In this document: positions 1 to 64,000 of the stretch, piece after piece
Position numbering within the stretch: the first letter of the stretch is position 1
How the letters are laid out: each line of letters begins with the position of its first letter
IMG/VR virus record: IMGVR_UViG_3300041411_000080
Span: 256,859 to 320,858 of that record
Length of the DNA stretch: 64,000 nucleotides
Strand: one strand, 5' to 3'
The notes under the pieces: model-generated
What the model saw: the letters and a program-made list of their open reading frames with translations, nothing else
Database searches by the model: none
What the model was told of the DNA's origin: nothing
Made by a program: the position numbers and the translations under genes

Positions 1-253
1 CCACCATCTGGGCTTGAACGGCATAAAGCACAGAGTACCCCACGGAGTCACCCATGAAGTACTGCTGTACGAATTCGCTATCGTCTAATGAGTGACATCC
101 ATTAAACCATTGATACTCAATATAAGCTATCATGGCGTCATTTATATCACTCACCGATAAACCAACACGATCACCTAATAGTTCAACCAGATGTAGTGAT
201 GGCCCGTATACCACTTCCGGGGACAGTCTGATCAGGATATTCTTTATCATCAT
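1..253 (-). CDS. hypothetical protein, truncated at window edge
   Basis: Manual translation MMIKNILIRLSPEVVYG... stays open to base 1; overlaps the end of the upstream gene. Confidence 0.6.
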   Translation of the reverse strand, partial: MMIKNILIRLSPEVVYGPSLHLVELLGDRVGLSVSDINDAMIAYIEYQWFNGCHSLDDSEFVQQYFMGDSVGYSVLYAVQAQMV

Positions 254-650
254 GATGTTTGATTATCAGATACAGGTCTTCATATTCAGGAGAGGTCACA
301 AAGGAGTGCAGAGCGAGTGTGCCATTGTCCGGCAGGTATGGACGTATCGCTTTATGACAGTCAAGCAGATAGGAGACAACGGCTTGTCGGTCATCATCGG
401 AGAGATCCTCTGGTGGTGGATGTTCTTCGTCTGGATCATCAAGCCTTCTACCAATAAGTTCCTCTGCTGTTTCAGTAATTGTTTCAACATACGTTTCGCC
501 GAGTTCTTTAACTGGGTTGATAACGGCAATCGTAGCGATCGCGTTTAGGAACTTACCACGGGGTCCGAAGAACCACGAGGCAGTAGCCCAGTGGTCGCTT
601 CCGAACGCTGTTGCATTCCAGTGATCTAATGCAATAAGGATGGTTTTCAT
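183..650 (-). CDS. hypothetical protein
   Basis: 155 aa ORF, coupled to the stop of 647..1705. Confidence 0.7.
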   Translation of the reverse strand: MKTILIALDHWNATAFGSDHWATASWFFGPRGKFLNAIATIAVINPVKELGETYVETITETAEELIGRRLDDPDEEHPPPEDLSDDDRQAVVSYLLDCHKAIRPYLPDNGTLALHSFVTSPEYEDLYLIIKHHDDKEYPDQTVPGSGIRAITTSG

Positions 651-1705
651 TGGCTAAGGTTAAGTACCTGTTGGGGACGCTCGATATATAGACGCTCCGC
701 GATTACCCGTTCTTTGTCCGGGAGATAGTCATTACGAATGAAAGCACGCAGTAGGTCTTCTTCATACTTTTCAGTCAGCGAGGTAAATTGTTTCTTGAAG
801 ATAGCCAAGATGTTGGTACCGCGATAGTATTCCAACGTATAGCTTTCGTCTTTCTTGATACTGCTACCCAGCCAACCCAGACCAAAGGCAATGATCAGTT
901 TCGATACCACATCAGATTGGAACTTCTCAAGATCATGGATGTTCAACATCTTAAGGAGAATACCACTCATCCGAGGTGCTGCTGTCTGAGCCAGTTCGAT
1001 CTGAGGGTTAACCTTGATCAGTGTGTCGCAGAAGATTCCAGAGATGAACTCCGATGGATCAGCAAAGAAGTCCGAGATAACCTTACGCCAGAACGGATCA
1101 ATCTCCACCATTGGGTTCTGTACGTGTGCCATCAGGGCAGCCATGTTACCACCGTAACGTAGTTTGAACTGATTGTACAGATAGTTGATCGGGTTGCAGC
1201 AGTTTACAGTTACCACCGCTTCGTCATCAGTACTCAGAGCTTTCGCTTCTTTGTGGTACTCGGTAATGCGATGGTCTTCACCTTCATGCAATGCAATCAG
1301 TGTACCTACCTTAACGGCATTCCAATCCGTCCAGCTACCCACAGTTACATACCGGTTGATCTGCAACCCGATTTCATAGACCGCACCTTGGAACAGGCTA
1401 TGACCTTTAATTTCACGGAACATGTCAGTATGAGCTTTAGTCAGCTTGTTCTTTGGGATACCCCAGAGAATAGACATGACCATCTCAGCGTTGGCTGGAT
1501 CACCGAGCTTGTGTTCCAGTAGCGCATCCAGCTCATCACGAACGACGAAGTAAAGGATGTTAGTAGCTTCACGTTGAGTGATTGTTTTCAGGCCAAGTTG
1601 TGGAGCCGTGAGTGCAAGGTGTTCCACGAGTTGTTTGATGACACCTGCTTGGTCTTGAATTTCAAGCACAATAAAACGTTTAGATCCAGACATTTCTTCT
1701 ACCAT
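647..1705 (-). CDS. hypothetical protein (probably conserved in phiKZ-like phages)
   Basis: 352 aa ORF, TAATG coupling to the upstream gene. Confidence 0.8.
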   Translation of the reverse strand: MVEEMSGSKRFIVLEIQDQAGVIKQLVEHLALTAPQLGLKTITQREATNILYFVVRDELDALLEHKLGDPANAEMVMSILWGIPKNKLTKAHTDMFREIKGHSLFQGAVYEIGLQINRYVTVGSWTDWNAVKVGTLIALHEGEDHRITEYHKEAKALSTDDEAVVTVNCCNPINYLYNQFKLRYGGNMAALMAHVQNPMVEIDPFWRKVISDFFADPSEFISGIFCDTLIKVNPQIELAQTAAPRMSGILLKMLNIHDLEKFQSDVVSKLIIAFGLGWLGSSIKKDESYTLEYYRGTNILAIFKKQFTSLTEKYEEDLLRAFIRNDYLPDKERVIAERLYIERPQQVLNLSQ

Positions 1706-2127
1706 TAATACTTAGGAACTGCGAGGAAGATCGTGTCATTAATCCGTTGATAATGAGCGTACATTCCTGCATGTTCGGGTTGGAATATAAGGCATCGGTA
1801 CAAAGCCGACCAAGCGAGATGACAAGTTTCGAATGCACGTTGCTCGTCATATGTGATATTTCTCAGGTTACGGTGAACCCAAGTATGTTCGAACGAATTG
1901 ATAGCCCGACAGATCAGGTCATCGATTACGTTCTCACGGTGCACTCGGATCTTTTGGTCTCCTATTGAACCTTGCTTAATAAGGAAGGCATGATCAGGGT
2001 TATGACCAATCTCCTTTAAGTATCGCGTCTGTGCGATATGGTTAATAAAGGATAGATCCAGCAGCGGTAATACGGGACGTATGTCGAAGGTCAACATTAC
2101 GTGGGGGAGAACAGGCTGGTTATACAT
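1705..2127 (-). CDS. hypothetical protein
   Basis: 140 aa; GAGGA SD upstream. Confidence 0.75.
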   Translation of the reverse strand: MYNQPVLPHVMLTFDIRPVLPLLDLSFINHIAQTRYLKEIGHNPDHAFLIKQGSIGDQKIRVHRENVIDDLICRAINSFEHTWVHRNLRNITYDEQRAFETCHLAWSALYRCLIFQPEHAGMYAHYQRINDTIFLAVPKY

Positions 2128-2154
2128 CAGTGATTCCTCAATTCGTACACCATC

Positions 2155-2181
2155 ATGATATAGATTCCAAATAAAATGTAT
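2155..2181 (-). promoter_or_regulatory. early promoter variant (TATATCAT)
   Basis: Near match to the phiKZ early TATATTAC motif with AT-rich upstream; oriented toward the 2127 gene. Confidence 0.4.
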
Positions 2182-2270
2182 TAAATGCTTCCCCTCGTAT
2201 AGTATACCCCTTGCGAGTATTGTTACACGGGCGGGAAGGCCTCTGAAATGCGATATAGGACGTTTTCGAC

Positions 2271-3101
2271 ATGAGCGCTATCCAATATGCGATTAACTAT
2301 ATCCGACCCCGTATTCCGCGTCAGATTCTGGAACAGGTTTTTGTTAGTAGTAACAACGCTGACCAGAATGCGATGCTTGCACCTCTAACAGGATGTGGTG
2401 CAAACGTCTCTATGGAATACCGGATTCGTGAAGCAGTTATCGAGTCACGTATTAAACCTGATCTGGAGATCATCGGGGGTACGAAGACATTCATTCCTCT
2501 GGACTATCCGGTTCGTGCACAATACGTCGATCCGTATACCACTATCTACTACGTCCCAGACGAGTATACCCAAGGTCGTCCGATCGTACAGCTTTACAGT
2601 ATCCACTTTGGGGTACTGGGTTATCAGAACTCTGGCTATGCCATGCACTTTAACGAGTCGTCTATGAACTCTGCTACTCGTCAAGTGTTGGATGCAGCTA
2701 AGAAGGTTCCTGTGGCACAGACCAGTTACTTGGGTTTGATTAACCACAACTCTTTTATGGTTCGCTTTATCTTCATGCCTTCGGCTACTGCTTTCCTAAG
2801 CTGTCGTCTAGGTAACGATGAAGAACTGAACAACATTCGTCAACCTAGTTACCCAGCGTTTGCTAAGCTGGTGGAATACGCTGTTCAAGCACACTGCTAC
2901 AATGAGATGTTCATCAGTATGGGTGAGGCTCAATTGAGTGGTGGTCAAGAACTCGGTGTGTTCCGTGATAAGATCTACGAGTGGGCTGATGCTAACGAGA
3001 AATACGATGAACAACTAAGACGTGTTCAGAAGATCCTTCGTTGCTTTAATGATCCAGAGGGTAACCGCTCTCATATTCGGACCATCACTGCGAGTCAGTA
3101 A
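2271..3101 (+). CDS. conserved phiKZ-like hypothetical/virion protein
   Basis: 276 aa, AGGA SD, followed by a terminator; lies in the conserved block near phuZ. Confidence 0.75.
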
Positions 3102-3118
3102 AAAAGAAAGGTCATATT

Positions 3119-3148
3119 GCCCAGCCATCACGGCTGGGCTTTATGCTG
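3119..3148. terminator. bidirectional stem-loop terminator
   Basis: GCCCAGCC-atcac-GGCTGGGC then TTTATGCTG, between convergent genes. Confidence 0.8.
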
Positions 3149-3397
3149 TTACTTGACTTCTACGCATTTACGGACAGTGGATACCGTAGACCAACCCATT
3201 TTGGAATGCTGAATGATAGCAGTCTCATCAAGGCGTGTACTCTCGGTTAACGCCCTTGAAGAGTCAGGGTTATTTTGAAGGTGATCGATGTACTTAATAC
3301 AATCAGCCATCTTACCGGGAACAACTGTCTCAGTGAGGGTAGCCGATTGCATACCGAATATACCAAACGCCATGGTTACGGTTTTAAGCCAGATCAT
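3149..3397 (-). CDS. small exported protein with two Cys
   Basis: Hydrophobic N-terminus, Cys pair. Confidence 0.65.
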   Translation of the reverse strand: MIWLKTVTMAFGIFGMQSATLTETVVPGKMADCIKYIDHLQNNPDSSRALTESTRLDETAIIQHSKMGWSTVSTVRKCVEVK

Positions 3398-3624
3398 AGT
3401 CCTCTCCCCGCCACTTTATTACAAGCCATGATTTGTTCAGGGGTAGCTGTACCATGTTCACCAGCCACGGTAGTAATGCAGAACCGGAAAGCAAACTCCG
3501 GTGTAGCCTGCCATGCTTTTAACTCAAGTTGCTCTTGCTTCTTAGCATCGAACTCTTTGCTACTGCAATTGGCGATCGAAGCGATAGCAACAATTGCGAA
3601 GGCCCATGGCCAACTAAATTTCAT
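3394..3624 (-). CDS. small membrane protein or lipoprotein, paralog of 3614..3838
   Basis: Signal-like N-terminus ending IANC; CI..AG..G....EQI.AC motif. Confidence 0.7.
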   Translation of the reverse strand: MKFSWPWAFAIVAIASIANCSSKEFDAKKQEQLELKAWQATPEFAFRFCITTVAGEHGTATPEQIMACNKVAGRGL

Positions 3625-3838
3625 ATCCAGTTTCCTTTTGACAAGCTTGCATTTGGTCCAGTGAAGTTACTCCAACTGATCCAGCTTTAGCGCGGATACA
3701 TCCTCGATAGTTAAGCTCGATTTGGGTTGGTACCGATTTATGTTCAACAGGCTTATGCCGGATGTCGTATGACAATTTCCCGAAGTACACTGTTGCCCCA
3801 ATGGCTACCGCTAATGCTAACCCGGTTGTTACTTTCAT
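3614..3838 (-). CDS. small membrane-anchored protein, paralog of 3394..3624
   Basis: N-terminal TM segment; CI..AG..G....DQM.AC motif. Confidence 0.7.
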   Translation of the reverse strand: MKVTTGLALAVAIGATVYFGKLSYDIRHKPVEHKSVPTQIELNYRGCIRAKAGSVGVTSLDQMQACQKETGYEI

Positions 3839-3919
3839 TCTGCTTGGTTCTCTTACTTATCTCGAGGAGCAGCTCATAAGCGTCAAACTTAACTTGCTCA
3901 ATGAGCGCTTTGGTATCCA

Positions 3920-4198
3920 TTAGTTAGACTCTACAGCTTTCTCTAGCCCGAACAAGATCAGCGACAAGATCGGGGTACTACAGTTAGGGATCACCATACC
4001 GTTCAACGTACCATCTTTCTCCAGCATAGCGAAGCCTAGATCGATGCTCTGACCTTTGACCTTATGCGTCAATCGAATACGTTCGTTATGCCGCTTAACA
4101 TTGAGGCTATTGAATTGATCCAACGACGTGCAAGTCTCAGGTAGATCCAGATCCAACCAGTCTCGCATGTTCTTGTGCAGCTGTTCTTTGCGATGCAT
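3920..4198 (-). CDS. hypothetical protein
   Basis: 92 aa, GAGGA SD. Confidence 0.7.
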   Translation of the reverse strand: MHRKEQLHKNMRDWLDLDLPETCTSLDQFNSLNVKRHNERIRLTHKVKGQSIDLGFAMLEKDGTLNGMVIPNCSTPILSLILFGLEKAVESN

Positions 4199-4207
4199 GC
4201 TAAGTCC

Positions 4208-4585
4208 TCACTCGTACCAGATATCTTTCATGGCTTTAACAGCCAGATCAAAACAGTTTGACATAATGTTTTCATTGTCATCACTTGGTGTATCGAGCAA
4301 GCGGACTACACCTTCATCATCGATGAGTTGCGAAAGCTCAATTCTGAGACCGCTGCCATCCAGTGGGGTACGTACTACATACACCACTTTGTCACCATTA
4401 AGGGCTTCGAAGGTATAGCGTAGGAACAGGTCACCATTCTCACCGTCGAGATCCAGACGTTCAAAGGACATTTTCCCCAGAGAACCTTTGTCTACGGTCA
4501 AGCCATCGAAGTGGTTACCGTTAACCAAATGGATCTCGATCAATGAGGTAAACAGATCATCCCAAAACTTGAGCTTATAGTTCAT
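4208..4585 (-). CDS. hypothetical protein
   Basis: 125 aa in a tightly packed minus-strand operon. Confidence 0.7.
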   Translation of the reverse strand: MNYKLKFWDDLFTSLIEIHLVNGNHFDGLTVDKGSLGKMSFERLDLDGENGDLFLRYTFEALNGDKVVYVVRTPLDGSGLRIELSQLIDDEGVVRLLDTPSDDNENIMSNCFDLAVKAMKDIWYE

Positions 4586-5030
4586 ATTGAATTTTCCTAC
4601 GATGGAATAGAAGAGGTTTGGCCCTAAGACCCATGACTAGTTCAGGTACAACCATTGAAGTTACACATTGCGTGAGATTGCCGGTCTCGAATGGCAGGCG
4701 TCTATCAAACTCGGATACCGATTTCAGTTTGATCGGAGTGAGTGTATGACCACATGCCACGTAATAGCGTTTATAGAACTTCTTATTCAGTCGCTCCTCA
4801 ATAACAGGATGCGACTGGAACTTAGGTAACTTGATTCGCATCCCATTAATTTCACGCCAGAGTGGTAGCAGATCGTAATGGACTATTTCTCCGACTTCAT
4901 AAGCGAAGAGTAATGCCAGTACAGGATCTGGGTTCTCGGCAATCTCCCGTATCGTTGTGGTATGGGTTGAAAGTACAAGACCTAAGTCCCCTGCAACGGC
5001 ACTATCTATCCGTGCTTTGGACTTAGACAT
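4575..5030 (-). CDS. hypothetical protein
   Basis: 151 aa, GAGGTG SD. Confidence 0.7.
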   Translation of the reverse strand: MSKSKARIDSAVAGDLGLVLSTHTTTIREIAENPDPVLALLFAYEVGEIVHYDLLPLWREINGMRIKLPKFQSHPVIEERLNKKFYKRYYVACGHTLTPIKLKSVSEFDRRLPFETGNLTQCVTSMVVPELVMGLRAKPLLFHRRKIQYEL

Positions 5031-5039
5031 ACTACACCT

Positions 5040-5198
5040 CTAAAGAGCTGACCCTAGCATCGTTGCTATGGTACATACAACAAAGGACCACTGCCATTTA
5101 CAGGTAGGGTCGCCCTCCACCCAACATCCGAACCAACAGATGGCGGTGAAGATCATTCCAATGATTCCCCAGAAAGAGAGGAAATAGGCTAGTGTCAT
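5040..5198 (-). CDS. small two-TM membrane protein
   Basis: Manual translation MTLAYFLSFWGIIGMIFTAICW...GSAL (52 aa), ATGA overlap; below the ORF-track cutoff. Confidence 0.6.
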   Translation of the reverse strand: MTLAYFLSFWGIIGMIFTAICWFGCWVEGDPTCKWQWSFVVCTIATMLGSAL

Positions 5199-5395
5199 GC
5201 TAAACCTTCTGGAAGGATGGCCGGTACAACGTCTTCATTAGTACGGGCTGGATTGTTCTTCTCTTTCTCCAGACGCACAGCAAAGTCGCGTTCTACGTTG
5301 TGGTAAGCAGCAGACATCTTTTTCATCTGACGCTTGGTCAAACGAGTGTCACCTACGATCTGTGCATTGGTACCTTTGAACTTGGTCTTCTTCAT
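5195..5395 (-). CDS. small basic hypothetical protein
   Basis: 66 aa, ATGA coupling. Confidence 0.65.
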   Translation of the reverse strand: MKKTKFKGTNAQIVGDTRLTKRQMKKMSAAYHNVERDFAVRLEKEKNNPARTNEDVVPAILPEGLA

Positions 5396-5853
5396 TTGTT
5401 AGCATCCTGTAGGCGTTGTTGAATTTGTGGATGATCAAAGATCGCCCGTTTCAAAGTATAGTAGACGTGAGTATTATGCGCATCAAAGAAACCCACGGTG
5501 TAGTTCAACGAGAAGTCTCGTTTGTACCCAAGGTAGTCAATCATGAACTTTGCACACGCTGGACTACGTGATACACCTGCGGCACAGTGCACCATAATGT
5601 CTTCACCCGGATACTTATCCAAGAAGGTGAGGATCTTTATAGCATCGATATAATCGAATACACGATAGCTATTGTCTGGCGCTTCGGTGACGTCATCACA
5701 GAAGATTCGTTGCACGTCTTTGTGGTGGGTACCGAGAGGATAAGTGTGTCGCTCGTTAGGAGCTAAGCCGTTCCACTCGTTGAAGCTGACCACTGGCACC
5801 GGAGGTTCATACGTCTCGGCTGCCCAACAGTTAAGGACAGTTACTTTAGCCAT
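5392..5853 (-). CDS. Cys-dependent (PTP/dual-specificity-like) phosphatase
   Basis: HCAAGVSRS = HCX5RS active-site loop. Confidence 0.85.
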   Translation of the reverse strand: MAKVTVLNCWAAETYEPPVPVVSFNEWNGLAPNERHTYPLGTHHKDVQRIFCDDVTEAPDNSYRVFDYIDAIKILTFLDKYPGEDIMVHCAAGVSRSPACAKFMIDYLGYKRDFSLNYTVGFFDAHNTHVYYTLKRAIFDHPQIQQRLQDANK

Positions 5854-5855
5854 GA

Positions 5856-6173
5856 CTACCTCGCATAGTTTACATTTGGAAGCATTACCAGAGTTTGTTC
5901 GTCATCACGGATAATGATATCGAAATTATTATATTGATGACCACTGAACAAAGGTAGCTTGAGGGATAACATTACGTTATCAGTGCCTTCGAACTTATGC
6001 ATGGTGAAATCATCATCGACTCCCCTACCGCCAATAGTGGCATGTCCACGGACGACTACTTCACCATCGCCGAGCAGAACGATTGTGTACCGAAGACCCT
6101 TCTGGAGGGTAGGTGCTTCAAATACATCAGGGTTGATGTAGTAAAACCCTTCGCCTCTTTTACAGTTAGACAT
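5856..6173 (-). CDS. hypothetical protein
   Basis: 105 aa, GAGGT SD. Confidence 0.7.
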   Translation of the reverse strand: MSNCKRGEGFYYINPDVFEAPTLQKGLRYTIVLLGDGEVVVRGHATIGGRGVDDDFTMHKFEGTDNVMLSLKLPLFSGHQYNNFDIIIRDDEQTLVMLPNVNYAR

Positions 6174-6191
6174 AGAAACCTCAAATACGGA

Positions 6192-6223
6192 ATAAAGCCC
6201 TACCCGAAGGTAGGGCGTTTTAT
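6192..6223 (-). terminator. terminator after phuZ
   Basis: GCCCTACC-UUCG-GGTAGGGC on the minus strand followed by TTTATT. Confidence 0.85.
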
Positions 6224-7198
6224 TTAGACTACCATGCCATCGTCATCGATGCTGTCGTCTGGATCGAGCAGCGGGTTACGCTGTACGAACATTGCTTGCT
6301 TACGGACTTGTTCGGTGCGGGTATCAGCGATACCCTTCATGATTTCCACAACGCCTACGGAGTTGATCACGAAGTGCATTTGGTCATCAGTCACATCGGT
6401 ATCATCAGCTTTCATAATACCGGCAGTGCGAACGATAGGGTTACCGAAAGCGTATTCCTTGGACTCATCCAGATACAGGCTGGCTGTAGCGATTGGTTCA
6501 GGGATTGCTTCAGCATCTTTACGGCTGGTCTCGATATGCAGCTCACATACCTGAGGAGCCAGTTCCTTATGCTTGTCAGTGAACCGTACCCAGTTCGATA
6601 CGTCATGCACATCAAGACGTACATGATTACCGTTGGTCAGGCATACCACACGACGGATGTTCTCTGCGACGCTACGGTTAATAGCATCGAAGGTAATACC
6701 GTTTACGTTCGGGGTGTAGTTAACAACGATCGGCAACTTCATACGCATGGAAATGGCTTCAAGCGATTTCATGGTATCGATATCGTTTTGCAGAACCTCA
6801 GGAGATTCGGTTGCACCGATTACGAAGCTTACGAACGAAGCACCGCGTTGAGCCAATTGGTTGGTGATCAATGGAGCAAGAGTAGAGCCCGAGCCACCAC
6901 CCAACGAATAACCGAGGATGTAGAAGTCAGCTTCTGGCAGGGTTGCCATGAAGTCCTTGATCTGATCACGGATCAGAGGCAGGATGTACTTACGGTTCTT
7001 ACCAGCACCACGAGTACCCTTAGTCAGGAACACGTTGGTTTTCTTGTGAGCGTCAACCAGGTTCTTGTCGCAGGTATCAACACAGTGGACGTTAGGCAAG
7101 TCCACCAAATGGGTAGCGATGTTAAGACCAGCACCACCAGCAAAGATCAAGCAGGTTTTTACTGGATCAGTGGATTTTTCAAAATCGTAAGGTGTCAT
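6224..7198 (-). CDS. phuZ: phage tubulin PhuZ (TubZ family)
   Basis: GGAGLNI, GAGKNR and GGGSGS tubulin motifs; acidic C-terminal tail ...DDDGMVV typical of Pseudomonas jumbo phage PhuZ. Confidence 0.97.
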   Translation of the reverse strand: MTPYDFEKSTDPVKTCLIFAGGAGLNIATHLVDLPNVHCVDTCDKNLVDAHKKTNVFLTKGTRGAGKNRKYILPLIRDQIKDFMATLPEADFYILGYSLGGGSGSTLAPLITNQLAQRGASFVSFVIGATESPEVLQNDIDTMKSLEAISMRMKLPIVVNYTPNVNGITFDAINRSVAENIRRVVCLTNGNHVRLDVHDVSNWVRFTDKHKELAPQVCELHIETSRKDAEAIPEPIATASLYLDESKEYAFGNPIVRTAGIMKADDTDVTDDQMHFVINSVGVVEIMKGIADTRTEQVRKQAMFVQRNPLLDPDDSIDDDGMVV

Positions 7199-7255
7199 CT
7201 AGTAAAGCTCCGAGCAATTGATTAGTGAAACATATGGTTCTACAACTGAGTAGAC

Positions 7256-7546
7256 TTAAGCCAACAGGTCTACGATTTCAGATCCGTTACGATCTTTCAG
7301 GAAACTGGCAAGGTACTCTGCATCGTCCTTCGCCAATGCACCCAGCTGCCACTTATGTTCTTCGCCCTCGACGATGACTGCACCGCTCTCCGGGCCAGCA
7401 TTACGAACAATAGCAAGCGCTAGGTTATTAAAACCCTTCAGCGTATTCACGCCAGTTTCTTTCATCAGCGTATCGATCGATTCCCGATTGAAGCACACTA
7501 CGGTGTTACGGGAGAAAGCATACTTAATTGGAGATGGAGTAGTCAC
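7256..7546 (-). CDS. hypothetical protein
   Basis: 96 aa, GTGA overlap. Confidence 0.7.
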   Translation of the reverse strand: MTTPSPIKYAFSRNTVVCFNRESIDTLMKETGVNTLKGFNNLALAIVRNAGPESGAVIVEGEEHKWQLGALAKDDAEYLASFLKDRNGSEIVDLLA

Positions 7547-8046
7547 GCAGATAGATCCTCGGGGAAGAATTCATAACGAGATTTTACCTTACCATTCATA
7601 CGTAAGGTGAAGGTCAGTACACGGTGGTTATTGAAACGCTCATAGCTGCCGCCATCACGGATGTGAGATTCGATCAGGCTATACATCAACTTAATTTCAA
7701 TACGGTCTTTATGGTAACCGATATCGTTAAACCAATGTTGAATCACAGACCGTGAAGGGATCTTACGGGTAGGATCAATCTCCGGGAGAGTTAGGTTGAT
7801 GTTGTGCGTAACCAACCCTTCCGAAGTATAGAACGTGAAGACCGTACCTTTACCGAACAGCTTGTTGTTCATGGTGTAGAAACCCTTAAGGTCAATACAC
7901 TCACGAGAGATTCGTTCGATCTCACGAGCTTGATGGTTAGTCAATGGAATACCATCTAGATGACATGCTTCCAACAACTGGCCCATATCAATCACTGTGG
8001 TCATTGCACCCAAAGCTTCAACCATTACATCTGGTTTAACGGACAT
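7543..8046 (-). CDS. hypothetical protein
   Basis: Start refined to MSVKPD, preceded by GAGGAG. Confidence 0.7.
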   Translation of the reverse strand: MSVKPDVMVEALGAMTTVIDMGQLLEACHLDGIPLTNHQAREIERISRECIDLKGFYTMNNKLFGKGTVFTFYTSEGLVTHNINLTLPEIDPTRKIPSRSVIQHWFNDIGYHKDRIEIKLMYSLIESHIRDGGSYERFNNHRVLTFTLRMNGKVKSRYEFFPEDLSA

Positions 8047-8174
8047 CCGTAGTCTCCTCTTCTTTAGGGGTTTCGATCGACAGTCGGGAGAACTTAGTGC
8101 CCACGGTAAGGACCACTTGCTTACCCGCGTCAATAGCGTCTTGCAGATCGGCGTTCAGATTACTATGCTTTTGA

Positions 8175-8462
8175 TTAGTTTTGAAAGTTGGCACGGCATG
8201 AATTTCCTTGATTAAAGAATGGGTCGCTAGCGATTTGAAGTGCGATGGTTTGCAAAGGATTCTTAACTAGGCCGCCGGTGGTATGGGCAGCGTAACTAAC
8301 CGATTGACTGCGTGCAGTTACAATGGCTTCAATCTTGGCTTTGAGAGCGAGTAACTCGTCAGTGCGTAGAAGACCGAGTGAAGAATCACTGTAACTCTGT
8401 TTACCACACGTGCAAGGATTATCCCAGCACGCACCACAGTTACCTAAAGACAAGTTACTCAT
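8175..8462 (-). CDS. hypothetical protein with N-terminal Cys cluster (CGACWDNPCTC)
   Basis: GAGGT SD; four Cys, possible metal site. Confidence 0.65.
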   Translation of the reverse strand: MSNLSLGNCGACWDNPCTCGKQSYSDSSLGLLRTDELLALKAKIEAIVTARSQSVSYAAHTTGGLVKNPLQTIALQIASDPFFNQGNSCRANFQN

Positions 8463-8473
8463 GTTAATACCTC

Positions 8474-10225
8474 TTAATGCATTTCGATATTGAAGAAGCC
8501 TTTGTTGAAACGAACTGTAGCCAAAGGACGATAGCCACCACGTGCCTGGCGCAGTACACGGAAGACATTAGCTTCAGCAGCATCGACCATGAATGAACGA
8601 CGCACACCTTGATACTCGAGATGTGGAGTCAACACAGCACCGATTTGAGAACCGATAGCACACCGGTTAGCAGCGTAGATCTTGTCGAAGTGGTCACGGT
8701 CATACGCGGATGGAGTAACAGTGTTCAACTGCTCTTCATCACAACGTGCCAAGAACTGAAGAAACTTATCGTGAATGTTGTGAACATCACAATCAATCAC
8801 GAGACGGCTTTCTTTCGCACGTCTTGCCTCAGCAAAGATTTTCGAAAAGGTTGGCCAGATCTCACCATTGACTAGCGCTGGTTCCGACACAGTAGCTTCT
8901 TCTACTTCAGTCGCTTCAGGTTTATCGCCAGTGGCGAGTTCTTCAAGACCGATCAATGCTGCTTCAAGATGACCTTTACTAAACTTCAACGAATCCACAA
9001 TACGTTGCAACTCAGGTGGGACAATGTCCTTAGCCGATTTGACGTAGTTAGGGATCAACGTCGCGATGATCTCGTCGTATTGATCCAGAGGGAAGTTCTT
9101 CTTAACGAATTGAATCAATCGTTGAGTGATCTCTTCATCGCTCTTACCGGTATTGGAACCTTTCAAGATAACACCTTTGATGGTTGGTACTCCGATTGCA
9201 GGTTCAGCGACCGGGTAAGTCGCAATCGAGTAATCACCCTCATTGCTATTACGGATAACGGTTTTGGTTTTACCGTCCTCATTGTAGAAGTACTTAACTG
9301 TTTCCTTGAAGTTAGGACTACGGCTAATATTCGCAGTACGGCTAGCCTCAAACAGGAAGTCCTCGACTTTACCGATGTTACCATCTTCCAGCCACAGCTC
9401 GTAAGCGGTTTTCTCTTGCACAGGTGGGTTCACATTGGTCCTCAGCATTTGCCAATCTTTACCGAACATGTTAGTACAGATTTGATTGATGATCTCTAGA
9501 GATTTACTTTTAGCCAGAAAGTAATCCTCGTACTTTGGAATTCTAAGTTTCATGGAGAGTCCACTGTTAGGTAATGGTACAGTAATGCCAACCTCTTCAG
9601 GGGTCTTCACAGTTTGTGGTTCCAGCGCTTCACTGAATGTGTCTACGCGCTTAGCGATAACTGGATCAGCTGATCGAGCTAACTGCATACGACGACTACG
9701 TTCATCCAGTGCATCGGTATCAACGACCTGCTTACCATCAACTACCTTAACGATCTCTGGTAAGACTTGTGGATTAGCATCCTTAGGATGATATCCGATA
9801 TTGGCTTGATCAGTTCCACGTACAGGGAAGAATAGATCAGCAAAGACTCTATGGAGCATTGGAGATTCAGACACTTTACATTTATCCTTGGGGAATAGGG
9901 ATGGAATGATTACGTTGTTATAGTAATCTTGATGTAACTGCGTTCGTGAACGTAATTGCTCACGATAGTCAGGTAACGCTGTTTGGTACAGCTTATTGAC
10001 TGCAAGAGTAATCTCTTCTACGTTGTCTGCATTCATCGATAGTAATAACCAATCGATGGTAGCTTTCACATCACTTGGAATATGGAGTCGCTGTAGCACT
10101 CCACGACCATTTACTTCACCAATCAGATCGTCCCCATACTCAGCTACGACCTTATCCCAGTCACAGTAAGTGTGTAATGTAGATACACGACCATTTGCAC
10201 GCTTAACGCGATAGTAGTGCTGCAT
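8474..10225 (-). CDS. large hypothetical protein
   Basis: Start refined to MQHYY after GGAGGGG; 583 aa. Confidence 0.8.
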   Translation of the reverse strand: MQHYYRVKRANGRVSTLHTYCDWDKVVAEYGDDLIGEVNGRGVLQRLHIPSDVKATIDWLLLSMNADNVEEITLAVNKLYQTALPDYREQLRSRTQLHQDYYNNVIIPSLFPKDKCKVSESPMLHRVFADLFFPVRGTDQANIGYHPKDANPQVLPEIVKVVDGKQVVDTDALDERSRRMQLARSADPVIAKRVDTFSEALEPQTVKTPEEVGITVPLPNSGLSMKLRIPKYEDYFLAKSKSLEIINQICTNMFGKDWQMLRTNVNPPVQEKTAYELWLEDGNIGKVEDFLFEASRTANISRSPNFKETVKYFYNEDGKTKTVIRNSNEGDYSIATYPVAEPAIGVPTIKGVILKGSNTGKSDEEITQRLIQFVKKNFPLDQYDEIIATLIPNYVKSAKDIVPPELQRIVDSLKFSKGHLEAALIGLEELATGDKPEATEVEEATVSEPALVNGEIWPTFSKIFAEARRAKESRLVIDCDVHNIHDKFLQFLARCDEEQLNTVTPSAYDRDHFDKIYAANRCAIGSQIGAVLTPHLEYQGVRRSFMVDAAEANVFRVLRQARGGYRPLATVRFNKGFFNIEMH

Positions 10226-10411
10226 ATCCCCTCCATAGGGCATATTCGTGCAGACATAGTCTACACTAAGAATAAGGAATATTATTCGAGGGCCCCTACG
10301 GCCCCCTCTCATAATATACTATTTATATCTAAGTAATTCATTTAAAAAGCAAATTACAAAAGCTCTTTAGTAAACAAGTTTACTGTTGTAAATTGCTTCT
10401 CCTAGAATTAC

Positions 10412-11005
10412 TTATGCGGCGGGCGGGGTCACCAGCATCCCGCTGACCAGCCGATCGAATTTCTCGTCATCGAATACATCAAGCGTTTTGGGACAGGTCT
10501 CGGCGATGTCGAGATCCTTTATGCATTCAAGGCTACCTTTGGCGTATATCCTACCCGATGCACTATGCTCATGATTAAAGCCGCCACATGGAACACGGTA
10601 AAAATCAGCTTCAATGTCATAAGCAATGATCTTACCGGGTAGACCCTCCAATTTAGGCTTATCGCGCATGATGGTCAGATGAACTGGGTTATCTAGAGTC
10701 TCGATCGAAATGAATGTCTCTACGTCAAACTCAGTATCTAGCTTACGACAACCATCATAGTAACCTTTGTTCGGACGCTCATACAGGTAAGGGCTTGCCA
10801 GATGCTCGTCCATCCTCTTTCTGAACCGAGCTACACGATCAACTACCTTTGGATCTTCCATTTGAATAAGCCACTTATTTACAGTAGCTTTAAATTCTGG
10901 AGACGGTTCAAAGAACCAGAAGGTAGCATTACGGAATGAAATGATATTCCAAACGTCGTACAGAGCCCACAGGTGCTTTAACTTACCTTTGCTGATGCGT
11001 GACAT
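10412..11005 (-). CDS. hypothetical protein, SKGK N-terminal motif family
   Basis: MSRISKGKLKHL; GAGGA SD. Confidence 0.75.
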   Translation of the reverse strand: MSRISKGKLKHLWALYDVWNIISFRNATFWFFEPSPEFKATVNKWLIQMEDPKVVDRVARFRKRMDEHLASPYLYERPNKGYYDGCRKLDTEFDVETFISIETLDNPVHLTIMRDKPKLEGLPGKIIAYDIEADFYRVPCGGFNHEHSASGRIYAKGSLECIKDLDIAETCPKTLDVFDDEKFDRLVSGMLVTPPAA

Positions 11006-11174
11006 TCAATACGTCCTCAATGAGCTTACGATGCGTTGGAAGGTCTTCTGACGCTACACCTGGAGTCACCGATAGTAAAGCTAGTCCGGCAAAGTACCGA
11101 ACCCGCATATCCTGAACGGTATTGGCTGTAGACTGATATGGAAACGACAAACTAATGGCTGGAAGATTAGACAT
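10983..11174 (-). CDS. small hypothetical protein
   Basis: Start refined to MSNLPA; overlaps both neighbours in operon fashion. Confidence 0.55.
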   Translation of the reverse strand: MSNLPAISLSFPYQSTANTVQDMRVRYFAGLALLSVTPGVASEDLPTHRKLIEDVLNVTHQQR

Positions 11175-11499
11175 CGGTCGGACCCTTCTCAGTGAATAGT
11201 GTAACCATAGGTAACCCATGACGAGGTTGTCCAGTACTCTTGTCGACCTCAACCACACGTTGTCGTCTAACTGGAACATCCAACGCTAGGTAAGATTCAG
11301 GTATACCCATTTCAACCATGAGCTTATTAGCATTCTCAGTTAACCTGCGGCGAAAATCCAACCGTTTGGCATTTAAAGCTTTAAGCTGTGAATGCGTAAG
11401 AACTGGTTGGCTGAACACCTCACGGAGTTTACCGAGTTGCATCAGACCACGGTATACCTGAACTAGATACTGACGCTTACCCTTGGATACTCTGGCCAT
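11167..11499 (-). CDS. hypothetical protein, SKGK family
   Basis: MARVSKGKRQYL; GAGGGG SD. Confidence 0.75.
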   Translation of the reverse strand: MARVSKGKRQYLVQVYRGLMQLGKLREVFSQPVLTHSQLKALNAKRLDFRRRLTENANKLMVEMGIPESYLALDVPVRRQRVVEVDKSTGQPRHGLPMVTLFTEKGPTDV

Positions 11500-11743
11500 T
11501 AGACTGGTACCCCTCTAATATTTCATTTCTGATCTTTTGGAGAATTGCTTCTGTTGCAGCAGATGGTTTAACGAAAGGTTTAATTTCTACATTTCGTGAA
11601 TTAGTGCAGAGTGTGGTACTTAAGCTCTGTGCCTTCGCAGCTAAAGCAAAAAGATCTATTTTACCGTTACGGATAAACTTGTCACGAAATACCATAGCGG
11701 CAATATGGTCAACCAGAAACTTTCTTTTACCTTTACTAATCAT
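11477..11743 (-). CDS. hypothetical protein, SKGK family
   Basis: MISKGKRKFL; GAGGA SD. Confidence 0.75.
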   Translation of the reverse strand: MISKGKRKFLVDHIAAMVFRDKFIRNGKIDLFALAAKAQSLSTTLCTNSRNVEIKPFVKPSAATEAILQKIRNEILEGYQSNGQSIQG

Positions 11744-12119
11744 CTATCCAGTCCTCATCGTCTAGTGACGGGTTAACACAATTTTCAGAACGTTTGCGGT
11801 GCCACGCATTATCTCGGATGGCAGCTTCTTCGAAGAAGGTTGTGTAACCACCTACCCCTTCGTAATCACGTTCCCCGGCCTTACCCCATAGGTTCATTCC
11901 GGTACGACGATATTCAGCAGCGTCTTCATGACCACCCACCTCAGTACGGCGATCAGATTCAACTGGATCATTACGTGCCACGGTCTCATCACGGAAGTAG
12001 TTATGTGACCATTCACACCCCATTCCGTTAGATGCTGTTCTTACTTGTTCGTAACACCGATATTTGTAGCGCTTGAGACCTCGGTTAAGCCCCCGGAAGA
12101 GAGTTACTGATGATGACAT
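11736..12119 (-). CDS. hypothetical protein
   Basis: Start refined to MSSSVT after AGGAG. Confidence 0.7.
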   Translation of the reverse strand: MSSSVTLFRGLNRGLKRYKYRCYEQVRTASNGMGCEWSHNYFRDETVARNDPVESDRRTEVGGHEDAAEYRRTGMNLWGKAGERDYEGVGGYTTFFEEAAIRDNAWHRKRSENCVNPSLDDEDWIDD

Positions 12120-12273
12120 AGCACGCTCCTGTGTAAACCACCGCTGAGGCAATGTAGAGTACCCGGCGATCTTTAGCATCCCAGTTAGGACTCAGACTAC
12201 CCAACATGAAAACGTAGCTGGCAAGAACAACACTAATGGTCAAGCAAACAATACCGATAATAACCCAAGGCAT
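12085..12273 (-). CDS. small two-TM membrane protein
   Basis: Two hydrophobic segments; AAGGA SD. Confidence 0.65.
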   Translation of the reverse strand: MPWVIIGIVCLTISVVLASYVFMLGSLSPNWDAKDRRVLYIASAVVYTGACYVIISNSLPGA

Positions 12274-12283
12274 GATCTAATCC

Positions 12284-12499
12284 TTATTTGCAGAAACTGA
12301 AGAGTTGGCCGAGCGATGGAGTAGCTGGCTTTGGAGCAGGTTCATCTGGTTGGTAATTAAGCATCCCATTACTATCGGTAAGCTTAAAACCTTTAACCTC
12401 ATTAGCCTTGGCAGCTTCTTGTTTGAGTGCGTACTGACGATTGTGTTCGGCGGTTGCTGCAATCTTACGGATACGGTGGAAACTATTCTTTTTAGCCAT
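12284..12499 (-). CDS. small basic hypothetical protein
   Basis: 71 aa; GAGG SD. Confidence 0.65.
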   Translation of the reverse strand: MAKKNSFHRIRKIAATAEHNRQYALKQEAAKANEVKGFKLTDSNGMLNYQPDEPAPKPATPSLGQLFSFCK

Positions 12500-12500
12500 G

Positions 12501-12710
12501 TTACGCCTCGAAGTGATAATTAATTGTTACGGTGGCACCTGTAACATCATAGGGTTTATTTTCACAACCTACCGGATACATGTTCGTGTACATCTTACCA
12601 CGGTGATATCCAGTGAGAAGACCAGTCTTGAGATTTTCACACAATACAAAATCACTGTAACCGAATAGGTCACGGAGATAACGGAACTTACCTTTAGATA
12701 TTCGTGCCAT
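12501..12710 (-). CDS. hypothetical protein, SKGK family
   Basis: MARISKGKFRYL; TAATG coupling. Confidence 0.75.
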   Translation of the reverse strand: MARISKGKFRYLRDLFGYSDFVLCENLKTGLLTGYHRGKMYTNMYPVGCENKPYDVTGATVTINYHFEA

Positions 12711-13015
12711 TAGTTTCCACCATGGTCGTTATTAGGATGCCAGCGATCCCGAGTGTTGGAGTTAGATCGAGCATCACCACGGAACCAAAGATTTGTTTCA
12801 GCATTGGGACTAGCTTCAAGGACCAAGATGTTACCATCGGTACCACGTCTCACCCGTCCTGCATACCAACAACATTCTGCATCTCTTTCTTCTCGATAAT
12901 GCAAAACAGCTTGACGATTAGTATACATAACGAAACGACTTGGATCTCGTCCCATCATAACTCCATCACGCTGTCCGTGGTAACTAGCAGTTTTTAAATC
13001 ATGACGTACGCCCAT
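12710..13015 (-). CDS. hypothetical protein
   Basis: Start refined to MGVRHD after GAGG, downstream of the terminator. Confidence 0.65.
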   Translation of the reverse strand: MGVRHDLKTASYHGQRDGVMMGRDPSRFVMYTNRQAVLHYREERDAECCWYAGRVRRGTDGNILVLEASPNAETNLWFRGDARSNSNTRDRWHPNNDHGGN

Positions 13016-13074
13016 GTGAGCCTCGTTAATGAAGATACCCAACCATGATATAAATTTGAAATAAATTGTGTTGA

Positions 13075-13109
13075 CGACATAAACCCCTACCCGAAGGTAG
13101 GGGCTATTA
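13075..13109 (-). terminator. terminator
   Basis: CCCCTACC-UUCG-GGTAGGGG then TTTATGTCG on the minus strand. Confidence 0.85.
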
Positions 13110-13469
13110 TTACGCTGCGGGGAGCCACACACTCAAGTCATACACACCGGGCTGCGCTTTAAAGATGTAGGCTGTTACAGATTCAGCATCTGTACCTTCA
13201 CCTGGCCGCAGACCGATTACAACGGTATCTTCCCCATTCAACAGTAGACGTTGTGTACGTACTGTCTCAAGGCTAACACCGTCGGCGTCGACGACTGGAG
13301 TAAACGCTTTAGATTCTTCAACGAAATGAATCTTGTCTGGGATCGTAGTAAACGGAGCCATGTTAAACAGCTTCATAACCAAACGCTTCATTACAGCAAG
13401 GGGAAGCATTTTAGCAGTAGCTACAGCAGCTAAGTCATACTCGAATTTGTCAGCAATTGAAAAAGCCAT
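13110..13469 (-). CDS. hypothetical protein
   Basis: Start refined to MAFSIAD after AAGGA. Confidence 0.7.
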   Translation of the reverse strand: MAFSIADKFEYDLAAVATAKMLPLAVMKRLVMKLFNMAPFTTIPDKIHFVEESKAFTPVVDADGVSLETVRTQRLLLNGEDTVVIGLRPGEGTDAESVTAYIFKAQPGVYDLSVWLPAA

Positions 13470-14298
13470 TCTGTGGTCCTTTCGTAGTAAAGTACGTGTG
13501 GTATGCGCGAAGGATTGGGTTATCCAAATCCATCTCCTGATAACGGATGCGTACCTCAGTATCAGTGGAGTGGTCACGGTAGGCAACCCCTACAATCGTG
13601 AACCGTTTCAGGTCTTCAAGTTCTTCGTTTTCAATGCGAAGGAACTTAACCCCGATCTTACGGAAGCGCTTCAACAGTACATCTGTACCATAGGCCACTT
13701 TCGAAACGATATCGGGAAGTTGGATAGGCATGTCGCTATAGAAATCATTCCATTGATCTTTCGTCATCGGTTCAGCATGACGGAATGTCGGTAGGTAATC
13801 GGTTTGGAATACGATAACCCCCAGATCTTCTTGTATGGGTTTGTGAATCACATGAGACTTCATCGGTACACGAGACAACTTGTACAATGTAGTCGTATTC
13901 GTTTCTTCCATGGCCTCTAGGAGGTCCTCCATGGCACGATTAACGCCACGGTTATACACGAGTTCTCTGAAGCGCCAATCGCGCTCAAAAGCTTGCTCAG
14001 GAGATTCCTTGGTGAATTCCTTAGTCACACTGTATTCGATTGTTTCGCCAGTAATGTTATCAGTCACAATGAACGCATAAGTCATTGCATCTATACCGGT
14101 CCACTGAACTTTGAATTGTTCAGGCTTGCATGGTACTACACCTGCACGCTCGTCTTTCAAATAGACAAACATATCTTTCAGGTGAGCCCAAGTGTCACAA
14201 GGGCATCCGAGATACTCAAACGGAATGTTTGAATCTGGGACTCCTCTAGGGTTGCAACAACTCATGGTTACAGACCTCGATAAAGTTATTGGATACAA
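13450..14298 (-). CDS. hypothetical protein with Cys-rich N-terminus
   Basis: 282 aa; true start may be MSCCNP after GAGG. Confidence 0.75.
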   Translation of the reverse strand: MYPITLSRSVTMSCCNPRGVPDSNIPFEYLGCPCDTWAHLKDMFVYLKDERAGVVPCKPEQFKVQWTGIDAMTYAFIVTDNITGETIEYSVTKEFTKESPEQAFERDWRFRELVYNRGVNRAMEDLLEAMEETNTTTLYKLSRVPMKSHVIHKPIQEDLGVIVFQTDYLPTFRHAEPMTKDQWNDFYSDMPIQLPDIVSKVAYGTDVLLKRFRKIGVKFLRIENEELEDLKRFTIVGVAYRDHSTDTEVRIRYQEMDLDNPILRAYHTYFTTKGPQNGFFNC

Positions 14299-14304
14299 AT
14301 GATA

Positions 14305-14350
14305 AAAGAAAAAAGAAAGCTAACCCCCTCCATTACGGAGGGGGCTATTA
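14305..14350 (-). terminator. intrinsic terminator
   Basis: CCCCCTCC/GGAGGGGG stem followed by a U-rich tract on the minus strand. Confidence 0.85.
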
Positions 14351-15067
14351 TTACGCGGCTTCTTTCTTACGTTCGGATACGATGTTACGGATCTTGTAAA
14401 TCATCTCCGAAGGGCAACGCAGTGTTGGAGTACCTTCTGGTACCCGTTGCGCAACCCACTCCTCGACCATGTCCCATTGCACCAACCCACTAGTAGGGTT
14501 AATGTACAGAACCTTCACGCCGTTAATGACGTGAATCAGAGGAGATACCCAGAGTTGATATTTGGCAATAGTGCCGATCATCTTCGATGGACCACCCGTG
14601 TCCTGCTTGTAAGTCCAACCTTCTTTAACGACTTCGTCATACAGACGATGAACTTCGTAGCTGGAGTTGATCTGCACTACCAGATCTACCGAACTGTAGT
14701 CCTTACCGTCTTCTGGACTTTCAATGCGGATGACCTCCTCAGGTAATGCTTCGTAACCGATCGGCATACCGAGCAACCAGCGAAGAGCGGCATTGATTTG
14801 ACTGGGCAGATCCTTTTGTGGAAACACCGACTCCAGCACCTTGGCTTCACCGAGGTAGAAAGCCAGCTGCATGTTGACGTGTTGTACACTTACTTCTACC
14901 CAGCGATCACCCAGCTTGTATACCAAGCAACGATCACCGATATTGGTGAGGATAGTGTGGTAAACATCCATACCGTCGATATCTACCTTCTTTGCCGTAC
15001 GGACGAAACGGTCATGGAACGCCATTACTTCTGCCATTACAACCGAACCATCAACTAAAAGTGCCAT
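14351..15067 (-). CDS. hypothetical protein
   Basis: 238 aa; AAGGA SD. Confidence 0.75.
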   Translation of the reverse strand: MALLVDGSVVMAEVMAFHDRFVRTAKKVDIDGMDVYHTILTNIGDRCLVYKLGDRWVEVSVQHVNMQLAFYLGEAKVLESVFPQKDLPSQINAALRWLLGMPIGYEALPEEVIRIESPEDGKDYSSVDLVVQINSSYEVHRLYDEVVKEGWTYKQDTGGPSKMIGTIAKYQLWVSPLIHVINGVKVLYINPTSGLVQWDMVEEWVAQRVPEGTPTLRCPSEMIYKIRNIVSERKKEAA

Positions 15068-15090
15068 GTTTGTATTCCTTACAGTAAGAG

Positions 15091-15540
15091 TTATTGTTTA
15101 TCGAATTCTGAATAGTCCAAGCGAGCGATGCCCACTTGATCCAGTTGTGCGTGACGTACTTCATCGGGTGTACCTGGAACCTTCGCCACCGCTTCTTGTT
15201 GAAGCTTCTTCCGACTTGCCTCATAAAGAGCTTCACGCTCCAACAAGGTAAGTGGTCGGGCGATAAAACTATGGACGATGAACTTTGCAGCTCGCTCAAC
15301 TTCCTTGGTCCTCATCGGATAAACCGCGTGACCATACGCCGTCGTGACGCTAACACTAATGCCATCGTTATTAGCTTCCAGGCGGATCGTCCGGGCCATA
15401 TTGGCGCGCCTGTAACTAATACCGTTCGCCACGTGATAAGCGTCGAGGTCAAAATCCATTGACCCCATCAATTCAACAACCCGTTCAGAAACAACTTGAA
15501 CGGCCATGTTCACGGTATGATAAGTAACCTTACCCATCAT
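15091..15540 (-). CDS. hypothetical protein
   Basis: 149 aa; ATGA coupling. Confidence 0.7.
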   Translation of the reverse strand: MMGKVTYHTVNMAVQVVSERVVELMGSMDFDLDAYHVANGISYRRANMARTIRLEANNDGISVSVTTAYGHAVYPMRTKEVERAAKFIVHSFIARPLTLLEREALYEASRKKLQQEAVAKVPGTPDEVRHAQLDQVGIARLDYSEFDKQ

Positions 15541-15875
15541 ACCACCTCTTCGATTACAGATGGATCAAAGCTATCTTCCAGAAAGCCGATAATCTCATCA
15601 GTGATCTGCTTCAGGTCTTTACGGTCGTAGTCTTTATACGTAATGACCGCATCCTTGGTAGCGTTGTTGACGTAAGTAACCCGCGCTAAGCCACCCTTGA
15701 TGTGTCGTACCGTAATTTCTTTAAAGCGTGCCATGGTGTTGAAGGCCAACCCATCTTCGATGATGTCTACGAACACCCGCTTGTACGGCATATCGTTACA
15801 GCTACCTTCATGGTTGAGGGCGGCCAACAATTGTTCGTTGAAGCTGAATACGGGAGACGGCATGAATCTTAACAT
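15537..15875 (-). CDS. hypothetical protein
   Basis: 112 aa; AAGGA SD. Confidence 0.7.
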   Translation of the reverse strand: MLRFMPSPVFSFNEQLLAALNHEGSCNDMPYKRVFVDIIEDGLAFNTMARFKEITVRHIKGGLARVTYVNNATKDAVITYKDYDRKDLKQITDEIIGFLEDSFDPSVIEEVV

Positions 15876-15892
15876 TTCAAAGTCCTTTAGGT

Positions 15893-16582
15893 TTATTGGA
15901 ATACGCCACGAGCAACTGGTTCTTCGATCGATTCACCATACATCAGCTCGAAGGTTACAGCGTTGACTTGCGGAGCATAGGTAGTCTTACCACCGGACTT
16001 CGGATCTTCGATAACAACGATCACGTCATCCAGTTCGGTAAATACAGACAACACCTCGTCTTCGCCAACCGTTGCATTGCGAGTAGCCAGATAGGCGTAA
16101 ACCGCATTGGTGCTGATGTGGGGTGCCGGAAGAACCTTCGGAGTGATCTCCAGAATGTACATCCGATTTGCTACATACAACGTTTGGGTGATAGGGTGGA
16201 TGAAGTAGCGACTTTCCGGTGTAGTCGGATTAGTAGCGTACTTGTTACCGGGACCACCGGGACGAACGATCTTTGCAATGACCTTTTGGGCCGTATGCAG
16301 GAAGGTAGTCCACTCGGGGTATTCCTTACCGAACTCTAGCGCTTCGATGGAGGTGATCTCTTTCATCTCACGACGATCGATCTGGCCATGGATGCGATAG
16401 ATCAGCGAATGCGTATCCGCAGCACCATCGGTTGGGATCAGGTTAACCCAGTCCTTGATCTGATACATACGGAACTTGGAGAATCGACCACCGATCCCAC
16501 AATCCATAAACGCCTGAGCGAAGATCTTGAGGGTACCTTTAGAAAAGGCATTCAGTGCAGTTTTAGAAACGGTAGCTTCCAT
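15893..16582 (-). CDS. hypothetical early protein
   Basis: 229 aa; AAGGA SD. Confidence 0.75.
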   Translation of the reverse strand: MEATVSKTALNAFSKGTLKIFAQAFMDCGIGGRFSKFRMYQIKDWVNLIPTDGAADTHSLIYRIHGQIDRREMKEITSIEALEFGKEYPEWTTFLHTAQKVIAKIVRPGGPGNKYATNPTTPESRYFIHPITQTLYVANRMYILEITPKVLPAPHISTNAVYAYLATRNATVGEDEVLSVFTELDDVIVVIEDPKSGGKTTYAPQVNAVTFELMYGESIEEPVARGVFQ

Positions 16583-16607
16583 GGTTAAATTCCTTTAAGG
16601 ATAAGGG

Positions 16608-16817
16608 TTAGAGGCCGAGGGATTTAGAAGCAAAACCTACAGCGTCACGTACAATCTCAGTCAGGTCAGGTTGACGAGTGAGTTCGCCAGCGGTATAAGC
16701 ACGGTTATGCTCACGGGCCAGCATACGCTTGCGTTCTTTGTTGGACATAGGTGGGAGATAATCGACATCTTCGATGATGTCATGATGTGCTTCTTTTGGG
16801 ATTGCATTCGGGTTCAT
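16608..16817 (-). CDS. small early protein
   Basis: Start refined to MNPNAI after AAGGA; first gene behind an early promoter. Confidence 0.7.
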   Translation of the reverse strand: MNPNAIPKEAHHDIIEDVDYLPPMSNKERKRMLAREHNRAYTAGELTRQPDLTEIVRDAVGFASKSLGL

Positions 16818-16852
16818 TGGAACGTCCTTTAGAGTTGGGCTAATACACAGAT

Positions 16853-16879
16853 GTAATATACTCCTTAAACGCCTTCTAA
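16853..16879 (-). promoter_or_regulatory. phiKZ-type early promoter
   Basis: TTAGAAGGCGTTTAAGGAG-TATATTAC on the minus strand. Confidence 0.75.
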
Positions 16880-16925
16880 TAATACATCTATACCCAATCA
16901 TCTGATTAATCAAGAGGCTATAGCC

Positions 16926-18170
16926 ATGGCTAAACAAACAATGCGGGAGGTAATGGATGAACATTTCAAAGATGTTAAATTCGATACAGCCCTATGCAAA
17001 CGGATTATCGAGTATTCGATTCGTTTCATGAACCGTAACGAAGACCACTCTGCTTTCTTCGGTGGTGTGCTGATGGGTGTGAACCCTGTCTACTTCTACG
17101 ACACAGACCGAGAGATTTGGTTTGATGACGTATTGAAGGTTGACGAAGATCTACTGCAACACGACTTCCAGAAAGCTGAAGGCGTAGACCCTAAGAACCA
17201 GAAGGTAGCATCAGACGTGATGAACTACACTCCTGGTTACGTAGCTATGCGACTGATGAAGCAAGACGACATTCCCCTCAAAACGCGCGAGGAGGCGTGC
17301 AAGCATGCGTTCCAGGTCCTACACTACAAGTACATCACATCGTTGCTTGTACGACGTTTCAAGTACCCTGCTCGCCGTGAAGTAGCTGAAGCTTCTTTCG
17401 CTGCACTGAATTACAAGTTCGATATCAAGACAATCGGTAGTTGGGGTGCTCTAGTACGTGATCGTGCTGAAGGTATCATGTCACGGGAATCGATCTATCA
17501 TGACGTACTGACAGAGAAACCCGGTGTTGATTACGACTACTGGACTCGTCGGATTGTAACCGATACTCAGACTCGTATTCGTGAGCTGATCAACAAGTAC
17601 TACTCCGTATACATCGCTACCCTTAATGCTGGCCACACTATCCGTACAACTTCGGATATCATGGTTAACACTGATGGTGAGATGGCACTGCGAGATAAGG
17701 TGAATGGTTATCGTACCTACCTGACTTACATGCACGCTGTGTGTACTAACAAGGATAACCTGATTAAGCTTGAGCTGTTACCGATTGTTAGTTCTGCTAT
17801 GCACACCATGCCAGAAGAACAACTGATTAAGTCTCTGGAGTTCTTGGCTCGTAACTTTAACCAGCCTAAGTCTAAGGACCTGACCAAGTTTGTGGATGAG
17901 TCGTTGCTTTACTGCTTCGAATATATGCAGTCGATTAAACAGTCTGTTGCACGTCAGAACGATCTTAAAGAACTGGTAACCCGTTTGCGTCTACTGTTGA
18001 TGGCTCCTAAGTCTTCTGACCCACGAGTGTTGTTGATTCGCGATATGGGCGACCAGATTGTTAAGAATGCCACTAACTCTCGACATGCTGGTCAAATCGC
18101 AGCTACTCGTACAGGCTTGGTCCTTTACCTGATTCTTCGGGCAATGACGAAACAGTACTATACGAGATAA
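16926..18170 (+). CDS. conserved phiKZ-like protein (gp32-like position, probably virion-associated)
   Basis: 414 aa, GAGG SD; synteny next to tail tube and sheath. Confidence 0.65.
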   Translation: MAKQTMREVMDEHFKDVKFDTALCKRIIEYSIRFMNRNEDHSAFFGGVLMGVNPVYFYDTDREIWFDDVLKVDEDLLQHDFQKAEGVDPKNQKVASDVMNYTPGYVAMRLMKQDDIPLKTREEACKHAFQVLHYKYITSLLVRRFKYPARREVAEASFAALNYKFDIKTIGSWGALVRDRAEGIMSRESIYHDVLTEKPGVDYDYWTRRIVTDTQTRIRELINKYYSVYIATLNAGHTIRTTSDIMVNTDGEMALRDKVNGYRTYLTYMHAVCTNKDNLIKLELLPIVSSAMHTMPEEQLIKSLEFLARNFNQPKSKDLTKFVDESLLYCFEYMQSIKQSVARQNDLKELVTRLRLLLMAPKSSDPRVLLIRDMGDQIVKNATNSRHAGQIAATRTGLVLYLILRAMTKQYYTR

Positions 18171-18228
18171 TACTCAGCGGGACATGATGTGTAGCAATAT
18201 CGCTACACTACTACTAGAAGGCAATAAG

Positions 18229-18789
18229 ATGTACTCTATCAAAATCATGTCCCGTGAGAATATGCCAGACGCTGATGTCGGCAAAGGTTTTAAAATGATC
18301 CTTGTTGACGCAGGGGATACATTTGAGTTCGGTCATAATGACCAAGGTGAACCGATTGTTACCGTCAGTGTTAACAAGGGTGAAGAGAGTAGCTGTATTG
18401 AATATCCAGTTACAGGCAATGCCTACGTAATGAGTGAGACAGGTAAGACTGTAGCATCATTCTGGGCGCGTAACAAACAGACCGTTCGAGTTACCATTGA
18501 TCCACGTGATCCTGAACCAGAACGAACCGTAAGTGCTATTCAAGCCGTCGTACGTGAATATAGCGCTGACGGTAAATCGGCATCGCTTGGTCCAGTCGGT
18601 CGGGATTCGTATCAAGTTGCAGTCGATCGATTTACTGTTGCCGATGAGGCGATCACTGACACTACCGATGTAACGACATACAACGCCGAACAACGGTGTA
18701 TGATCTACCGTACTCGTGTAGGTGTACGTATGAGAAACGGTGCAACGCAGGCAGAAGCCATGGCTGCTGAGGCACGTTGGATTCAATAA
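18229..18789 (+). CDS. hypothetical protein
   Basis: Start refined to MYSIKI after GAAGG. Confidence 0.7.
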   Translation: MYSIKIMSRENMPDADVGKGFKMILVDAGDTFEFGHNDQGEPIVTVSVNKGEESSCIEYPVTGNAYVMSETGKTVASFWARNKQTVRVTIDPRDPEPERTVSAIQAVVREYSADGKSASLGPVGRDSYQVAVDRFTVADEAITDTTDVTTYNAEQRCMIYRTRVGVRMRNGATQAEAMAAEARWIQ

Positions 18790-18795
18790 AACGCA

Positions 18796-18833
18796 GCATA
18801 AAGCCCCGGCCTTTCGGTCGGGGTCTTATGTTG
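18796..18833. terminator. bidirectional terminator
   Basis: CCCCGGCC/GGTCGGGG stem with ATAAAG and TTATG flanks between convergent genes. Confidence 0.85.
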
Positions 18834-18836
18834 TCT

Positions 18837-19070
18837 TTAAGCGTAAGCGCTGTTGGCTTCGACTGGTCGAGACCGAACACCGTCTGGCTCGTAACTATCA
18901 CTGGTGACTGCACTGGCAGACTGGTTGAGTTGATAGAACAACCCAACGTCTTCACCTGCGGCTTGGAAGCCTAGCATATTTTTGTATGCGTCAGCTTGAT
19001 CCGTAACCGCCGATGGAGACTTACCTGTGTATTGGGTTTGCACCCTTTGCAGCGGATACGTATTAGCCAT
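18837..19070 (-). CDS. small protein co-translated with the tail tube
   Basis: 77 aa; TAATG coupling. Confidence 0.7.
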   Translation of the reverse strand: MANTYPLQRVQTQYTGKSPSAVTDQADAYKNMLGFQAAGEDVGLFYQLNQSASAVTSDSYEPDGVRSRPVEANSAYA

Positions 19071-19945
19071 TAGTCAACCCCGTTGTAAGTCACACGGTTA
19101 GTAGCAGAACGCTCAAGTTGTTGCTTGAGGCCGATGTTCGCAGCATTAACGTTGGCACTGATGCCTTCGGTCCAAGTGCGTTGATCGTTAGGGTTCATAC
19201 CACGGATGTTCATACGCTGGAACAGTTCACGAGCATACATGATCACGCCTTCCGATACGTCAGTCATAGCAGCGAACTCAATAGAGAGGTCGAGGTTCTG
19301 ACCAATCTGGGAAGCATCCTTACGGGACTCCCATGGACCGGTAGACATTGGGAACATGTTAGTGCAGAGATATGCACTAGTTACGTCTTGGAAGGTTGGG
19401 TCCGGTTCGATGAACAGTACAGTAGCACCGTAGAAGGTGGCATCGTACTTCTCTACTGGAACGTTACCTTCAGCAACGATACGTGGAACTTTGGTGTTCT
19501 CGTCAGCGATACCGTAGGTGATCCACCAGCGAAGGAAACGCTGAATGGCACGACCTTGCAGTTCCCAGCAACCCAGCGAAGGGTTAGAACGTGCACGGGT
19601 AACGTTGGTAGCTACCTGAATAGCTTCACCCGAACCACCCCAAGGGGCGTCCGCGGTATCAACCTGAATGGTTTGTTGCAGACCATCAATAGTCCGAACG
19701 TGGTTTTCAATCAGGGCTTTGAGAGAACGAACCAGTTGCTTTGGATCTTTCGCATATTGGAAGAACCGAGGTGCCTCCAACAGGAAAGGAATAACGTTCC
19801 GACTTACGTACGGAGTGTTACTCGCAAGGTTAGCCAGGTCTGGACGGAATACGTCTGTACCTGCCTGACTCAAGTTAATGGTGTTCTTCGCCCCACCCGC
19901 GCCGTAACCAGTGACGGGCGCCATTGGATCATTATAGCGTTTCAT
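19070..19945 (-). CDS. tail tube protein (phiKZ gp30-like)
   Basis: 291 aa directly downstream of the sheath; FIEPDPT...AYLCTNMFP motif of jumbo phage tubes. Confidence 0.85.
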
Positions 19946-19985
19946 TCTTTATTCCTCTAGTAGAGTGCTGTGAGGGAGTTGCCAC

Positions 19986-22094
19986 TTATACAGTGGCAAC
20001 AGTACCTTCAGTAGCAGCTTCACGACGAACAGTTTCCAGCTTGAAGTTCATGACCGTACGTGGGTTGTTAGCCGCTACGGTTACGGTGCAAGTCCAGCTG
20101 AAGCCGTTGTTGTCATCGGTTGGGGTGATCTCAGTACGAGGAGTGATATCTACACGACCGCCGAAGAGGTCACGGGTGATATCCAGAATCTCCTGGTCGC
20201 AGCGCTCTACAAGTTGTTCTTTAGTCAGGGAAGCGTTACCCGAGAACTTGGCGTGGATTCTGTGGATCAGGCGCATGATTACGCAGCAGATGTTCACAGT
20301 AACCGGCGAGAGCAATACCGAAGTATCGTCAAGCATAACCGAGCGGTGGCAAGCGTAGTACTGACGACGCTTATTGTAGGTAGTCGATGTGGTTGCACCG
20401 TTAACCCACAGGTTCGAAGCAACACGAGCATTGAAGAACGGAACGTTCAACGACTTAACGAAGTTAACCTCGTTATTCGGAGATTGGTCCATTTCCATAC
20501 CCGGACGCAGGATACCGTTACCAGCACCAGCATACTTAGCCCAAGCCATTGCAACGTCAAGCACTTGTGGAACACGCTTGTTATAGTTGCTACCCATCAA
20601 CTTACCAGATTGCAGAACAATAGATGCCCGGCAAACAGGGGTACCGTAAAGGGTCGACTCAGGGAAAGCTTTCAGACGAGTCATGATCGCGATGCAACGA
20701 GAAACTTCGTCACTGGTGGACAGGCCACGGGTGTCGGTTTCAACGAAGCTGGTGAACATGCAGTACAGGTCACGACGTGCGCCCAGAACTTGCATCATCT
20801 TGTACTTGGATGCCAGAGGCAAACCGGTATCGTAGATGAAGCCGAACTGATAACGCGCGATGTCTTCGTACTGATCTTCCAGTTGACCGAAGTTGGTGTT
20901 CTCCAGGTCAGTCAGGGCGACATAGTTCTCGAAGCTAGTAGTACCATCGGAACCGCCGGTTGCAAACACAGTAGCGTTCTTACCAAGCAGTACACCGCCA
21001 TCCAGAGCGCCCAGCAGTTGGACGGTCATGTACGGATCACCATCCAGATTCAGCATGGTCAGGAAGTCGATTTGACCCGGACCTTTAACCTGATCACCGA
21101 AAGCTGGGTTAGCCAGCAATTCCGAATCCCAGACAAGCTGTTGAACCATGGAGATGTTTTCGCGATAAACGAAAACTTGGCTGAAAGGCGAGAACATAGG
21201 AGTCAAGCCGTTTTCGATACCGTCATCTTCGTACTGAGCAATCAACACTTCGTCGATGGTCAGGTCACGGTCAGTAGACTCAGAGTAAACGCCTTCATCG
21301 AAGGATACGTTAACGTAGTCTTCACCCAGTGCAGTCTTGATGATCTGCGGGGTGTTCAAACCGTTCATCAGTTCTACGAACTGAACGCGATACATACGGG
21401 TATCGAACTGGTCGGTAGCTTGTTCATCGTAGCCTTCGATATCCAGAGCAGTAGGTGCCCAGATACGCATACCAAGGTTATTACCCAGAGCACCGAAGAA
21501 ACTGGTTGGCAGTTCCATCAGAGGATACATAGTCGACTGAGTGCCATCGATACTCGAAACCATGGTACCAGGCAGAACGCGCTGCATACCGATCTCGGTG
21601 TCGTTGTCTTCAATCAAAACGATACGAGCTTTCAGACCTTCTACAGTGACGTCAGCCAGTGTGCTTACGCCACCGCTACCAGCCAGAGTAGTTGTTTCAG
21701 GATACAGGAAACCGCTCAGGCGAGTTACAGCCTTAGGTACCATATCACGAACGATGTCGATTGCCAGAATCAAACGTGCCGAGTTACCAGCATCTTCTGG
21801 ACGCAGACGTTTTACATAGAAACCATTACCCTGACCCAAGAGGTTCAGAGCAAGAAGCGATTGTTGGTTAAAGTACTTGCTACGTGGATCGAGCGACATC
21901 TGACCATAGATGCCAGCAAAGCCATCATCGGTATCGCCAACGTAAGTGGTGGCGGTCGGACCAGTCTCAGTGAAGAGACGCAGCAAGGGGGTGTGTTGAG
22001 CGTAGGTTTCATCTGGACGAATCAACGCCCGACGACTACGATCGCGAATCCCGTTAAATACTACACGCGGGACCGCATTAGTGAAAGTTGCCAT
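19986..22094 (-). CDS. tail sheath protein (phiKZ gp29-like)
   Basis: 702 aa; N-terminus [18 protein letters not shown] and YDTG motifs of contractile sheaths. Confidence 0.92.
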
Positions 22095-22224
22095 CTTTTG
22101 GTTCTCCCAAGTATGGAGCTTTGAACTCGATGTTATGAGTGTTAACTAACAGTCAATCATATTTATTAAACACGATTGATCACACTAGTTAAATTTTACG
22201 ACCTTCAATAAAGGAGATTCGGTA

Positions 22225-23166
22225 ATGCACACGCTACCGTATCAGACTAAAATCTGTAGCATTTATCCACAAAGTCAGCAGGATAAACTTCGACGTGAAG
22301 TGAACAAGGCTGCCCTTAGTGTTCCATTCCCTCAGGTAAAGACCACAGCTCAATACCTGCTTAAGAATTGCCATTTCGTTACTCCGTTGCCAGAACACGA
22401 AGACATCCCTATGTTCACCCAGTATATTGATATTGGGACTCCTGGGGAACCTAAGTTGCTGGTCGACGGACGACAGTTCATGAAGTATGAACCACGCTCT
22501 GGTACATATCGTCTGGTAGCAAACAATGACTGGACTTTCCAATGCATTCGAATGGCTTTGAATACTCGGTTGCTGAAAGGCGACGAGACGATGTTCAGTC
22601 GTTTGGGTGACATGCCAGCTAAGGTATTTAACCGCTGGGTGAGTGGTCCGGTAATCTCTAAGTTTGGTCTGCCAATCGAATCGCAGATGGCGCTTTACGT
22701 AATTACCGCCTACTACTATTACGCAATGTGCATGCCTGAATTGCAAGAAACCGATATCGAGAGCCGTACTGAATTCGCTCCGGTCATTTCTCGTATTACT
22801 GGTGTACCACCTGATTTCGTTATTAACGTTATTGCAGATGTAGGTCCGCTGCGTAATGCTGAAGATCTGGCAGAAGCCATGTCGACTAAGTCTTATCAGG
22901 AACGTACTGGTAAACTGAAGTTCCAAGACATCTACATTCTGTTGGCTAACTCGTGGTTCGGTGTACACGCACGTGAGAACGTTGGCGTTGCATTGGAACA
23001 CTTGCCTACGTACGTTGCAATGCTCTACATGGCGATTGCTGACCGTAGTTATCGTAAGACTGTTATTACCCAGCGTGCGGACACAGTTGCTCGTCCACAC
23101 GAACTGAAAACCTTTACGGATCTTGTGTTCCGTCAAGTGAGCGAGCAATACGAAAACTTTGAGTAA
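22225..23166 (+). CDS. virion structural protein (phiKZ gp28-like)
   Basis: 313 aa; divergent from the sheath as in phiKZ-like synteny; AAGGAG SD. Confidence 0.7.
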   Translation: MHTLPYQTKICSIYPQSQQDKLRREVNKAALSVPFPQVKTTAQYLLKNCHFVTPLPEHEDIPMFTQYIDIGTPGEPKLLVDGRQFMKYEPRSGTYRLVANNDWTFQCIRMALNTRLLKGDETMFSRLGDMPAKVFNRWVSGPVISKFGLPIESQMALYVITAYYYYAMCMPELQETDIESRTEFAPVISRITGVPPDFVINVIADVGPLRNAEDLAEAMSTKSYQERTGKLKFQDIYILLANSWFGVHARENVGVALEHLPTYVAMLYMAIADRSYRKTVITQRADTVARPHELKTFTDLVFRQVSEQYENFE

Positions 23167-23178
23167 GGGTGTGACCAA

Positions 23179-25821
23179 ATGGATAACTATCTCTTGCGCT
23201 ACGCAATTGATAATGTCTGGTGTAACCCAACGCAAGATAAGCAGTTCACGTACGCTCTACAGAAACTTACCCCGCGCTACGGCATCCGGGGTAATTACGT
23301 TGTAGAGCAGACTCGGTATTTCATGCCGACGAACAACAACCGTGACTACTATCATATCTTCCAGATTGGCCAAGTGATCCCAGCGAATATCGGCATGCCG
23401 AAGACGAAGGACACTTGGTTTAACCTGACGACACTTGCGAAGGATCATCTGACATTAGCCCACGTATACCCAGTCAATGGTGTACGTTACAGCATGTCTG
23501 AAACATACGTGATGGTTACCTCTCGGCAGAACCTTTTGGTTGCTGTTAAGATTAACGATCGTTTCCCTGATTTGGAAGACCAACCGATCTTTATGCACCT
23601 TTACCATAATGCCTTCTATGACTCAGAACGCAGTGGTGCAGTTAATCGTCGTTGGCTACATGCTGAATCTATCGTGGCTGCTAACACAGAAGCCATTCGT
23701 CAGTTCCAAATCCGCAACGCTGACCGTATTGCCGCTGATGGCGGAGTCGGTATGTATTTCGTTAACGGTAAACCAGTTAATGAGATTAGTGTTGTAACAG
23801 CTGTACCCGGAGATCACTGTGATTTCATCTTGGACCCAACCATTAAGAAAGTGGTTGACTTTAAGATCCAAGATCTCCAAACGTTTAACAGTACTCTAGA
23901 CACCGAACGTAAATACATCCTGCACTATCCGGGACAAACAGACGTAATCGATTTCTATGATGACTGCACAGCATTGTTGGTTAAGCGCGGCCCTACCCCT
24001 GATCAATTCAAGGGACTTACGTACCACCACAACAAAGGTACTTGGCTGAGACAACTGACCCACAAGGATTACAGTATCTCGGTAAGTAACATCCAGGAGT
24101 TTATTGCAATGACTCCTGAGTGGTCTGGTCTGGATGACATGTACGTTAAGTTGTACATTCGGGATGGTGGCTATAACCGACCTCTGGTTGCAGACTCTCA
24201 TCGGATCTGGGAACTGTATCGACTGACCTCTGCTCAAATCCTTCAGAACATGACGGGTGTTGATGCCACTAACCCATTGTGGCGTGCAGAGAACCTTGAA
24301 CGTTCTTATTACGTTCAGTTCATGTCAGCTCAACCTAGCTTTGTGTATCCAATCACCTACAACGATCCGGCACTTAATAGTGAGGGTAAAGTAGAAGCAC
24401 AAAACTTTGCAGCAGAAGTCTTCGGTTATCACGAATGTGCTAAGCTCATGAACGATAACCCTGCTAAGGTCGTCGTAGACCCCAATACGGGCGTTCGTAT
24501 GGCACAACTGGCGTTCTACTACTGGCGCAATGCAACGTGCTTTGAATACGACGATAAGGGCGTTCTGTTGGAATACCATTATCACGTAGGTGGTAAGGTG
24601 TATGTCCCTAAGAATCCTAATTGCGCAATGGTTGAATGCGTAACCGGTAAAGGTTCTGATAACTTGAACGGTTATTACGGTAACAACGAAGTAGCCTTGA
24701 AGTATGGCTATAACTTCCGCGTTTACGTAACAAAGGTTTGGGGTGGGGTTCCATCGAGTGAATGGCAAGACATTACCGATCTACCGAACCGTGGTGATTG
24801 GGGTTACTTCGTAGACGATCTGTATGCTCCTAAGTGGGTATGGACTGTTCCTGAATCTCAGTGGATGGGTTACCTGCGTACCGATGAATATTTCTACCTT
24901 AAGGAATTCGTCTTCAATGACGATCCGGGTGTTATTCGGTTAGCAATCTCTGCATGGGAACAACAAGGTGGTCAACTGGTTAACAAAACCATGGAGATCC
25001 CTTTTGGTCAGCTCGATACGTTCTTTAACTATCGACCTATTATCCAAGGGCTGGATTATCTCATCGACGGTGAGTTGGTTGGTATCCATAACCTCGAGTA
25101 CCGTGAAAACGGATTGCAAAAGGTTCTGTTGCGGGGTACTGGGTTCTGTTCTCCAGACATGAAACGGTACGATCCAGCTGAGTTTGGTTTCGTTGAATAC
25201 GGGGTGCTGTCTAACGATTCGGACTACCATATCCACTCGCACAAAATGCAGCGGATTATCGTAGATGGTCACTACAAAGACTATCGCGATGTGGTATTCG
25301 AAGAAGACCGTAATGGACGGGTAGTTGAGGGCGAACGTAATGGTTCACCTTATCAGATTCAAACACCACAGGTAACTTTGAAGACCGTCTTTAAAGACGA
25401 TAAGAAAGCCCGCGTGGAAGATGACCTGAGAGATCAACAAACTAGTGAAGCTATGGGTTTCTATTTCCCTAAACGGGATCGACCTAACCCGGACGTGTTC
25501 ACTAACCATTACCATGTCTATTCCGCGTTCTCGAACAAAGTCGTGCAGGATATGCTGAAGGGGCGACTGAAACCTCCTTTTACAAATGGTCGCTACACTG
25601 ACATGGATATCGTGAACACAATGAAGTCGTACGAGTGGCTACAACCACTTGACATCCTTAATCACGATTACAACACCAACCATGTGAAAGTATATCCACA
25701 TTGGAACTCTAGTCCCATCGGGCTGACGCAGGATCAATACGACTTCTATCGTCGTGTTCTGAAACTGTATCTACGCCAAGATATGGAACTGTCTCCATTC
25801 TTCTTCATCACGGGGGCTTAA
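23179..25821 (+). CDS. virion structural protein (phiKZ gp27-like)
   Basis: 880 aa; NVWCNPTQD N-terminus; synteny. Confidence 0.75.
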   Translation: MDNYLLRYAIDNVWCNPTQDKQFTYALQKLTPRYGIRGNYVVEQTRYFMPTNNNRDYYHIFQIGQVIPANIGMPKTKDTWFNLTTLAKDHLTLAHVYPVNGVRYSMSETYVMVTSRQNLLVAVKINDRFPDLEDQPIFMHLYHNAFYDSERSGAVNRRWLHAESIVAANTEAIRQFQIRNADRIAADGGVGMYFVNGKPVNEISVVTAVPGDHCDFILDPTIKKVVDFKIQDLQTFNSTLDTERKYILHYPGQTDVIDFYDDCTALLVKRGPTPDQFKGLTYHHNKGTWLRQLTHKDYSISVSNIQEFIAMTPEWSGLDDMYVKLYIRDGGYNRPLVADSHRIWELYRLTSAQILQNMTGVDATNPLWRAENLERSYYVQFMSAQPSFVYPITYNDPALNSEGKVEAQNFAAEVFGYHECAKLMNDNPAKVVVDPNTGVRMAQLAFYYWRNATCFEYDDKGVLLEYHYHVGGKVYVPKNPNCAMVECVTGKGSDNLNGYYGNNEVALKYGYNFRVYVTKVWGGVPSSEWQDITDLPNRGDWGYFVDDLYAPKWVWTVPESQWMGYLRTDEYFYLKEFVFNDDPGVIRLAISAWEQQGGQLVNKTMEIPFGQLDTFFNYRPIIQGLDYLIDGELVGIHNLEYRENGLQKVLLRGTGFCSPDMKRYDPAEFGFVEYGVLSNDSDYHIHSHKMQRIIVDGHYKDYRDVVFEEDRNGRVVEGERNGSPYQIQTPQVTLKTVFKDDKKARVEDDLRDQQTSEAMGFYFPKRDRPNPDVFTNHYHVYSAFSNKVVQDMLKGRLKPPFTNGRYTDMDIVNTMKSYEWLQPLDILNHDYNTNHVKVYPHWNSSPIGLTQDQYDFYRRVLKLYLRQDMELSPFFFITGA

Positions 25822-25825
25822 CACA

Positions 25826-27487
25826 ATGGCTGATTTTGACAACTCGAACTTTTATAACCCGGATCGAGGTTTTCGTACTTGGCTCAAATCGGATATCCTG
25901 CTTGAAGCAGGGCAAACGAATAAATGGGTTGCCAACGTCAATGACTTGGTAATCAACTACGACAAAGGTTTCGAACGTGTAATCGATGTCGAGTTCGGTA
26001 CATGGGTTCCTACCCTTGAGGATTGGGAACCTAAGAAACACACTGATCCAGACGGTGAAGAAAACGTACTGGTTGGAGTTGGCCCAGGCTATAGCTCCGA
26101 GTCGTATCGTTGCTTTATCGACACTTCCGTTACCCCACACGTTCTTGCACCCGATGCACGTCTCCATTTCTATGGTTCGATGATTGCCTCGTATGCGGTG
26201 TTTAAAGGTAGTGACATTGACAGAGACACTGGGGAAATGATTTCGGCCTTCTACGACCCCTCTGGGAACTTCGTAGGGCCATTCATTCCCGTTGAGTCCG
26301 CTACTATCACAGGTCAGGTAGTTTCGACTATCAAATCTCCGATGGTTGGCTTCTCTACAGTTGACTTGGAAGATGGCGAACGTGTAACACTGGTTGCTTA
26401 CGACAGTAAAGAAGGCGTGGTTAGCTACGCTCAATTGCTGGTCATGAACACTCAGGTATTGCGTCAGACTGACCAATCGAAACGTTACGTTGAAGGTATT
26501 CAGATTGATACTCCTTTCCTCTCGGCTTCTGATCCTAAGGTTATTGAATTCCCATTGAACGTAATGGTGAAGTCTCTGCCGATGCAAGGGTTGGTCAAGT
26601 ATCGTGGTGGTAAGCAGGTGCGTCTGGACGTAGGTATCCCACCAATGAGTATTCTTGGGTTGGAGAACTACGTAGCTACAGCAGAGGGCCAAGAGTTCCC
26701 AATGACTCTTCGCTACCAACTTGCAGCTGACGAGATCAGTTACAAGAACGTACCTACTGTCGACCGTGCTATTACCGAAGAGTATATCGCTCGAACCGTA
26801 CCAGCAGACAATGCTTATAGCTGCCGTCTGTTTGTATACCCTACTTGGGTCAACGCAGCCATTGGCTACCGTCTGGAGTTCTGGCTGTACAACTTGGATC
26901 GTCAACGCTACTACAACGTTACACCTTACGTTGAACTGGGTGTTAACTCCGCTCCATATCGTCCACGTGCTTACGGTGAGCTTCAAACGCTGACCTACGC
27001 TATCAACCTGAATAAGGTAGATGGTCGATTTGCACCATTCCGGTATGTGAGTGAATTCCAGATTGCATTGCTTAACTCCGGTGAAGGTAACGCTAACTGG
27101 GAAGTCTACCCACGTCCTAACGTTGATGCTGCTTATGGCCGGGATCTGAAAGCAGATGTCGATTACGTAGCTACCAACATGTGGGATCTTCGTTTGGCTA
27201 ACGGTGCACAGTCTAAGACTCAGTGGCTGCAACGTATGTACTACAATGCAGAACCTTTGGTCAATACTGAGGTAGAAGAGTTCCCTCCTGAGCCTACCCA
27301 CTTCATCCTGCACTTCTTGCATAACCAATACAAGTTCAGTGTAGATCAGTGGCAAGACATTCTGCGAGTGAACAACGATTTGAACAACGGTGAACTCATG
27401 GGTATCCAATGGGTTCGTGAAATGTTCGATACCGATCTTCAACTGGCTTACACGGGAGTACCAATCTTCCGTCGTTCTAATCCGTAA
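25826..27487 (+). CDS. virion structural protein (phiKZ gp26-like, putative baseplate)
   Basis: 553 aa beta-rich; synteny between gp27-like gene and terminase. Confidence 0.72.
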   Translation: MADFDNSNFYNPDRGFRTWLKSDILLEAGQTNKWVANVNDLVINYDKGFERVIDVEFGTWVPTLEDWEPKKHTDPDGEENVLVGVGPGYSSESYRCFIDTSVTPHVLAPDARLHFYGSMIASYAVFKGSDIDRDTGEMISAFYDPSGNFVGPFIPVESATITGQVVSTIKSPMVGFSTVDLEDGERVTLVAYDSKEGVVSYAQLLVMNTQVLRQTDQSKRYVEGIQIDTPFLSASDPKVIEFPLNVMVKSLPMQGLVKYRGGKQVRLDVGIPPMSILGLENYVATAEGQEFPMTLRYQLAADEISYKNVPTVDRAITEEYIARTVPADNAYSCRLFVYPTWVNAAIGYRLEFWLYNLDRQRYYNVTPYVELGVNSAPYRPRAYGELQTLTYAINLNKVDGRFAPFRYVSEFQIALLNSGEGNANWEVYPRPNVDAAYGRDLKADVDYVATNMWDLRLANGAQSKTQWLQRMYYNAEPLVNTEVEEFPPEPTHFILHFLHNQYKFSVDQWQDILRVNNDLNNGELMGIQWVREMFDTDLQLAYTGVPIFRRSNP

Positions 27488-27505
27488 GAACGCAAAAAAA
27501 AATAA

Positions 27506-27543
27506 GGCATAAGCCCTCTCCAATCGGAGAGGGCGTTATGTCG
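27506..27543. terminator. bidirectional terminator
   Basis: GCCCTCTCC-aatc-GGAGAGGGC, flanked by GGCATAA and TTATGTCG. Confidence 0.85.
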
Positions 27544-27544
27544 T

Positions 27545-27712
27545 TTAGCAGTAGATCGACATGTAAGCTCGATTCTGTCGGTCCATGAATCCTGACAGAT
27601 GAAGTTGACGTGCTCGGATGATAGCACGACGAGTGATAGCCATATCTTGCGCAGCCTCACCCACGATACGAATCAGATACTTCCGCTTATTTTTATTAAG
27701 CTTATTTGCCAT
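27545..27712 (-). CDS. small basic protein, distant SKGK-family member
   Basis: Manual translation MANKLNKNKRKYLIRIVG...(55 aa); GAGGA SD; below the ORF-track cutoff. Confidence 0.7.
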   Translation of the reverse strand: MANKLNKNKRKYLIRIVGEAAQDMAITRRAIIRARQLHLSGFMDRQNRAYMSIYC

Positions 27713-27728
27713 CTTTTAAATCCTCAGG

Positions 27729-28070
27729 CTAATACGGTTGTTGATATTGCAGCTCACGCTTGAAGTACGGTTGATACTCAGCCATCAACGATACGAGTCG
27801 GTTGTGCCGAGAACGAACTACAGCTGCATGACGTTTTGACCCTTGGCTCACTGCGCGATCTAGATCACAGAAGCTCAGAAGAAATGTGGAATAAACGACG
27901 TCATTCTCATCCTTCTTAAATAAGCGATTGATCACCCGACGTTTCCGATAGTACTCCAGTCGCTTTAACCAGATCCCACCTGTCTCAGGGAAGAATTTAA
28001 TAATACCCAGTGCAACGATAAGAGCGAACGCAGTTAAAGCAATCAGGTGGTAGGGGATGGTTCCGAGCAC
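27729..28070 (-). CDS. membrane-anchored hypothetical protein
   Basis: N-terminal TM segment. Confidence 0.65.
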   Translation of the reverse strand: MLGTIPYHLIALTAFALIVALGIIKFFPETGGIWLKRLEYYRKRRVINRLFKKDENDVVYSTFLLSFCDLDRAVSQGSKRHAAVVRSRHNRLVSLMAEYQPYFKRELQYQQPY

Positions 28071-28312
28071 GGCAGTGGTTCCGAATAGATGTGAAGTTCA
28101 GGTGAACCCGAATCGCTTTCACGAAAAGAGAATTGACCTTGTTCCAAACCGAGATGCATAACGACCATAACCATCTCGGCCATATCAAGTTTACGTGGTA
28201 ATCCGATACGCCACTCACGACGATTACCAGTAGCTACGGGATTCCATTCAAGTGAATCAATGGAGACACGTAGTTTACTAATGAGGTCGGGGTGATCAGA
28301 GAGCATACCCAT
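28043..28312 (-). CDS. hypothetical protein
   Basis: Start refined to MGMLSD. Confidence 0.55.
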   Translation of the reverse strand: MGMLSDHPDLISKLRVSIDSLEWNPVATGNRREWRIGLPRKLDMAEMVMVVMHLGLEQGQFSFRESDSGSPELHIYSEPLPCSEPSPTT

Positions 28313-28313
28313 A

Positions 28314-28805
28314 TTAATCCACCGGCAGATTGATGCGCGAAATAACAGTGAAAGCCCTTTGAAGGATTTCACGCTGGAGACCTTTTTCAGACAAAGAGTA
28401 CAGTTGATCCAACCGTGCCACATCTGCCCATTCGGTGATTACTCGACCACTAACCTTCATCACCTGAACCGAACTAGCCGCTTGGTAGACCCGCACATTG
28501 ATTTTTTCGGGCTGGCGGCTGATCTGGTTATCGTGCATGAAGTCAAACGAATCGACCTGCTCAATAAGATCTGATTCACCATCTTCCCACTGCAAACTGA
28601 TCGCGTTGGCGTAGGGGTAGACCTTCTTAGTAACTGAAGTATCCACAGTCACAGACATTTTGAAGTTACGCATCGCGGTTGCAAAGTCTGGTACATGTAC
28701 AGAGACTGTAGGCTGGTTGCCAGGGAACGCATCGAACAAAGCCACGTGTGGCAGCAAATTGCAGTCAAGTTTAGGTGTAATCAAAATGAGATAATCTTTT
28801 TCCAT
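28314..28805 (-). CDS. hypothetical protein
   Basis: Start refined to MEKDYL, just after the upstream stop. Confidence 0.65.
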   Translation of the reverse strand: MEKDYLILITPKLDCNLLPHVALFDAFPGNQPTVSVHVPDFATAMRNFKMSVTVDTSVTKKVYPYANAISLQWEDGESDLIEQVDSFDFMHDNQISRQPEKINVRVYQAASSVQVMKVSGRVITEWADVARLDQLYSLSEKGLQREILQRAFTVISRINLPVD

Positions 28806-28806
28806 G

Positions 28807-29211
28807 TCAGATATCGCCTTCAGCTTTGTAATAGTCTTTTGGGGCATCATGTTGATTCATGTAAGCGTAGTGCTCAATCATGTTACGATGATTCTTGGTG
28901 TACTCGGAGCAGAACGATTCTGTAATACCACGCATGTCTTCAGCCCACTTATCGTAGCTGATCTCACCCGGCTTAATCCCCGAAAGGATCTCATTCAATC
29001 GAGGGATGATTTCCGAGACATATTCACATTTAATGAACGGTAACCATGGAAGATCATCGTACAGCTGGGTGATCATGTTCATGGACGCTTCTAAGCTGTA
29101 CTCTTCAGCATCGAATACACTCACAAGACCAGCATAGCAACTACCATGACGATCGAACGACACCAGTGCGAAGTCACGCCTTATTTTGAACGAGTCTACT
29201 TTAATCGACAT
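28807..29211 (-). CDS. hypothetical protein
   Basis: Start refined to MSIKVD after AAGGGA. Confidence 0.65.
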   Translation of the reverse strand: MSIKVDSFKIRRDFALVSFDRHGSCYAGLVSVFDAEEYSLEASMNMITQLYDDLPWLPFIKCEYVSEIIPRLNEILSGIKPGEISYDKWAEDMRGITESFCSEYTKNHRNMIEHYAYMNQHDAPKDYYKAEGDI

Positions 29212-29221
29212 TGCATGTCCC

Positions 29222-29473
29222 TTAGTGCTGATATTGATAGTGCATGATACGCGGTTCAGTTTCGGCTTCGAAAGCGTCACCGATGCAATGCCATTCCCAG
29301 TCATTGTCACGAGGGTCCATCTCAATCGGGCAACCGCCGCCATCACGGAGAGCCTGATCTTGATTGAACCCATGCATGAGTTGTTCACACTTACTTTGAG
29401 TTGGGGCACACATGAGAACCATGGTCACCATACCCGAACTTTGGTCATCACGTTTAGCGAGAAACAATCTCAT
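29222..29473 (-). CDS. hypothetical protein
   Basis: 83 aa; AAGGA SD. Confidence 0.7.
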   Translation of the reverse strand: MRLFLAKRDDQSSGMVTMVLMCAPTQSKCEQLMHGFNQDQALRDGGGCPIEMDPRDNDWEWHCIGDAFEAETEPRIMHYQYQH

Positions 29474-29483
29474 TATTGAATCC

Positions 29484-29690
29484 TTAGTTATTATGATCGA
29501 GTGCAGCCAGAACCATCTGACGACCTACGTGTGCACCGGCTTGATACATGCCATCACACCATGCCTTGTCAAACGGATTAGTAATTTTGTGCAGTCCCAT
29601 GTAATCATAGAACTGTTGACCCCAACGAGTACCGAGCGCCTTGTCATAGACGAATCGATAGTACGTTGAGGCCGGGACAGTCATCGCCAC
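29484..29690 (-). CDS. hypothetical protein
   Basis: 68 aa; AAGGAG SD, GTG start. Confidence 0.65.
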   Translation of the reverse strand: MAMTVPASTYYRFVYDKALGTRWGQQFYDYMGLHKITNPFDKAWCDGMYQAGAHVGRQMVLAALDHNN

Positions 29691-29700
29691 TTTTAACTCC

Positions 29701-29952
29701 TTAGAAGTAGAAACCTACACGGTTATCGCGGATGGTGACATTCTTCCAGCCAGCCAGAATGATCATCTCTTTAACCAACTCTACTTCTCTTGAATCGAGG
29801 TGAACTACCAGATTAGTAATCACCTCATCACCCTGATCGAACTCAAGGTCCGTCAGACGGGTAAGGCGAATCGACCGATTGATCTCTTCGAGTGCAGTCT
29901 TGCAATCGGCGGTCAACAGTTGTTCCAGTTTCTGGTTACGTTGAATAAGCAT
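29701..29952 (-). CDS. hypothetical protein
   Basis: 83 aa; TAATG coupling. Confidence 0.7.
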   Translation of the reverse strand: MLIQRNQKLEQLLTADCKTALEEINRSIRLTRLTDLEFDQGDEVITNLVVHLDSREVELVKEMIILAGWKNVTIRDNRVGFYF

Positions 29953-30164
29953 TAGCGGATAGCCTCGTATTGAGTGATAGCTTTGTGACCGTGACGTTTT
30001 ACTTTGCGTTCGAGTTCATGGCTAGAACAGCCCACGACCCAGAACTCACCGTCACGACAGTCGTCCATATTTACGTTGAAGCCTTGTTGCATCAACTGAG
30101 TGATGGTGCAACCCAGTAGTTTAACGCGCCAGCTAAAGTTCATGTTCCTACTCCTTATTTGCAA
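29952..30164 (-). CDS. hypothetical protein
   Basis: True start probably MNFSWR after AAGGAG. Confidence 0.6.
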   Translation of the reverse strand: MQIRSRNMNFSWRVKLLGCTITQLMQQGFNVNMDDCRDGEFWVVGCSSHELERKVKRHGHKAITQYEAIR

Positions 30165-30343
30165 TATTTTTGATAGAGGGTGTCAACTTCACGAGCGTAC
30201 CACTCATGAACGATTTCTCGCTCACGAGTCATCAGCCCACGCCGGTTATTTACCCAGCGTTCTTGCGACACCTTTCTAAGACGACGTTCATACTCGCGGC
30301 GAAGCCAGTAGCTTAGCCAAGCGTACTGCAACTCTTTCCACAT
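30155..30343 (-). CDS. small basic hypothetical protein
   Basis: 62 aa; AAGGAG SD. Confidence 0.6.
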   Translation of the reverse strand: MWKELQYAWLSYWLRREYERRLRKVSQERWVNNRRGLMTREREIVHEWYAREVDTLYQKYCK

Positions 30344-30600
30344 TTCTTTTTCTCCTTGAGCGAATCACGATAAGCTTTTTGATGATCACGAATGTTCATG
30401 CAAACCATGCCCAACGCCACGATGATGATACCCGGAGACAATACGGCTCCGAGCAAGGCGTACTCCAGCTCAATACCCACGAGGTCACCCCGGATAATGG
30501 GAGTGACTTTGAACAGCAGGGTATTGAGGTTGAGGAGGCTGGCCAACATACAGAAGGCGAAACCCGCGGTAAACCAAGCTTCTTTCCAAGACGTTTTCAT
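30313..30600 (-). CDS. two-TM membrane protein
   Basis: Two hydrophobic helices. Confidence 0.65.
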   Translation of the reverse strand: MKTSWKEAWFTAGFAFCMLASLLNLNTLLFKVTPIIRGDLVGIELEYALLGAVLSPGIIIVALGMVCMNIRDHQKAYRDSLKEKKKCGKSCSTLG

Positions 30601-30605
30601 GTAAC

Positions 30606-31403
30606 TTAACCCTTCGCTGCGGTCATCGATACATCGAAGGCTTTACTGGCCTCTTCGTTCGATTTATAACCATCGTTGACCATCTGGTTGAACTCGACGT
30701 CAGTCAAGTCATCGTTATGTTTAATACGTTCACGAATGGTCTCCATGGATTCCTCGTGAACTACCATACCGTCTTTGAAGACAGTCTTGAGTCCAGACGT
30801 ATCGCAATTCACACCAACCCCAGATGCCTTAACGGCGTGTAAACTGTGGTCCAGCGTATAATCACGATAGCCCTCACTCATGAACGACTGGAGTTCTTCA
30901 ACAGCAGTGGGTACATCAACTTCAGTCACTGGTTCCTTTGCCATTGCTTCACGCAGGTAGTCAGCGAGGGTTTTATCAGCGGCAACATCAGCGCACACGG
31001 ACTGTGCATCGTCCATTGCATGGTTATCACCATTCGCCTGATCAGCGACCATCTGGTTCCAACGTTCCCCTTCAAGATCATGATCTTCGAAAGGGATTTC
31101 GTCAGCACGCCGACGACCTTCTTCAGCGATCATTGCGATGTCCCAGGAGTCCATCAGGTCTTCTTCCAGATCACGATCGAACACATCCATAACGCGATGT
31201 CCCGTTACTGTCCAATCTTGATACTCTGTATCGGAATACCACGATTCACGGAAAGGCGCATGTGCAATCACGCAATAGTTGATCGTGTCATCTTCTTCGA
31301 TTACACGGTAGGTACCTTCGGCCGAACGAGTCTTACTCTGGTAGAACTCCAGGTAATTCAGTTCAGCGATGAAGTTAGACAGCGGAAGCTTTTTGTTAGT
31401 CAT
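30606..31403 (-). CDS. acidic hypothetical protein
   Basis: 265 aa, D/E-rich; GAGGA SD. Confidence 0.75.
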   Translation of the reverse strand: MTNKKLPLSNFIAELNYLEFYQSKTRSAEGTYRVIEEDDTINYCVIAHAPFRESWYSDTEYQDWTVTGHRVMDVFDRDLEEDLMDSWDIAMIAEEGRRRADEIPFEDHDLEGERWNQMVADQANGDNHAMDDAQSVCADVAADKTLADYLREAMAKEPVTEVDVPTAVEELQSFMSEGYRDYTLDHSLHAVKASGVGVNCDTSGLKTVFKDGMVVHEESMETIRERIKHNDDLTDVEFNQMVNDGYKSNEEASKAFDVSMTAAKG

Positions 31404-31430
31404 TTTAAGATCCTCTAATTAACGCGGGGG

Positions 31431-31670
31431 TTATTGGAATTTGATGCACTCTACAGTGCGTTCAACGTTTGCAGTGTTAACCTTCTTGGTACTCACCGTA
31501 GCGCCACCAGCAACAACTGGATTGCTGAGGGACATTACAGTTTTAGCCCGATCACACTCAATGTGTGATTGTGGGCCTTCGAACCAGATATGCATCTGAT
31601 CCACATTGACAACCGAACCCCCGTTAACAGGCGCGCCAGCTAACAGGGTAGAGATCAACAAAGCTTTCAT
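31431..31670 (-). CDS. small exported protein with two Cys
   Basis: Signal-like N-terminus; Cys pair. Confidence 0.65.
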   Translation of the reverse strand: MKALLISTLLAGAPVNGGSVVNVDQMHIWFEGPQSHIECDRAKTVMSLSNPVVAGGATVSTKKVNTANVERTVECIKFQ

Positions 31671-32374
31671 CGGGCTTTACCTACAGATGTGCTGAGTTTG
31701 ATTACATGTTTCTCGACATTACTGTGCATGTCGACTTCTGAGATCTCCCAGAATTCCAGCGATTGAGCTTTAGGGTAAACCTTAACGCCCCAACGACTAT
31801 TGTTGTTGTCTTTCACGGTGGTGCGATAAACATCTTCGCCCATCTTTTCAAACAACTTCGAACTACCCAGTTCAACCACCATTGCGATTGCGTCCTGAAG
31901 CACAGAGTTAACACCCTGTTCAATCTCGGTAGCAATGCCTCGCTTATCCTGATTAATCCGCGTAACCAGTTTGTTGATGTTGTTGAGGTCACTCCCTTCC
32001 TTATTACGGCCAGTTACTGGATTCTCTTGGAACCAAGTATAGGCCTGATGCAAACTACGAAGATCACCGACCATAACACCATGTTGCCGGATGAAGTTAT
32101 GTTCTGTCATCAGGGTCAACATCGGGCGAACTTCGATCTTGCCGGGCAACTCGATGATAGGACCGAGGGTATCAGTATTCACATCGTGATACTGAGAGAA
32201 ATTAGCCCAGTCTTCCTGACCCAGTGTTACATCGACATCACCGGTACTGGTGTTGAGACCATGTACTACCATGGCGGTACCGAAGGTGAGGAACCAACGG
32301 TCTACAGGAATACCATAGACGGTTGCCAACGATTCAATGATGTTACGGACTTTAGGGCGGTTGTAATGTTGCAT
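31667..32374 (-). CDS. putative nucleotidyltransferase-fold protein
   Basis: FGTAMVVHG...TGDVDV resembles the pol-beta superfamily hG[GS]..A....G....T.D.D motif. Confidence 0.55.
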   Translation of the reverse strand: MQHYNRPKVRNIIESLATVYGIPVDRWFLTFGTAMVVHGLNTSTGDVDVTLGQEDWANFSQYHDVNTDTLGPIIELPGKIEVRPMLTLMTEHNFIRQHGVMVGDLRSLHQAYTWFQENPVTGRNKEGSDLNNINKLVTRINQDKRGIATEIEQGVNSVLQDAIAMVVELGSSKLFEKMGEDVYRTTVKDNNNSRWGVKVYPKAQSLEFWEISEVDMHSNVEKHVIKLSTSVGKAR

Positions 32375-32383
32375 GATAAAACC

Positions 32384-32779
32384 TTATTCGGTAGGGTAGA
32401 CGATTTTGTTGCCTTCGGAATCGTAGGTACAGAGCAGTTCAGAAACCACGGTGAGCATGTCTGCCAACAATGGTGCTGTTACCAGGTGTTCGTTGTACTG
32501 GATGGTAAGACGATCAACAAAGTTATCTTGTGTTCCATCGTAACATTTATTGCGACCGAATTTCACCATCCAGCTGAAAGGACCTTTGTATTCAATGGTC
32601 CAATCACCCTCAGATTTACTGATCACAAAAAATCCGTTAGGTAGAGGAATTTCTTTACCCACGAGCTTTTCGAGACAGTCGGTGTAACCGTCATCAAACA
32701 GACGGCTAAATACTGCCCGGTGGATGTCGTTCAGAATCCATTGTTTCTTACGGCTAATTGCTTCAGCTTTGGTATTCAT
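32384..32779 (-). CDS. hypothetical protein
   Basis: Start refined to MNTKAE after AAGGAG. Confidence 0.7.
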   Translation of the reverse strand: MNTKAEAISRKKQWILNDIHRAVFSRLFDDGYTDCLEKLVGKEIPLPNGFFVISKSEGDWTIEYKGPFSWMVKFGRNKCYDGTQDNFVDRLTIQYNEHLVTAPLLADMLTVVSELLCTYDSEGNKIVYPTE

Positions 32780-32789
32780 AGTTAACTCC

Positions 32790-33395
32790 TTAGTTTTTAA
32801 TGTAGACCCACCAGGTGTCCCAGATACCGTGCCAACGGATATGGTCAGCATGGAAGAGTTTATCCACCGCAGAAACACGACGGAAGTGTGTATCCAGGTA
32901 TTCATGGAACTTGTCGCAACCAGTGCAACCGCCGTCCCCTTCACCCTGATAGATCAGACGTTGACCAGAAACCATTTTACGAGCAACTCGGTATGCGAGG
33001 TTCTCGTTATAGTTAGGCCACGTCATTACGATACAGTCAGCTTTCTTAAGGTTAACGTTAAAGCAACCTTTACGAGTGAACCCGTAGTTAGGACGCTTAG
33101 TACGTGCCCAATGAGAACGGCATGGATCGTAAGCGCGATAGTTGCGACCCAACCCGGAAGCTTCACGGAGATGGGAGGCGATATAACCCGTGCCAGCGAA
33201 TACTTCAATGACGGTATTGAACTGCTGTAGGAATCGACCAATACGTTTAGCTGTTTCCTCAGTGAGGATACACCACGCGTGTTCTTGAACATGATCCCTT
33301 CGGGCCGTCCAAGAACATTCCCAATCCCTTTCTTTAAAGCGTCTTTCCCATACTGCTTTTGACTCTAGTGCTGGAGCGATATTACCCAAACGCAT
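32790..33395 (-). CDS. putative class I SAM-dependent methyltransferase
   Basis: VIEVFAGTGYIA motif I, AYD motif II, MTWP and YQGE..GGCTG segments. Confidence 0.7.
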   Translation of the reverse strand: MRLGNIAPALESKAVWERRFKERDWECSWTARRDHVQEHAWCILTEETAKRIGRFLQQFNTVIEVFAGTGYIASHLREASGLGRNYRAYDPCRSHWARTKRPNYGFTRKGCFNVNLKKADCIVMTWPNYNENLAYRVARKMVSGQRLIYQGEGDGGCTGCDKFHEYLDTHFRRVSAVDKLFHADHIRWHGIWDTWWVYIKN

Positions 33396-33412
33396 ACTAA
33401 ATTCCCTATTAC

Positions 33413-33532
33413 TTATTCAGAAGCCCAGCTGAGAAAATTCCATACGCATACAACAACGACTACTGCTAGGACTACACCGCATACCACTTCAGTAGTTGAT
33501 TGTTCGCGACCAAGTTCTTCATTGTAGTACAT
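33413..33532 (-). CDS. 39 aa single-TM protein
   Basis: Manual translation MYYNEELG...VVCGVVLAVVVVCVW...; AAGGA SD; first gene after an early promoter. Confidence 0.6.
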   Translation of the reverse strand: MYYNEELGREQSTTEVVCGVVLAVVVVVCVWNFLSWASE

Positions 33533-33566
33533 TTTAAATTCCTTTAAAGAGATTAGATTCATGTAA

Positions 33567-33593
33567 GTAATATAGGCTTATATTAGCTTCTAA
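33567..33593 (-). promoter_or_regulatory. phiKZ-type early promoter
   Basis: TTAGAAGCTAATATAAGCC-TATATTAC. Confidence 0.75.
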
Positions 33594-33639
33594 TACTTAC
33601 CCTATGAGACTATACTTCAATAACCATAGGTAATTTTCA

Positions 33640-35835
33640 ATGGATATGCTGCTTTTTGCTTCTGACTGGGACAGGTTCCATACCGCCCGAGCAGACTTTA
33701 ATACGAAGAACACAACCTTCTTAAAACTCGCTCACTTGTATCGTGACGAACTTAAGATTAAGAATTGGAAGTTCCATCTGGCTCTGATGCAACCTGAACT
33801 ATCGGGTGTCGATCCTTATGATGAGACCTTAGATATCACAACGAAAGCTAAGATTGCTTTTGAATGTAAATGGAACCCATGGTATTACTTCCGTGAGGTA
33901 TCCCGTATTCCCCAAGTCGGTTCGGTACCATCCCCGTTCTTGGCTAACCGTGGTAACATCGCGTTGTACTGGAGTTTCTTTAACCACATTAACTTCGGTC
34001 TACTGCAACCACGTCAAACTGGTAAGTCTGTATCAACGGACGTTCTGATGGTTGGCCTGATGTTCATCTGGGGCTTCAAGACAACTATTAACTTGATCAC
34101 TAAAGACTCGAAACTGCGAGACGCCAACATTGAGCGACTCAAGGAGATGAGGGAACTCTTACCTGACTATATCGACATGGTTGACCGTAACGATGCGGAC
34201 AACTCTGAGATGATGACTTGCACTCGTTTGGGTAACCGTTATAAAACTTCGGTAGCTCGTAACGATAAGATCGCTGCGGATAAACTCGGTCGTGGTTTGA
34301 CCGTACCTATCATGCAGTTCGACGAATTTGCATACATCAGTCGTATTGAGACTTCCCTGCCGGTAGCACTAGCTGCCGGATCTGCTGCCCGTGATAACGC
34401 CCGTAAAGCTAAACAGTTCTTCGGTAACATCTTCACTACAACTGCTGGTGACATTACTACCCGAGATGGTAAGTACGCGCACGGCTTCATGACAGGTGGA
34501 GCTATCTGGTCTGAGACTTACTTTGACCTTCCTACTCAAGCTGCGGTTGAACTCGTGGTAGAGAAAGGGACTACAGGTAAGACGCCTCTGATCTACGGTG
34601 CATTTAACCACCGTCAGCTGGGCCGTGACGATCTATGGTTGTTCCGTACGCTGCGTGAATCTAGTTCCTTTGGTGAGATTGCTGACCGAGACTTCTTTAA
34701 TATCTGGACTGTGGGTGGTGAAGGTTCTCCTCTGACACTTGAACAGAAGAAGATCCTTAAAGAAGGTATGCGTGAGCCTAAGCACATCGAACAAAACGAT
34801 GATGGTTACATCATGCGTTGGTACATCCCACAAAACGAGATCGCTTCTCGTATGGCTAACTGCCGTGTGGTAATGGGTTGTGACCCTAGTGAACTCCTCG
34901 GCGAAGATAACGACGCCACAGGTCTAGTAGGTATCGATACTGAAACTCACGAGATTCTGTTTGCTGGTCGTTATAATGAAACCAACGTAGCTACTCTGGC
35001 TAACTACATTGCTGACATCATTCTCAAGTATCCGGGTGTAACATGGGTACCAGAACGTAAGTCTACCGGTATTAGCTTGATCGACATCGTGATCCTGATT
35101 CTGCACTCAAGAGGCATCGACCCATTTCGTCGTATCTTCAACCGTGTAGTCGACGAAGCACAACTCATGGAATCGGAATACGAAACTATCCGGGCAACTC
35201 CGGTTACTCAACGTACTCCACAGTTCTACGATCGATTCAAACGTCACTTCGGATTCAACACCGCAGGTAGTGGTCGTTACTCGCGTAATGCTCTCTACAA
35301 AGATTCGCTGGGTAGTTCCGTGGATCTTGGTGGTCGGACTATGAACGACAAACAACTCATTACTGAGATGCTCGCCCTTACGATTAAGAACGGTCGTATT
35401 GACCACAACAACGACGCACACGACGACATGTGTGTATCGATGCTGTTGGCTCACTGGGTATGTATCCGTGGTGAGAACTTGGACTTCTACGGTATCAACT
35501 CTAAGACGATCTTCTCTCGGGCTACTACACGAGATGTTGAGCAGACTAACGTTGAGATCTATCGTGACTCGCAATCACGTAAGTATAAAGAAGAGTTCGA
35601 TATGCTGGTCGAGAAGCTTAAAGGTGAATCCAACAAAATGGTTATCACCAAACTCGAAATGCGTATCCGTGCTATTTCTCGTTGGATTGATGTGTCTGAT
35701 GCTGGCGGCGTTGGTATCGATGCCTTGATTCGACAGGTCCATGATGAACGTGTTCGTAAGGTTCGTTCTAACCGCTTCGGTGACGTAGTGCGTGAACAGA
35801 ACCAACGCTTCCGTGGTAACGCTGTAATGATGTAA
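33640..35835 (+). CDS. terL: terminase large subunit (phiKZ gp25-like)
   Basis: Walker A QPRQTGKS, Walker B IMQFDE, coupling motif TTT, nuclease MGCDPS and HDD. Confidence 0.95.
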   Translation: MDMLLFASDWDRFHTARADFNTKNTTFLKLAHLYRDELKIKNWKFHLALMQPELSGVDPYDETLDITTKAKIAFECKWNPWYYFREVSRIPQVGSVPSPFLANRGNIALYWSFFNHINFGLLQPRQTGKSVSTDVLMVGLMFIWGFKTTINLITKDSKLRDANIERLKEMRELLPDYIDMVDRNDADNSEMMTCTRLGNRYKTSVARNDKIAADKLGRGLTVPIMQFDEFAYISRIETSLPVALAAGSAARDNARKAKQFFGNIFTTTAGDITTRDGKYAHGFMTGGAIWSETYFDLPTQAAVELVVEKGTTGKTPLIYGAFNHRQLGRDDLWLFRTLRESSSFGEIADRDFFNIWTVGGEGSPLTLEQKKILKEGMREPKHIEQNDDGYIMRWYIPQNEIASRMANCRVVMGCDPSELLGEDNDATGLVGIDTETHEILFAGRYNETNVATLANYIADIILKYPGVTWVPERKSTGISLIDIVILILHSRGIDPFRRIFNRVVDEAQLMESEYETIRATPVTQRTPQFYDRFKRHFGFNTAGSGRYSRNALYKDSLGSSVDLGGRTMNDKQLITEMLALTIKNGRIDHNNDAHDDMCVSMLLAHWVCIRGENLDFYGINSKTIFSRATTRDVEQTNVEIYRDSQSRKYKEEFDMLVEKLKGESNKMVITKLEMRIRAISRWIDVSDAGGVGIDALIRQVHDERVRKVRSNRFGDVVREQNQRFRGNAVMM

Positions 35836-35844
35836 AAAAGAAAC

Positions 35845-35883
35845 AGCATAAAGCCCCTGCGATTAAGCAGGGGCGATATGTCG
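35845..35883. terminator. bidirectional terminator
   Basis: GCCCCTGC-gattaa-GCAGGGGC between convergent genes. Confidence 0.85.
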
Positions 35884-36339
35884 TTAAAGGTTGTACTCTC
35901 GGGTGAGGAGATCTTTGATCGCAGCAGGAGAGGGCTTTGTAGGCTGTTTGACCAGACGGTACAGAGTAACTCCAATCTCAATAGCTTTACGACGTGCAGG
36001 ATTAACCCCAGCAACTTTCATTGACTCAAAGAAGATCTCATCGACCTCTTTACGATTCAACTTCCGTTTGGTAGTTTCCCAAGTCTCACAAAGCTTATCG
36101 TGAACGACAGCACATTGACCATGTTTACCCCAGACTGGAATCAACCACTGTAGGAACTTAGGTACACTAGCACCATCTGACAGATAACCTCTTGGGATGA
36201 TAACCTTTTCAGTGTGGTCGTTATCCAAGTAATATTCAAACCCCGGATCAACCCACTTATAGTCACCACCTAAAATCTTAGAGGCTTCGTCAGCGTCGTG
36301 TGTTTGGAGTTCCCCTGAGAACCGCGTGAATGAAGACAT
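35884..36339 (-). CDS. DUF1353-like protein
   Basis: IPRGYLSDGASVP...AVVHDKLC...DEIFFESM pattern. Confidence 0.75.
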   Translation of the reverse strand: MSSFTRFSGELQTHDADEASKILGGDYKWVDPGFEYYLDNDHTEKVIIPRGYLSDGASVPKFLQWLIPVWGKHGQCAVVHDKLCETWETTKRKLNRKEVDEIFFESMKVAGVNPARRKAIEIGVTLYRLVKQPTKPSPAAIKDLLTREYNL

Positions 36340-36389
36340 GATGCATTCCTTAGTTGGTTAGATACGAGAGAGCCTAAGCCCTCAACATA

Positions 36390-36953
36390 TCATTTCCGCT
36401 TAAGGTGGAAGAACTCAAACAGTTCATTACCAGTTTCACCATCAAGACACGGCCAAGACTCCTTGACTTCCCAAGGAGGAATTACGGTATCGTGATGAGT
36501 GTAGGTCTCGAAGTTATAATCGAAATAAACCTTTTGATCTTCTGGGGTTGTGTTGTTATCACTAAGAGTACACCAGTTCATCTCGGACAGGTATACTTCA
36601 TCTACGATCTTAACAGCTTCTTCGTAGATAGCCTTACCACCAATGAAGATCAGCTCTTCAACCCCGTGTAGCTTACACCATTCTACTGCATCTGTAATGC
36701 TGGGTGAAACACAAGCTACACCATCCATACACTCAGTAGCGAGGTTTTGAGGGTTAGCCGTGATAACGATGTTCATCCGATTAGGGAGCGGTTTCTTAGG
36801 AAGAGATTCCCAAGTCTTCCGGCCCATTGCTATCGCCTTACCTTTAGTGATATCTTTGAAGTTGACCAGATCAGCTGGACACTTCCATGGGAGTTCATTG
36901 TTAATCCCAATGACGTTATCCATAGAACGAGCCAAGATCATACTAAGCTTCAT
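36390..36953 (-). CDS. folA: dihydrofolate reductase
   Basis: VIGINNELPW, DL..FK, MGRKTWESLP..PLPNR, IGG..IY; start refined to MKLS. Confidence 0.95.
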   Translation of the reverse strand: MKLSMILARSMDNVIGINNELPWKCPADLVNFKDITKGKAIAMGRKTWESLPKKPLPNRMNIVITANPQNLATECMDGVACVSPSITDAVEWCKLHGVEELIFIGGKAIYEEAVKIVDEVYLSEMNWCTLSDNNTTPEDQKVYFDYNFETYTHHDTVIPPWEVKESWPCLDGETGNELFEFFHLKRK

Positions 36954-37497
36954 TCGATGCACCCTCATGGCTGTGCAGGGTGTAGCCAGTAGGACTATAG
37001 GTGAAGGTGTAGGACATATCGAACGTACCAGCTACGTCTTTGAACTCTGGACGCTGACCAGAGATAACTCGACTCAAGCTGAACTGCTGAATGAAATCGA
37101 ACCCACCCAATGCAAAGGTGAACTCCTTATCCACACTACCCTCACGACGCAGAACGCCTTCTAGACGTACTGTACGAGCTTGGTGAAGTACGCTGATGCT
37201 GTACTCGATAACAGCCCAACCATCCAGACCCATAGTTACCAGATCATCGATCCCATAAGCAGTTACGAGGTATTGGAGTGGAGTGATGTGAGGAGTTTCA
37301 CGTTTGAGGTCAAGGATATTAACCAGACCATCCATCTGCTCAAAGGTAACGTCATGGATAACACCTTCTTCAGTCACCACTTTAAACGAACGTCTCAGCA
37401 ACGTCTCGTTAGGGTTCTCAGAAGGGATCAGCAGATCACGGGCGATGTCATTCAGGATCTCAGAGTCGGCTACAACTGGTTTGGTAATCAGGGTCAT
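36943..37497 (-). CDS. candidate nuclear-shell-associated protein ChmB (gp2-like)
   Basis: 184 aa; lies next to DHFR between nrdA and the terminase, where gp2 sits in Pseudomonas jumbo phages; synteny only. Confidence 0.45.
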   Translation of the reverse strand: MTLITKPVVADSEILNDIARDLLIPSENPNETLLRRSFKVVTEEGVIHDVTFEQMDGLVNILDLKRETPHITPLQYLVTAYGIDDLVTMGLDGWAVIEYSISVLHQARTVRLEGVLRREGSVDKEFTFALGGFDFIQQFSLSRVISGQRPEFKDVAGTFDMSYTFTYSPTGYTLHSHEGASNEA

Positions 37498-37856
37498 GCG
37501 ATGGGTTCCTTGTATGGGCCATAAAAGAATTCGAAGAGTTGTTGCTTATACACACTATACCCGAGGATACGTCCATTCTCACGGTAGTGAGTTACAATGT
37601 AATCTCCCGGACATACTTCACGGTCAGTGTCAGTTGGATGGTAGTAAACTGTACTGTTAATCATCCCATGCTCACCCATGTGTTTACTACAGATGGGACA
37701 TACCAGCAGTGAGTCACTATGCGGTTTAAAGGTAGGATGACGCTGTACTATGCGTCCTGTGTTGATACGGTTGATTGTACGGTCTTCTGGATGGTCTCCA
37801 TTACGGAACCATTGGTTAGCTTCCATTACTGGAAGTAAAGCGGAATAAAGAGCCAC
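37494..37856 (-). CDS. hypothetical protein with CxxC..H
   Basis: EANQWFRNGDHP, CPICSKH and VCPGDYIV motifs. Confidence 0.7.
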   Translation of the reverse strand: MALYSALLPVMEANQWFRNGDHPEDRTINRINTGRIVQRHPTFKPHSDSLLVCPICSKHMGEHGMINSTVYYHPTDTDREVCPGDYIVTHYRENGRILGYSVYKQQLFEFFYGPYKEPIA

Positions 37857-37910
37857 CTAGCGATACTCCAAAAATATCATTACATAAACTTAGTACAGCT
37901 GGGTATTCTG

Positions 37911-38504
37911 TTATTTCATTGGAGAGTAACTATCGAACGTTACAACCGTCTTACTCGCAATGTTATCGCCTGAACCATGATGTTCTTGAATCACAGTACC
38001 AGCACCGAAGACTTGGTCATGAACAGCTTGCTGAAGATTAGTACGAATACCATCTTTAATAATATCCATCATCTCACCAGCTAACTTCTTAGCCGCCTGT
38101 TCACATTCAGCCAGCTCCTTAGCGTAGTCCTTAGTGAAGATCTCTTGGATCATATCAGGCATGTGATCCATATTGCCCTCAAGATCCAACCAGCTCACGA
38201 TAGGGGCTTTAGTCTCATCATCCCACTTAACCCCCAGACCCATCACTTGGAAGAGCTTGGCTGCAAGTGTATAGCGTTCAACAGTTTCAGGAGGCGTCTT
38301 ACGAAGACTATCCATGATCATGTCGTACATGAGCATCGTTTGACCACTATTGCGGGGATAAACGTTACCGAGATGAAACGACTGGAGTGAACCACCGTTC
38401 AGACGTTCATCGGTTATGAACTTACCTGAAGGAATATCGAGCAATGCTCCAGCATTGAATTTAGGAGCTAGATGCTTTACGTGTTTCGCCAATTCTTTAT
38501 TCAT
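37911..38504 (-). CDS. hypothetical early protein
   Basis: 197 aa; GGAG SD; behind an early promoter. Confidence 0.75.
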   Translation of the reverse strand: MNKELAKHVKHLAPKFNAGALLDIPSGKFITDERLNGGSLQSFHLGNVYPRNSGQTMLMYDMIMDSLRKTPPETVERYTLAAKLFQVMGLGVKWDDETKAPIVSWLDLEGNMDHMPDMIQEIFTKDYAKELAECEQAAKKLAGEMMDIIKDGIRTNLQQAVHDQVFGAGTVIQEHHGSGDNIASKTVVTFDSYSPMK

Positions 38505-38541
38505 GATAACTCCAAAGTCATATTAAGGGAACTACACCAGT

Positions 38542-38568
38542 GTAATATAAATCTCAAATAAAATCTGC
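38542..38568 (-). promoter_or_regulatory. phiKZ-type early promoter
   Basis: TTTTATTTGAGATT-TATATTAC. Confidence 0.65.
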
Positions 38569-38674
38569 TAAACCTTATGCAAGAGGAAAGGATTCTAAAA
38601 TATACTGACTGTTCAAAGACTATGTTAGAATCTATTTCAATCAAAACCATCAACACTAAAACTGGAAGTAAGAA

Positions 38675-40966
38675 ATGATCGAAACCATTATCAAACTGGA
38701 CGGAACCGAAGAAGCCTTCAACGCCGCCAAGCCTAACCGCTGGATGGAATGGGGGGCTGAGAAACTTAAGGATAAGGTGGATTGGACTTCCATCGTAATG
38801 GAGGTAGCGGGTTCCTCCCCTAAGAAAGTAACTTCGCAAGTATTCCAGATGTCTTTGATCGAACGTACATTGGCTGGTCGCACGTGGTCTCACTACATGT
38901 TGGCGGGTAAACTGTACGCAGCGTGGATTCACAAACACCTGTATGGTTCTGACGGCATCCCTACCGTTAAAGCGTTGCACACTCGCATGCAACAAGACCG
39001 CTTGATGGTGAAACTGAATTACACCACCCAAGACTACATGAAGATCCAGAAGTTCATTAACCATGACCTGGACTTTGATCAACCACACTTCGCTCTTCAC
39101 CAGATCCGCAAGAAATATGCTCTGGGTAACCGAGTTACAGGTAAAGAATATGAGTCGCCTCAATTTACGTACATGCGCATGGCAATGGCGCTTGCTGAGA
39201 ACGAGCCTAAAGCAAACCGCATCCAAGTGGTTCGTGACTACTACGAACTCTTTGCGCACAAGATGCTATCGGCACCTACCCCTAACTATATCAACCTCGG
39301 TACTGTACATCGGGGCTTCGCTAGCTGCTGCCTATTCGCATCTGGCGATAACGGTACTTCTCTGGCGATCGGGAACTTCATCGGCGACAAAATGACCCAG
39401 ATGTCTGCGGGCATCGGCGTTAACATCATGACCCGATCCGTAGGCGATGCTGTACGTAACGGTCTGTTCCTGCACCACGGTAAGAAGAAGTATTACGATG
39501 CAATGGGTAAATCCATTGTGGCCAACATTCAAGCTGGTCGTGGTGGTGCTGTTACTTGCTTCTTTGAAGCATTCGATCAAGAAGTTGAGTTGATCCAAGC
39601 CCTGCGTAACCCACGTTCGACCGAAGACCGTCGTAACCGTGATATGCACTTCGCTATGCTGGCTAACCGTCTGTTCGCTAAGAAAGCAGCTAAGGGTGAA
39701 GATATCTTCGCATTCAACCCGTACACTGCACCTGATCTGCACGAAGCCTTCTACGGTAAAGACGTAGAACTGTTCGAAACACTTTACGCTAAATACGAAG
39801 CAGACGAGAAGTTCGTTAAGCATTACGCTTCGGCTCGTGAAGTTCTGAAGACCATGCTGAAAGAAGCTCAGGAAACTGGCGTAGCTTACGTGGGTCAGAT
39901 TGACGAGATGAACCGTCACACCCCGTTCAAAGATCCTATCCGCAGTTCTAACCTGTGCATGGAAATCGCTGAGCCTACCGCTCCGTACTACGAGATGCCT
40001 GACCTGTTCTCTTCGGAAGACCATGGTCGTGGTGAGATCGCTACTTGTTCGCTTGCAGCTGTATCGGTTGAGAACATCCCAGATCTGGCTACCTATAAGA
40101 AGGTTTGCTACTACGCTCTGAAGATGATCGACTACTGCATCCTGAATAGCTCTTACGTGTTCCCTCACTTGGAGTTCACCGCTAAGCAACGTATGAGTGC
40201 TGGCGTCGGTATCATGGGTCTGGCTACTCACCTGGCTAAGAATGGTCTGAACTATACTTCGGACGCTGGTAAAGATGAGATGCACTTCATTGCTGAACGT
40301 CACATGTTCTGCTTGATCGAAGCTTCCCTGAAGATTTCGAAAGAACGTGGTCTGGCTCCATGGATGCATAAGACTCGCTGGCCTGAAGGTTGGTTGCCAA
40401 TCGACACCTACAAGAAAGCTGTTGATACCATTAAGTCTGACGGTACTACATTCAGCAACCTGTTCAAGTGGGAAGACCTGCGCGCCCAGATCATCGAGAA
40501 CGGCGGTATTGGTCACTCCGTACTGGCAGCTTACATGCCGGGTGAATCCAGCTCTAAAGCGCTTGGAGGAGCTAACAGCATCTATCCTGTACGTCGTCTG
40601 ACTCTGTCTAAGAACGATCAGAACAATCACCTGTACTGGGCTGCTCCGTATGGTGATGATCCTGAAGTTAAGTACCAGTTCGCTTGGGATATTCCAACCA
40701 AGGACATGATCGACTGCTACGCTATCTTCCAGAAGTTCACAGACCAAGCAATCTCTGCTGACCTGTATCGTCGTATCGTGGGTAACACCCAGATCGATAT
40801 TAACGAACTGCTGAAAGAATACTTCTACATGGTTAAGATGGGGATGAAGTCTCGTTACTACTACAACACTGAAACCTCGTTGAACCTGTCGTTGGAAGCT
40901 ATGGAATCTGCACACAGTAACATTACCGAAGACACTGACTGCGGTAGTGGTGCCTGCAAGATGTAA
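38675..40966 (+). CDS. nrdA: ribonucleotide reductase class Ia alpha subunit
   Basis: PTP, ASCC, GRGGA, SNLCMEI active site, CSLAA, YYY, C-terminal CGSGAC. Confidence 0.96.
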   Translation: MIETIIKLDGTEEAFNAAKPNRWMEWGAEKLKDKVDWTSIVMEVAGSSPKKVTSQVFQMSLIERTLAGRTWSHYMLAGKLYAAWIHKHLYGSDGIPTVKALHTRMQQDRLMVKLNYTTQDYMKIQKFINHDLDFDQPHFALHQIRKKYALGNRVTGKEYESPQFTYMRMAMALAENEPKANRIQVVRDYYELFAHKMLSAPTPNYINLGTVHRGFASCCLFASGDNGTSLAIGNFIGDKMTQMSAGIGVNIMTRSVGDAVRNGLFLHHGKKKYYDAMGKSIVANIQAGRGGAVTCFFEAFDQEVELIQALRNPRSTEDRRNRDMHFAMLANRLFAKKAAKGEDIFAFNPYTAPDLHEAFYGKDVELFETLYAKYEADEKFVKHYASAREVLKTMLKEAQETGVAYVGQIDEMNRHTPFKDPIRSSNLCMEIAEPTAPYYEMPDLFSSEDHGRGEIATCSLAAVSVENIPDLATYKKVCYYALKMIDYCILNSSYVFPHLEFTAKQRMSAGVGIMGLATHLAKNGLNYTSDAGKDEMHFIAERHMFCLIEASLKISKERGLAPWMHKTRWPEGWLPIDTYKKAVDTIKSDGTTFSNLFKWEDLRAQIIENGGIGHSVLAAYMPGESSSKALGGANSIYPVRRLTLSKNDQNNHLYWAAPYGDDPEVKYQFAWDIPTKDMIDCYAIFQKFTDQAISADLYRRIVGNTQIDINELLKEYFYMVKMGMKSRYYYNTETSLNLSLEAMESAHSNITEDTDCGSGACKM

Positions 40967-40982
40967 ACAAAAAAAGAAACAA

Positions 40983-41019
40983 CATAAGACCCCTACCCGA
41001 AGGTAGGGGCTTTATGCCG
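40983..41019. terminator. bidirectional terminator
   Basis: CCCCTACC-cgaa-GGTAGGGG then TTTATGCCG. Confidence 0.85.
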
Positions 41020-41025
41020 TATCAG

Positions 41026-41457
41026 TTATTCAACAATGCGGAGACTATCCTTATTGTTTTTGATCAGCATCCCGATCATCTGATCGAATGCCCCGACCAC
41101 CATGGCACGTTCCATGATGAATGGTGTAACGCCACGCGCCAGCAGCGGAGCCACTTCTTTAAAGTAGTGCTCGGTGCCATCGACTTCAGCCAGCTCAGCT
41201 ACGAGCTTGGTGAATTCACCGGTGGTATCGTATTCGTTGAAAGGACTTTCCCGGTTGGCCTTCATCAAGATGGCATGCCATGTTGGATAGTCAGGCTTTT
41301 CCTTGACCATTTCGATCATGGAGTCGTACATGTCCGCACTGATTTGGCGCAGTGTACGGACGAGCGGAAGATCCTTTTCATCAAGGGCTTTCTGAATCAG
41401 CTTAGCACCGATGGCGCTTGCACGGTTGTTCAGATCGGCGAAGGCTTGAGCAGACAT
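41026..41457 (-). CDS. helical early protein, paralog family
   Basis: AGGAG SD; own early promoter. Confidence 0.75.
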   Translation of the reverse strand: MSAQAFADLNNRASAIGAKLIQKALDEKDLPLVRTLRQISADMYDSMIEMVKEKPDYPTWHAILMKANRESPFNEYDTTGEFTKLVAELAEVDGTEHYFKEVAPLLARGVTPFIMERAMVVGAFDQMIGMLIKNNKDSLRIVE

Positions 41458-41510
41458 TGTGTAACTCCTGTAGATAAAGTTGAGGTGATATCCGTTTGAA
41501 TATCACCTTT

Positions 41511-41537
41511 GTAATATAGCGTTTAAAACGATTCTAA
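41511..41537 (-). promoter_or_regulatory. phiKZ-type early promoter
   Basis: TTAGAATCGTTTTAAACGC-TATATTAC. Confidence 0.78.
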
Positions 41538-41545
41538 TGCAAGCT

Positions 41546-41998
41546 TTATTTCTGAGCGCGCTCACGCATCAGTTCGATAGCCTGATCCAGATTGTTCAGC
41601 TCATTGATGTAATGGGCACGTACTTCATCTACCGATACCACACCGTAGAAAGGTGTCACGTAGGTGTCGTAGTACTTCTGTCCATCAAACTTAGCGAGCA
41701 TATCCATAACCTGCAACAACACGCCAGTCTGATCGAACTTCAACAATTCGATCTGGTGATTGGTGTAGTTACTGAAGCTGAACCACGTCAGGTAATCGTA
41801 ACGCTTGCCGAGGATCTCCACGAGAGCATCACGGGAAGTTACCACGTCTGCACGCAGCGCTTCCATGAAAGCTACATCGTTTGCACGGATAGCGGTATCC
41901 GACATCTCGGTACTGAAATGCATAACGAAGGACATCGCGTCCATGTAGTTGTGAATGTCAGCAACGTTGGTAACTGGGGTATCGGTGAATTTGAACAT
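41546..41998 (-). CDS. helical early protein, paralog family
   Basis: Start refined to MFKFTD after AGGAG. Confidence 0.75.
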   Translation of the reverse strand: MFKFTDTPVTNVADIHNYMDAMSFVMHFSTEMSDTAIRANDVAFMEALRADVVTSRDALVEILGKRYDYLTWFSFSNYTNHQIELLKFDQTGVLLQVMDMLAKFDGQKYYDTYVTPFYGVVSVDEVRAHYINELNNLDQAIELMRERAQK

Positions 41999-42085
41999 GT
42001 TGTAACTCCTGTAGATAACATTGACGGTAGCACTCACCATTGAGCACTACCTTTTAGTTACAGCGTTTTAGGCTGTGGGCGTAGT

Positions 42086-42550
42086 TTACTGCTTTTCTTC
42101 TGGTACCGCAATACCTTTTTCTTTGTCTTCCTCGGCCCAGATCTCACACATCATTACATGCTGTTCCGCCAGCTCGAGGACGTCTTTATCCAGTTGTTCT
42201 AGGTTGAGGTACGGAACTACGATGGTATCGAAATACTCATGTAGGTCCAGATTGCTCAATTCGGTGTGCAGTGCCATCAACGCTGCCAGTTCGGATTCAC
42301 TGAAGAATTCCTTACCACCGATGTTGGCACTGACGTCCAGGAAGTAATCGCGCCATGCATCAAAGGTAATACCTTCTTTGACCATATCACGAATCTTGGC
42401 AACAACCTCACTACCACGAGTCATGGCGGCGAGCATGAAATCACGCTCTTTATCGGTGCCCATCAGTTCAGCCATTTTAGAGCCGAAGATGTGACCGGAC
42501 GCAGCACAGATTTCATTAACGCGTTGAGCAGTCATGTAACTTTCCTTCAA
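42086..42550 (-). CDS. helical early protein, paralog family
   Basis: True start probably MTAQRV after AAGGA. Confidence 0.75.
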   Translation of the reverse strand: MKESYMTAQRVNEICAASGHIFGSKMAELMGTDKERDFMLAAMTRGSEVVAKIRDMVKEGITFDAWRDYFLDVSANIGGKEFFSESELAALMALHTELSNLDLHEYFDTIVVPYLNLEQLDKDVLELAEQHVMMCEIWAEEDKEKGIAVPEEKQ

Positions 42551-42555
42551 GGAGA

Positions 42556-42915
42556 TTAAATTGTGGTTTCGCCTTCGGTCATTGCTTGACCAAAGTACAT
42601 CAACATCAGGCCGCCAGCAATAGCCAGTTCGTCACGATTGCAATCACCGAATGCGTAACTGCGCACACCATTGAGATTAGTCAGCGAACGAATGGAACAC
42701 CATTCGAAAGACAGACTTTTCTTACCGACGCGCATGTCGATCTTGTACTGACCTTTCTCACGATCGATTGGAATGACTTCGATCTGACGATCGTTTTCCC
42801 AGATGTTCATGGCTGGGATATCTTTACCGCATTCAACCCAGACTTCACCCATCAGTTCGTTGATGATGGTCATGAGACCCTTTTCCATTGCATCTGTTAC
42901 CGGACATATCGACAT
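42556..42915 (-). CDS. hypothetical protein
   Basis: 119 aa in an operon. Confidence 0.7.
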   Translation of the reverse strand: MSICPVTDAMEKGLMTIINELMGEVWVECGKDIPAMNIWENDRQIEVIPIDREKGQYKIDMRVGKKSLSFEWCSIRSLTNLNGVRSYAFGDCNRDELAIAGGLMLMYFGQAMTEGETTI

Positions 42916-42917
42916 TT

Positions 42918-43352
42918 TTAAAACTCGTATTTAGCTTTGATCCATGGGAAGTATTGATCGTAGGTACGGATAGGACCGACGACCGTAATAGCTTGAATGT
43001 TCTGACGACGACTGAGACGACTTACCGCCGCAACCGTACGTTGATCACGACGAATGATCCGAGCTGGAATGGCATGATAACCACTGACTGGCCAGCTCAC
43101 GAACATGTCATTGTTTGCATCCACCTGAAAAGTGAAGAACGTGAACTTCTCAGGACTTTTAAGCTGTGCTCGACGTTTAGCCAGGAAACCAGCGATGCTA
43201 TCGACGTAAGCTTTCATTGGCTCTTCGAGAATGACCTCTGCATTGCAGTCAGTATCGACTGGCATTTGATCATCAGGGATAACCTGAACGGCCACGCCCT
43301 TACCGACCAGAGTCGTATCAAGGTGCAGACGATAATCAGGATCAAGTTGCAT
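42918..43352 (-). CDS. hypothetical protein
   Basis: 144 aa; AAGGAG SD. Confidence 0.75.
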   Translation of the reverse strand: MQLDPDYRLHLDTTLVGKGVAVQVIPDDQMPVDTDCNAEVILEEPMKAYVDSIAGFLAKRRAQLKSPEKFTFFTFQVDANNDMFVSWPVSGYHAIPARIIRRDQRTVAAVSRLSRRQNIQAITVVGPIRTYDQYFPWIKAKYEF

Positions 43353-43363
43353 GGTGCTACTCC

Positions 43364-43729
43364 TTATTTACAGAGATCGATTACACGGTCGACGTTAACG
43401 ATCTTCGCTACACGCCACAGTTTGAAGTATTCACGAATGTGCTTCTTGGTGCAGTGGATCAGACCACCAAAGTGGACATCACCTACAATCACCACATTAC
43501 AATTCTCACCGTCGCGCAATACCAGCTCCGAGAAGTTATCATCTTCATCAAAGCGCAGTTCGAATTGCGGACGAACCAACTGTTCGAATTCAAAGATGAT
43601 GTCGCCAGCGTTGGCACGTTCGACCATGTGGTTAATAATCCCTACGGCGTAGAGTGCAGCCTCATGGCTTTGCTTACCAGTGAACAGATCACGGGTAATA
43701 CGTTTGATATCGAGTTTCTTCAGTTTCAT
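43364..43729 (-). CDS. hypothetical early protein
   Basis: 121 aa; AAGGA SD; first gene after a promoter. Confidence 0.75.
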   Translation of the reverse strand: MKLKKLDIKRITRDLFTGKQSHEAALYAVGIINHMVERANAGDIIFEFEQLVRPQFELRFDEDDNFSELVLRDGENCNVVIVGDVHFGGLIHCTKKHIREYFKLWRVAKIVNVDRVIDLCK

Positions 43730-43763
43730 TACAAAAGTCCTTTAAGGGTTATGATTCACAAAA

Positions 43764-43790
43764 GTAATATAGGCTTTAAACGGGTTCTAA
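43764..43790 (-). promoter_or_regulatory. phiKZ-type early promoter
   Basis: TTAGAACCCGTTTAAAGCC-TATATTAC. Confidence 0.78.
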
Positions 43791-43852
43791 TACAAAGATT
43801 ACTCTGCAAGCGTATGTATTGTAGACAAACACACATCACTTAAAGGTCCATC

Positions 43853-45016
43853 ATGTCCAAAGTAGATCTCCCGATTAAAATCTTCAATGCTAACAAAACC
43901 GACTACGACTCCAAAGAGATCATTCTGGGTCAAGAACCGGGGCTGTTCGATTCGATCAACAATCACCACCCCGTACTCTTCAACCTTTATAAGCGTTTGA
44001 AGATGATGGACTGGGATGAGAACGAATTCCCTTATGCTGACTGCCTGCATGAGTTTGAGACTTGTGACCGTACGTCTTACGAGATGATGATCAAGACTCT
44101 GGCTTGGCAATGGGAAGCTGACGCTACTGCTTCACGTTCGATCATTAACGTGTTGGCTCCAGTACTAACTGACTCGCGTGTATTCGCGGGCTACAGTCTG
44201 ATCACCAGTAACGAATGTCTGCATGCTCTGACTTATTCGGAGATCGTGCGTAACTCGTTTAAGAATCCTCAAGTGATTCTGGATGAGATCCTGAAAGTAC
44301 AAGAAGCTCAAGAGCGTCTGGTAACTGTAGCTAAGGTAATGGGTGAAGCACACGACGCTTCTCATGCTTACGCTTGCGGCACTATCCCGAATGATCAAGC
44401 TCTGTACAACAAGATCTTCAAGTTCCTGCTGGCTCTGTACTACCTTGAGCGTGTTCAGTTCATGGCATCGTTTGCTGTGACCTTCGCCTTCGGTAAGATG
44501 GGTCGCTTCCAACCGATCGTAATGGGCGTTCAGAAGATCGCTATCGACGAGTTCGAAGTACACGCTCAGTTCGGTCAAGAAGTTATCAAGGCTCTGCTGA
44601 AAACAGAACGTGGCCGTCTGGCTTACGAACAAACCAAAGAAGAAGGCACTAAGCTGTTCTGGGAAGTTCTGATGTCGGAAGTTCGCTGGTTGATGTACCT
44701 GTTCTCTGAAGGTCGTGAGCTGCCGGGTGTAACGCTGAAGAAGATGATCCAATGGGTCCTGTTCAACGGTAATGCTGCTGGTACCTTCACTGGCCACAAA
44801 GACATGCTGACTGAAGAGCATGCCGCTGAGTTCTTGGCGATCACTGGTTTCGAACTGGAATGGCCTGAGAAGAACCCACTCCCGTACATGACCGAATACC
44901 TCGATCTTGCTGCAAACCAAACCAGTCCTCAAGAAGTAGACAATAACCAGTACATGGTTAACGCTCTGGACACTTCCAACGAACAAGCAGAATTCGAAGT
45001 CGACTTCCTCGATTAA
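43853..45016 (+). CDS. nrdB: ribonucleotide reductase class Ia beta subunit
   Basis: W in MMDWD, EAD, ECLHALTY (ExxH plus radical Tyr), YLE..QF..SF, DEFEVH. Confidence 0.95.
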   Translation: MSKVDLPIKIFNANKTDYDSKEIILGQEPGLFDSINNHHPVLFNLYKRLKMMDWDENEFPYADCLHEFETCDRTSYEMMIKTLAWQWEADATASRSIINVLAPVLTDSRVFAGYSLITSNECLHALTYSEIVRNSFKNPQVILDEILKVQEAQERLVTVAKVMGEAHDASHAYACGTIPNDQALYNKIFKFLLALYYLERVQFMASFAVTFAFGKMGRFQPIVMGVQKIAIDEFEVHAQFGQEVIKALLKTERGRLAYEQTKEEGTKLFWEVLMSEVRWLMYLFSEGRELPGVTLKKMIQWVLFNGNAAGTFTGHKDMLTEEHAAEFLAITGFELEWPEKNPLPYMTEYLDLAANQTSPQEVDNNQYMVNALDTSNEQAEFEVDFLD

Positions 45017-45017
45017 C

Positions 45018-45040
45018 ATACTTTCTTGTAATAGTATGTA
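45018..45040 (+). promoter_or_regulatory. ATACT-N8-ATAGTATG promoter-like element
   Basis: Contains the phiKZ late-type TATG; shared with three other ncRNA units. Confidence 0.55.
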
Positions 45041-45150
45041 ACGGAAGCGATAACGTTACTCCATTAGCTCCCTTGTGGAATGCATGATGGTTCTCCTTTA
45101 GTGTTGGTTTGTGGGTTGGTAAAGTTCCTCCCTTCGGGGAGGACTTTATT
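45038..45150 (+). ncRNA. candidate small RNA with anti-SD/anti-start segment
   Basis: Promoter, about 110 nt with no + strand ORF, then a terminator; CATGATGGTTCTCCTTTAGTG segment. Confidence 0.45.
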
Positions 45151-45151
45151 T
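45121..45151 (+). terminator. terminator
   Basis: TCCTCCC-UUCG-GGGAGGA followed by CTTTATTT. Confidence 0.85.
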
Positions 45152-45176
45152 TGCCTCGAGCTTTAAGGATTCAAAA

Positions 45177-45401
45177 ATGATTGTTATTAGCGAAGACCGA
45201 TTAGCCCTACAGCAAGGAATCTATGACGATGTATTGTCAGATATCCTACCTGTGGTTAAGGCTAAGTGTAAAGGTGTTGCTCGGATCATAGTAGTCAAGC
45301 GAAAGCTTACTCCTACTGAAACTGAGTTCACTTGGATATTCAAAGGCACCAACAACGAAACCGAAGTTTACCATACATTCACAATTGAAGGAATGCAATA
45401 A
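45177..45401 (+). CDS. hypothetical protein
   Basis: 74 aa; AAGGA SD. Confidence 0.7.
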   Translation: MIVISEDRLALQQGIYDDVLSDILPVVKAKCKGVARIIVVKRKLTPTETEFTWIFKGTNNETEVYHTFTIEGMQ

Positions 45402-45652
45402 TGACCCGTAATGAACAACTGATTAATACCATCCGTGACCTGCTGGGTGATGCCGACATTACATGGCAGGAACTGTTGCAGAAGATCCACACCAGCCACA
45501 GTGATATCAAACATGTCTATGGTATCCGTGACCATCAGGCAGATATCTTGTCGTTGTCTATTAAGTGCAATGATCGTACCTTGATTACCTGTAACTTTGT
45601 ACGTGAACCAATCGAACCGCCTCAAAGCTGGACGCTACCAGTCGAGCTGTAA
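45401..45652 (+). CDS. hypothetical protein
   Basis: 83 aa; TAATG coupling. Confidence 0.7.
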   Translation: MTRNEQLINTIRDLLGDADITWQELLQKIHTSHSDIKHVYGIRDHQADILSLSIKCNDRTLITCNFVREPIEPPQSWTLPVEL

Positions 45653-45658
45653 GACGAA

Positions 45659-45692
45659 ATAAACCCCTCCCGTTAAGGAGGGGCTTTATGAC
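45659..45692. terminator. bidirectional terminator
   Basis: CCCCTCC-cgttaa-GGAGGGG; same stem-loop as at 60103. Confidence 0.85.
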
Positions 45693-45693
45693 G

Positions 45694-46929
45694 TTATGGA
45701 ACGAGTTCCAATACTGGACGCCAACCGTAACCGGAAGTCGGAGGAGTTGTATCACTAATAGCCCACGAAGTCTGGATACTAGTAAACCCTCGGGTCGTAC
45801 CACCGTAAACATGCGTGAGAACACCTGGTCGTACAGCACCATTTGCAACGCATAGGTCAGTGTTATTATAAGCTGCCCAGAAGTTGGTGTTAACAACAAC
45901 GGTAGAGTTATCGTAAACCGAGTACATGTAACGGTTCCACTCGGCATCCGTCATCAGACGGCACTTGTAGTTCTTACCTCCGATAGTAACCAACTTACCA
46001 TCCGCTGTGTTACTGATACCAGCAGCGTTAAGTACCGAGCGGTTAATACCATCGCGGAAACTCTTCTGCGCGATGTAGAGTTCTTTACCGTTCTCTACAA
46101 ACTTCATCCACGCGCCAGCGCCGGATACTACAGTACCGACAGTCACGCCAGCTAAGGTCGACAGATCAGCTACGTTGATCAGTTCCTCGGGTTGTACCAG
46201 TCCTTTATACGGGGTTACTGGAACTGGCGGCGTGGTACCTTTCTCAACCAACATCGGACGCCAACCGTAGTACATCTCGGTATTGTTGTCACTAGTGTAC
46301 CAAACACCCATGACGTTAGGAACGTTGTTAGTGATAGGGTAGCACAAACCACGAACAGCGTGTCCAGTATTGGTGACAATTTCCTTCATGTAGGACATGC
46401 CACCCGGTGGGAAAGTATTGATCGCCTGAGTTTCTGAGATAAGTGGGATACCCAACATCTTCTCAGTATAACTACCCCAGTTCTCACGAGTAGCTGGAAG
46501 TTGGTTAGCCCGTTCACCAGCATAAACGTTGTAGATGTAACGATCCCAAGCACCGCCACCGTTAGCATTGGATGCAGCTAGGTTATTAGCTTTCATACCA
46601 GTCATGAATTCAACGAGGAATGTCTTCCCACCGATAATGATTTCTTTACCAGTCTGAGCTGTGTTAATAGCTGGCCATGTTAATGCAGCGCGTAGCGGTT
46701 TCTTGGCGATGTAGATATTGTATCCGTTGTCTTCAACAAAGTGTAGCCACCCGGCATCACTGTTAATAGATACACCAGCGGTTAAACCTATTTGGCTTGC
46801 TAACTGCGAACCGGTAATGAAGTTCTTAGCGCTCACCACCCCTTTAAATGGCGTCCCAGCCGGAAAGGGTAAATTACTGTCATCCGAAGCGGGGGCCTGA
46901 TTTCCAGACACTAAGAGTTGTTCTAGCAT
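45694..46929 (-). CDS. putative virion protein with two GWRP(V/M)L-terminated domains
   Basis: Internal duplication (PFKGVV.../PYKGLV...; YGWRPMLVE / YGWRPVLELVP); paralogous to the 51665 and 52314 genes. Confidence 0.7.
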   Translation of the reverse strand: MLEQLLVSGNQAPASDDSNLPFPAGTPFKGVVSAKNFITGSQLASQIGLTAGVSINSDAGWLHFVEDNGYNIYIAKKPLRAALTWPAINTAQTGKEIIIGGKTFLVEFMTGMKANNLAASNANGGGAWDRYIYNVYAGERANQLPATRENWGSYTEKMLGIPLISETQAINTFPPGGMSYMKEIVTNTGHAVRGLCYPITNNVPNVMGVWYTSDNNTEMYYGWRPMLVEKGTTPPVPVTPYKGLVQPEELINVADLSTLAGVTVGTVVSGAGAWMKFVENGKELYIAQKSFRDGINRSVLNAAGISNTADGKLVTIGGKNYKCRLMTDAEWNRYMYSVYDNSTVVVNTNFWAAYNNTDLCVANGAVRPGVLTHVYGGTTRGFTSIQTSWAISDTTPPTSGYGWRPVLELVP

Positions 46930-47019
46930 GATAGGTTTCCTGAGGATATTTATATAAGCATAGGATTAAGCCAATACCTACCCGATTATGATATGTTTAA
47001 GATTATCTTTGGAGCGAGT

Positions 47020-49362
47020 ATGAATTCGCTAGACCTTTTGATCCGTCGAATTAAAGACCGGATAACCGTTTCTAATGAAGATGCGGTTGATATAGTAAAG
47101 CAGTACTGGGATGACGCCGTAGATACAGTTAAGGGTTACTGGCAGGACGTTGACGAGGCGATCGTAGAAGAAACGGGCATTCCCCGAGCTTCTCTATCAC
47201 AGCTCTTAGACGACAACCGGCAAGCTCATAGCTATGCTAACGTTGGCGGTAACTCAGGGGTAGCCAGTTACGATCTTGGAGATGATTGGTTTCTAGTGAA
47301 CTTCACAACTGGTTCTCGATACCTCTACACCACCAAGTCTGCTACACGCGAACAGATTGAAGAAATGAAACGGTATGCTAATGATGGTAAAGGTCTGAAC
47401 TCCTACATCATGCGTACTCTTAAAACCAATTATGCTGGACGAAACGTTAAAGGAGAGATCCTCATTAAACCGGGGATGGAACATTACTCTCGCCATGCAT
47501 TTAAACGAATCGAACTATTAGAGGCATACCGAAGTACCATGAACACACAAGTCGTAAGTACTGAAGGGTTGATTGCCGATATTAAGAAATTCTTCGGAGT
47601 ATCGAACAAATCCGCTAGAAAACTCTTTATTGACAACACTTTCGGCTGGAGTGTAATAGAACACATTGAGCGCGATATCCTGAGACCAGAATGGTTGAAA
47701 GACCAAACCTACAACAAAGGTGAGGTTAGTGGTAAGAGCGTTCTGAAGTATATAGGTAAAAACGGTAAGGTTGATATCACTGGTGCAAATAAACAATTGG
47801 ATGCTTTCCTTGCGGCGCGCATACGAGTTAAGAAAGCTACCGATGACTGGCGCCGTAAAACTAAGCCAGTTGCCGATATACTGATGCAAAACGCTAGAAA
47901 GCTAACGCCTGAAGTCTATGCCAGTGCCAAAGCAGCCATGGATAAAATCCCAGTCGAGAAATATGACGTGAACTATCCAACTACCCCAGTGGTGGGTAAT
48001 GGTAAACGTCATGAGAATCCTAAGCGGGTAGATTTTGTTTACACACCAGTTGACCAGCCGATACCGGCACTCGATGAGGGTGAGGCTCTTAAATTAGCTG
48101 CGGATATCCAACGGTCGATTGACGAGTTTAAGAAAAACATGACGGGTGCACCAGATGAATGGCCCGATATCATGCATGCCATGGTTTATACCATGCAACC
48201 CAAGAACTACGGTGGTGTTCCTTACGACGATTGGAATTCTCTTATTTGGGATATCCTTAGCCCAGACACTAACGAGACAACTCACTATAGCGGCATGATC
48301 GCAAACCGACTGTACTGGGATGCAATCGTGGGGTTAGTTCGATATCTTGATGTATCAATCAAAGGGGACACTATTATTTCTGGTGAAAATTACACACCTT
48401 CGAATGTTAAAGAGGCTAATATGCATCGCACGCTGCTAAGATATAAAGACCAAATTAGTAAGGCCGGCCAAGACGGTCTTGATCCGGTGGCCAGACAGTT
48501 TATGTCGGTAGGTCTTGAGTCATTGGGTGGTGAACCATTGTCAACCCATGGTACCAATGCTCCAACCAATAGCTCTGAAGCGTTTAATGACCCAATGGTC
48601 CCCTCTATGGAAGACCTGCTTGGATCAATTAAGAAGTTCTTCACTAAAGGTAAGGACACCGCTATCTACGATACCGTAGGTAAAGGCTTCCTTCAAGATC
48701 TCGTGCACGAAGTGAAGAAGTATACCGATCCTAACTGGGTTAAGACCCTAGGTGTAGTAGAACCTCAGAAAGTAAGCGTGGATGGTGCTAACCTTATTGC
48801 CGATTTTGACAAAGTCGTTCCAGAGTTTATTAAAGCCTGTCAAGCCAACCGCGTGGAACACCACAAAGTGACCGAGCAAGCATTCAGTAACATGGAAACC
48901 GTGATGGACATGGTCAAACGTAAACAGCTTGATAACTCAACTAACGTTGAGAAAGCCATTACGATCATGAAAGCTACTCGTCAACTGAAAGCTCCTAAGG
49001 TAGAAGTACCTAAGGTGACTATGCAGAAAGGTGAAGTCAAGACCTTGAACGCTGAACAGATTGTTGATCACGCTAAGAAGGTACATGCCTTGTTCGATGT
49101 TCTGGGTGCCGATCTGACATTCGTTAAAAGGTGGAATGATAACTTCATTAACACCCATGCTTGGATGGATTGGAAGTACGTAGGTAAGTCCAACTACAGC
49201 GAGCTGTATCAACAAGTAAAAGATCCTAAGTTTACTGAACTGTATCAGAAGGCAATGGAAAATGTTTACGACATGCATCGTGTAGGCGTGGAGTTCCATA
49301 AACTACAGCCTTACATCATGGCCGTATTCCAACTGATTGAGAAATCGGTTAAAGACAAGTGA
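47020..49362 (+). CDS. multi-module internal head protein with N-terminal KTSC-like domain
   Basis: Start refined to MNSL after GGAG; SGVASYD...VNFTTGSRYLY...GKGLNSYI is KTSC-like; repeated S-x-E-(G/D)..IKKFF motifs. Confidence 0.65.
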   Translation: MNSLDLLIRRIKDRITVSNEDAVDIVKQYWDDAVDTVKGYWQDVDEAIVEETGIPRASLSQLLDDNRQAHSYANVGGNSGVASYDLGDDWFLVNFTTGSRYLYTTKSATREQIEEMKRYANDGKGLNSYIMRTLKTNYAGRNVKGEILIKPGMEHYSRHAFKRIELLEAYRSTMNTQVVSTEGLIADIKKFFGVSNKSARKLFIDNTFGWSVIEHIERDILRPEWLKDQTYNKGEVSGKSVLKYIGKNGKVDITGANKQLDAFLAARIRVKKATDDWRRKTKPVADILMQNARKLTPEVYASAKAAMDKIPVEKYDVNYPTTPVVGNGKRHENPKRVDFVYTPVDQPIPALDEGEALKLAADIQRSIDEFKKNMTGAPDEWPDIMHAMVYTMQPKNYGGVPYDDWNSLIWDILSPDTNETTHYSGMIANRLYWDAIVGLVRYLDVSIKGDTIISGENYTPSNVKEANMHRTLLRYKDQISKAGQDGLDPVARQFMSVGLESLGGEPLSTHGTNAPTNSSEAFNDPMVPSMEDLLGSIKKFFTKGKDTAIYDTVGKGFLQDLVHEVKKYTDPNWVKTLGVVEPQKVSVDGANLIADFDKVVPEFIKACQANRVEHHKVTEQAFSNMETVMDMVKRKQLDNSTNVEKAITIMKATRQLKAPKVEVPKVTMQKGEVKTLNAEQIVDHAKKVHALFDVLGADLTFVKRWNDNFINTHAWMDWKYVGKSNYSELYQQVKDPKFTELYQKAMENVYDMHRVGVEFHKLQPYIMAVFQLIEKSVKDK

Positions 49363-49456
49363 GGTTAGCATGTCTATCACTACCCTAACGAAATACAAAG
49401 ACCAAATTAGTAAGGCTGGTCAAGATGGTCTTGATCCAGTGGCATGTCAGTTCATG
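48444..49456 (+). repeat. duplicated segment of about 60 bp encoding YKDQISKAGQDGLDPVA.QFM
   Basis: 48445-48503 versus 49397-49455; mostly synonymous differences. Confidence 0.85.
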
Positions 49457-50359
49457 CAAGCTGGTTTGGAGTCAATGTGTAATGTGTTGACAACATCATT
49501 GGAACATCAGGATGACAGTACCGCTACGCAGCGACTAGAAGCGATCGTTGACAAACAACTGGTGTCTAATGAAGGCATCTTCGATAACATCAAGAAATTG
49601 TTTGGCGGTAAACCAAAGCCTAAGGACGATGGTCCTGTTCCAGAAGCAGCTATCGAAATTAGTTCTGTCGATAAAGCTGAAGCATTTGTTAAGTCTACAG
49701 ATACTGAAATCCCAGCCAAGACGGTAAGTAAAGGTTATAGTGCCTTGTTCCTTAAAGGCGGTAACTATAATCCTAATTGGCTTAAAGACCTAACCAAGGA
49801 TTTGACTGAGTATGAGAAACTCATCCGCGCAACCGTTAACTATGAAAAGGTAATGAAGCGTTGGCACGACAAATATAAATCGCAGCTGGACAACTTCGTT
49901 GGTGACACTGAGCGTCAACCAGAATTCCTGGCCGTACTTAAACAATACGTGAAAGATCAACCCAAGCCATGGATCGAACTTTATCCATCAAATCACGACT
50001 ACCTGATCTTCGGTAAACAGTTGGACGATGGTGAGGACTTCGATCGGGATGTTCCTGGGTCCGCTGGAACCACCGCCGTAGATATTCCAGAACAATCAGC
50101 TACCCAAGTAAGGCAGGTCGTTAACAAAGTTGTGACGGTTTACAATGATCTTTACAACGTGATCTACGATATGGGTTACTATGGTGCAGACTTCACCGAT
50201 GCTCCTTTCCGTGGCTATGCGTTCGATGAGGAAGTGGTCGAGGAACTTAATAAGCTTCGCATTCACGCACATGCTAACAATAACCCAGTTGATTGCGCCA
50301 GTTCGATCGATAGTCGCCTGAGTACTATTCTCTCGTGCTTAGGTAACTATGTGAGTTAA
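49370..50359 (+). CDS. internal head protein paralog
   Basis: Start refined to MSITT after GAGG; propeptide-like N-terminus and VSNEGIFDNIKKLFG. Confidence 0.7.
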   Translation: MSITTLTKYKDQISKAGQDGLDPVACQFMQAGLESMCNVLTTSLEHQDDSTATQRLEAIVDKQLVSNEGIFDNIKKLFGGKPKPKDDGPVPEAAIEISSVDKAEAFVKSTDTEIPAKTVSKGYSALFLKGGNYNPNWLKDLTKDLTEYEKLIRATVNYEKVMKRWHDKYKSQLDNFVGDTERQPEFLAVLKQYVKDQPKPWIELYPSNHDYLIFGKQLDDGEDFDRDVPGSAGTTAVDIPEQSATQVRQVVNKVVTVYNDLYNVIYDMGYYGADFTDAPFRGYAFDEEVVEELNKLRIHAHANNNPVDCASSIDSRLSTILSCLGNYVS

Positions 50360-50364
50360 CTTAA

Positions 50365-50392
50365 CGCCTCCCTTCGGGGAGGCTTTATGTCG
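50365..50392 (+). terminator. terminator
   Basis: GCCTCCC-UUCG-GGGAGGC then TTTATGTCG. Confidence 0.85.
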
Positions 50393-50479
50393 TCAAGGAT
50401 TACTGACCTGTGAAATCGTACGTAGCAATCCCGCTACATTAACTGATACCAAATCCCATTGGGGAACAGGATACAGAAA

Positions 50480-51334
50480 ATGATGAAGCTAAAAGAAGCA
50501 GAACCCGTTGACGAAGTTGTACACTATAACCCACACCACCTGATCGAAGGTGATGCTGCGGAATATGATCCGAACTCTAAAGCTCGGAACGCGGGTCAAT
50601 ATAAATACCAACTGCTTGATGCACTATACCACTACTTCGATCCAGAGCCACACGGCGATAATGACGATCCAAAACCAGATACTGAAGGTGAGAGACCAGA
50701 CTCATTGGTAGGTCACTCGGAAGCTATCGCAAAACTATTGGGCGGTGGGTTCTACCTAGACGCAGGTGATGATCCGCTGAATGCGTGTGCCCTCAGAACA
50801 GAAGTAGGTTTTACTCAGTTTCGAGATAGTACCACATTTATTGGTGGTGAGATCACCCGTGGACACCTACCTCAAATCCGACGTTGGTGCTACGCTCATC
50901 TCGGTAATGCCATTTATCTCGATGCAACTGGTTATTCGGATGAATGGGAAGTAGGTAAAGAGCAATCAGCATTTGAACAATTGATGTCTCTAGCTGGTCG
51001 TACCAAGGAAGTCATTGACGATGGGATCTGCAAGAACTGGCCAACGAATTCCAAAGCTGTGATGAACTTCATCAATGCTAACCAGACTGATCCGATCTAC
51101 AGTATCAACCGCATCTACGAAGAGAGTGAACAGGTCGAAACGAAATGGCTTATCGAAGGGCGGTTCTTGGCAGAAGAACTAATCAAGATCCCAGGGTTCC
51201 AACAGAACTTTAACAAGCTGGTTATCTTCGGCGCGATGCGTTATATCCTCGCAGGTGAGATAAACCTGAACAAGCTCTACCGCTTGATGGCTAAGCTTGG
51301 CCGTATCAATACCAAACTTTACTTCGTAGGTTAA
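50480..51334 (+). CDS. hypothetical protein
   Basis: Start refined to MMKL after AGGA. Confidence 0.75.
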   Translation: MMKLKEAEPVDEVVHYNPHHLIEGDAAEYDPNSKARNAGQYKYQLLDALYHYFDPEPHGDNDDPKPDTEGERPDSLVGHSEAIAKLLGGGFYLDAGDDPLNACALRTEVGFTQFRDSTTFIGGEITRGHLPQIRRWCYAHLGNAIYLDATGYSDEWEVGKEQSAFEQLMSLAGRTKEVIDDGICKNWPTNSKAVMNFINANQTDPIYSINRIYEESEQVETKWLIEGRFLAEELIKIPGFQQNFNKLVIFGAMRYILAGEINLNKLYRLMAKLGRINTKLYFVG

Positions 51335-51336
51335 TC

Positions 51337-51597
51337 ATGATCCCAGTATTGGACTTAAAGAAACTTCGCGCAGCTGTTGAGAACCAATCTCCAGAAGAGC
51401 GTCGACGTAATCGACAACAGTCGCAAGAACTACTCAAAGCTGCTATTCGCTCGATTGATGAGTGCAAGCGAATCTGTGAAGAGAAAGGCATCCCCTACGT
51501 ACCTTGCGTAGCTGCTGATCCATACGGGTCAACTTACTTCACTGGTGCAACTCGTCGACCAACTCAGGTTCGACTAGGCGATATCTGGAATAAGTGA
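51337..51597 (+). CDS. hypothetical protein
   Basis: 86 aa in an operon. Confidence 0.7.
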   Translation: MIPVLDLKKLRAAVENQSPEERRRNRQQSQELLKAAIRSIDECKRICEEKGIPYVPCVAADPYGSTYFTGATRRPTQVRLGDIWNK

Positions 51598-51599
51598 TA

Positions 51600-51632
51600 A
51601 TAGCCCCTACCTTCGGGTAGGGGCTTATGTCG
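51600..51632 (+). terminator. terminator
   Basis: AGCCCCTACC-UUCG-GGTAGGGGCT then TATGTCG. Confidence 0.85.
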
Positions 51633-51664
51633 CAATGTTATAGACTTTCAAACTGGTGAGTGTT

Positions 51665-52306
51665 ATGATCGAACTATTAATAGTTGAGGAAAAGATAGTA
51701 ACTGGTCCTATTCCAGGTACTCCCACGCTTTTAGCGGGTAACGATCAACTAGGTTGGTATGGTGAAGTGCCAGTAACAGATTTTATAAATGGTCCAGATC
51801 TAGCTACACGCGTGGGTCTAACTTTGGGTACTAGTCAAAACCCAACCGGAGCATGGCTAAAGTTTGCCTATCAAGGTAAAATACTTTTTATTGCTAAGCA
51901 AACATATCGCCACTCTATATCGATGGATGCTTTCCTCAATGCACAGATTGCAACTGGCAATAGAACTGTAACCATAGGTGGTCGAACCTACCGGATAAGA
52001 TTGATGACCGGTACTGACGGTGCAGGTGAACTGGTAACCGGTGGGGAATGGAATGCACTGATGTATCGCGTAGCTGCCGGTACACAAATTCCCGCTGAAG
52101 ATAAGTGGGCGAACTACACCACATCTGAAATGAGTTATGGTTCAGGCGGCAATGGCTATATTACCTGGTGTCGTGAAGTTAGAGCCTCAGCAGGCGCTAT
52201 ATACGCCACACGTGGTAACGGCAGTATAACAGCCATCCATGGCTATACCAAAGCCACCGCATCTTTTCAATATGGTTGGCGACCAGTACTTGAGTTAGTT
52301 CCATGA
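51665..52306 (+). CDS. putative virion protein, GWRPVLE family
   Basis: MIELL start; GWYGEV..DFI; WLKF; EWN.L.Y; YGWRPVLELVP. Confidence 0.7.
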   Translation: MIELLIVEEKIVTGPIPGTPTLLAGNDQLGWYGEVPVTDFINGPDLATRVGLTLGTSQNPTGAWLKFAYQGKILFIAKQTYRHSISMDAFLNAQIATGNRTVTIGGRTYRIRLMTGTDGAGELVTGGEWNALMYRVAAGTQIPAEDKWANYTTSEMSYGSGGNGYITWCREVRASAGAIYATRGNGSITAIHGYTKATASFQYGWRPVLELVP

Positions 52307-52313
52307 GGTTACT

Positions 52314-53021
52314 ATGATTGAATTAATGTTAACGGTCCCTAAGCCAGTGGTCAACCCTTGGCCGGCAGGTATCCCTGGACCGCAGACCATAGCTACAGGT
52401 GATCAGAATATCGGTTTCTTTGGTGAAGTGTCGGGTACTGATTTTATTACTTACCCTGATCTACAAACCGCAGTTGGCTTTACAACTGGCAACGCGATGA
52501 ACCCGACTGGTGGATGGCTAAAACTAGCTTATAAAGGGAACGTCCAGTTCATCTCTAAACTTAGTGTTAGGAACAACGTTTCTTGGGCAGCTATGAATAC
52601 GCTGGGTATTGTATCAGCCGCTCAGAATAAATTGATTACTATTAAAGGTAAGGTTTACCGTCTACGCCTGATAAATGGTGTCAATGTCGACCCGTATCCA
52701 GTTAACGCCGATGATGCCACTGGTGGACCATACACAACTGGTACTGAATGGAACCATCTTATCTATGGATTGCTATCAACCGCAGTTGGTGCACAGAACC
52801 TAGAGGGTCCGGCGTTGGCCACCTACGGTACTACTGATTTGGGACTGTCTCCATTTGGCAACGGTACGAGTATCCTTGTTAAGGAACTGGGTCCGGGTCC
52901 AGTGTCTATGGTTCGTGGTAACGCTAGTGGTGCTGTGCGTGGACTTTATCGTTATGCAGCGCTAGCTAACGCGGATACGATCCGTGGATGGAAACCTGTG
53001 CTGGAATACGTCAGCGGTTAA
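52314..53021 (+). CDS. putative virion protein, GWRPVLE family
   Basis: MIELM start; GFFGEV..DFI; WLKL; EWN.L.Y; GWKPVLEYV. Confidence 0.7.
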   Translation: MIELMLTVPKPVVNPWPAGIPGPQTIATGDQNIGFFGEVSGTDFITYPDLQTAVGFTTGNAMNPTGGWLKLAYKGNVQFISKLSVRNNVSWAAMNTLGIVSAAQNKLITIKGKVYRLRLINGVNVDPYPVNADDATGGPYTTGTEWNHLIYGLLSTAVGAQNLEGPALATYGTTDLGLSPFGNGTSILVKELGPGPVSMVRGNASGAVRGLYRYAALANADTIRGWKPVLEYVSG

Positions 53022-53024
53022 ATA

Positions 53025-53047
53025 ATACTTTTGTTGCAATAGTATGT
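53025..53047 (+). promoter_or_regulatory. ATACT-N9-ATAGTATG promoter-like element of the tRNA cluster
   Basis: Same signature as 45018, 56179 and 63245. Confidence 0.6.
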
Positions 53048-53120
53048 AGGACTATGAATCCTCAACGATTTCAGGAAGTTAGTAGATTGCTTAAATGTGA
53101 TTAAAAGCTTCCGCTTATTT

Positions 53121-53207
53121 GGAGAGGTTCCCGAGCGGCTCAAAGGGACCAGACTGTAAATCTGGCGTCTATCGACTTCCAAGGTTCAAATCCTTGTCTC
53201 TCCACCA
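53121..53207 (+). tRNA. tRNA-Tyr (GTA)
   Basis: GGAGAGG/TCTCTCC acceptor, CCAGA-CT-GTA-AA-TCTGG, long variable arm, GTTCAAATC, encoded CCA. Confidence 0.96.
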
Positions 53208-53225
53208 AATACAGAGGTGTTTGAT

Positions 53226-53390
53226 ATGAAGGTTAAAATTAATCCCCGCCCATTAGTCAACCATGGTCCAGCTGATTGTCGCTGTTGCTCACGGTTGAAC
53301 TGGAAGGATCTTAAACTTGATAAGCAAATTCTCAAAGAAGCTGTAAACGATGCTGACTACGCCCTCAGCAAACGTGAACAGCGTGCATAG
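53226..53390 (+). CDS. 54 aa protein inside the tRNA cluster
   Basis: GAGGTG SD; MKVKINPRPLVNHGPADCRCCSRLNW...QRA. Confidence 0.6.
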   Translation: MKVKINPRPLVNHGPADCRCCSRLNWKDLKLDKQILKEAVNDADYALSKREQRA

Positions 53391-53474
53391 TTACATGATT
53401 CTTGCAGCGGCTGCGCCTGAGTAAATGCTGTCTTAACTTAACGTTACGGCGTTAGGAGAATCACCCAGTTACAT

Positions 53475-53550
53475 TCCATGATAGCTCAGTTGGTAGAGCC
53501 CACCGCTGTTAACGGTGTTGTCCCTGGTTCGAGTCCAGGTCATGGAGCCA
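53475..53550 (+). tRNA. tRNA-Asn (GTT)
   Basis: TCCATGA/TCATGGA acceptor, CACCG-CT-GTT-AA-CGGTG, GTTCGAGTC, CCA. Confidence 0.96.
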
Positions 53551-53554
53551 ATTT

Positions 53555-53580
53555 AAAAGAGAACTTCGGTTCTCTTTTAT
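53555..53580 (+). terminator. UUCG hairpin between tRNAs (terminator or processing signal)
   Basis: AAAAGAGAAC-TTCG-GTTCTCTTTT. Confidence 0.65.
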
Positions 53581-53590
53581 TCAGTGTTAC

Positions 53591-53666
53591 ACATGCCTAG
53601 CTCAATTGGCAGAGCAGCTGCCTCCAAAGCAGTTGGTTCCAAGTTCGATTCTTGGGGTGTGTGCCA
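53591..53666 (+). tRNA. tRNA-Trp (CCA)
   Basis: ACATGCC/GGTGTGT acceptor with two G.U pairs, GCTGC-CT-CCA-AA-GCAGT, GTTCGATTC, CCA. Confidence 0.92.
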
Positions 53667-53668
53667 AA

Positions 53669-53766
53669 TTGAATGTAATGTAGAACTCGGGTTCAACTCC
53701 TGAGATTTGGACGGCCCGCCTAACAGGGCTATTAGCTTAAGCTGGTTAAAGCGGCATTACATTCGA
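53669..53766 (+). ncRNA. circularly permuted tRNA mimic (YrlA/Y-RNA-like topology)
   Basis: 13-bp terminal stem, T-arm, closed acceptor-like hairpin and D-arm, in that order; no anticodon loop. Confidence 0.75.
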
Positions 53767-53787
53767 CTTAATCCCTGTGCACGGGGA

Positions 53788-53895
53788 TACAATGTTCATG
53801 TGGATTACGATAGTGTGAGCGCCTCGTAAGCGTGAGAAGACCCTAGGCCTCAGGACAGAGGGAAAAGACCCGTAGCCACCGGAGAGAACATTGTA
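53788..53895 (+). ncRNA. unknown structured RNA
   Basis: Perfect 10-bp TACAATGTTC/GAACATTGTA closing stem continued by GTGG/CCAC and TACG/CGTA. Confidence 0.5.
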
Positions 53896-53958
53896 GTGCG
53901 TATACTTGGACGTCCCTCCATCGAACTGAAGCGTAGTTGGGAAACCAGTGTGATATTT

Positions 53959-53986
53959 GAGAGTCCTTCGGGACTCTCTTATGTCG
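53959..53986 (+). terminator. terminator of the tRNA/ncRNA cluster
   Basis: GAGAGTCC-UUCG-GGACTCTC then TTATGTCG. Confidence 0.85.
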
Positions 53987-54038
53987 TCTCAAGGATTACC
54001 AGACGGTATAGATGTATAGTTAACTAATCGAGGTGAGT

Positions 54039-54209
54039 ATGATTACAGATAACCTGTTCGATAAAATCCTAGCTCAGATCGCCCCAACTCGGGAAGAACG
54101 CCTAGCTCAGGCAGCTGACCGTAGTCGAGTAATCAACGAGCGTCTAGCTAAACAACACGAAGCACAGCGAGTAACTCCCGAGCTATTAGCCAAGCGGTGT
54201 ACGCTATGA
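54039..54209 (+). CDS. 56 aa hypothetical protein
   Basis: Manual translation MITDNLFDK...KRCTL; GAGGTG SD; ATGA overlap with the next gene. Confidence 0.65.
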   Translation: MITDNLFDKILAQIAPTREERLAQAADRSRVINERLAKQHEAQRVTPELLAKRCTL

Positions 54210-54442
54210 ATCTATTCAGCTTACTGGGTGTGACCAAAGACGAAGTTGCAAAAATTACATCTAAGCGTTTGAACGCAATGCGGGAAATATTGACTAAGTC
54301 CAATAAAGGTTACGTTAGCCACTCACGTGTAGATCAAGAGACCTGTCCACACTCCGAGTGGGCTCCCGAAACGAAAGAAAACAACTGGCGCAGCTTCTGC
54401 CTTAAATGTGGCGTTAAAGCTCAGGGTAGTTGCCAAGCGTAA
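54206..54442 (+). CDS. small protein with C-x-H...CxxC
   Basis: Start refined to MNLFSL; probable Zn site. Confidence 0.65.
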   Translation: MNLFSLLGVTKDEVAKITSKRLNAMREILTKSNKGYVSHSRVDQETCPHSEWAPETKENNWRSFCLKCGVKAQGSCQA

Positions 54443-54459
54443 TCCAAGGAATATTCAAT

Positions 54460-54717
54460 ATGTGCCAACCATGCTGTGATAACACGTACCAGAAATACAT
54501 TACCGAAACCGGTGATGTGACAGAGACTTTCCTCCAACAGAACTACGGCGATAATGCTAAAGTGGTTGCAGTTGAAGATACTACCTCCGAATTAGGTAAA
54601 TGGATCTATAGTCGTGAACAACGTTATCCGGTCTACCATCACGTCGAGGTAGGTACAGCTAAAAGAAAGATCTGTATGTGCGATTGCCATAAAGTCGGAT
54701 CTAATATAATGCATTGA
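54460..54717 (+). CDS. small Cys-rich protein
   Basis: MCQPCC...CMCDCH; AAGGA SD. Confidence 0.7.
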   Translation: MCQPCCDNTYQKYITETGDVTETFLQQNYGDNAKVVAVEDTTSELGKWIYSREQRYPVYHHVEVGTAKRKICMCDCHKVGSNIMH

Positions 54718-54724
54718 GGCGAGT

Positions 54725-54958
54725 ATGCAAGATTATCATCGGACAATGGACCGTATCATAGCACGTGAGTTTCCTAGGCTATCGTCTAAGAAGCGCGTTT
54801 ATATTCGGCACCGTGTTTGTCGCTACATCAAGAATTTCAAGAATGATAACTACCACGTAGTAATCGGTGCTAATCCAGTATCTGCTGGACACTACACCAA
54901 CGACGATATCATCTACGTCGGTTCAACTAAAATCTACATCAGCATATTGGTGGACTAA
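54725..54958 (+). CDS. hypothetical protein
   Basis: 77 aa; GAGG SD. Confidence 0.65.
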   Translation: MQDYHRTMDRIIAREFPRLSSKKRVYIRHRVCRYIKNFKNDNYHVVIGANPVSAGHYTNDDIIYVGSTKIYISILVD

Positions 54959-55479
54959 TGTCAGCCCTAAACCTTATCAAACGCTATACCGCCAAAGCTG
55001 CGGGTATCATTGTAGACCGTCACGCTCCAGCACCAACTGGGAAGCTCACAGAGGACCCACAAGGCGAATGGATGAAGTGGAACGACCTCGCTATCCTTTA
55101 CAACAAAGGCATCCTGATCGAGAAGACAGAGGCCTTGGATGATCTGGTAGCTGATGGGCATGCTCAACGTGCTTTCATCCGTGATGCTACTGCAATAGGT
55201 TATACTGACTTCGATGAGATCATGCGTGTCCTTAAAGAATGTCGTGATCATGTTTTGGTTGAACGTGAGTTTGAGATCTGGTCTGTCGGTTACCGGGATA
55301 ATGGTAACCATACGCCACCTTTCTTGCTGGGTAAAGCTAAAGCCATGAGTTTCAACGAAGCATGCGTCAAACTAAAAGCTGAACTGGGCCCACAAAAGAC
55401 TGATGATTGGAAAGTGGATCAGTACGGACGGCACAGCGATTGGTGCGGTTACCTCAGAGCATCTGAGAAGCTCAACTAG
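54958..55479 (+). CDS. hypothetical protein
   Basis: 173 aa; TAATG coupling. Confidence 0.7.
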   Translation: MSALNLIKRYTAKAAGIIVDRHAPAPTGKLTEDPQGEWMKWNDLAILYNKGILIEKTEALDDLVADGHAQRAFIRDATAIGYTDFDEIMRVLKECRDHVLVEREFEIWSVGYRDNGNHTPPFLLGKAKAMSFNEACVKLKAELGPQKTDDWKVDQYGRHSDWCGYLRASEKLN

Positions 55480-55558
55480 CCCTGTGATAAAATACCCAGT
55501 CACATCATCTAATGAAGTCGGGTGAGACACACTACGACACTTCTAAAGAGAAATCAAA

Positions 55559-56176
55559 ATGCACGTAAATGAAGGCGATATCGCCAAGTACATACAAGAA
55601 CACGATGACCTGTACACCTGCACCATCGACGGTAAGAAACAAGTACTGGTTGCTAAAGACAGTCACACGCTGGTCGTGAAAGACATTGAAGGCTACTTCA
55701 TGTCGTTCGATTCGAATAAGGCACTGTTTGTTACAACTATGACTGGGGGAACGGTTCAAGTTGAAGTAGATGCAGTTTTCCCGTCTGAGTTGATAAAGGC
55801 TATTAAAGACGAAGCACTAGATAAAGCTATCCGTCATAGCCTCGAACGACTGCTCCCAGCTGCGGAAGAGATGATCAAGCATTACACTGCATTCGATAAG
55901 GCTCTACCCATAGCTCGCATGAAGACATATCTCCGTGTGTATGTCCTTAAAGATGCCGACTTCAGTCAAGCAGGTAAAGGTTCTGTGGTGATCTGTCCCA
56001 CTGACAATGATCCGACAGGTCAGGATCGTGACATCATTAAAGGGTACGTTTACTGTAGCGAACATGACAGCATCAAGTTCGAGACCGTTCAAGCTTGGCG
56101 CTATCGTCGGGTAAGCGCAAGTAGTATCTTCACTTGTAAGTACGATACGAGCTGGATCTCATTGATGTCAGCGTAA
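55559..56176 (+). CDS. hypothetical protein
   Basis: 205 aa. Confidence 0.75.
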   Translation: MHVNEGDIAKYIQEHDDLYTCTIDGKKQVLVAKDSHTLVVKDIEGYFMSFDSNKALFVTTMTGGTVQVEVDAVFPSELIKAIKDEALDKAIRHSLERLLPAAEEMIKHYTAFDKALPIARMKTYLRVYVLKDADFSQAGKGSVVICPTDNDPTGQDRDIIKGYVYCSEHDSIKFETVQAWRYRRVSASSIFTCKYDTSWISLMSA

Positions 56177-56178
56177 TA

Positions 56179-56201
56179 ATACTCGTTGGTAGATAGTATG
56201 T
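56179..56201 (+). promoter_or_regulatory. ATACT-N9-ATAGTATG promoter-like element
   Basis: Same signature as the tRNA-cluster promoter. Confidence 0.6.
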
Positions 56202-56460
56202 AAGACTAACAGTCTCACTCGTCCAACTACCTGCCCCTAATCCCCTCAGACTAGGGCCACAGACTGTAGGTAGTTGTGATTAAAAGTATCCCGTGACGCT
56301 CTCTGACAAGTCGGAATAAGAGAGTATCAGGAAAGTCGAAGGCCCGCACCCCTAATAGGCTGAACATCTGACGACTCAGGTACTAGGTCCGTCCGCTCAA
56401 CGTGCAGAGCACCCTTCCCCAAGGTATCATGGGCTGAAGCGAAACAGTAAACTCGTCCTT
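56200..56460 (+). ncRNA. unknown structured ncRNA of about 260 nt
   Basis: No + strand ORF of 60 aa or more; multiple stems; bounded by a promoter signature and a UUCG terminator. Confidence 0.6.
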
Positions 56461-56490
56461 TAGACCCTACCTTCGGGTAGGGTTCTATTC
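56461..56490 (+). terminator. terminator
   Basis: ACCCTACC-UUCG-GGTAGGGT. Confidence 0.8.
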
Positions 56491-56513
56491 CGCAAAATGA
56501 GAAGATTACAAAT

Positions 56514-56774
56514 ATGCAAAATGTCAAAGATCGAGTGGATGAATTAATCACTCTATACACTGGACCTGAGTTCAAAGGTTGCACGGCTGCCGCACGTGGG
56601 TATCATCTGGTACGAGCATTGGACTACGAAGTCTACTGCCAACTGTTCTCACCTTGGAAACCTACAATCGACTACAAACAAGCAGGTCCCCATGAAATCA
56701 CAGTAACCATAACCGGTTATTCTCCACAGGCTTGGTCTATCAATATTAAGGACTCAGACAATGAGAAAACTTGA
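56514..56774 (+). CDS. hypothetical protein
   Basis: 86 aa. Confidence 0.65.
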   Translation: MQNVKDRVDELITLYTGPEFKGCTAAARGYHLVRALDYEVYCQLFSPWKPTIDYKQAGPHEITVTITGYSPQAWSINIKDSDNEKT

Positions 56775-57168
56775 GGTAATGCGTAACAACATCCAACGCT
56801 TTAAAGCTCAACGCGAACAAAGATTAACTGATGAAAAACCGATCCATCCAGAAATTCTATCACGCCCTATAGGCGAGGATTATTCACTAAGTGATCGAGT
56901 ATTAGCCCCACCATATAACCTGATCTATTGCTACTATAGTAACACCCATGAGTTCGCCAAGCAACATATCCTAGGGGATAGTAGTCTTACACGAGAACAA
57001 CAGCGTGATATGTTAGAAGAACACTTACTGGGTCTTTGGAAAGCACAAAAGACGAGCGAGGCGTTGGGGTGCTCAAATAGATATAGTGATTGGAAACCAT
57101 CTGTTAAATGTGGAATGGCTGGACTCGAAATTTATCTAAATCGTACGCTAGTGATGTCACTGAGCTGA
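56761..57168 (+). CDS. hypothetical protein
   Basis: 135 aa; AAGGA SD. Confidence 0.7.
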   Translation: MRKLEVMRNNIQRFKAQREQRLTDEKPIHPEILSRPIGEDYSLSDRVLAPPYNLIYCYYSNTHEFAKQHILGDSSLTREQQRDMLEEHLLGLWKAQKTSEALGCSNRYSDWKPSVKCGMAGLEIYLNRTLVMSLS

Positions 57169-57187
57169 AAAAAAAATAAGGCATATA

Positions 57188-57217
57188 CCAGCTCCCGAAG
57201 GAGCTGGCTTTATGTCG
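57188..57217. terminator. bidirectional terminator
   Basis: CCAGCTCC-cgaa-GGAGCTGG then CTTTATGTCG. Confidence 0.85.
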
Positions 57218-57742
57218 TCATTTGACAATATGCTTCACCTTCAGAACCTTTACGGTCTTACCGACTGACTGGTCACATTTAGTACCAGCGTACAGCTGAT
57301 AATACTCACGATCAGAGAAGTCAGGGAACTGACGTTGCATCCATTCGTAGGAGGCTTCTTTAGGCCACTCACGCATGTTTGCAAGAGCATCTGGATCAAC
57401 TACCATGTGGTAGGCAACCCAACCGGCACGGTCACCCGGATTAGCCAAAGCGGCTTCGGACAACTTCACGCTGATCTCAGTATCATCAGCACCTTTGTCC
57501 ATCATGCCTTTAATGAAGCCGGCAGTCTGGGTTACAGCATCGCAAACTTCCGGGGTGATCTTAGCATCCTTCTTAGGAAGCTTATACAACACCTCGTAAC
57601 GATCATTAAGCATTTCGTTACCGAAGGCAGGTCGTGACATTGTCATGGAGAAAGCCATGATAAAGCAGAACACACCAACAGCTAACATTACGCCAAAGAA
57701 AGCGTAGCCTACAGTTTCAACATTATTGCGTCGGGACATCAT
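57218..57742 (-). CDS. membrane-anchored or periplasmic early protein
   Basis: N-terminal TM segment, two downstream Cys; monocistronic behind an early promoter. Confidence 0.75.
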   Translation of the reverse strand: MMSRRNNVETVGYAFFGVMLAVGVFCFIMAFSMTMSRPAFGNEMLNDRYEVLYKLPKKDAKITPEVCDAVTQTAGFIKGMMDKGADDTEISVKLSEAALANPGDRAGWVAYHMVVDPDALANMREWPKEASYEWMQRQFPDFSDREYYQLYAGTKCDQSVGKTVKVLKVKHIVK

Positions 57743-57774
57743 GAAATTCCTTTTTGAGGTTAATATTCACATGT

Positions 57775-57801
57775 GTAATATAGGGCTCAAAAGGCTTACA
57801 A
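57775..57801 (-). promoter_or_regulatory. phiKZ-type early promoter
   Basis: TTGTAAGCCTTTTGAGCCC-TATATTAC. Confidence 0.72.
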
Positions 57802-57850
57802 TAAATACTAGCGAGGTAGATAGTGTAGACAACAACTACACGAGGTTCTT

Positions 57851-58504
57851 ATGCACTGTCCAGACTTCATCACCCATATGCATGTCAAAAGTCGCTTTAA
57901 TGACCAAGTCGATGATTGGGTTAAAACTATATCCGATGCTATTTCATTAGTGGTTAAACGTAACCTGTCGGCTACCCGTAATCAACTCATTAACATCGTC
58001 AAAGCTGATTTGAATTACCAGTTCGAATCGCAGACTATCCCACCGTCTATCTGGGTGAGTGACAAAGGTGAGCGGCATATCAATATCATCGTTACGCTGT
58101 TTGATATCGGTAAGATGAAGTTTAAGGTAATCGTACCTTCACTGCGTACACCTGAAGAGATTCAAAAGAAAGCACGCTATGACCTAGGTTGCCTGATTGG
58201 TGATCTATCGCAAGACGTTTACGAGTGCAGCTATAATGACTTCGACGTATACGTTGGATGGAAAAGCAAGACACTCAATTCCTATTGGTCAGGGATGTCT
58301 GAATCCTTTAAGGACAATCTTCGTACACCGCACAACCGTCAGCTGTTCATCGAGTATTGCAATAAACCCGGCTGGGACTGGGAAGCACTGCTTGATGGAC
58401 TTTACGAGAAAGCTCAAGGCTGGCCTACTGATTGGCTAGACTCCTACAAAACACCGGATGAACTTTCAACCTTACCCTATTACCAGTATACAGAGGCAGC
58501 ATAA
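57851..58504 (+). CDS. hypothetical protein
   Basis: 217 aa; GAGG SD; coupled to the radical SAM gene. Confidence 0.75.
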   Translation: MHCPDFITHMHVKSRFNDQVDDWVKTISDAISLVVKRNLSATRNQLINIVKADLNYQFESQTIPPSIWVSDKGERHINIIVTLFDIGKMKFKVIVPSLRTPEEIQKKARYDLGCLIGDLSQDVYECSYNDFDVYVGWKSKTLNSYWSGMSESFKDNLRTPHNRQLFIEYCNKPGWDWEALLDGLYEKAQGWPTDWLDSYKTPDELSTLPYYQYTEAA

Positions 58505-59409
58505 TGACTCAGTTGATCTTCAAAGAGCACCATTCGCAATTAGACCGATCAGTTAACTTCGAACATGTCTTTGAAGATCATAAGGGGCGATTGGAGGCAC
58601 GTTACGTACAAAGGGTAGACGATTACTTTATCGTGTATCTTTCGTCTCAGACGGGATGTAAGCAGGCTTGCCGGATGTGCTGGTTGACAGCAACTGGTCA
58701 AACCGATTCACGTGATGTGACAGTACAGGAATACTTCGAACAAGCTGAGCGTGTATTCGATCATTATATCGACATGATCCGTAATAACCGGAGTGGTAGT
58801 GCTGCTACTAAAGTACACTTTAACTTCATGGCTCGTGGTGAGCCTTTGGCAAATAAACATTTCGTTGAAAATGCTGACGAGATCTTACGGGGTCTTAAGC
58901 GTATGGCCGAACAATGGGGTCTAGAAGCTAAGTTCCTGATCTCCACAATAATGCCTAAAGAGTTTGATACATACGAACTAACGGATGTGTTCAAAGATCC
59001 AAGTGTAAGACCTGAGATCTATTACTCACTGTATTCAACCAATCCTCGCTTCCGTAAGAAATGGTTACCTAAAGCAATTGACCCCGGCATTGCTCTTACG
59101 TTACTCACTCGCTGGAACCGCTCAACGGGCAAAGTTCCAAAGATCCATTACGCTTTCATTGAAAACGAAAACGATACACTGCACGATGTGAAAGAAATCA
59201 TCGATCTGATCGATCATTACGGATTAGACGTTAACTGGAACATCGTTCGCTACAATCCTCCAACCGGGCACTGGTCACGTGAACCATCTGAGAAACAGAT
59301 TGATTATCTATACCAGTACATCCAGAAGCGCTTGCCTGAAGCACGCGTTAAACTAATCCCACGTGTCGGTACAGATGTGCAGGCTTCTTGTGGGACATTC
59401 CTTAAATAG
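58504..59409 (+). CDS. RlmN/Cfr-like radical SAM enzyme
   Basis: SSQTGCKQACRMC (CxxxCxxC), MARGEP (cf. MGMGEP), IST, SLY, NEND, YNP, DVQASCG (cf. DIDAACG). Confidence 0.85.
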   Translation: MTQLIFKEHHSQLDRSVNFEHVFEDHKGRLEARYVQRVDDYFIVYLSSQTGCKQACRMCWLTATGQTDSRDVTVQEYFEQAERVFDHYIDMIRNNRSGSAATKVHFNFMARGEPLANKHFVENADEILRGLKRMAEQWGLEAKFLISTIMPKEFDTYELTDVFKDPSVRPEIYYSLYSTNPRFRKKWLPKAIDPGIALTLLTRWNRSTGKVPKIHYAFIENENDTLHDVKEIIDLIDHYGLDVNWNIVRYNPPTGHWSREPSEKQIDYLYQYIQKRLPEARVKLIPRVGTDVQASCGTFLK

Positions 59410-59416
59410 GTGTAAC

Positions 59417-59791
59417 ATGAAACTCCCGCAATTCAAAATAGAGAAACTCGTAAACAAACCCGGTAATGAAATGTGGCGCATCGGTGGAGGCTTCCATGCT
59501 TACCGTGGCTACTTCCGTATCGACATAGGTACTGTGGGTTATCGCATTACTCGTGACTTCGATTACACTGCTGATTTTAATCGTCTGTATAACCAGCTTA
59601 CTGATGAGAACCAGAACACCGTGATGCGCCATATGGATACCCTGATGGCAGAAGCCCGTGAGAACCCAAGTATCGAAACCATAGATATTTGCCGTGGCGG
59701 TAACTGCATCGTTCGTGAACGTGTTGACTTGTGGCAGAAGATGTGGGCACGCACTCGTGAACTGCTCCGCGCCCAGAGGACTATGAAATGA
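59417..59791 (+). CDS. hypothetical protein
   Basis: Start refined to MKLPQF after AGGTG. Confidence 0.7.
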   Translation: MKLPQFKIEKLVNKPGNEMWRIGGGFHAYRGYFRIDIGTVGYRITRDFDYTADFNRLYNQLTDENQNTVMRHMDTLMAEARENPSIETIDICRGGNCIVRERVDLWQKMWARTRELLRAQRTMK

Positions 59792-60093
59792 GTGTACCTT
59801 TCGATGAGATCAAAAACGCTGTAGGGTCAGATCCTAGCTATGCATGGAGTTGGCACTGTAACTTGGCAATGTCGGCTTTAGATGCATCTAAGGGGACGAT
59901 TGACCATACCACAGCTAACGTTATCGCTGCTGGTCAAATGCGACATCTGTTCCAGTACGATATCACCGTACTGCAAGAGTATAAAGATGTAGTTGCGTCA
60001 GGTGATGCTATGGCTTTGGATGATGACGATCCAGATCAAGAGTCTACGTTGCAACTGATCCTCAATCTCTTGCGTAAGATCGCAAAAAAATAA
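59788..60093 (+). CDS. hypothetical protein
   Basis: 101 aa; YAWSWHCNLAM motif; ATGA coupling. Confidence 0.7.
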   Translation: MSVPFDEIKNAVGSDPSYAWSWHCNLAMSALDASKGTIDHTTANVIAAGQMRHLFQYDITVLQEYKDVVASGDAMALDDDDPDQESTLQLILNLLRKIAKK

Positions 60094-60094
60094 A

Positions 60095-60132
60095 GCATAA
60101 GACCCCTCCCGTTAAGGAGGGGCTTTATGCCG
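60095..60132. terminator. bidirectional terminator
   Basis: CCCCTCC-cgttaa-GGAGGGG then CTTTATGCCG. Confidence 0.85.
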
Positions 60133-60134
60133 TC

Positions 60135-60476
60135 TTATCGTGAACGCAGCTTCTTTAGATCGTACGCTGTTATCTCAACAGCCTCGATAGTCTTTCGACC
60201 TTCTTTCAAAGCCTTGTATGCACGATGAAACCCATCAAGTGTTTTGAGCGTACCATCTGCATCTCGAGTCACAATGATAGGGAAACCATCGATGACTATA
60301 TTAGCTAATCGTTTCTTACTAATACGGTCATGTGGATACTGCCAACGGAGTTCTTCTAGATCAACCGTTATTACAGGTTTATCCTTGGCATACTCTATTA
60401 GTTCATCCACAGTATAGCTCCCATGAGCCTCCTGAGCGATCGATTTGCAGAACTGCATGAGGTTTACTCGTGCCAT
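60135..60476 (-). CDS. stand-alone ParB/Srx N-terminal-like domain protein
   Basis: PIIV......LDGFHRAYKA. Confidence 0.7.
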   Translation of the reverse strand: MARVNLMQFCKSIAQEAHGSYTVDELIEYAKDKPVITVDLEELRWQYPHDRISKKRLANIVIDGFPIIVTRDADGTLKTLDGFHRAYKALKEGRKTIEAVEITAYDLKKLRSR

Positions 60477-60478
60477 TG

Positions 60479-60898
60479 TTATCGCACTCCTGGGCGACGC
60501 TTAGAACTCTGACGAGACTCTACGGTAACCACCGGGGTAGTCGCCTGTTTGAGGAACTCGACCTTTTCCTGCAAAGCCAATTTCTGGTCAGCAGACAAGA
60601 TCAAATGCTCGTCAGGTGGAATGCCCTTTTGACCGTTACATTGCCAGTCGTAATCTCTCGGATGACATACGCCATCAGGATGTCCTAAGCGAACTACTGG
60701 CTTGATACCAGTGTCGCCTAGACGCGGTACAGCCTTCCCGTGAGCAATGATGATATCTGCTTCATCAATGGCTTCTGGATCGTCTGTAACGCTCACACCC
60801 AGATCTTCTACGAACTGGGTGATATCGTTGTAGTACTCTAAGGCTAAGTCAGTCTTGACGAACCTTGGACCACCTTTAAGCAACACGGCTCTCAACAT
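60479..60898 (-). CDS. hypothetical protein (small alpha/beta fold)
   Basis: 139 aa; AGGAG SD; ADIIIAHG. Confidence 0.7.
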   Translation of the reverse strand: MLRAVLLKGGPRFVKTDLALEYYNDITQFVEDLGVSVTDDPEAIDEADIIIAHGKAVPRLGDTGIKPVVRLGHPDGVCHPRDYDWQCNGQKGIPPDEHLILSADQKLALQEKVEFLKQATTPVVTVESRQSSKRRPGVR

Positions 60899-61385
60899 GA
60901 CCGTCTCCTATATTAGTTTCATAGGATTGGGTCACTTTGGCCGCGAGCGCTTTCCACCAGACACTGGCTTCAGCACGATTGCGGAACCGTGGGGAACGGA
61001 ACATCACCGTGATATGAGAGATCTTACCAGAAATCTCGATCTCACGTGGTAAGGACTTCGAACGGATTTCAATGGTTGGTTGGGAAGCCCGAGAAGTAAT
61101 GTCACGTACAGTCGACAACTCCGAGAGCAGATCGTTCATCATAAACGGATTGTCGCAGATGAACTGAATGAAGCCATTAGATACGTCTTCACCGATACCA
61201 CTGTGAGACATAGCTACAACCGAACCCAGATTGCGGTTCCAGATATAGTTAACGAAGGTCAACATATCGGTGTTGTACTTGTCCCAACGCCCACCATCTT
61301 GCTTAGTGGCGAAGTGATCGTACAAAGCTTCATGTGACAGGTTCTTGCAGTTTACAGCTACGGAGGGAAGTGTTGGCAGACCCAT
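60876..61385 (-). CDS. hypothetical protein, paralog of 61387..61872
   Basis: Shares G[FY]I.[FW]I and R...F.N......WWK.L. Confidence 0.7.
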   Translation of the reverse strand: MGLPTLPSVAVNCKNLSHEALYDHFATKQDGGRWDKYNTDMLTFVNYIWNRNLGSVVAMSHSGIGEDVSNGFIQFICDNPFMMNDLLSELSTVRDITSRASQPTIEIRSKSLPREIEISGKISHITVMFRSPRFRNRAEASVWWKALAAKVTQSYETNIGDGHVESRVA

Positions 61386-61386
61386 A

Positions 61387-61872
61387 TCAAAATCCTTTTG
61401 TGTGATTAGTAACAGTGGTGATAGCGTCCAGTAGATCTTTCCACCAGCGAGCTTTAATGCGTTCGTTATGGAATGCCATCGTCCGAAGAGTCAGAGAGTG
61501 CATACCCATGGTGTCGTAAGTGTTGGTATCGTGATACAGTGGGTTAGCATCCACATCAAACATCAGATGGGCCTTCTCGTTGTGCAGTCGCATCCAAGTC
61601 TGTGCTTGGTTCAGGATCGCTAAGAAAGCAATGTGGGTAGCAGCATCCTTAAAGATCCAGGTGATGTAACCCTTGTTAAGATTGCGGTCAGGATGACCTT
61701 CACAACTGAATACACTCACAGCACCGTGATTCACCATCGCGTACTTGATGACCGGCATGATCAGTGGATCGACGTCCTCGCCTTGCCCATGGACCGTATC
61801 GATCAGTTCATTGTACTTACGCTCAAAGAAAGCAGCGTGACCGTCACTACCATATCCCCAGAAACCACTCAT
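61387..61872 (-). CDS. hypothetical protein with SCEGH motif
   Basis: VDPLIMPV...SVFSCEGH, weakly reminiscent of TYW3-like folds. Confidence 0.7.
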   Translation of the reverse strand: MSGFWGYGSDGHAAFFERKYNELIDTVHGQGEDVDPLIMPVIKYAMVNHGAVSVFSCEGHPDRNLNKGYITWIFKDAATHIAFLAILNQAQTWMRLHNEKAHLMFDVDANPLYHDTNTYDTMGMHSLTLRTMAFHNERIKARWWKDLLDAITTVTNHTKGF

Positions 61873-62018
61873 ACCGAAACTCCTTTGACCAATTCCATTA
61901 ATAGAAACGACATAGAACCACCGAGCACCAACCCGATGGTAAGATTGAATACTGCTTGCTTCTGACGCTTTGTACGAGCCCGTTTAGCACGGGTTAATGG
62001 ATCATCAAACCCCAACAT
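61869..62018 (-). CDS. 49 aa basic single-TM protein
   Basis: Manual translation MLGFDDPLTRAKRAR...; AAGGAG SD; ATGA overlap. Confidence 0.6.
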   Translation of the reverse strand: MLGFDDPLTRAKRARTKRQKQAVFNLTIGLVLGGSMSFLLMELVKGVSV

Positions 62019-62039
62019 CGTTTTACTCCTTATTATTGC

Positions 62040-62537
62040 TTAGAACCAACCAGAGACCTTCCACGAACGTGGATACTTCTCCCAGTTGACTTTAAAACCT
62101 TTTATACTCAACCAGTCTGCCTGAGCGTTATTAAGGCAGTATTGATTATCTGGATTTGGTTCGTCATCTAGATCTCGGAATTCAACTTCGGATTCCTTTG
62201 CAGCGATGGCTTCATTAATACGTGCCAACTGTCCCTTCATCGTCCCGTCATTGATCAGCATATCGCGGATCTCTTGACAGTGATTCAGGTCGTCAAAGAA
62301 ATCGGCGAATGTAGCAAACGCGAGTGAGACAAAGCGGTACTCTTTATCGGGGTAGATACACACGACGTAAGGGTACGTACTAGGTTCATCATTAACGCCG
62401 CGAACGCTGGCCTTGGAACCGAGTTCTTCTTTTTCGATGACCAGATCAATAACCGACTGTAGCTCACCTTCGCTTTCAATCCGAAAGCGATACATGTCTG
62501 ATGAGCCGATAGCTTCATTACGTACTAACTCTTTCAT
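62040..62537 (-). CDS. hypothetical protein
   Basis: 165 aa; AAGGA SD. Confidence 0.75.
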   Translation of the reverse strand: MKELVRNEAIGSSDMYRFRIESEGELQSVIDLVIEKEELGSKASVRGVNDEPSTYPYVVCIYPDKEYRFVSLAFATFADFFDDLNHCQEIRDMLINDGTMKGQLARINEAIAAKESEVEFRDLDDEPNPDNQYCLNNAQADWLSIKGFKVNWEKYPRSWKVSGWF

Positions 62538-62546
62538 AGCAAGTCC

Positions 62547-62741
62547 TTAGTCGATATAGTAACGGTAAGCCAGTCGGTCCACAGTGGTGATAAACCCAAT
62601 ACCGGGTTGACCTTCAGTTTGAGACATGTTGAATCTGGCGATGCCTACCAGACGTAACTGTACTGGATGACGCCGGTAATTTTGGAAGAGCGGGTTCCTT
62701 ACCGTACGGTAAAGCTTTTCGAGTTCATCTTGCAATGTCAT
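62547..62741 (-). CDS. hypothetical protein
   Basis: 64 aa; AAGGAG SD. Confidence 0.7.
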   Translation of the reverse strand: MTLQDELEKLYRTVRNPLFQNYRRHPVQLRLVGIARFNMSQTEGQPGIGFITTVDRLAYRYYID

Positions 62742-62756
62742 ACTTGCTCCTTAAGA

Positions 62757-62790
62757 CGAAATAAAGCCCCCGCCAGATGGCAGGGGGCTT
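62757..62790 (-). terminator. terminator of the large ncRNA
   Basis: AAGCCCCC.GCCA/TGGCGGGGGCTT followed by TATTTCG on the minus strand. Confidence 0.8.
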
Positions 62791-63224
62791 GGGCTATAAT
62801 CTAACTACTACGTGCTGGCCAGCGCAACCCCCAGCGTATGCAGAGGTATCGCAGTTGTCAGTCGCTACTACTTACCACCCACAAACGCGTATGGTTTCGT
62901 AACTTCGCTATCCACAGTGAGTACCAATCAAAGGGATAACGCTTCGGTTCGACCATTGGTGATGGTCACTATGTTCTTCACAAGACAATATCCGAATATG
63001 GGTATTGCTTCACGTATACCGAAAGTTCAGTTATGCTAGGCGGAGTTCGATCAAGGCACCCAAGTTGTTGCTTATGGTGACGGGGACCCTACTTGGGGAG
63101 ATGACCCTTGAGAACTCCTTTACTGTTAGGATCACTGCCAAAGCAATGTTCCGAAAGTTGGAGCCCGCGATCTGGGGTGTTGCCAATGGAAGGCATGATG
63201 ATCACGGGAGGAGCATTCACTCCT
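62791..63224 (-). ncRNA. unknown structured ncRNA of about 440 nt
   Basis: Long gap with no minus-strand ORF; nested stems with G.U pairs that work only on the minus strand; bounded by promoter and terminator. Confidence 0.65.
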
Positions 63225-63245
63225 ATACTATTACACTGAGAGTAT
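63224..63245 (-). promoter_or_regulatory. ATACT-N9-ATAGTATA promoter-like element
   Basis: Same signature as the tRNA-cluster promoter. Confidence 0.55.
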
Positions 63246-63632
63246 TTATTTATTCAACAACTCATTGTATCGTTTGAGTCGAGCACGGGCACGTTGCAAG
63301 ACACCGAAGAGAAACCACTCTACGCAAACAACCAACGCAAGGTATGCGGCGAGCAACCACTTCAACAAAATGTGGTCTTCGATCCTTGGAACAATCATGA
63401 TCTTAATCAGATCAGGAAAGATGTTTGGTGGGATACAGACAGCGACGTAGAACATATACGTGATCACCATAAAGATGAACAACATGCTCGCCCAGCGTTT
63501 AGCTTCAAGCTTTACCGTTTCCCACTTACTCAAGTCTTTTGTGGTCTGCAAGGTTAATCTCCAACCATTCAAAGGATTCAACATTCTTAGCTTCTTCGAT
63601 TTTAAGCTTGACCTTGGTAGTCCGACCTTCAT
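63246..63632 (-). CDS. two-TM membrane protein (start uncertain)
   Basis: Two hydrophobic helices; the annotated start overlaps the upstream gene by over 100 nt, so the true start is probably later. Confidence 0.55.
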   Translation of the reverse strand: MKVGLPRSSLKSKKLRMLNPLNGWRLTLQTTKDLSKWETVKLEAKRWASMLFIFMVITYMFYVAVCIPPNIFPDLIKIMIVPRIEDHILLKWLLAAYLALVVCVEWFLFGVLQRARARLKRYNELLNK

Positions 63633-63912
63633 GGTTAACTTGGCTAGTGCGACACCCTACACCGATGGCAAACTTCTTCACAGTTTCATGAATCAGATCA
63701 TGCACTGGATTCCGTTCACCTTCAGCTTTGGGTTTCGACTCAACTTCGTTCCACAACACGATTACAGAGAAGTCTTCCGTCCCCTCGTATTCAACTGGTT
63801 GGTTAACCAAGGACAAGGTGAAATGCTCAAGGTCCTTACTAGCGAACCTTGAGTTGTTTCCGAGCGTATGCCAGTTACGTACTAGGTCGATAATAAGGAT
63901 CTGAGAGTTCAT
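63526..63912 (-). CDS. hypothetical protein
   Basis: 128 aa; GAGG SD. Confidence 0.7.
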   Translation of the reverse strand: MNSQILIIDLVRNWHTLGNNSRFASKDLEHFTLSLVNQPVEYEGTEDFSVIVLWNEVESKPKAEGERNPVHDLIHETVKKFAIGVGCRTSQVNHEGRTTKVKLKIEEAKNVESFEWLEINLADHKRLE

Positions 63913-64000
63913 GCTTAGCCTCGTTTGCTACGATTGCGTGGGACCGTTTGGATTTCGCTGAACCGGATGGACAGATCAGCACCGAAGGTATCAGGGAACA

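What the first reader, a model, noticed from the sequence alone, without database searches (positions are those of the whole stretch)
45018..63245. One promoter signature heads all four non-coding units: a possible phage ncRNA regulon
Seen: ATACT-ttcttgta-ATAGTATG (45018), ATACT-tttgttgca-ATAGTATG (53025), ATACT-cgttggtag-ATAGTATG (56179) and ATACT-ctcagtgta-ATAGTATA (63245, minus strand). Each begins a few nt after a stop codon, includes an ATACT/AGTAT inverted repeat with a 10-11 nt spacer, and is followed by non-coding sequence and a terminator. One of them precedes bona fide tRNAs. Established: phiKZ non-virion RNAP late promoters carry TATG at the start site. Looser (A/T)TAC...TATG/TGTG versions precede some coding genes here (about 18170, 43798, 57803), so this may be the strong form of a general middle/late promoter. 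Inference: the tRNAs, tRNA mimic, sRNA and two large RNAs form a co-expressed stable-RNA system, and the motif could predict further ncRNAs genome-wide.
Basis: partly seen in the sequence, partly recalled or inferred. Interest (0 to 1): 0.78.

Follow-up and report, generated by a model that had tools for sequence, protein, structure and literature searches.

The report
Consensus middle-class promoter heading phage stable RNAs
A giant Pseudomonas phage puts the best-matching copies of its phiKZ-type "middle" promoter in front of its tRNAs and several conserved structured RNAs of unknown function, so the motif works as a finder for non-coding RNA genes in this phage group.

Summary
ATACT-N8,9-ATAGTAT occurs four times in the window and nowhere else in the 320,858-bp genome (0.05 expected). 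Each copy starts 1-3 nt after a stop codon. Three head ORF-free, terminator-ended stretches. The fourth heads a tRNA operon that also holds a conserved 54-aa ORF.

It is not a new kind of signal. It matches the published phiKZ-type middle promoter (A-rich run plus TACT near -20) with the TATG start motif and an extra TGTAAT-like block at -12 to -7. The ATACT/AGTAT inverted repeat is incidental, because orthologues lose it.

A weight matrix built from the sites finds six outliers in the genome, and all six head RNA units. Two are new ncRNA genes outside the window. Weaker matches sit 24-58 nt before ordinary genes.

The signature also heads orthologous units in 201phi2-1, Viktualia and other relatives. 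In phiKZ it precedes four tRNA transcription units and ncRNAs whose published ends fit the predicted start.

The RNAs are conserved, show compensatory base-pair changes, lack conserved ORFs and match no Rfam family. Co-expression, the polymerase or factor involved, and the RNA functions remain untested.

Verdict: a real promoter class and a useful ncRNA predictor; a new variant of a known kind.

The parts
45011..45038 (+). Promoter P1: ...AACATACT (45018-45022 = ATACT), TGTAAT block 45026-45031, ATAGTATG 45031-45038. Predicted +1 is G45038.
   Evidence: 28.4 bits; reversed-genome control maximum 18.1.
45038..45152 (+). U1: ~113-nt RNA ending at an intrinsic terminator (stem 45126-45143). A co-directional 74-aa ORF starts at 45177.
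   Evidence: Orthologues in G002, 201phi2-1 and Viktualia. Longest sense ORF in own copy is 8 aa. Fold z = -2.5. No Rfam family.
53017..53046 (+). Promoter P2: AAATAATACT-N5-TGCAAT-AGTATG. Predicted +1 is G53046. This is the best-scoring site in the genome.
   Evidence: 31.4 bits.
53046..53990 (+). Unit 2, a mixed operon: 75-nt leader, tRNA-Tyr 53121-53207, conserved 54-aa ORF 53226-53390, tRNA-Asn 53475-53550, tRNA-Trp 53591-53666, then the U2c RNA 53667-53990 with terminator stem 53960-53979.
53770..53887 (+). U2c core: ~118-nt RNA domain, nearly invariant in nine phage genomes or contigs. In most it lies directly 3' of a tRNA (Trp, Ser or Cys); in this phage, 201phi2-1 and L152 a spacer or tRNA-like stretch intervenes.
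   Evidence: The first hairpin covaries (CCCTGTGCACGGG versus TCTGCTGCAGCAGA). No Rfam family.
56171..56200 (+). Promoter P3: TAATAATACT-N5-GTAGAT-AGTATG. Predicted +1 is G56200.
   Evidence: 25.2 bits. The orthologous Viktualia promoter reads AATACC...ATAGTATG.
56200..56492 (+). U3: ~290-nt structured RNA ending at terminator stem 56463-56482. It is homologous to the long leader that precedes tRNA-Leu in Viktualia. This phage has lost the tRNA-Leu but kept the leader and terminator.
   Evidence: 12 compensatory pairs, 0 of 300 shuffles reached that number. Longest sense ORF 11 aa. z = -3.3.
63224..63253 (-). Promoter P4 (minus strand): AATAAATACT-N5-TGTAAT-AGTATA. Predicted +1 is A63224.
   Evidence: 27.8 bits. 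Orthologous promoters in 201phi2-1, Viktualia, G002, L073 and L050.
62757..63224 (-). U4: ~465-nt structured RNA with a 5'-terminal hairpin starting at +1, an invariant unpaired GGGTCCCCGTCACCA segment, and terminator stem 62786-62767.
   Evidence: 110 predicted pairs, 31-32 of them with compensatory changes in 6 sequences. Slid controls gave 1-8, and 0 of 300 shuffles reached the observed number. Indels are not multiples of 3 and no ORF is conserved. No Rfam family.
57804..57828 (+). Weaker member of the same class (AATAAATACT-N..-GATAGTGTAG), 24 nt before the CDS at 57851. This is an mRNA promoter candidate.
   Evidence: 19.0 bits.
43764..43791 (-). Copy of a different promoter-like motif (ATTAGAA-N4-TTTAA-N3-CTATATTAC, probable early class).
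   Evidence: Five copies in the window (0 expected); 15 consensus copies in the genome, all on the minus strand.

Best explanation
The four sites are real transcription start signals for the phage's own multisubunit RNA polymerase, and they belong to the phiKZ-type 'middle' promoter class in its most consensus-like form. The signal has three blocks. An A-rich run ending in (A)ATACT lies at about -27 to -17. A TGTAAT-like block lies at -12 to -7, where the phiKZ non-virion polymerase starts to deform and open DNA. TAT(G/A) lies at -3 to +1, with the last base as the start. In phiKZ the beta-like subunit GP123 binds TATG on the opened non-template strand, and the sigma-like GP68 contacts the duplex around -18/-19 and -22/-23. 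By inference the same polymerase starts here, probably helped by the still unidentified middle-class factor. Transcription runs through a stable-RNA unit (tRNAs and/or a structured ncRNA) and mostly stops at a phiKZ-type intrinsic terminator. Any read-through would feed the small genes behind the terminator. The phage places its six best copies of the signal in front of stable-RNA genes, where output depends on transcription alone, and uses weaker copies for mRNAs. Shown here: the motif statistics, its exclusivity to RNA units, its conservation in relatives, the RNA structure signals, and agreement with published phiKZ transcript ends. Inferred: which polymerase or factor acts, the timing, promoter strength and RNA functions.
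For: (1) The strict motif occurs 4 times in the window and 4 times in the genome, against 0.05 expected.

(2) A two-block weight matrix gives six sites at 25-31 bits, while the reversed-genome control peaks at 18. All six are followed by a tRNA or by at least 139 nt without a CDS, five of them terminator-ended RNAs. Intergenic sites at 17-19 bits sit 24-58 nt before CDSs at five of six sites. Six of 6 against at most 1 of 6 gives a hand-calculated Fisher one-sided p of about 0.008.

(3) Two of the six (genome 63628- and 170697+) were new predictions. Both are terminator-ended RNAs of roughly 170-190 nt, conserved in three relatives.

(4) All orthologous units in 201phi2-1, Viktualia and G002 keep the signature at the same place, although spacers and the palindrome vary. 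More distant phages (G003, G004, L152, L153) have it before tRNA-Tyr, tRNA-Cys plus U2c, and a long CDS-free stretch.

(5) In phiKZ, the matrix built from this phage ranks tRNA-Asn, a site 158 nt upstream of a CDS that I take to be the published 5'UTR_gp40 ncRNA, and tRNA-Asp as its top three. It also hits the sites before tRNA-Thr and tRNA-Leu. The northern-validated ncRNA 270595-270485(-) starts within 1 nt of the G of TATACT-N9-ATATTATG. The 141-nt ncRNA upstream of PHIKZ302 fits a start at the G of ATATTATG and an end at the terminator (PMC10914365).

(6) Literature: the phiKZ middle motif is TACT centred about 22 nt upstream of the start, preceded by an A-rich repeat (PMC8244752). It is also given as AAanTTACc at about -24, with some middle promoters also carrying TATG (PMC4666361). 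The 201phi2-1 tRNA-Leu is transcribed from a middle promoter and an sRNA lies just upstream of it (PMC11512511); the matrix finds that site at 300440(-), 91 nt before the tRNA. Polymerase-DNA contacts are described in PMC12809450.

(7) The genome encodes split beta and beta' RNAP fragments.

(8) There is no sigma-70-like match on the motif strand.

(9) U6 is oriented opposite to all its neighbouring genes. Its 5' end is therefore hard to explain as processing of an upstream co-directional transcript.
Against: There are no transcript data for this phage. The only runs found hold low-depth metagenome contigs of relatives and give no 5' ends. The weight matrix was trained on the RNA-unit sites themselves, and the orthologous sites in close relatives are not independent events. 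In the more distant G003, two sites of 22-24 bits sit 45-54 nt before CDSs, and Viktualia has one such site at 21.8 bits, so the link between a strong site and an RNA unit is a tendency and not a rule. Purified phiKZ nvRNAP did not use the middle promoters P62M and P78M in vitro although they carry TATG (PMC4666361), so the enzyme or factor assignment is open. The supplementary TSS tables of the 201phi2-1 and phiKZ studies were not available. Gene calls came from a home-made ORF scorer.
Confidence: 0.78

Rival explanations
1. The units are mainly cis-acting 5' leaders. A strong promoter plus a conditional terminator (attenuator or antitermination switch) would meter expression of the small genes just downstream (45177, 56514, 62741-), and the short RNAs would be by-products.
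For: U1, U3 and U4 are each followed within about 25-35 nt of the terminator by co-directional ORFs with no promoter of their own. In phiKZ, many 5'UTR terminators show two modes, a short abundant RNA and a long read-through transcript (PMC10914365). Eight of the 11 sRNAs in 201phi2-1 come from premature termination in 5'UTRs (PMC11512511).
Against: U6 has no co-directional gene behind it. U3's orthologue in Viktualia leads into a tRNA, not a protein gene. U2c follows tRNAs. U4 is ~465 nt with about 110 conserved pairs and an invariant unpaired segment, far more than an attenuator needs. This reading is compatible with the promoter explanation and may hold for U1.
Confidence: 0.3
2. The motif marks RNA processing sites, not promoters. 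The 'middle' 5' ends would arise when a nuclease cuts longer early transcripts at or near UAUG.
For: PMC10612078 raises this as an open alternative for phiKZ middle transcripts. Every motif sits directly after a stop codon with no terminator in between, so upstream transcription could run into it.
Against: The conserved blocks lie upstream of the mature 5' end, at -27 to -7, which is typical of DNA signals. In phiKZ such ends were recovered by methods that enrich primary 5'-triphosphate ends (dRNA-seq, ONT-cappable-seq). U6 is antisense to its neighbours, so no co-directional precursor is expected.
Confidence: 0.07
3. The ATACT/AGTAT inverted repeat is an operator for a dimeric DNA-binding regulator, or an RNA hairpin, and that is why it is shared.
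For: All four copies in this phage carry a perfect 5-bp inverted repeat with a 10-11 nt gap.
Against: Orthologous sites break the symmetry while keeping the two blocks: ATACG or ATACC with ATAGTAT in Viktualia, ATACT with ATATTAT in 201phi2-1, and ATACT with ATAATAT in phiKZ. Most of the repeat lies upstream of the predicted start, so it would not be in the RNA.
Confidence: 0.04
4. The sites are host sigma-70 promoters, or copies of the phage's early (virion RNAP) promoter.
For: TAGTAT resembles a -10 hexamer in 4 of 6 positions, and the early-type motif of this phage also contains ATTAC.
Against: The sigma-70 scan finds nothing on the motif strand at any of the four sites. phiKZ-like phages do not depend on host RNAP (PMC4666361, PMC10612078). 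The probable early motif, ATTAGAA-N4-TTTAA-N3-CTATATTAC, is a distinct and much longer signal whose 15 consensus copies all lie on the minus strand.
Confidence: 0.04

Closest known systems
phiKZ middle promoters (Ceyssens 2014 class; described in PMC4666361 and PMC8244752), including P62M and P78M, which also carry TATG
   Same: An A-rich run plus TAC(T/C) about 20-24 nt upstream of the start. TATG lies 13-14 nt after the TAC block: the AAAATTACC-N14-TATG site found in phiKZ (presumed P78M) against AATACT-N13-TATG here. Both occur in phages with two split multisubunit RNAPs.
   Different: The copies here are much closer to a consensus. They add a TGTAAT-like block at -12 to -7 and are used for stable-RNA units. 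Published logos describe the class as weakly conserved and mostly upstream of protein genes.
phiKZ tRNA and ncRNA transcription units (the ncRNA at 270595-270485(-), the 141-nt RNA upstream of PHIKZ302, 5'UTR_gp40; PMC10914365, PMC8545117)
   Same: Same signature, same start at the G of ATATTATG, same terminator type, and the same genome neighbourhood mixing tRNAs and ncRNAs.
   Different: The RNA bodies show no detectable sequence homology with U1-U6. The papers available here do not state that these units share a distinctive promoter form.
201phi2-1 middle promoter of tRNA-Leu and the sRNA just upstream of that tRNA (PMC11512511)
   Same: Orthologous to unit U3 here. The matrix finds AAAAGAATACC-N5-TGTAAT-ACTATA 91 nt before tRNA-Leu.
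   Different: In this phage the tRNA-Leu is gone and the leader is about 290 nt long. The ~465-nt U4 RNA would have been missed by that study's <250-bp sRNA filter.
Phage T4 tRNA cluster with its two co-transcribed small stable RNAs of unknown function (recalled from my own knowledge, not checked here)
   Same: Stable RNAs of unknown function lie next to tRNAs in one transcript and are presumably released by tRNA-processing enzymes, like U2c behind tRNA-Trp, tRNA-Ser or tRNA-Cys.
   Different: T4 uses the host RNAP, and no sequence relationship is known.
Bacterial rRNA/tRNA promoters as the strongest promoters of a genome (general knowledge)
   Same: The closest-to-consensus promoters are reserved for stable-RNA genes.
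   Different: A different polymerase and different promoter architecture. Strength was not measured here.

Membership tests
phiKZ-type middle promoter | TACT (TTAC/ATAC) motif centred about 20-24 nt upstream of the start and preceded by an A-rich run | tested here: met
   ATACT lies at -21 to -17 (-20 to -16 at 45018) relative to the G/A after TAT. It is preceded by AAATA, TAATA, AATAA or TTAAC. The definition comes from PMC8244752 and PMC4666361.
phiKZ-type middle promoter | A mapped primary 5' end at the fixed distance downstream | not testable with these tools
   No RNA data exist for this phage. Indirect support: two phiKZ ncRNAs with the same signature start at the predicted G.
phiKZ-type middle promoter | Middle temporal class (onset after early genes, before or with late genes) | not testable with these tools
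   No time-course data are available.
phiKZ-type middle promoter | The host genome is a phage with phiKZ-like split multisubunit RNAPs | tested here: met
   Two Rpb2_6-like fragments and one Rpb1_2-like fragment in the genome. The nearest relatives are 201phi2-1 and Viktualia.
phiKZ late promoter (nvRNAP, TATG) | 5'-TATG-3' with G as +1 | tested here: met
   Three of the four sites have TATG and the fourth has TATA. The new sites have TATG (170697) and TATA (63628).
phiKZ late promoter (nvRNAP, TATG) | No conserved element upstream of -4 (the late class is marked by TATG alone) | tested here: not met
   Conserved AATACT and TGTAAT blocks lie upstream. The sites are therefore not filed as plain late promoters.
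phiKZ late promoter (nvRNAP, TATG) | Transcribed by purified five-subunit nvRNAP in vitro | not testable with these tools
   This is a wet-lab assay. phiKZ middle promoters with TATG were poor templates (PMC4666361).
Host sigma-70 promoter | -35 and -10 hexamers with a 16-18 nt spacer | tested here: not met
   No hit on the motif strand at any of the four sites. The region has fewer hits than shuffles (17 against 31).
Early (virion RNAP) promoter of phiKZ-like phages | Long AT-rich consensus conserved near -10, -20 and -30 | tested here: not met
   The genome has a separate motif, ATTAGAA-N4-TTTAA-N3-CTATATTAC (15 consensus copies). None of the four sites matches it. Calling that motif 'early' is an inference.
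Palindromic operator | Both half-sites conserved as an inverted repeat in orthologues | tested here: not met
Any Rfam 15 RNA family (for the RNA bodies U1-U6 and U2c) | Covariance-model score at or above the gathering threshold | tested here: not met
   Only the three tRNAs pass. The best other hits have E >= 0.06 and score far below threshold.

The most novel reading that the evidence does not exclude
The three-block signature (A-rich/AATACT, TGTAAT, TATG/A) may be a dedicated stable-RNA promoter subclass of nucleus-forming jumbo phages, read by the non-virion polymerase together with the still unknown middle-class specificity factor. On this reading it co-ordinates a conserved set of phage RNAs that are needed for infection. 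These would include a ~465-nt structured RNA (U4) and a ~118-nt domain that is nearly invariant and usually fused to the 3' end of a tRNA (U2c). Possible roles include RNA handling at the phage nucleus, tRNA-directed counter-defence, or control of host translation.
Probability: 0.22. Interest if true: 0.82.

Novelty: new variant of a known kind. Interest (0 to 1): 0.58.

Why it matters
Which enzyme or factor reads phiKZ-type middle promoters is still an open question (PMC10612078). The class has been described as weakly conserved, which makes it hard to study. This work yields a set of near-consensus three-block copies, conserved from Serwervirus-like phages to phiKZ. Such copies are good templates for pull-downs, in vitro transcription and structural work. 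The same signature is a cheap sequence-only predictor of ncRNA genes in jumbo phages: it found two unannotated ones in this genome and flags units that relatives annotate as 'hypothetical proteins'. It also draws attention to conserved structured RNAs with no Rfam family (U4, U3, U5, U6 and the tRNA-linked U2c core). These are candidates for antisense knock-down in nucleus-forming phages.

Tried and rejected
- **Rfam:** gathering and E-value modes on all units found only tRNAs.
- **Public RNA runs:** only two wastewater libraries, probably DNA, with low-depth contigs of relatives, and one genome run of a relative. None gave 5' ends. One contig inside U3 had about 3-5 times the depth of its neighbours, which is too weak to use.
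- **Supplementary TSS tables:** those of the 201phi2-1 and phiKZ ONT-cappable-seq papers are not held.
- **Simple mismatch search:** AATAC-N9-11-ATAGTATR with up to 2 mismatches gave as many hits as the reversed control (37 against 38). Only a weighted matrix combined with genomic context separates signal from noise.
- **Sigma-70 reading:** rejected.
- **Palindrome or operator reading:** rejected by the orthologues.
- **Hidden protein genes:** rejected. No ORF is conserved, and 0-4% of indels are multiples of 3 in U3-U6. The Viktualia 'hypothetical protein' calls over U3 and U4 are likely mis-annotations.
- **Intron origin for U2c:** the only intron reported in 201phi2-1 lies elsewhere.
- **PHROGs search of the 54-aa ORF:** no family.
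- **Metagenome scans for the U2c core:** the first pattern found nothing. A shorter one found 4 loci, of which 2 are true homologues.
- **Literature searches for described large ncRNAs of Chimalliviridae:** nothing specific.

Full report
**1. What the window is.** The 64-kb window is the right end of a complete 320,858-bp phage genome with direct terminal repeats. Its nearest named relatives are the Pseudomonas jumbo phages 201phi2-1 and Viktualia, with Phabio further away. The genome encodes split beta- and beta'-like RNA polymerase fragments, as phiKZ-like phages do.

**2. Check of the observation.**
- ATACT-N8,9-ATAGTAT matches exactly at 45018(+), 53025(+), 56179(+) and 63245(-). Chance expectation is 0.05 per window.
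- These are the only four copies in the whole genome.
- Each begins 1-3 nt after the stop codon of the preceding gene.
- Three run into stretches with no conserved ORF that end at phiKZ-type terminators, a GC hairpin followed by CTTTAT.
- The copy at 53025 heads tRNA-Tyr, tRNA-Asn and tRNA-Trp and a further ~320-nt RNA with its own terminator.
- That unit also holds a 54-aa ORF (53226-53390), which is conserved full-length as a protein in two relatives at 80% and 74% identity. It is therefore not purely non-coding.

**3. What kind of signal it is.**
- If the base after TAT is taken as +1, ATACT lies at -21 to -17 and is preceded by an A-rich run.
- This is how the phiKZ middle promoter is described: a TACT motif centred 22 nt upstream of the start and preceded by an A-rich repeat (PMC8244752), or AAanTTACc near -24 (PMC4666361).
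- TATG with G as +1 is the nvRNAP start motif. Two phiKZ middle promoters (P62M, P78M) carry both elements.
- In phiKZ, an AAAATTACC-N14-TATG site (presumably P78M) has almost the same spacing as AATACT-N13-TATG here.
- The cryo-EM work on phiKZ nvRNAP places GP123 on TATG. It places GP68 contacts at -18/-19 and -22/-23, with DNA deformation from -11 to -8 (PMC12809450). These positions coincide with the three conserved blocks seen here: AATACT, TGTAAT at -12 to -7, and TATG. That coincidence is an inference, not a test.
- The sites are not sigma-70-like.
- They differ from a second, much longer motif, ATTAGAA-N4-TTTAA-N3-CTATATTAC. That motif has 15 consensus copies, all on the minus strand, and is probably the early class.
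It is incidental.

**4. Whether the motif is specific to RNA units.**
- A plain mismatch search is no better than a reversed-sequence control, 37 hits against 38.
- A two-block weight matrix separates six sites at 25-31 bits from everything else. The control maximum is 18.
- The six are the four reported sites plus genome 63628(-) and 170697(+).
- Both new sites head terminator-ended RNAs of roughly 170-190 nt (U5 and U6). U6 is oriented against all its neighbours.
- All six are followed by a tRNA or by at least 139 nt without a CDS.
- Five of the six intergenic sites at 17-19 bits sit 24-58 nt before CDSs, for example window 57828 and 50422, and genome 24932, 295482 and 82260.
- A looser pattern, AATAC[TC]-N13-15-TGTA[GA], gives 12 hits against 1 in the control and includes mRNA promoters such as window 18194 and 57828.
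Within this genome the top is used only for stable-RNA units.
The 'AATAC' near 43798, and part of the site near 57803, are the reverse complement of the upstream part of a CTATATTAC-type motif on the other strand.

**5. Conservation.**
- Every unit has orthologues in 201phi2-1, Viktualia and the close IMG/VR relative G002. The signature is present at the same place in each.
- In 201phi2-1 the matrix finds AAAAGAATACC...TGTAAT-ACTATA 91 nt before tRNA-Leu. The ONT-cappable-seq paper states that this tRNA is transcribed from a middle promoter and that an sRNA lies directly upstream of it.
- In Viktualia the top sites precede tRNA-Tyr/Asn, U4, tRNA-Ser plus U2c, and an RNA antisense to a small ORF. 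One site precedes a CDS.
- More distant genomes (G003, G004) and metagenome contigs (L152, L153) again show the signature before tRNA-Tyr, tRNA-Cys plus U2c and a long CDS-free stretch. G003 also has strong sites before CDSs.
- phiKZ gives the most independent test, because its RNA bodies are unrelated. The matrix trained on this phage ranks tRNA-Asn, a site I take to be the Grad-seq ncRNA 5'UTR_gp40, and tRNA-Asp as the top three. It also hits the sites before tRNA-Thr and tRNA-Leu and two northern-validated ncRNAs.
- The published 5' end of the phiKZ ncRNA 270595-270485(-) is within 1 nt of the G of ATATTATG.
- The published 141-nt length of the ncRNA upstream of PHIKZ302 fits a start at the G of ATATTATG and an end in the terminator U-tract.

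**6. The RNAs.**
- None matches an Rfam family.
- U4 (63224 to ~62757, minus strand) aligns across six phages. It has 110 predicted pairs, 31-32 of them with compensatory changes. Slid-partner controls give 1-8, and 0 of 300 shuffles reach the observed number. It has a hairpin starting exactly at +1 and an invariant unpaired GGGTCCCCGTCACCA.
- U3 and U5 each have 12 compensatory pairs (0 of 300 shuffles). U6 has 10 and U1 has 3. Caveat: there are few sequences, and each structure was derived from the same alignment used to test it.
- No ORF is conserved. Indels are almost never multiples of three in U3-U6.
- Fold z-scores are -1.4 to -5.0, against -0.6 to -0.9 for coding controls.
- U3 is the homologue of the long leader that precedes tRNA-Leu in Viktualia. 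This phage has lost the tRNA but kept promoter, leader and terminator. This argues weakly that the leader has a function of its own.
- The U2c core (53770-53887) is nearly invariant in nine genomes or contigs whose GC content ranges from 43% to 55%. In most it lies directly 3' of a tRNA (Trp, Ser or Cys); in this phage, 201phi2-1 and L152 a spacer or tRNA-like stretch intervenes. Its first hairpin covaries. It is probably released by tRNA 3' processing; that is an inference.

**7. Most likely mechanism, with rivals.** The phage polymerase, most likely nvRNAP with the unidentified middle-class factor, initiates at the G or A of TAT(G/A). It transcribes a stable-RNA unit and mostly terminates at the intrinsic terminator. 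Read-through may feed the small genes behind U1, U3 and U4. That makes the 'leader/attenuator' reading a partial rival, which I rate at 0.3 and which is compatible with the promoter claim. 'Processing site' is disfavoured by the upstream position of the conserved blocks, by the primary-end enrichment methods used in phiKZ, and by the antisense orientation of U6. 'Operator' and 'host or early promoter' are rejected by direct tests.

**8. Novelty.** The promoter class is known, and the link between tRNA-Leu and a middle promoter is published. What I did not find stated in the accessible literature:
- Near-consensus, three-block copies are concentrated at tRNA and ncRNA units in eight complete phiKZ-like genomes plus several partial contigs.
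- The signature predicts unannotated ncRNA genes.
- Several of these RNAs (U4, U3, U5, U6 and the U2c core) are conserved structured RNAs without a family.

I file it as a new variant of a known kind. Co-expression, strength, enzyme, timing and RNA functions remain untested.

Noticed in passing
window 16853-16880(-), 33567-33594(-), 41511-41538(-), 43764-43791(-), 57775-57802(-); 15 consensus copies genome-wide: A second, much longer promoter-like motif, ATTAGAA-N4-TTTAA-N3-CTATATTAC-N3-GTG. All consensus copies lie on the minus strand and 0 are expected by chance. It is probably the early (virion RNAP) promoter class of this phage. Several copies sit back to back with middle-like sites on the plus strand.
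   Followed up: partly
genome G000:C1 63628 to ~63455 (-) (locus L148) and 170697 to ~170880 (+) (locus L149), outside the window: Two further ncRNA genes (U5 and U6, roughly 170-190 nt each) with the same promoter signature and intrinsic terminators. Both are conserved in G002, 201phi2-1 and Viktualia. U6 is antisense in orientation to all neighbouring genes.
   Followed up: yes
window 53770-53887: A ~118-nt RNA domain (U2c core) that is almost invariant across nine jumbo-phage genomes or contigs of 43-55% GC. In most it lies immediately 3' of a tRNA (Trp, Ser or Cys); elsewhere a spacer or tRNA-like stretch intervenes. It has no Rfam family.
   Followed up: partly
window 53226-53390 (+): A 54-aa ORF (MKVKINPRPL...CRCCS...) embedded between tRNA-Tyr and tRNA-Asn. 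It is conserved as a full-length protein in G002 (80%) and G003 (74%) and has DNA matches in Psa21 and RVTF4. It has no PHROG family.
   Followed up: partly
window 56200-56492 compared with Viktualia (L004:1506-1876) and 201phi2-1 300440-300263(-): This phage has lost the tRNA-Leu that follows the U3 leader in its relatives, but it keeps the promoter, the ~290-nt leader RNA and the terminator.
   Followed up: yes
window 53667-53769, including hairpin 53686-53704: The stretch between tRNA-Trp and the U2c core has a T-arm-like hairpin (loop UUCAACU) and aligns weakly with a Viktualia tRNA-Ser. It is probably a decayed tRNA. It is not called by ARAGORN or by the Rfam tRNA model.
   Followed up: partly
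Viktualia 85717(-) and 201phi2-1 310902(-) (loci L035 and L030): A strong copy of the signature heads a ~300-nt transcript that is antisense to a small ORF and ends at a bidirectional terminator. This unit is absent from the window's genome.
   Followed up: partly
window 10315 (-), around 10290-10340: A weaker signature (AATTACT-N9-ATAGTATA) is followed almost at once by a GC hairpin (GGGGGCCGTAGGGGCCC), 90 nt before a CDS. It is conserved in G002. It could be a very short RNA or an attenuator.
   Followed up: no
Viktualia record PV037725.1: CDS0139, CDS0140 (L001) and CDS0154 (L004): 'Hypothetical protein' genes are annotated on top of the U4 and U3 RNA homologues. The ORFs are not conserved in other phages, so these calls are likely mis-annotations.
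   Followed up: partly
window 56212-56401 (run X2): In one wastewater 'RNA-Seq' library a contig lying wholly inside U3 has word depth 15.5, against about 3-6 for neighbouring contigs of the same relative. This hints at high RNA abundance but is far too weak to count as evidence.
   Followed up: no
window 54000-54019 (+): A general-class promoter-like site (GGATTACC-N..-GATGTATAG) sits right after the U2c terminator and 20 nt before the CDS at 54039.
   Followed up: no

What the first reader, a model, noticed from the sequence alone, without database searches (positions are those of the whole stretch)
53669..53766. Circularly permuted, anticodon-less tRNA mimic directly behind tRNA-Trp (YrlA/Y-RNA-like topology)
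Seen: TTGAATGTAATGT (53669-81) pairs with GCATTACATTCGA (53754-66) as a 13-bp stem in place of the anticodon arm. Between them, in permuted order, are a 5-nt variable loop AGAAC, a canonical T-arm TCGGG-TTCAACT-CCTGA (53687-703), a 7-nt insert, an acceptor-like hairpin ACGGCCC-gcctaaca-GGGCTAT closed by a loop (53711-32), then U8-A9 and a canonical D-arm GCTT-AAGCTGGTTA-AAGC with the GG. The stretch GGGCTATTAGCTTAAGCTGGTTAAAGCG reads like an ordinary tRNA 5' half. Established: bacterial YrlA Y RNAs have this T-arm/closed acceptor/D-arm order and normally lie next to a Ro60/Rsr gene; no such gene is recognisable in this window. Inference: a phage tRNA-elbow mimic that can neither be charged nor decode, possibly a decoy for tRNA-targeting defence enzymes or an adaptor for a host or phage protein. 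Standard tRNA scanners would probably miss it.
Basis: partly seen in the sequence, partly recalled or inferred. Interest (0 to 1): 0.88.

Follow-up and report, generated by a model that had tools for sequence, protein, structure and literature searches.

The report
Orphan permuted tRNA-like phage RNA family
Right after a phage tRNA gene lies a roughly 100-base RNA gene that has the parts of a tRNA in shuffled order and no anticodon; it belongs to a previously unlisted family found in the tRNA clusters of several unrelated large phages, and its job is still unknown.

Summary
Window 53669-53766 (+), 2 nt after tRNA-Trp in a phiKZ-like jumbo phage, folds into a 13-bp closing helix that encloses a T-hairpin, a closed acceptor-like hairpin, UA and a D-hairpin. 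ARAGORN and Rfam 15 do not detect it. It is not chance: I found 23 distinct homologues. They occur in jumbo Pseudomonas phages, pf16, Peetri, Seunavirus phages of Cronobacter, Enterobacter and Salmonella, one T5-like phage, and viral or metagenome contigs. Most sit inside tRNA clusters on the tRNA strand. The closing helix differs completely in sequence between members but always pairs (13 of 13 pairs with compensatory changes). The segment GGAM-GGCCC-GCC-(1-5 nt)-AACA-GGGCY-RW-UA-GCUU...AAGC-G is essentially invariant. The family was absent from 185,579 bacterial and archaeal genomes, E. coli genomes and plasmids. The topology matches YrlA Y RNAs, but there is no Ro60/Rsr gene, no Rsr-binding motif and no specific similarity to a real phage YrlA. 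The acceptor-like stem is conserved for only 5 bp, and 4 members lack the T-loop. The best reading is an Rsr-independent tRNA-body mimic, co-transcribed with tRNAs. Its invariant hairpin (discriminator-like G, CC, disposable linker, AACA leader) is probably an RNase P/CCA-type processing site or a protein recognition site. Function is untested.

The parts
53591..53666 (+). tRNA-Trp (CCA anticodon), the upstream neighbour. The element starts 2 nt after its 3' end.
   Evidence: ARAGORN; Rfam tRNA 60.3 bits.
53669..53681 (+). 5' strand of the closing helix, which stands in place of the anticodon stem.
   Evidence: 13 bp with 53754-53766. The family helix has 13/13 pairs with compensatory changes. 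A close relative in runs X19/X7 carries 53674 T>A together with 53761 A>T, and 53754 G>A turns G.U into A-U.
53682..53686 (+). Junction AGAAC (variable-loop position). AGA is nearly invariant. C53686 pairs with G53704 as a sixth T-stem pair.
   Evidence: Alignments A1/A3. Pair col20-col38 is CG in 15 members and UA in 2.
53687..53703 (+). T-hairpin: 5-bp stem TCGGG/CCTGA with the 7-nt T-loop TTCAACT.
   Evidence: The inner three pairs covary. A canonical T-loop is present in 19 of 23 members.
53704..53712 (+). Linker GATTTGGAC between the T-hairpin and the acceptor-like stem. It ends in the invariant GGA(M).
   Evidence: The invariant columns G42 G43 A44 were not part of the search pattern. 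Alternative pairings with the junction AGA or with positions 4-7 are possible but unresolved.
53713..53730 (+). Acceptor-like hairpin: GGCCC (53713-17), invariant GCC (53718-20), variable linker T (53721), invariant AACA (53722-25), GGGCT (53726-30).
   Evidence: The sequence is invariant across the family. The exceptions are one G-C to G.U change (L025) and the variable Y at position 5 of GGGCY. The relaxed pattern with a free stem sequence found no covarying variants.
53731..53734 (+). AT (positions 6-7, not conserved as pairs), then the invariant UA that corresponds to U8-A9.
   Evidence: The same UA dinucleotide links the acceptor-like and D stem-loops in YrlA (bioRxiv 10.1101/312249).
53735..53753 (+). 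D-hairpin GCTT / AAGCTGGTTA / AAGC with the GG, followed by G (position 26).
   Evidence: The stem is invariant in the family. GG is present in 20 of 23 members.
53754..53766 (+). 3' strand of the closing helix.
   Evidence: As for 53669-53681.

Best explanation
Window 53669-53766 encodes a stable non-coding RNA of about 98 nt. It belongs to an unlisted, phage-restricted family with a circularly permuted tRNA architecture: closing helix, then T-hairpin, then closed acceptor-like hairpin, then UA, then D-hairpin.

Shown:
- The family exists and its helices are maintained by compensatory changes.
- It sits on the tRNA strand inside phage tRNA clusters, often 0-4 nt after an upstream CCA.
- It has no Ro60/Rsr partner gene.

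Inferred mechanism:
- The RNA is transcribed with the tRNAs and released by the host tRNA-processing nucleases. The closing helix protects both ends.
- In most members the D- and T-loops form a tRNA-like elbow, so the RNA presents a tRNA body without an anticodon.
- The functional site is the invariant acceptor-like hairpin. Its loop reads like a tRNA 3' end (discriminator G, then CC) tied through a disposable 1-5 nt linker to a 5' leader (AACA) in front of G1.
- I therefore think host RNase P and 3' trimming with CCA completion recognise it, and possibly open it, as happens to M. smegmatis YrlA. The product is a tRNA-body mimic, closed or nicked with a free CCA end.
- That mimic would occupy a host or defence factor that reads the tRNA acceptor or elbow. 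This would be an accessory, anti-defence-type function that is traded horizontally between phage tRNA clusters.
For: Existence and structure:
- Exact anatomy and fold in the window.
- 23 distinct homologues in at least five unrelated phage groups.
- Closing helix: 13/13 pairs show double-sided changes, 0/500 shuffles reach the score, and slid controls fall to 26-53% paired.
- The alignment-free helix test agrees.
- The T-stem covaries, including a sixth C-G/U-A pair.
- G.U pairs occur only on the + strand reading, and the orientation is the same as the tRNAs.

Gene context:
- 14 of the first 18 loci lie in tRNA clusters, many directly after ...CCA.
- Peetri's copy stands alone and is followed by its own hairpin plus U-run.

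The hairpin as functional site:
- GGA.GGCCC-GCC-var-AACA-GGGC is invariant while the loop centre varies in length and sequence.
- Precedent: YrlA has the same arm order. M. smegmatis YrlA is cut by RNase P in this loop and gains CCA in vivo (PMC4201824).
- From established knowledge, not tested here: bacterial RNase P pairs with the substrate's 3' RCC, and RNase T stalls at 3' CC.

Distribution and partners:
- Phage-only: 0 true hits in 185,579 genomes, E. coli genomes or plasmids.
- No conserved protein neighbour across lineages, so the partner is likely a host factor.
Against: - There is no direct evidence of a discrete transcript or of its ends. The only RNA-library signal is a low-depth metatranscriptome contig of a relative, which could be DNA carry-over.
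- The acceptor-like stem is only 5 bp and is separated from the T-stem by a 7-9 nt linker. Stacking of the acceptor on the T-arm, and hence RNase P measuring, is not assured.
- Energy folding often pairs the junction AGA with the linker UCU, which would give a non-tRNA four-way junction.
- Four of 23 members lack a T-loop and three of them lack the D-loop GG, so elbow mimicry cannot be the universal function.
- An A follows GCC in only 4 of 23 members, so a CCA end would need post-transcriptional addition.
- The stem and loop flanks are invariant, so covariation cannot confirm that hairpin.
- No partner protein or target defence system has been identified.
- The family is rare and patchy: about 12 of 50,697 GenBank phage records by BLAST, plus Psa21 found only by the DNA-pattern scan.
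Confidence: 0.45

Rival explanations
1. It is a genuine YrlA-type Y RNA that works with the host's Ro60/Rsr. It would tether or gate Rsr and exoribonucleases during infection, and the phage would supply only the RNA.
For: The arm order and the UA linker are identical to YrlA (bioRxiv 10.1101/312249). Phage-encoded YrlA/Ro60 pairs exist (PMC4201824, PMC12135203; Bxz1 locus). Some host genera, for example Salmonella, have rsr (literature).
Against: The Rsr-binding motif GNCGAAN0-1G is absent from the window element and from 19 of 23 members. The four hits are at chance level or lie in the upstream tRNA. The closing helix, where Ro60 would bind, has no conserved sequence. There is no TROVE protein among the 10 longest window ORFs, none next to any member, and none in any Pseudomonas, Salmonella, Cronobacter or Enterobacter phage in GenBank. 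Model R1 scores the true Bxz1 YrlA at 13 bits, no better than tRNA-tRNA junctions.
Confidence: 0.07
2. It is a cis-acting processing or 'punctuation' module. A tRNA-shaped spacer would recruit RNase P, RNase E or 3' exonucleases so that the flanking tRNAs (and, in this window, the downstream structured RNA) are cut out correctly. The excised piece would have no function of its own.
For: It abuts the CCA of an upstream tRNA in many loci, and another tRNA or RNA follows within a few nt. The hairpin loop looks like a trailer-leader junction.
Against: Four members (Peetri, L019, L020, L023) have no tRNA within the fetched flanks, and Peetri's has its own terminator. Most phage and bacterial tRNA clusters are processed without such a module. 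Sequence invariance of about 45 nt across unrelated phages, together with a protected, long and covarying closing helix, argues for a stable trans-acting product. The neighbours differ from locus to locus (Tyr, Lys, His, Trp upstream).
Confidence: 0.15
3. It is a permuted or split aminoacylatable RNA. After RNase P cleavage and CCA completion, the two-piece molecule would be charged by a synthetase that ignores the anticodon. It would then act as an amino-acid donor, or like the tRNA domain of a two-piece tmRNA.
For: The gene order (T-arm and acceptor 3' strand first, then acceptor 5' strand and D-arm) is that of permuted tRNA and two-piece tmRNA genes. G73-C74-C75 equivalents are invariant. 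One member has G3.U70 (L025).
Against: G3-C70, not the alanine G3.U70, occurs in 22 of 23 members. No tag reading frame or pseudoknots are conserved downstream, because the flanks are unrelated between members. ARAGORN, which models permuted tmRNA, finds none. There is no known identity set for G1-C72/G2-C71/G3-C70/G73 minihelices (my knowledge). The acceptor is only 5 bp.
Confidence: 0.08
4. It is an inert relic: the inner part of a tandem duplication of a tRNA gene (3' half of copy 1 plus 5' half of copy 2) that happens to fold.
For: Tandem duplication is the accepted origin of permuted tRNA genes. Model R1 weakly hits ordinary tRNA-tRNA junctions.
Against: There are 23 diverged copies in unrelated phages. 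The closing helix is saturated with compensatory changes while the core stays invariant. A relic would decay, and would not be transferred repeatedly between compact phage genomes.
Confidence: 0.02

Closest known systems
YrlA (Y RNA-like A) of bacteria and of Ro60-encoding phages (Chen et al. 2014, PMC4201824; Wang et al. 2018, bioRxiv 10.1101/312249, PDB 6CU1)
   Same: It has the same circular permutation: a helix made of the 5' and 3' ends in place of the anticodon stem, then the T stem-loop, a closed acceptor-like stem-loop, UA and the D stem-loop. T-loop and D-loop tertiary nucleotides are kept in most members. In M. smegmatis the acceptor-like loop is opened by RNase P and receives CCA.
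   Different: There is no Rsr/Ro60 gene nearby or in any carrier phage, no GNCGAAN0-1G Rsr-binding module, and no second helix below the closing stem. The family has its own invariant acceptor-like hairpin (GGAM-GGCCC-GCC...AACA-GGGCY) and a 7-9 nt linker after the T-stem. It sits in tRNA clusters of Gram-negative virulent phages. The covariance model does not specifically recognise the real YrlA of Bxz1 (13 bits).
tRNA-like domain of two-piece (circularly permuted) tmRNA
   Same: The gene order is T-arm plus acceptor 3' strand first, then a linker removed by processing, then the acceptor 5' strand. The T-loop sequence GGUUCAACUCC and the 5' GGGCUGAU resemble tmRNA termini (comparison made from memory).
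   Different: This family has a canonical D-arm. It has no G3.U70, no tag ORF and no pseudoknots. The long helix is closed on itself rather than leading into an mRNA-like domain. ARAGORN finds no tmRNA.
Permuted tRNA genes of Cyanidioschyzon merolae and other algae
   Same: The 3' half is encoded upstream of the 5' half, with the acceptor ends joined by a short linker that RNase P and a 3' nuclease remove.
   Different: Those mature into normal decoding tRNAs through a circular intermediate with a bulge-helix-bulge motif. Here there is no anticodon loop, the stem is 12-27 bp, and the host is a bacterium without the splicing endonuclease.
Phage T4 species 1 and species 2 RNAs (rnaC, rnaD)
   Same: They are small stable RNAs of unknown function encoded at the end of a phage tRNA cluster and cut out of the tRNA precursor. 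rnaC ends in a T-arm-like hairpin.
   Different: There is no sequence or structure match to the family model, and the sizes differ (139 and 119 nt).
Phage RNAs matured by RNase P (P1/P7 C4 antisense RNA, P4 CI RNA); named from my own knowledge
   Same: These are phage regulatory RNAs that carry a tRNA-like acceptor or T-type element so that host RNase P generates the active molecule.
   Different: They act by antisense pairing on phage mRNAs and have no D-arm, elbow or closing helix. No antisense target is evident here.

Membership tests
YrlA / bacterial Y RNA | Arm order T stem-loop, closed acceptor-like stem-loop, UA, D stem-loop, all inside a helix formed by the RNA's 5' and 3' ends | tested here: met
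   compared with the description in bioRxiv 10.1101/312249 (AC nt 15-27/83-93, TSL 33-49, AS 50-64, UA 65-66, DSL 67-81).
YrlA / bacterial Y RNA | Encoded next to, and co-regulated with, a Ro60/Rsr (TROVE) gene | tested here: not met
   No shared protein neighbour within +-6 kb of 18 loci. No TROVE among the 10 longest ORFs of the window. tblastn with Bxz1 Ro60 finds 358 phage records, none from Pseudomonas, Salmonella, Cronobacter or Enterobacter phages. Only 64 kb of the roughly 321-kb source genome was available.
YrlA / bacterial Y RNA | Ro60-binding module with GNCGAAN0-1G on the 5' strand of the terminal helix | tested here: not met
   Absent from the window element +-60 nt and from 19 of 23 members. 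The remaining hits are at chance level or lie in the upstream tRNA. The closing-helix sequence is not conserved.
YrlA / bacterial Y RNA | Specific sequence and structure similarity to bona fide YrlA | tested here: not met
   Model R1 hits the true YrlA upstream of Bxz1 gp220 (TROVE confirmed) at 13.2 bits, E=0.027. That is no better than tRNA-tRNA junctions at 12-21 bits. No Rfam family matches at E<=10.
YrlA / bacterial Y RNA | Bound by Rsr; modified by TruB and DusA | not testable with these tools
   Needs immunoprecipitation and modification mapping.
Canonical tRNA (RF00005) | Cloverleaf with 5' and 3' ends in the acceptor stem and an anticodon arm with a 7-nt loop | tested here: not met
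   No ARAGORN or Rfam tRNA call. The acceptor position is closed by a loop, and a 13-bp open-ended helix replaces the anticodon arm.
tRNA-like elbow (D-loop GG with T-loop UUCRANY) | T-loop and D-loop GG both present and co-conserved | tested here: inconclusive
   Present in the window and in 19 of 23 members. L011, L014, L023 and L031 have plain hairpins instead of a T-loop, and three of them lack GG. The joint loss fits an elbow contact, but it shows the elbow is dispensable for the family. No 3D test was possible.
Two-piece (permuted) tmRNA | G3.U70 alanine identity, CCA end, tag reading frame and pseudoknots in the coding piece | tested here: not met
   G3-C70 in 22 of 23 members. Downstream flanks are unrelated between members. 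ARAGORN finds no tmRNA.
Permuted tRNA gene (algal type) | Ends of the precursor form a bulge-helix-bulge motif and are ligated to restore a normal anticodon or other loop, giving a decoding tRNA | tested here: not met
   The helix is 6-27 bp, with unconserved flanks and no anticodon-loop sequence.
T4 rnaC/rnaD stable RNAs | Homology to T4 species 1 or species 2 RNA | tested here: not met
   cmsearch with filters off on the T4 tRNA region matched only tRNA junctions at E<0.05. The only overlap with rnaC was 6.9 bits, E=1.3.

The most novel reading that the evidence does not exclude
The RNA is deliberately opened in its acceptor-like loop by host RNase P. It is then trimmed back to ...GCC (RNase T stalls at CC) and completed to GCCA. 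The result is a two-piece, anticodon-less tRNA body with a genuine CCA end, held together by the closing helix. This molecule would serve as a phage counter-defence bait for enzymes that attack or modify tRNA acceptor ends or tRNA bodies, such as nucleotidyltransferase toxins of the AbiE/MenT type, CapRel-type pyrophosphokinases, or acceptor- and variable-loop-cleaving nucleases. Alternatively it could be an anticodon-independent amino-acid carrier. Either way it would be a new class of phage-encoded RNA anti-defence element that moves between tRNA clusters.
Probability: 0.15. Interest if true: 0.9.

Novelty: new variant of a known kind. Interest (0 to 1): 0.72.

Why it matters
Phage tRNA clusters are increasingly seen as counter-defence loci, because phage tRNAs replace host tRNAs that are cut by systems such as PARIS, Septu/PtuAB and PrrC. 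This finding adds a conserved, horizontally exchanged RNA in those clusters that cannot decode yet keeps a tRNA body and an invariant acceptor-like hairpin.

It also shows that the YrlA-type permuted tRNA architecture exists without Ro60. The 'effector' module of Y RNAs, whose partner is still unknown, may therefore have a life of its own. That gives an easier genetic handle on the unknown partner, using small lytic phages of E. coli relatives and Pseudomonas.

On the practical side, the family is invisible to tRNA scanners and to Rfam. In several deposited genomes it is annotated as a 'hypothetical protein' or left blank. The covariance model built here (R1) could correct that annotation.

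Tried and rejected
- Rfam at gathering and at E<=10: no match for the element in the window. At gathering threshold, none for members in six other loci.
- ARAGORN: only the three ordinary tRNAs, and no permuted tmRNA.
- Megablast of the region against phages: nothing. Only blastn with short words found the homologues.
- T4 rnaC/rnaD as relatives: rejected.
- T5 itself and most T5-like phages: no BLAST hit; only GSW6 carries the element.
- A conserved protein partner next to the RNA: none across lineages.
- Relaxed DNA pattern with a free acceptor-stem sequence, to look for covariation in that stem: it added only one G-C to G.U variant and chance hits.
- Pattern requiring only the T-loop plus the acceptor 3' strand: no new architecture.
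- Bacterial and archaeal genomes, E. coli genomes and plasmids: no member.
- A 7-bp acceptor stem, or a shifted register with a 4-nt bulge: neither is supported well enough.
- Read laying: only assembled contigs were available. It gave no information on RNA ends and no proof of transcription.
- Literature searches for a prior description (permuted tRNA in phage, tRNA mimic in tRNA clusters, Y RNA without Rsr): nothing specific in the searchable library. The family could still be one of the unnamed candidates in PMC10690425. The YrlA supplementary alignments were not available.
Full report
**Where the element sits**

The window comes from a phiKZ-like jumbo phage. It contains a phiKZ gp29PR tail-sheath domain, DUF7193 and ribonucleotide reductase. 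The exact sequence occurs in IMG/VR contig IMGVR_UViG_3300041411_000080, which is 320,858 bp. ARAGORN and Rfam call three tRNAs on the + strand: Tyr 53121-53207, Asn 53475-53550 and Trp 53591-53666. The finding lies 2 nt after tRNA-Trp.

**Checking the observation**

- 13-bp closing helix, 53669-81 with 53754-66, including two G.U pairs
- AGAAC junction
- T-hairpin, 53687-703
- 7-nt insert
- hairpin ACGGCCC/gcctaaca/GGGCTAT, 53711-32
- UA
- D-hairpin with GG, 53735-52
- G53753

RNAfold reproduces the closing helix, T-hairpin and acceptor-like hairpin (-35.3 kcal/mol, z = -3.5). Neither ARAGORN nor any of the 4,227 Rfam models reports it, even at E<=10.

**It is a family, not a coincidence**

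Sensitive blastn with the 116-nt stretch found matches of 74-82% identity to the inner 65-90 nt in unrelated phages:
- Pseudomonas phage pf16 (Chakrabartyvirus)
- Pseudomonas phage Peetri (200 kb)
- Cronobacter, Enterobacter and Salmonella Seunavirus phages (GAP31, EC152, FENT2, NINP13076, KE22, KE23)
- one T5-like Salmonella phage, GSW6

DNA-pattern scans built on the conserved hairpin added Psa21, four further jumbo-size contigs and other IMG/VR and metagenome contigs. A covariance model (R1) scores all of them at 79-106 bits. In total there are 23 distinct sequences.

The inner core is nearly identical everywhere. The closing helix has a completely different sequence in each lineage, yet it always pairs:
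- It runs 6-27 uninterrupted pairs anchored at the same two junctions (median 12). Shuffled 3' flanks reach >=10 pairs in 0.6% of trials.
- On the alignment, all 13 closing pairs show double-sided changes.
- 91.5% of cells pair versus 69% in shuffles. The covariation score is 0.63 versus 0.18, with 0 of 500 shuffles reaching it. Sliding the partner strand drops pairing to 26-53%.
- RNAalifold independently predicts the same four helices.
- Contigs of a close relative in public runs carry 53674 T>A together with 53761 A>T, and 53754 G>A (G.U to A-U). These are compensatory changes in the window's own helix.

G.U pairs and the shared orientation with the tRNAs identify the + strand as the RNA strand.

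**Refined anatomy**

- The T-stem is effectively 6 bp. The extra pair is C-G in 15 members and U-A in 2. Many members have a conserved tandem U.U inside it.
- The acceptor-like stem is conserved for only 5 bp (GGCCC/GGGCY). Pairs 6 and 7 of a would-be 7-bp stem hold in 4/18 and 7/18 members.
- A shifted register with a 4-nt bulge is possible but not convincing. Energy folding prefers the simple 5-bp hairpin in 16 of 23 members.
- Folding also often pairs the junction AGA with UCU in the linker, which would extend the T-arm. Psa21 shows one compensatory change there, but registers differ between members, so this stays open.
- The invariant segment is GGA(A/C)-GGCCC-GCC-(1-5 variable nt)-AACA-GGGC(C/U)-RW-UA-GCUU-A...A(A/G)AGC-G.
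- Part of that invariance was imposed by my search pattern. GGA, AACA and AAGCG were not imposed. The BLAST-found members, which were independent of the pattern, share all of it.
- A relaxed pattern that left the stem sequence free found only one extra variant, a G-C to G.U change at position 3:70. The hairpin is therefore constrained at the sequence level.
- Four members (L011, L014, L023, L031) carry an ordinary 6-7 bp hairpin in place of the T-arm. Three of them also lack the D-loop GG. This joint loss fits a D-loop/T-loop contact in the other members, but it shows the elbow is not the universal functional part.

**Context and distribution**

- Fourteen of the first 18 loci lie inside tRNA clusters on the tRNA strand. 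In many, the helix starts 0-4 nt after the CCA of the upstream tRNA, which is Tyr, Lys, His or Trp.
- Peetri's copy has a 27-bp helix, no tRNA nearby, and is followed by its own GC hairpin and U-run. This argues for an autonomous RNA gene.
- No protein family is shared by the neighbourhoods of different lineages.
- The family is rare. About a dozen of 50,697 GenBank phage records carry it by BLAST (plus Psa21, found only by the pattern scan), along with 17 IMG/VR loci and 8 metagenome contigs, some of them duplicates.
- It has no true match in one genome for each of 185,579 bacterial and archaeal species, in 5,426 E. coli genomes, or in 72,556 plasmids.
- Its patchy presence (one T5-like phage, one clade of Vequintavirinae, some but not all phiKZ-like phages) points to horizontal exchange between tRNA clusters.

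**Comparison with YrlA**

The literature confirms that YrlA has this arm order and the UA linker. It also shows that M. smegmatis YrlA is cut by RNase P in the acceptor-like loop and acquires CCA in vivo (PMC4201824; bioRxiv 10.1101/312249). I tested membership feature by feature:
- The Rsr-binding motif GNCGAAN0-1G is absent from the window element and from 19 of 23 members. The other hits are at chance level.
- No TROVE protein is found in the window's long ORFs or next to any member.
- Using mycobacteriophage Bxz1 gp220 as the query (TROVE and vWA_Ro60 confirmed), tblastn finds Ro60 in 358 phage records. Almost all are actinobacteriophages. None is a Pseudomonas, Salmonella, Cronobacter or Enterobacter phage.
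- R1 does find the real Bxz1 YrlA upstream of gp220, but only at 13 bits through generic T-arm and D-arm features. That is the same level as tRNA-tRNA junctions.

So the element works like the tRNA-like module of YrlA, but it is not a member of that family.

It is also not:
- a two-piece tmRNA (no G3.U70, no tag ORF, unrelated downstream flanks, no ARAGORN call)
- an algal-type permuted tRNA gene (no anticodon loop to restore)
- related to T4 rnaC or rnaD

**Mechanism**

Shown: this is a structured RNA gene family in phage tRNA operons with a permuted tRNA-like secondary structure and a sequence-invariant acceptor-like hairpin.

Inferred:
- The RNA is co-transcribed with the tRNAs and cut out by the tRNA-processing machinery. 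The closing helix protects its ends.
- The loop of the invariant hairpin reads as discriminator G + CC, a disposable linker of variable length, then an AACA leader before G1. That is the layout of a tRNA 3' end fused to the next 5' leader.
- Bacterial RNase P contacts the RCC of substrates, and RNase T stalls at CC (established knowledge, not tested here).
- Together with the M. smegmatis YrlA precedent, this makes recognition, and perhaps opening, by RNase P followed by CCA completion the most economical explanation for this conservation pattern.
- The resulting closed or nicked tRNA body would then engage a host factor that reads tRNA acceptors or elbows. The lack of any shared phage protein, the restriction to phages and the location in loci now linked to counter-defence all fit an accessory anti-defence role.

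I put 0.45 on this overall reading. That it is a genuine conserved structured RNA is close to certain. The processing and decoy steps are inference.

The main weaknesses are these:
- There is no transcript-end evidence.
- The acceptor stem is short and is followed by a linker.
- An alternative junction pairing is possible.
- Some members have no elbow.

**Rivals**

The rivals are a pure cis-acting processing spacer (0.15), a chargeable split tRNA-like or tmRNA-like RNA (0.08), a host-Rsr-dependent Y RNA (0.07) and an inert duplication relic (0.02). Their evidence is set out in the rival section.

**Novelty**

I found no description of this family in Rfam 15 or in the searchable literature. It may be hidden among unnamed candidates in large screens (PMC10690425). 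I rate it a new variant of a known kind: an Rsr-independent, phage-borne relative in form of the YrlA tRNA mimic.

Noticed in passing
window 53770-53898 (core); the conserved stretch extends to a hairpin at 53958-53985: A second conserved structured RNA starts 3 nt after the element. Homologues are in 201phi2-1 (L001 2001-2218), Viktualia (L002 2001-2127, directly after tRNA-Ser) and contig L010 (1113-988, directly after tRNA-Trp). It has a 5' hairpin and a long-range helix ACAATGTTC/GAACATTGT, with 8 compensatory pairs among just 4 sequences, around a roughly 70-nt near-invariant core (AUUACGAUAGUG..AGCGCCUCGUAAGCGUGAGAAGACCC...GAGGGAAAAGACCCGUAG). There is no Rfam match. In Viktualia the stretch is annotated as a hypothetical protein. 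It is independent of the permuted element, because the order differs in L010.
   Followed up: partly
window 53217-53390 (+): A small conserved ORF (about 54 aa, MKVKIKPRPL..GPADCRCCSRL.WK.LKLDKQ.L.EAVNDA.Y..KREQ) lies inside the tRNA cluster. It is also present in Psa21 (PSA21_418, immediately upstream of that phage's copy of the element) and in L010 (immediately downstream of its copy). It is found only in the jumbo-phage members.
   Followed up: partly
L001 ~1775-1870 (201phi2-1) and L002 ~1812-1907 (Viktualia): These are tRNA-shaped sequences with an acceptor stem, D-arm with GG, T-arm and CCA, but an over-long anticodon arm (about 9-bp stem with an 8-nt loop in Viktualia, larger in 201phi2-1). 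Neither ARAGORN nor Rfam calls them.
   Followed up: no
L006 ~1390-1486, L013 ~5600-5672, L011 ~4704-4760 (-), L014 ~1826-1900 (-): Directly upstream of several family members lie other sequences that end in an acceptor-like strand plus (A/C)CCA. They are not recognised as tRNAs. One example is a roughly 52-nt minihelix ending GACCA in L011, and L013 has a tRNA-Met-like sequence with an aberrant D region. Phage tRNA clusters may hold more non-canonical tRNA-like RNAs.
   Followed up: no
window 53956-53987: A 32-nt GC hairpin (GAGAGTCCTTCGGGACTCTC...) is 97% identical in about 48 phiKZ-group genomes at unrelated positions. It is probably a shared terminator or processing hairpin of this phage group. 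The simple terminator scan did not flag it because of its short U-run. A similar hairpin sits at 53556-53582, between tRNA-Asn and tRNA-Trp.
   Followed up: partly
L025 1767-1866 (-): This is the only family member with a change in the acceptor-like stem. Its G3-C70 has become G3.U70, which is the alanine identity pair in tRNAs and tmRNA.
   Followed up: no
L009 1489-1611; hits H37, H38, H41 (KE22, KE23, FENT2): In several deposited genomes the family member is covered by an annotated 'hypothetical protein' CDS, which is most likely a mis-annotation of an RNA gene.
   Followed up: no

What the first reader, a model, noticed from the sequence alone, without database searches (positions are those of the whole stretch)
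56200..56490. Second stand-alone structured ncRNA (about 260 nt)
Seen: between the promoter signature and a UUCG terminator there is no + strand ORF. It carries an 11-bp CAACTACCTGC/GTAGGTAGTTG stem (56224-34 with 56266-76) enclosing CCCTA/TAGGG, then GCTCTCT/AGAGAGT, and a multibranch region closed by GCCC/GGGC with hairpins CTGA/TCAG, GCTC/GAGC and ACCTT/AAGGT. ACTCGTCC occurs in unpaired-looking positions near both ends (56217, 56451). Inference: an independent ncRNA gene; the repeated ACTCGTCC and the C-rich loops could be pairing seeds or protein-binding sites.
Basis: partly seen in the sequence, partly recalled or inferred. Interest (0 to 1): 0.72.

Follow-up and report, generated by a model that had tools for sequence, protein, structure and literature searches.

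The report
New pseudoknotted jumbo-phage non-coding RNA
The stretch is a real gene for a folded RNA of about 290 bases that makes no protein; it belongs to an undescribed RNA family that related giant Pseudomonas phages keep among their tRNA genes, and its job is still unknown.

Summary
Window 56200-56491 (+) is a stand-alone gene for a structured non-coding RNA in a 320-kb Pseudomonas-type jumbo phage related to 201phi2-1 and Viktualia. It has a TATG-type phage-polymerase promoter almost identical to the one before the window's own tRNA cluster. It ends in the phage's standard UUCG terminator. No frame is open on either strand in relatives.

I found 15 distinct homologues in jumbo-phage genomes and none in Rfam. 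The element is far better conserved than the neighbouring protein gene (91.5% versus 60.7% in L012).

Covariation is strong: 95% of cells are paired, 19 of 29 pairs show compensatory changes, and 0 of 500 shuffles reach the observed values.

In relatives the same 240-nt core lies between tRNA-Trp and tRNA-Leu(UAA), or directly before tRNA-Leu. In the window's lineage the tRNA is gone and the RNA is autonomous.

The function is unknown. I favour a trans-acting folded RNA, analogous to other tRNA-island phage RNAs such as ROOL and GOLLD. The ACTCGTCC repeat is not conserved. Transcript evidence is weak.

The parts
56178..56200 (+). Promoter block AATAC-N14-TATG; predicted transcription start at G56200, the last base of TATG.
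   Evidence: The block is conserved in all six subfamily-A loci although the flanks diverge. A nearly identical block (TAATAATAC..ATAGTATGTARGACTA) precedes the window's tRNA-Tyr/Asn/Trp cluster at 53022-53052. In phiKZ the non-virion RNA polymerase recognises TATG and starts at its G (PMC12809450). In 201phi2-1 the Leu-tRNA is transcribed from a middle promoter (PMC11512511).
56200..56491 (+). Predicted ncRNA transcript of about 290 nt, from the start site to the terminator tail.
   Evidence: Boundaries come from the promoter and terminator. Contigs from public runs lie inside it (56212-56401, 56224-56432, 56260-56401), with none in the 200 nt before or the 100 nt after (the run type is uncertain).
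56224..56234 (+). P1, 5' arm (CAACTACCTGC).
   Evidence: Pairs with 56266-56276. Compensatory changes appear in L048 and L041. An equivalent stem is present in all 15 homologues.
56235..56253 (+). L1, a conserved C-rich unpaired segment inside the P1 loop (..TAATCCCCTCAGACTA).
   Evidence: AATCCYC..GAC.TA is conserved across both subfamilies.
56254..56265 (+). P3, 5' strand (GGGC + bulge + GACT), lying inside the P1 loop and abutting the P1 3' arm.
   Evidence: Pairs with 56334-56345. There are 4 + 4 pairs, four of them with compensatory changes, and 95-98% of cells are paired.
56266..56276 (+). P1, 3' arm (GTAGGTAGTTG).
56289..56332 (+). P2 domain: outer pairs TCC/GGA and TGA/TCA, stem GCTCTCT/AGAGAGT (56298-56304 / 56319-56325), and a 14-nt loop ending in GGAATA.
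   Evidence: Six of the seven stem pairs and all three outer pairs show double changes. The loop motif GAATA is conserved.
56334..56345 (+). P3, 3' strand (AGTC + GAAG + GCCC); closes the P1/P3 pseudoknot.
56368..56379 (+). P4 hairpin (CTGA CGAC TCAG).
   Evidence: Covaries across the family, with 98-100% of cells paired.
56395..56410 (+). P5 hairpin (GCTC..GAGC) with a variable loop. The shared end of two public contigs (56401) lies in this loop.
   Evidence: Present in subfamily A only.
56418..56433 (+). P6 hairpin (CCCA AGGTATCA TGGG).
   Evidence: The arms change together across the family: CCCA/TGGG, CTCA/TGAG, CCGA/TCGG, CCACC/GGTGG.
56433..56448 (+). P7' (GCTG..CAGT), the 3' module shared with the tRNA-Leu leaders of Viktualia and 201phi2-1.
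   Evidence: 100% of cells are paired, and G-C changes to A-U in five members. The module is shared.
56463..56491 (+). Intrinsic terminator: GACCCTACC TTCG GGTAGGGTT plus tail CTATTCC.
   Evidence: Seven near-copies of this 28-nt motif occur elsewhere in the genome. About 45 stem-TTCG-stem-TTTAT sites occur genome-wide. Terminators of this type were validated in 201phi2-1 (PMC11512511).

Best explanation
Window 56200-56491 (+) is an autonomous gene for a stable, pseudoknotted non-coding RNA of about 290 nt.

Shown here:
- It is the 240-nt core of an undescribed RNA family of Pseudomonas jumbo phages.
- The fold is conserved through compensatory changes (P1, P2, P3, P4, P6, P7'), and P3 forms an H-type pseudoknot with P1.
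- In relatives the core sits inside the tRNA island, either between tRNA-Trp and tRNA-Leu(UAA) with extra 5' and 3' domains, or directly in front of tRNA-Leu.
- The window's genome has no tRNA-Leu. Here the core has a copy of the tRNA-cluster promoter and a standard terminator.

Inferred:
- The phage's non-virion RNA polymerase starts at G56200 and stops at the terminator.
- In relatives, RNase P cleavage at the tRNA 5' end would make the 3' end instead.
- Because the core survived, under strong constraint, the loss of the tRNA and the change of its downstream genes, it acts in trans as a folded molecule. The conserved unpaired L1 (AAUCCYC) and the P2 loop (GAAUA) are the likely contact surfaces for a protein or RNA partner, plausibly from the translation or tRNA apparatus or a host defence factor.
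- The natural deletion in 201phi2-1 suggests an accessory role rather than an essential one.
For: Homologues and conservation. There are six subfamily-A sequences and nine further core sequences. Nucleotide identity to the window, element versus upstream gene, is 91.5 vs 60.7 in L012, 85.6 vs 65.0 in L048 and 70.9 vs 61.8 in Viktualia.

Structure. On 10 sequences 95.8% of cells are paired, 19 of 29 pairs have double changes, 0 of 500 shuffles reach the observed values, and slid controls give 29-46%. Results are similar on 15 distinct sequences, five of which were not used to build the model. P1 forms in all 15. Many invariant G.U pairs sit on the + strand.

No coding signal.

Promoter and terminator.

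Context. The core lies in tRNA islands in all subfamily-B members and before tRNA-Leu in Viktualia. The own genome has only tRNA-Tyr, Asn and Trp. There is one copy per genome.

Public contigs are confined to 56212-56432, at 15.5x depth against 3-6x on the flanks in X19. Fragment ends at 56260 and 56401 fall in regions the model leaves unpaired.

Published work on 201phi2-1 reports a small RNA immediately upstream of its tRNA and a middle promoter for the Leu-tRNA (PMC11512511).
Against: - No direct proof of a discrete transcript exists for this phage. The runs that hold the element are labelled RNA but flagged 'probably DNA', and they are assembled contigs without strand information.
- No partner, target or ligand was found, and a crude duplex scan against the phage's own translation starts gave no outlier.
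- All members come from related phages, so counts of compensatory cells are inflated by shared ancestry.
- Alignment A4 was fitted to the model.
- 201phi2-1 propagates without most of the RNA.
- The terminator is followed within about 20 nt by the next ORF, which also fits a leader or attenuator reading.
Confidence: 0.6

Rival explanations
1. Cis-acting leader. The folded RNA plus terminator would control read-through of the phage polymerase into whatever lies downstream (tRNA-Leu in relatives, ORFs 56514-57168 here). This could work either as a ligand- or protein-sensing attenuator or as a put-like antitermination RNA.
For: The order is promoter, structured RNA, terminator, then an RBS and start codon within about 20 nt in every member of the window's clade. 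No separate promoter is evident for ORFs 56514-57168. In Viktualia and 201phi2-1 the RNA or its remnant is the 5' leader of tRNA-Leu, and the 201phi2-1 small RNA was described as arising by premature termination. In the window's clade GCCC can pair with two alternative GGGC partners.
Against: - The downstream genes are unrelated across the family: a tRNA, an 86-aa ORF or a 135-aa ORF, with no homology to 201phi2-1 gp446.
- In subfamily B the RNA lies between two tRNAs and would be cut out by tRNA processing.
- The terminator is the generic genome-wide type, and no conserved anti-terminator pairing exists.
- The alternative GGGC pairing is not conserved outside one clade.
- No Rfam riboswitch or leader family matches.
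Confidence: 0.15
2. Base-pairing small RNA. The C-rich unpaired segments (L1 AAUCCCCUC, and CCCUUCCCC) would act as seeds that pair with G-rich or Shine-Dalgarno-like sequences of phage or host mRNAs.
For: L1 is conserved and unpaired in the covariation model. Its complement contains a GAGG(G/A) Shine-Dalgarno-like string.
Against: - No outlier target turned up among 896 candidate initiation regions of the phage.
- The second C-rich stretch is part of the P6 stem and is absent from subfamily B.
- The 3' tail UUCUAUUCC lacks the U-run typical of Hfq-dependent sRNAs.
- The RNA is much larger and more elaborately folded than typical seed-type sRNAs.
- The host genome is unknown, so host targets could not be scanned.
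Confidence: 0.12
3. RNA-only assembly of the ROOL/GOLLD kind. The RNA would self-associate into a multimeric particle that holds or presents tRNAs or ribosomal components.
For: It has the same genomic habitat: phage tRNA islands, a conserved core plus variable flanking domains, and tRNAs covalently flanking the RNA in subfamily B (ROOL/GOLLD description in bioRxiv 10.1101/2024.12.08.627333).
Against: There is no match to the ROOL or GOLLD models. The window's version is only about 290 nt. No test of oligomerisation was possible, because the complex predictor needs a protein chain.
Confidence: 0.08
4. Decaying remnant of a tRNA-Leu leader, or a mobile or intron-like insert, with no present function.
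For: The tRNA-Leu is lost in the window's lineage. There is a clean indel of about 365 nt between 201phi2-1 and L014. HNH endonuclease genes sit beside tRNA-Leu in D6 and Psa21.
Against: Within the tRNA-less clade the RNA stays 86-97% identical, and its helices are maintained by compensatory changes, while the neighbouring gene drops to 61-65%. The 201phi2-1 indel cuts through the conserved core and leaves P6-P7, so it is a deletion and not a precise mobile unit. No group I or II intron model matches. There is no exon context.
Confidence: 0.04
5. The conserved element is really the minus-strand ORF 56327..56584 (85 aa), or another small protein gene.
For: An 85-aa GTG-initiated ORF exists on the minus strand. 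Viktualia's annotation places a 33-aa minus-strand CDS over the homologous stretch.
Against: Every frame on both strands has 1-12 stops in the homologues. Variable columns are spread 26/19/17 over codon positions 1/2/3. The ORF's 5' third lies beyond the terminator, in DNA that is not homologous in L012 and L048. Invariant G.U pairs are specific to the + strand.
Confidence: 0.01

Closest known systems
ROOL and GOLLD RNAs (large ornate RNAs of phages and prophages)
   Same: Both are structured, pseudoknotted non-coding RNAs of unknown function encoded by phages in or beside tRNA islands. Like GOLLD, this family has a conserved core with variable flanking domains and sometimes has tRNAs attached.
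   Different: There is no sequence or covariance-model match. The window's RNA is about 290 nt, against roughly 580 to over 800 nt. The hosts are Pseudomonas jumbo phages. Multimer formation is untested.
The 5'UTR-derived small RNA immediately upstream of the tRNA in phage 201phi2-1 (PMC11512511)
   Same: The locus and orientation are the same. The 201phi2-1 tRNA-Leu leader carries the P6-P7 3' module of this family, and model R1 hits it at 300373-300503 with E = 5.5e-5. That unit is reported to be driven by a middle promoter.
   Different: 201phi2-1 lacks the 5' domain, P1-P5 and the pseudoknot, through a deletion of about 365 nt relative to its relative L014. The paper describes no family, fold or core.
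Small stable RNAs in the phage T4 tRNA gene cluster (species 1 and 2, rnaC/rnaD). Recalled from memory, not checked here.
   Same: They are non-tRNA stable RNAs encoded within a phage tRNA cluster, co-transcribed with tRNAs and released by tRNA-processing enzymes, and their function has long been unknown.
   Different: They are much smaller (about 120-140 nt). The window's RNA is no longer in a tRNA cluster.
MALAT1/mascRNA-type 3'-end formation (a functional analogy only)
   Same: In Viktualia and subfamily B a tRNA directly follows the RNA, so RNase P cleavage would define the RNA's 3' end. The window's lineage uses a terminator for the same purpose.
   Different: That system is eukaryotic and unrelated in sequence. 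RNase P processing here is inferred, not shown.

Membership tests
Any Rfam 15 family (including ROOL, GOLLD, RNase P, tmRNA, 6S, group I/II introns, riboswitches, T-box) | A match to the family's covariance model at or near its gathering score. | tested here: not met
   Only tRNAs reach gathering scores in the window and in eight related loci. At E up to 10 on the element, and on the L014 and D6 versions, only scattered chance hits appear, all below 25 bits.
ROOL / GOLLD | Encoded by phages or prophages, typically next to tRNA islands. | tested here: met
   All subfamily-B members lie between tRNA-Trp and tRNA-Leu, and Viktualia's copy abuts tRNA-Leu. The window's copy is 2.5 kb from its tRNA cluster and uses the same promoter type.
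ROOL / GOLLD | Length of about 580 to over 800 nt, and homo-oligomeric cage formation. | not testable with these tools
   The window's RNA is about 290 nt, and the inter-tRNA versions are about 700-850 nt. The complex predictor refuses RNA-only jobs.
201phi2-1 tRNA-upstream small RNA (PMC11512511) | Homology to the sequence directly upstream of the 201phi2-1 tRNA-Leu. | tested here: inconclusive
   The 3' module (P6-P7) is shared. The published sRNA coordinates could not be read, and most of the RNA is absent from 201phi2-1.
tRNA / tmRNA | Cloverleaf or tRNA-like domain detectable by ARAGORN or Rfam. | tested here: not met
   ARAGORN finds only Tyr, Asn and Trp tRNAs at 53121-53666.
T-box-like tRNA-sensing leader | A specifier codon matching the anticodon of the linked tRNA, varying with it. 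| tested here: not met
   All linked tRNA-Leu genes have anticodon UAA, while the candidate UUA/CUA strings in the J1/2 linker vary independently.
Bacterial RNase P RNA | A P4 pseudoknot formed by CR-I and CR-V, and a model match. | tested here: not met
   Short string resemblances (GGAAAGUC, ACUCCACCC) were noticed. There is no RNase P hit at E up to 10. Covariation pairs the CR-I-like string with an upstream partner, not a downstream one.
Hfq-type base-pairing sRNA | An intrinsic terminator with a U-rich tail, plus a short conserved seed with identifiable targets. | tested here: inconclusive
   The tail is UUCUAUUCC, without a U-run. No outlier target was found in the phage genome. The host genome is unknown.
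Protein-coding gene | A conserved open frame and third-position bias of substitutions. | tested here: not met
   Stops occur in all six frames in the homologues, and there is no codon periodicity.

The most novel reading that the evidence does not exclude
The window carries the minimal, self-contained form of a new class of tRNA-island RNAs of giant, 201phi2-1-like Pseudomonas phages. On this reading it is a pseudoknotted RNA that works as a machine in its own right, for example by binding the tRNA or ribosome apparatus or a host RNA-directed defence, or by self-assembling as ROOL and GOLLD do. Because it is only about 290 nt, has its own promoter and terminator, has a natural deletion mutant (201phi2-1), and has culturable carriers (Viktualia, Psa21, D6, RVTF4), it would make the old question of what tRNA-island phage RNAs do directly testable.
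Probability: 0.25. Interest if true: 0.8.

Novelty: new variant of a known kind. Interest (0 to 1): 0.62.

Why it matters
Phage genomes repeatedly place elaborate non-coding RNAs among their tRNA genes (the T4 stable RNAs, ROOL, GOLLD), and none has an established function.

This family adds an independent example in jumbo Pseudomonas phages related to 201phi2-1. These phages transcribe with their own polymerases and are chiefly exposed to RNA-level host defences.

The family offers several practical advantages:
- a compact core of about 240 nt with a covariation-proven pseudoknot;
- a lineage in which that core has become a stand-alone gene;
- a natural deletion allele;
- several culturable carriers.

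It also corrects existing annotations. Viktualia carries a hypothetical protein call on top of the RNA, and D6, Psa21 and RVTF4 have 700-1200-nt unannotated gaps in their tRNA islands.

Tried and rejected
- **Rfam.** I scanned at gathering and at permissive thresholds on the window and on related loci. Only tRNAs came up.
- **RNase P RNA.** Short string resemblances prompted a check. There is no model hit, and the pairing topology is wrong.
- **T-box-like specifier.** There is no covariation with the anticodon.
- **Minus-strand ORF.** Not conserved.
- **Metagenome scan.** An 18-mer from the most conserved block gave 21 hits, all chance.
- **Bacterial genome scan.** None of the 80 listed loci scored with the model at E up to 1.
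- **IMG/VR.** Exact-block scans found only L012. A protein-based locus search with the upstream gene found nothing.
- **phiKZ, Phabio and HPP-Temi.** Scanned with model R1, with no copy found.
- **Target search.** A duplex-energy scan of six conserved unpaired segments against 896 candidate initiation regions gave no outlier.
- **Terminator-tail pairing.** The P2 loop is complementary to the RNA's own terminator tail over 7 nt. Genome-wide tails are mostly TTTATG(T/C)C, so I treat this as chance.
- **Neighbouring proteins.** No Pfam or PHROG function was found, and the downstream ORF has no homology to 201phi2-1 gp446.
- **Supplementary tables of the 201phi2-1 transcriptome paper.** Not held.

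Full report
**Where the window is.** The window is bases 256859-320858 of a 320,858-bp virus record with direct terminal repeats. The gene upstream of the finding (55559-56176, 205 aa) is a homologue of gp447 of Pseudomonas phage 201phi2-1 and of a Viktualia protein. This is therefore a jumbo phage of the 201phi2-1/Viktualia kind. Close relatives turn up in rhizosphere, soil, leaf, plant and wastewater runs.

**The observation.** The stretch 56177-56513 holds no + strand ORF of 30 aa or more. The + strand folds at -91.2 kcal/mol, with z = -2.84 against dinucleotide shuffles; the minus strand gives z = -2.13. Rfam finds nothing here, either at gathering scores or at E up to 10.

**Homologues of the window type (subfamily A).**
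- BLAST found a 73%-identical stretch in Viktualia, lying between the gp447 homologue and a tRNA-Leu.
- An exact-block scan of IMG/VR gave L012, from a 324,912-bp contig.
- Relatives of the upstream protein led to four more distinct loci in public assemblies: L050, L041 and L048, plus duplicates.
- In these six sequences the element is much better conserved than its neighbour. Nucleotide identity to the window, element versus upstream gene, is 91.5 vs 60.7 (L012), 85.6 vs 65.0 (L048) and 70.9 vs 61.8 (Viktualia).
- The gene downstream differs. The 86-aa ORF at 56514 is absent from L012 and L048.

**The region is not coding.** Every frame on both strands has stops in the homologues. Variable columns under the minus-strand ORF 56327..56584 fall 26/19/17 on codon positions 1/2/3. 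The 5' third of that ORF lies in DNA that is not homologous in L012 and L048.

**Promoter and terminator.**
- All six loci share the block AATAC-N14-TATGTAAGAC (Viktualia ends TATGTG).
- The same block, nearly base for base, precedes the window's own tRNA-Tyr/Asn/Trp cluster at 53022-53052.
- In phiKZ the non-virion RNA polymerase recognises TATG and starts at its G (PMC12809450).
- In 201phi2-1 the Leu-tRNA is reported to be transcribed from a middle promoter (PMC11512511).
- The hairpin 56463-56484 with a UUCG loop and the tail CTATTCC is one of the phage's standard terminators. Seven near-copies of the 28-mer lie elsewhere in the genome, and about 45 sites of the stem-TTCG-stem-TTTAT type exist.

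**A larger family (subfamily B).**
- The 3' end of the element (GCTG.A.CG.A..AG) is shared with the tRNA-Leu leader of 201phi2-1.
- A close relative of 201phi2-1 from IMG/VR (L014) carries about 365 nt more at that spot.
- That insert has homologues in phages D6, Psa21 and RVTF4, inside 700-1200-nt unannotated gaps upstream of tRNA-Leu.
- Side-by-side comparison showed that a segment of about 240 nt of these RNAs is collinear with the window's element. The shared pieces are TAATCCYC.GAC.TAGGGC, the P2 hairpin with a GAATA loop, CAGGGAAG..C.AAGCCCG, the P4 hairpin and the 3' module.
- A covariance model of this core (R1) finds exactly one copy in the own genome, in L012's genome, and in Viktualia, D6, Psa21 and RVTF4. 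It finds a remnant in 201phi2-1 (E = 5.5e-5) and nothing in phiKZ, Phabio or HPP-Temi.
- A gapped-pattern scan of IMG/VR followed by R1 added five new distinct members on jumbo-size contigs: L116, L067 (identical to L082 and L087), L080, L096 and L088, with E from 1e-23 to 1e-44.
None of the 80 loci listed scored with R1.
- In every subfamily-B member with enough flank, the RNA lies between tRNA-Trp and tRNA-Leu(UAA).
- The window's genome has no tRNA-Leu at all.

**Structure.**
Thirteen pairs showed compensatory changes, and many G.U pairs are invariant on the + strand only.
- With ten sequences a different long-range helix emerged. GGGY..GAGYU (56254-56265) pairs with ARCUC..RCCC (56334-56345).
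- Counted on that alignment, 95.8% of cells are paired, 19 of 29 pairs have changes on both sides, and no shuffle out of 500 reaches the observed values. Sliding the partners by 1-3 columns drops pairing to 29-46%.
- The figures hold on 15 distinct sequences, with the caveat that this alignment was fitted to the model.
- The 5' strand of this helix (P3) lies inside the P1 loop and abuts the P1 3' arm, so P1 and P3 form an H-type pseudoknot with the P2 domain in the third loop.
- P1 itself forms in all 15 sequences, with quite different arm sequences.
It breaks without compensation in 10 of 15 sequences.
- ACCTT/AAGGT is limited to the invariant subfamily. It overlaps a hairpin whose arms do covary: CCCA/TGGG, CTCA/TGAG, CCGA/TCGG, CCACC/GGTGG.
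- CCCTA/TAGGG is not kept outside the window's clade.
- The ACTCGTCC repeat is altered in L012, L048 and Viktualia.

**Transcript evidence.**
- Two searches for public runs found holders labelled as RNA libraries.
- Laid on 55000-58000, their contigs over the element are 56212-56401 (X19, depth 15.5 against 3-6 on flanking genes), 56224-56432 (X23) and 56260-56401 (X20). None lies in the 200 nt upstream or the 100 nt downstream.
- X19 and X20, from different studies with different adapters, both end at 56401 followed directly by adapter sequence.
- 56260 and 56401 fall in the P3 bulge and the P5 loop, which is what one expects of a folded RNA cut at exposed sites.
- The tool flags these runs as probably DNA, and contigs carry no strand. 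I count this as weak support only.

**What it most likely is and does.**
- The shown facts are a conserved, pseudoknotted, non-coding + strand RNA; a tRNA-type phage promoter and a standard terminator; and membership of a family otherwise embedded in tRNA islands.
- The core kept its sequence and its helices after the linked tRNA-Leu was lost and the downstream genes changed. I infer from this that it works in trans as a folded molecule rather than as a leader for a particular gene.
- In relatives its ends would be made by tRNA processing. Here they are made by its own promoter and terminator.
- The conserved unpaired L1 and the P2 loop are the obvious contact surfaces.
- The clean deletion in 201phi2-1 removes the 5' domain and P1-P5 but leaves P6-P7. 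It shows that the RNA is dispensable in at least one laboratory host, which points to an accessory role.
- I could not identify a partner. A duplex scan against the phage's own initiation regions gave no outlier, the neighbouring proteins have no known function, and the host genome is unknown.

**Rivals.**
- A cis-acting leader or antitermination element is the main alternative, because the next ORF starts about 20 nt after the terminator and no other promoter is evident. The unrelated downstream genes, the inter-tRNA position in subfamily B and the generic terminator speak against it.
- A seed-type small RNA, a ROOL/GOLLD-like self-assembling RNA, a decaying remnant and a protein-coding reading are treated in the rival list. 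The last is excluded.

**Comparison with what is known.**
- The closest analogues are ROOL and GOLLD. These are phage and prophage RNAs near tRNA islands, of unknown function, and GOLLD has a conserved 3' region and a variable 5' region (bioRxiv 10.1101/2024.12.08.627333). From memory, the small stable RNAs of the T4 tRNA cluster are also analogous.
- This RNA matches none of their models.
- The only published trace of the family that I found is the small RNA immediately upstream of a tRNA in the 201phi2-1 transcriptome paper. That corresponds to the truncated remnant.
- I therefore rate it as a new family within a known kind of element.

**Limits.** All 15 sequences come from related phages, so the number of independent compensatory events is smaller than the cell counts suggest. 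No phylogeny-aware test was available. P1 and P6 were assessed per sequence, not by a column-wise count, because MAFFT misaligns their arms between subfamilies. The host is inferred only from the hosts of relatives.

Noticed in passing
window 53667-53990: A second ORF-free block lies directly 3' of tRNA-Trp and ends in a standard terminator (GAGAGTCCTTCGGGACTCTC). Positions 53770-53990 are conserved in 201phi2-1 (302416-302633, unannotated), L014 and Viktualia. It is not homologous to the family described here.
   Followed up: partly
window 53664-53753: This stretch matches unannotated DNA of unrelated phages (pf16, GAP31, EC152 and several Salmonella phages) at 74-78% over 70-90 nt. It contains a T-arm-like hairpin (CTCGGG TTCAACT CCTGAG) and a 10-bp end-to-end stem. 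ARAGORN and Rfam call nothing, so it may be a tRNA-like element.
   Followed up: no
L002:3128-3247 (201phi2-1) versus L014:989-1480(-): 201phi2-1 has a clean deletion of about 365 nt relative to a nearly identical IMG/VR relative. The deletion removes most of the RNA and leaves only its 3' module as the tRNA-Leu leader.
   Followed up: yes
L017:1425-1642, L019:1426-1641, L067:9068-9287 and others (alignment A5): Subfamily-B RNAs carry an additional, highly conserved 5' domain of about 170-220 nt. D6, Psa21 and RVTF4 also carry a 250-400-nt 3' extension before tRNA-Leu. Together with the core, these fill 700-1200-nt unannotated gaps in the tRNA islands of these phages. I did not analyse their structure.
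   Followed up: partly
L001:2692-2793 (Viktualia CDS0154, minus strand): A 33-aa hypothetical protein is annotated on top of the RNA. The frame is not conserved in relatives, so the call is probably spurious.
   Followed up: partly
L017:2286-3008 (D6) and L018:2312-3034 (Psa21): An HNH endonuclease gene sits directly after the tRNA-Leu that follows the RNA. The window has no counterpart.
   Followed up: no
window 56401 and 56260: Contigs from two unrelated public runs end at exactly 56401 followed by adapter, and one begins at 56260. Both positions are unpaired in the covariation model.
   Followed up: partly
window 56313-56319 and 56487-56493: The invariant P2 loop CGGAATA is complementary to the RNA's own terminator tail TATTCCG. 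Most terminator tails in the genome read TTTATG(T/C)C instead, so this is probably chance.
   Followed up: yes
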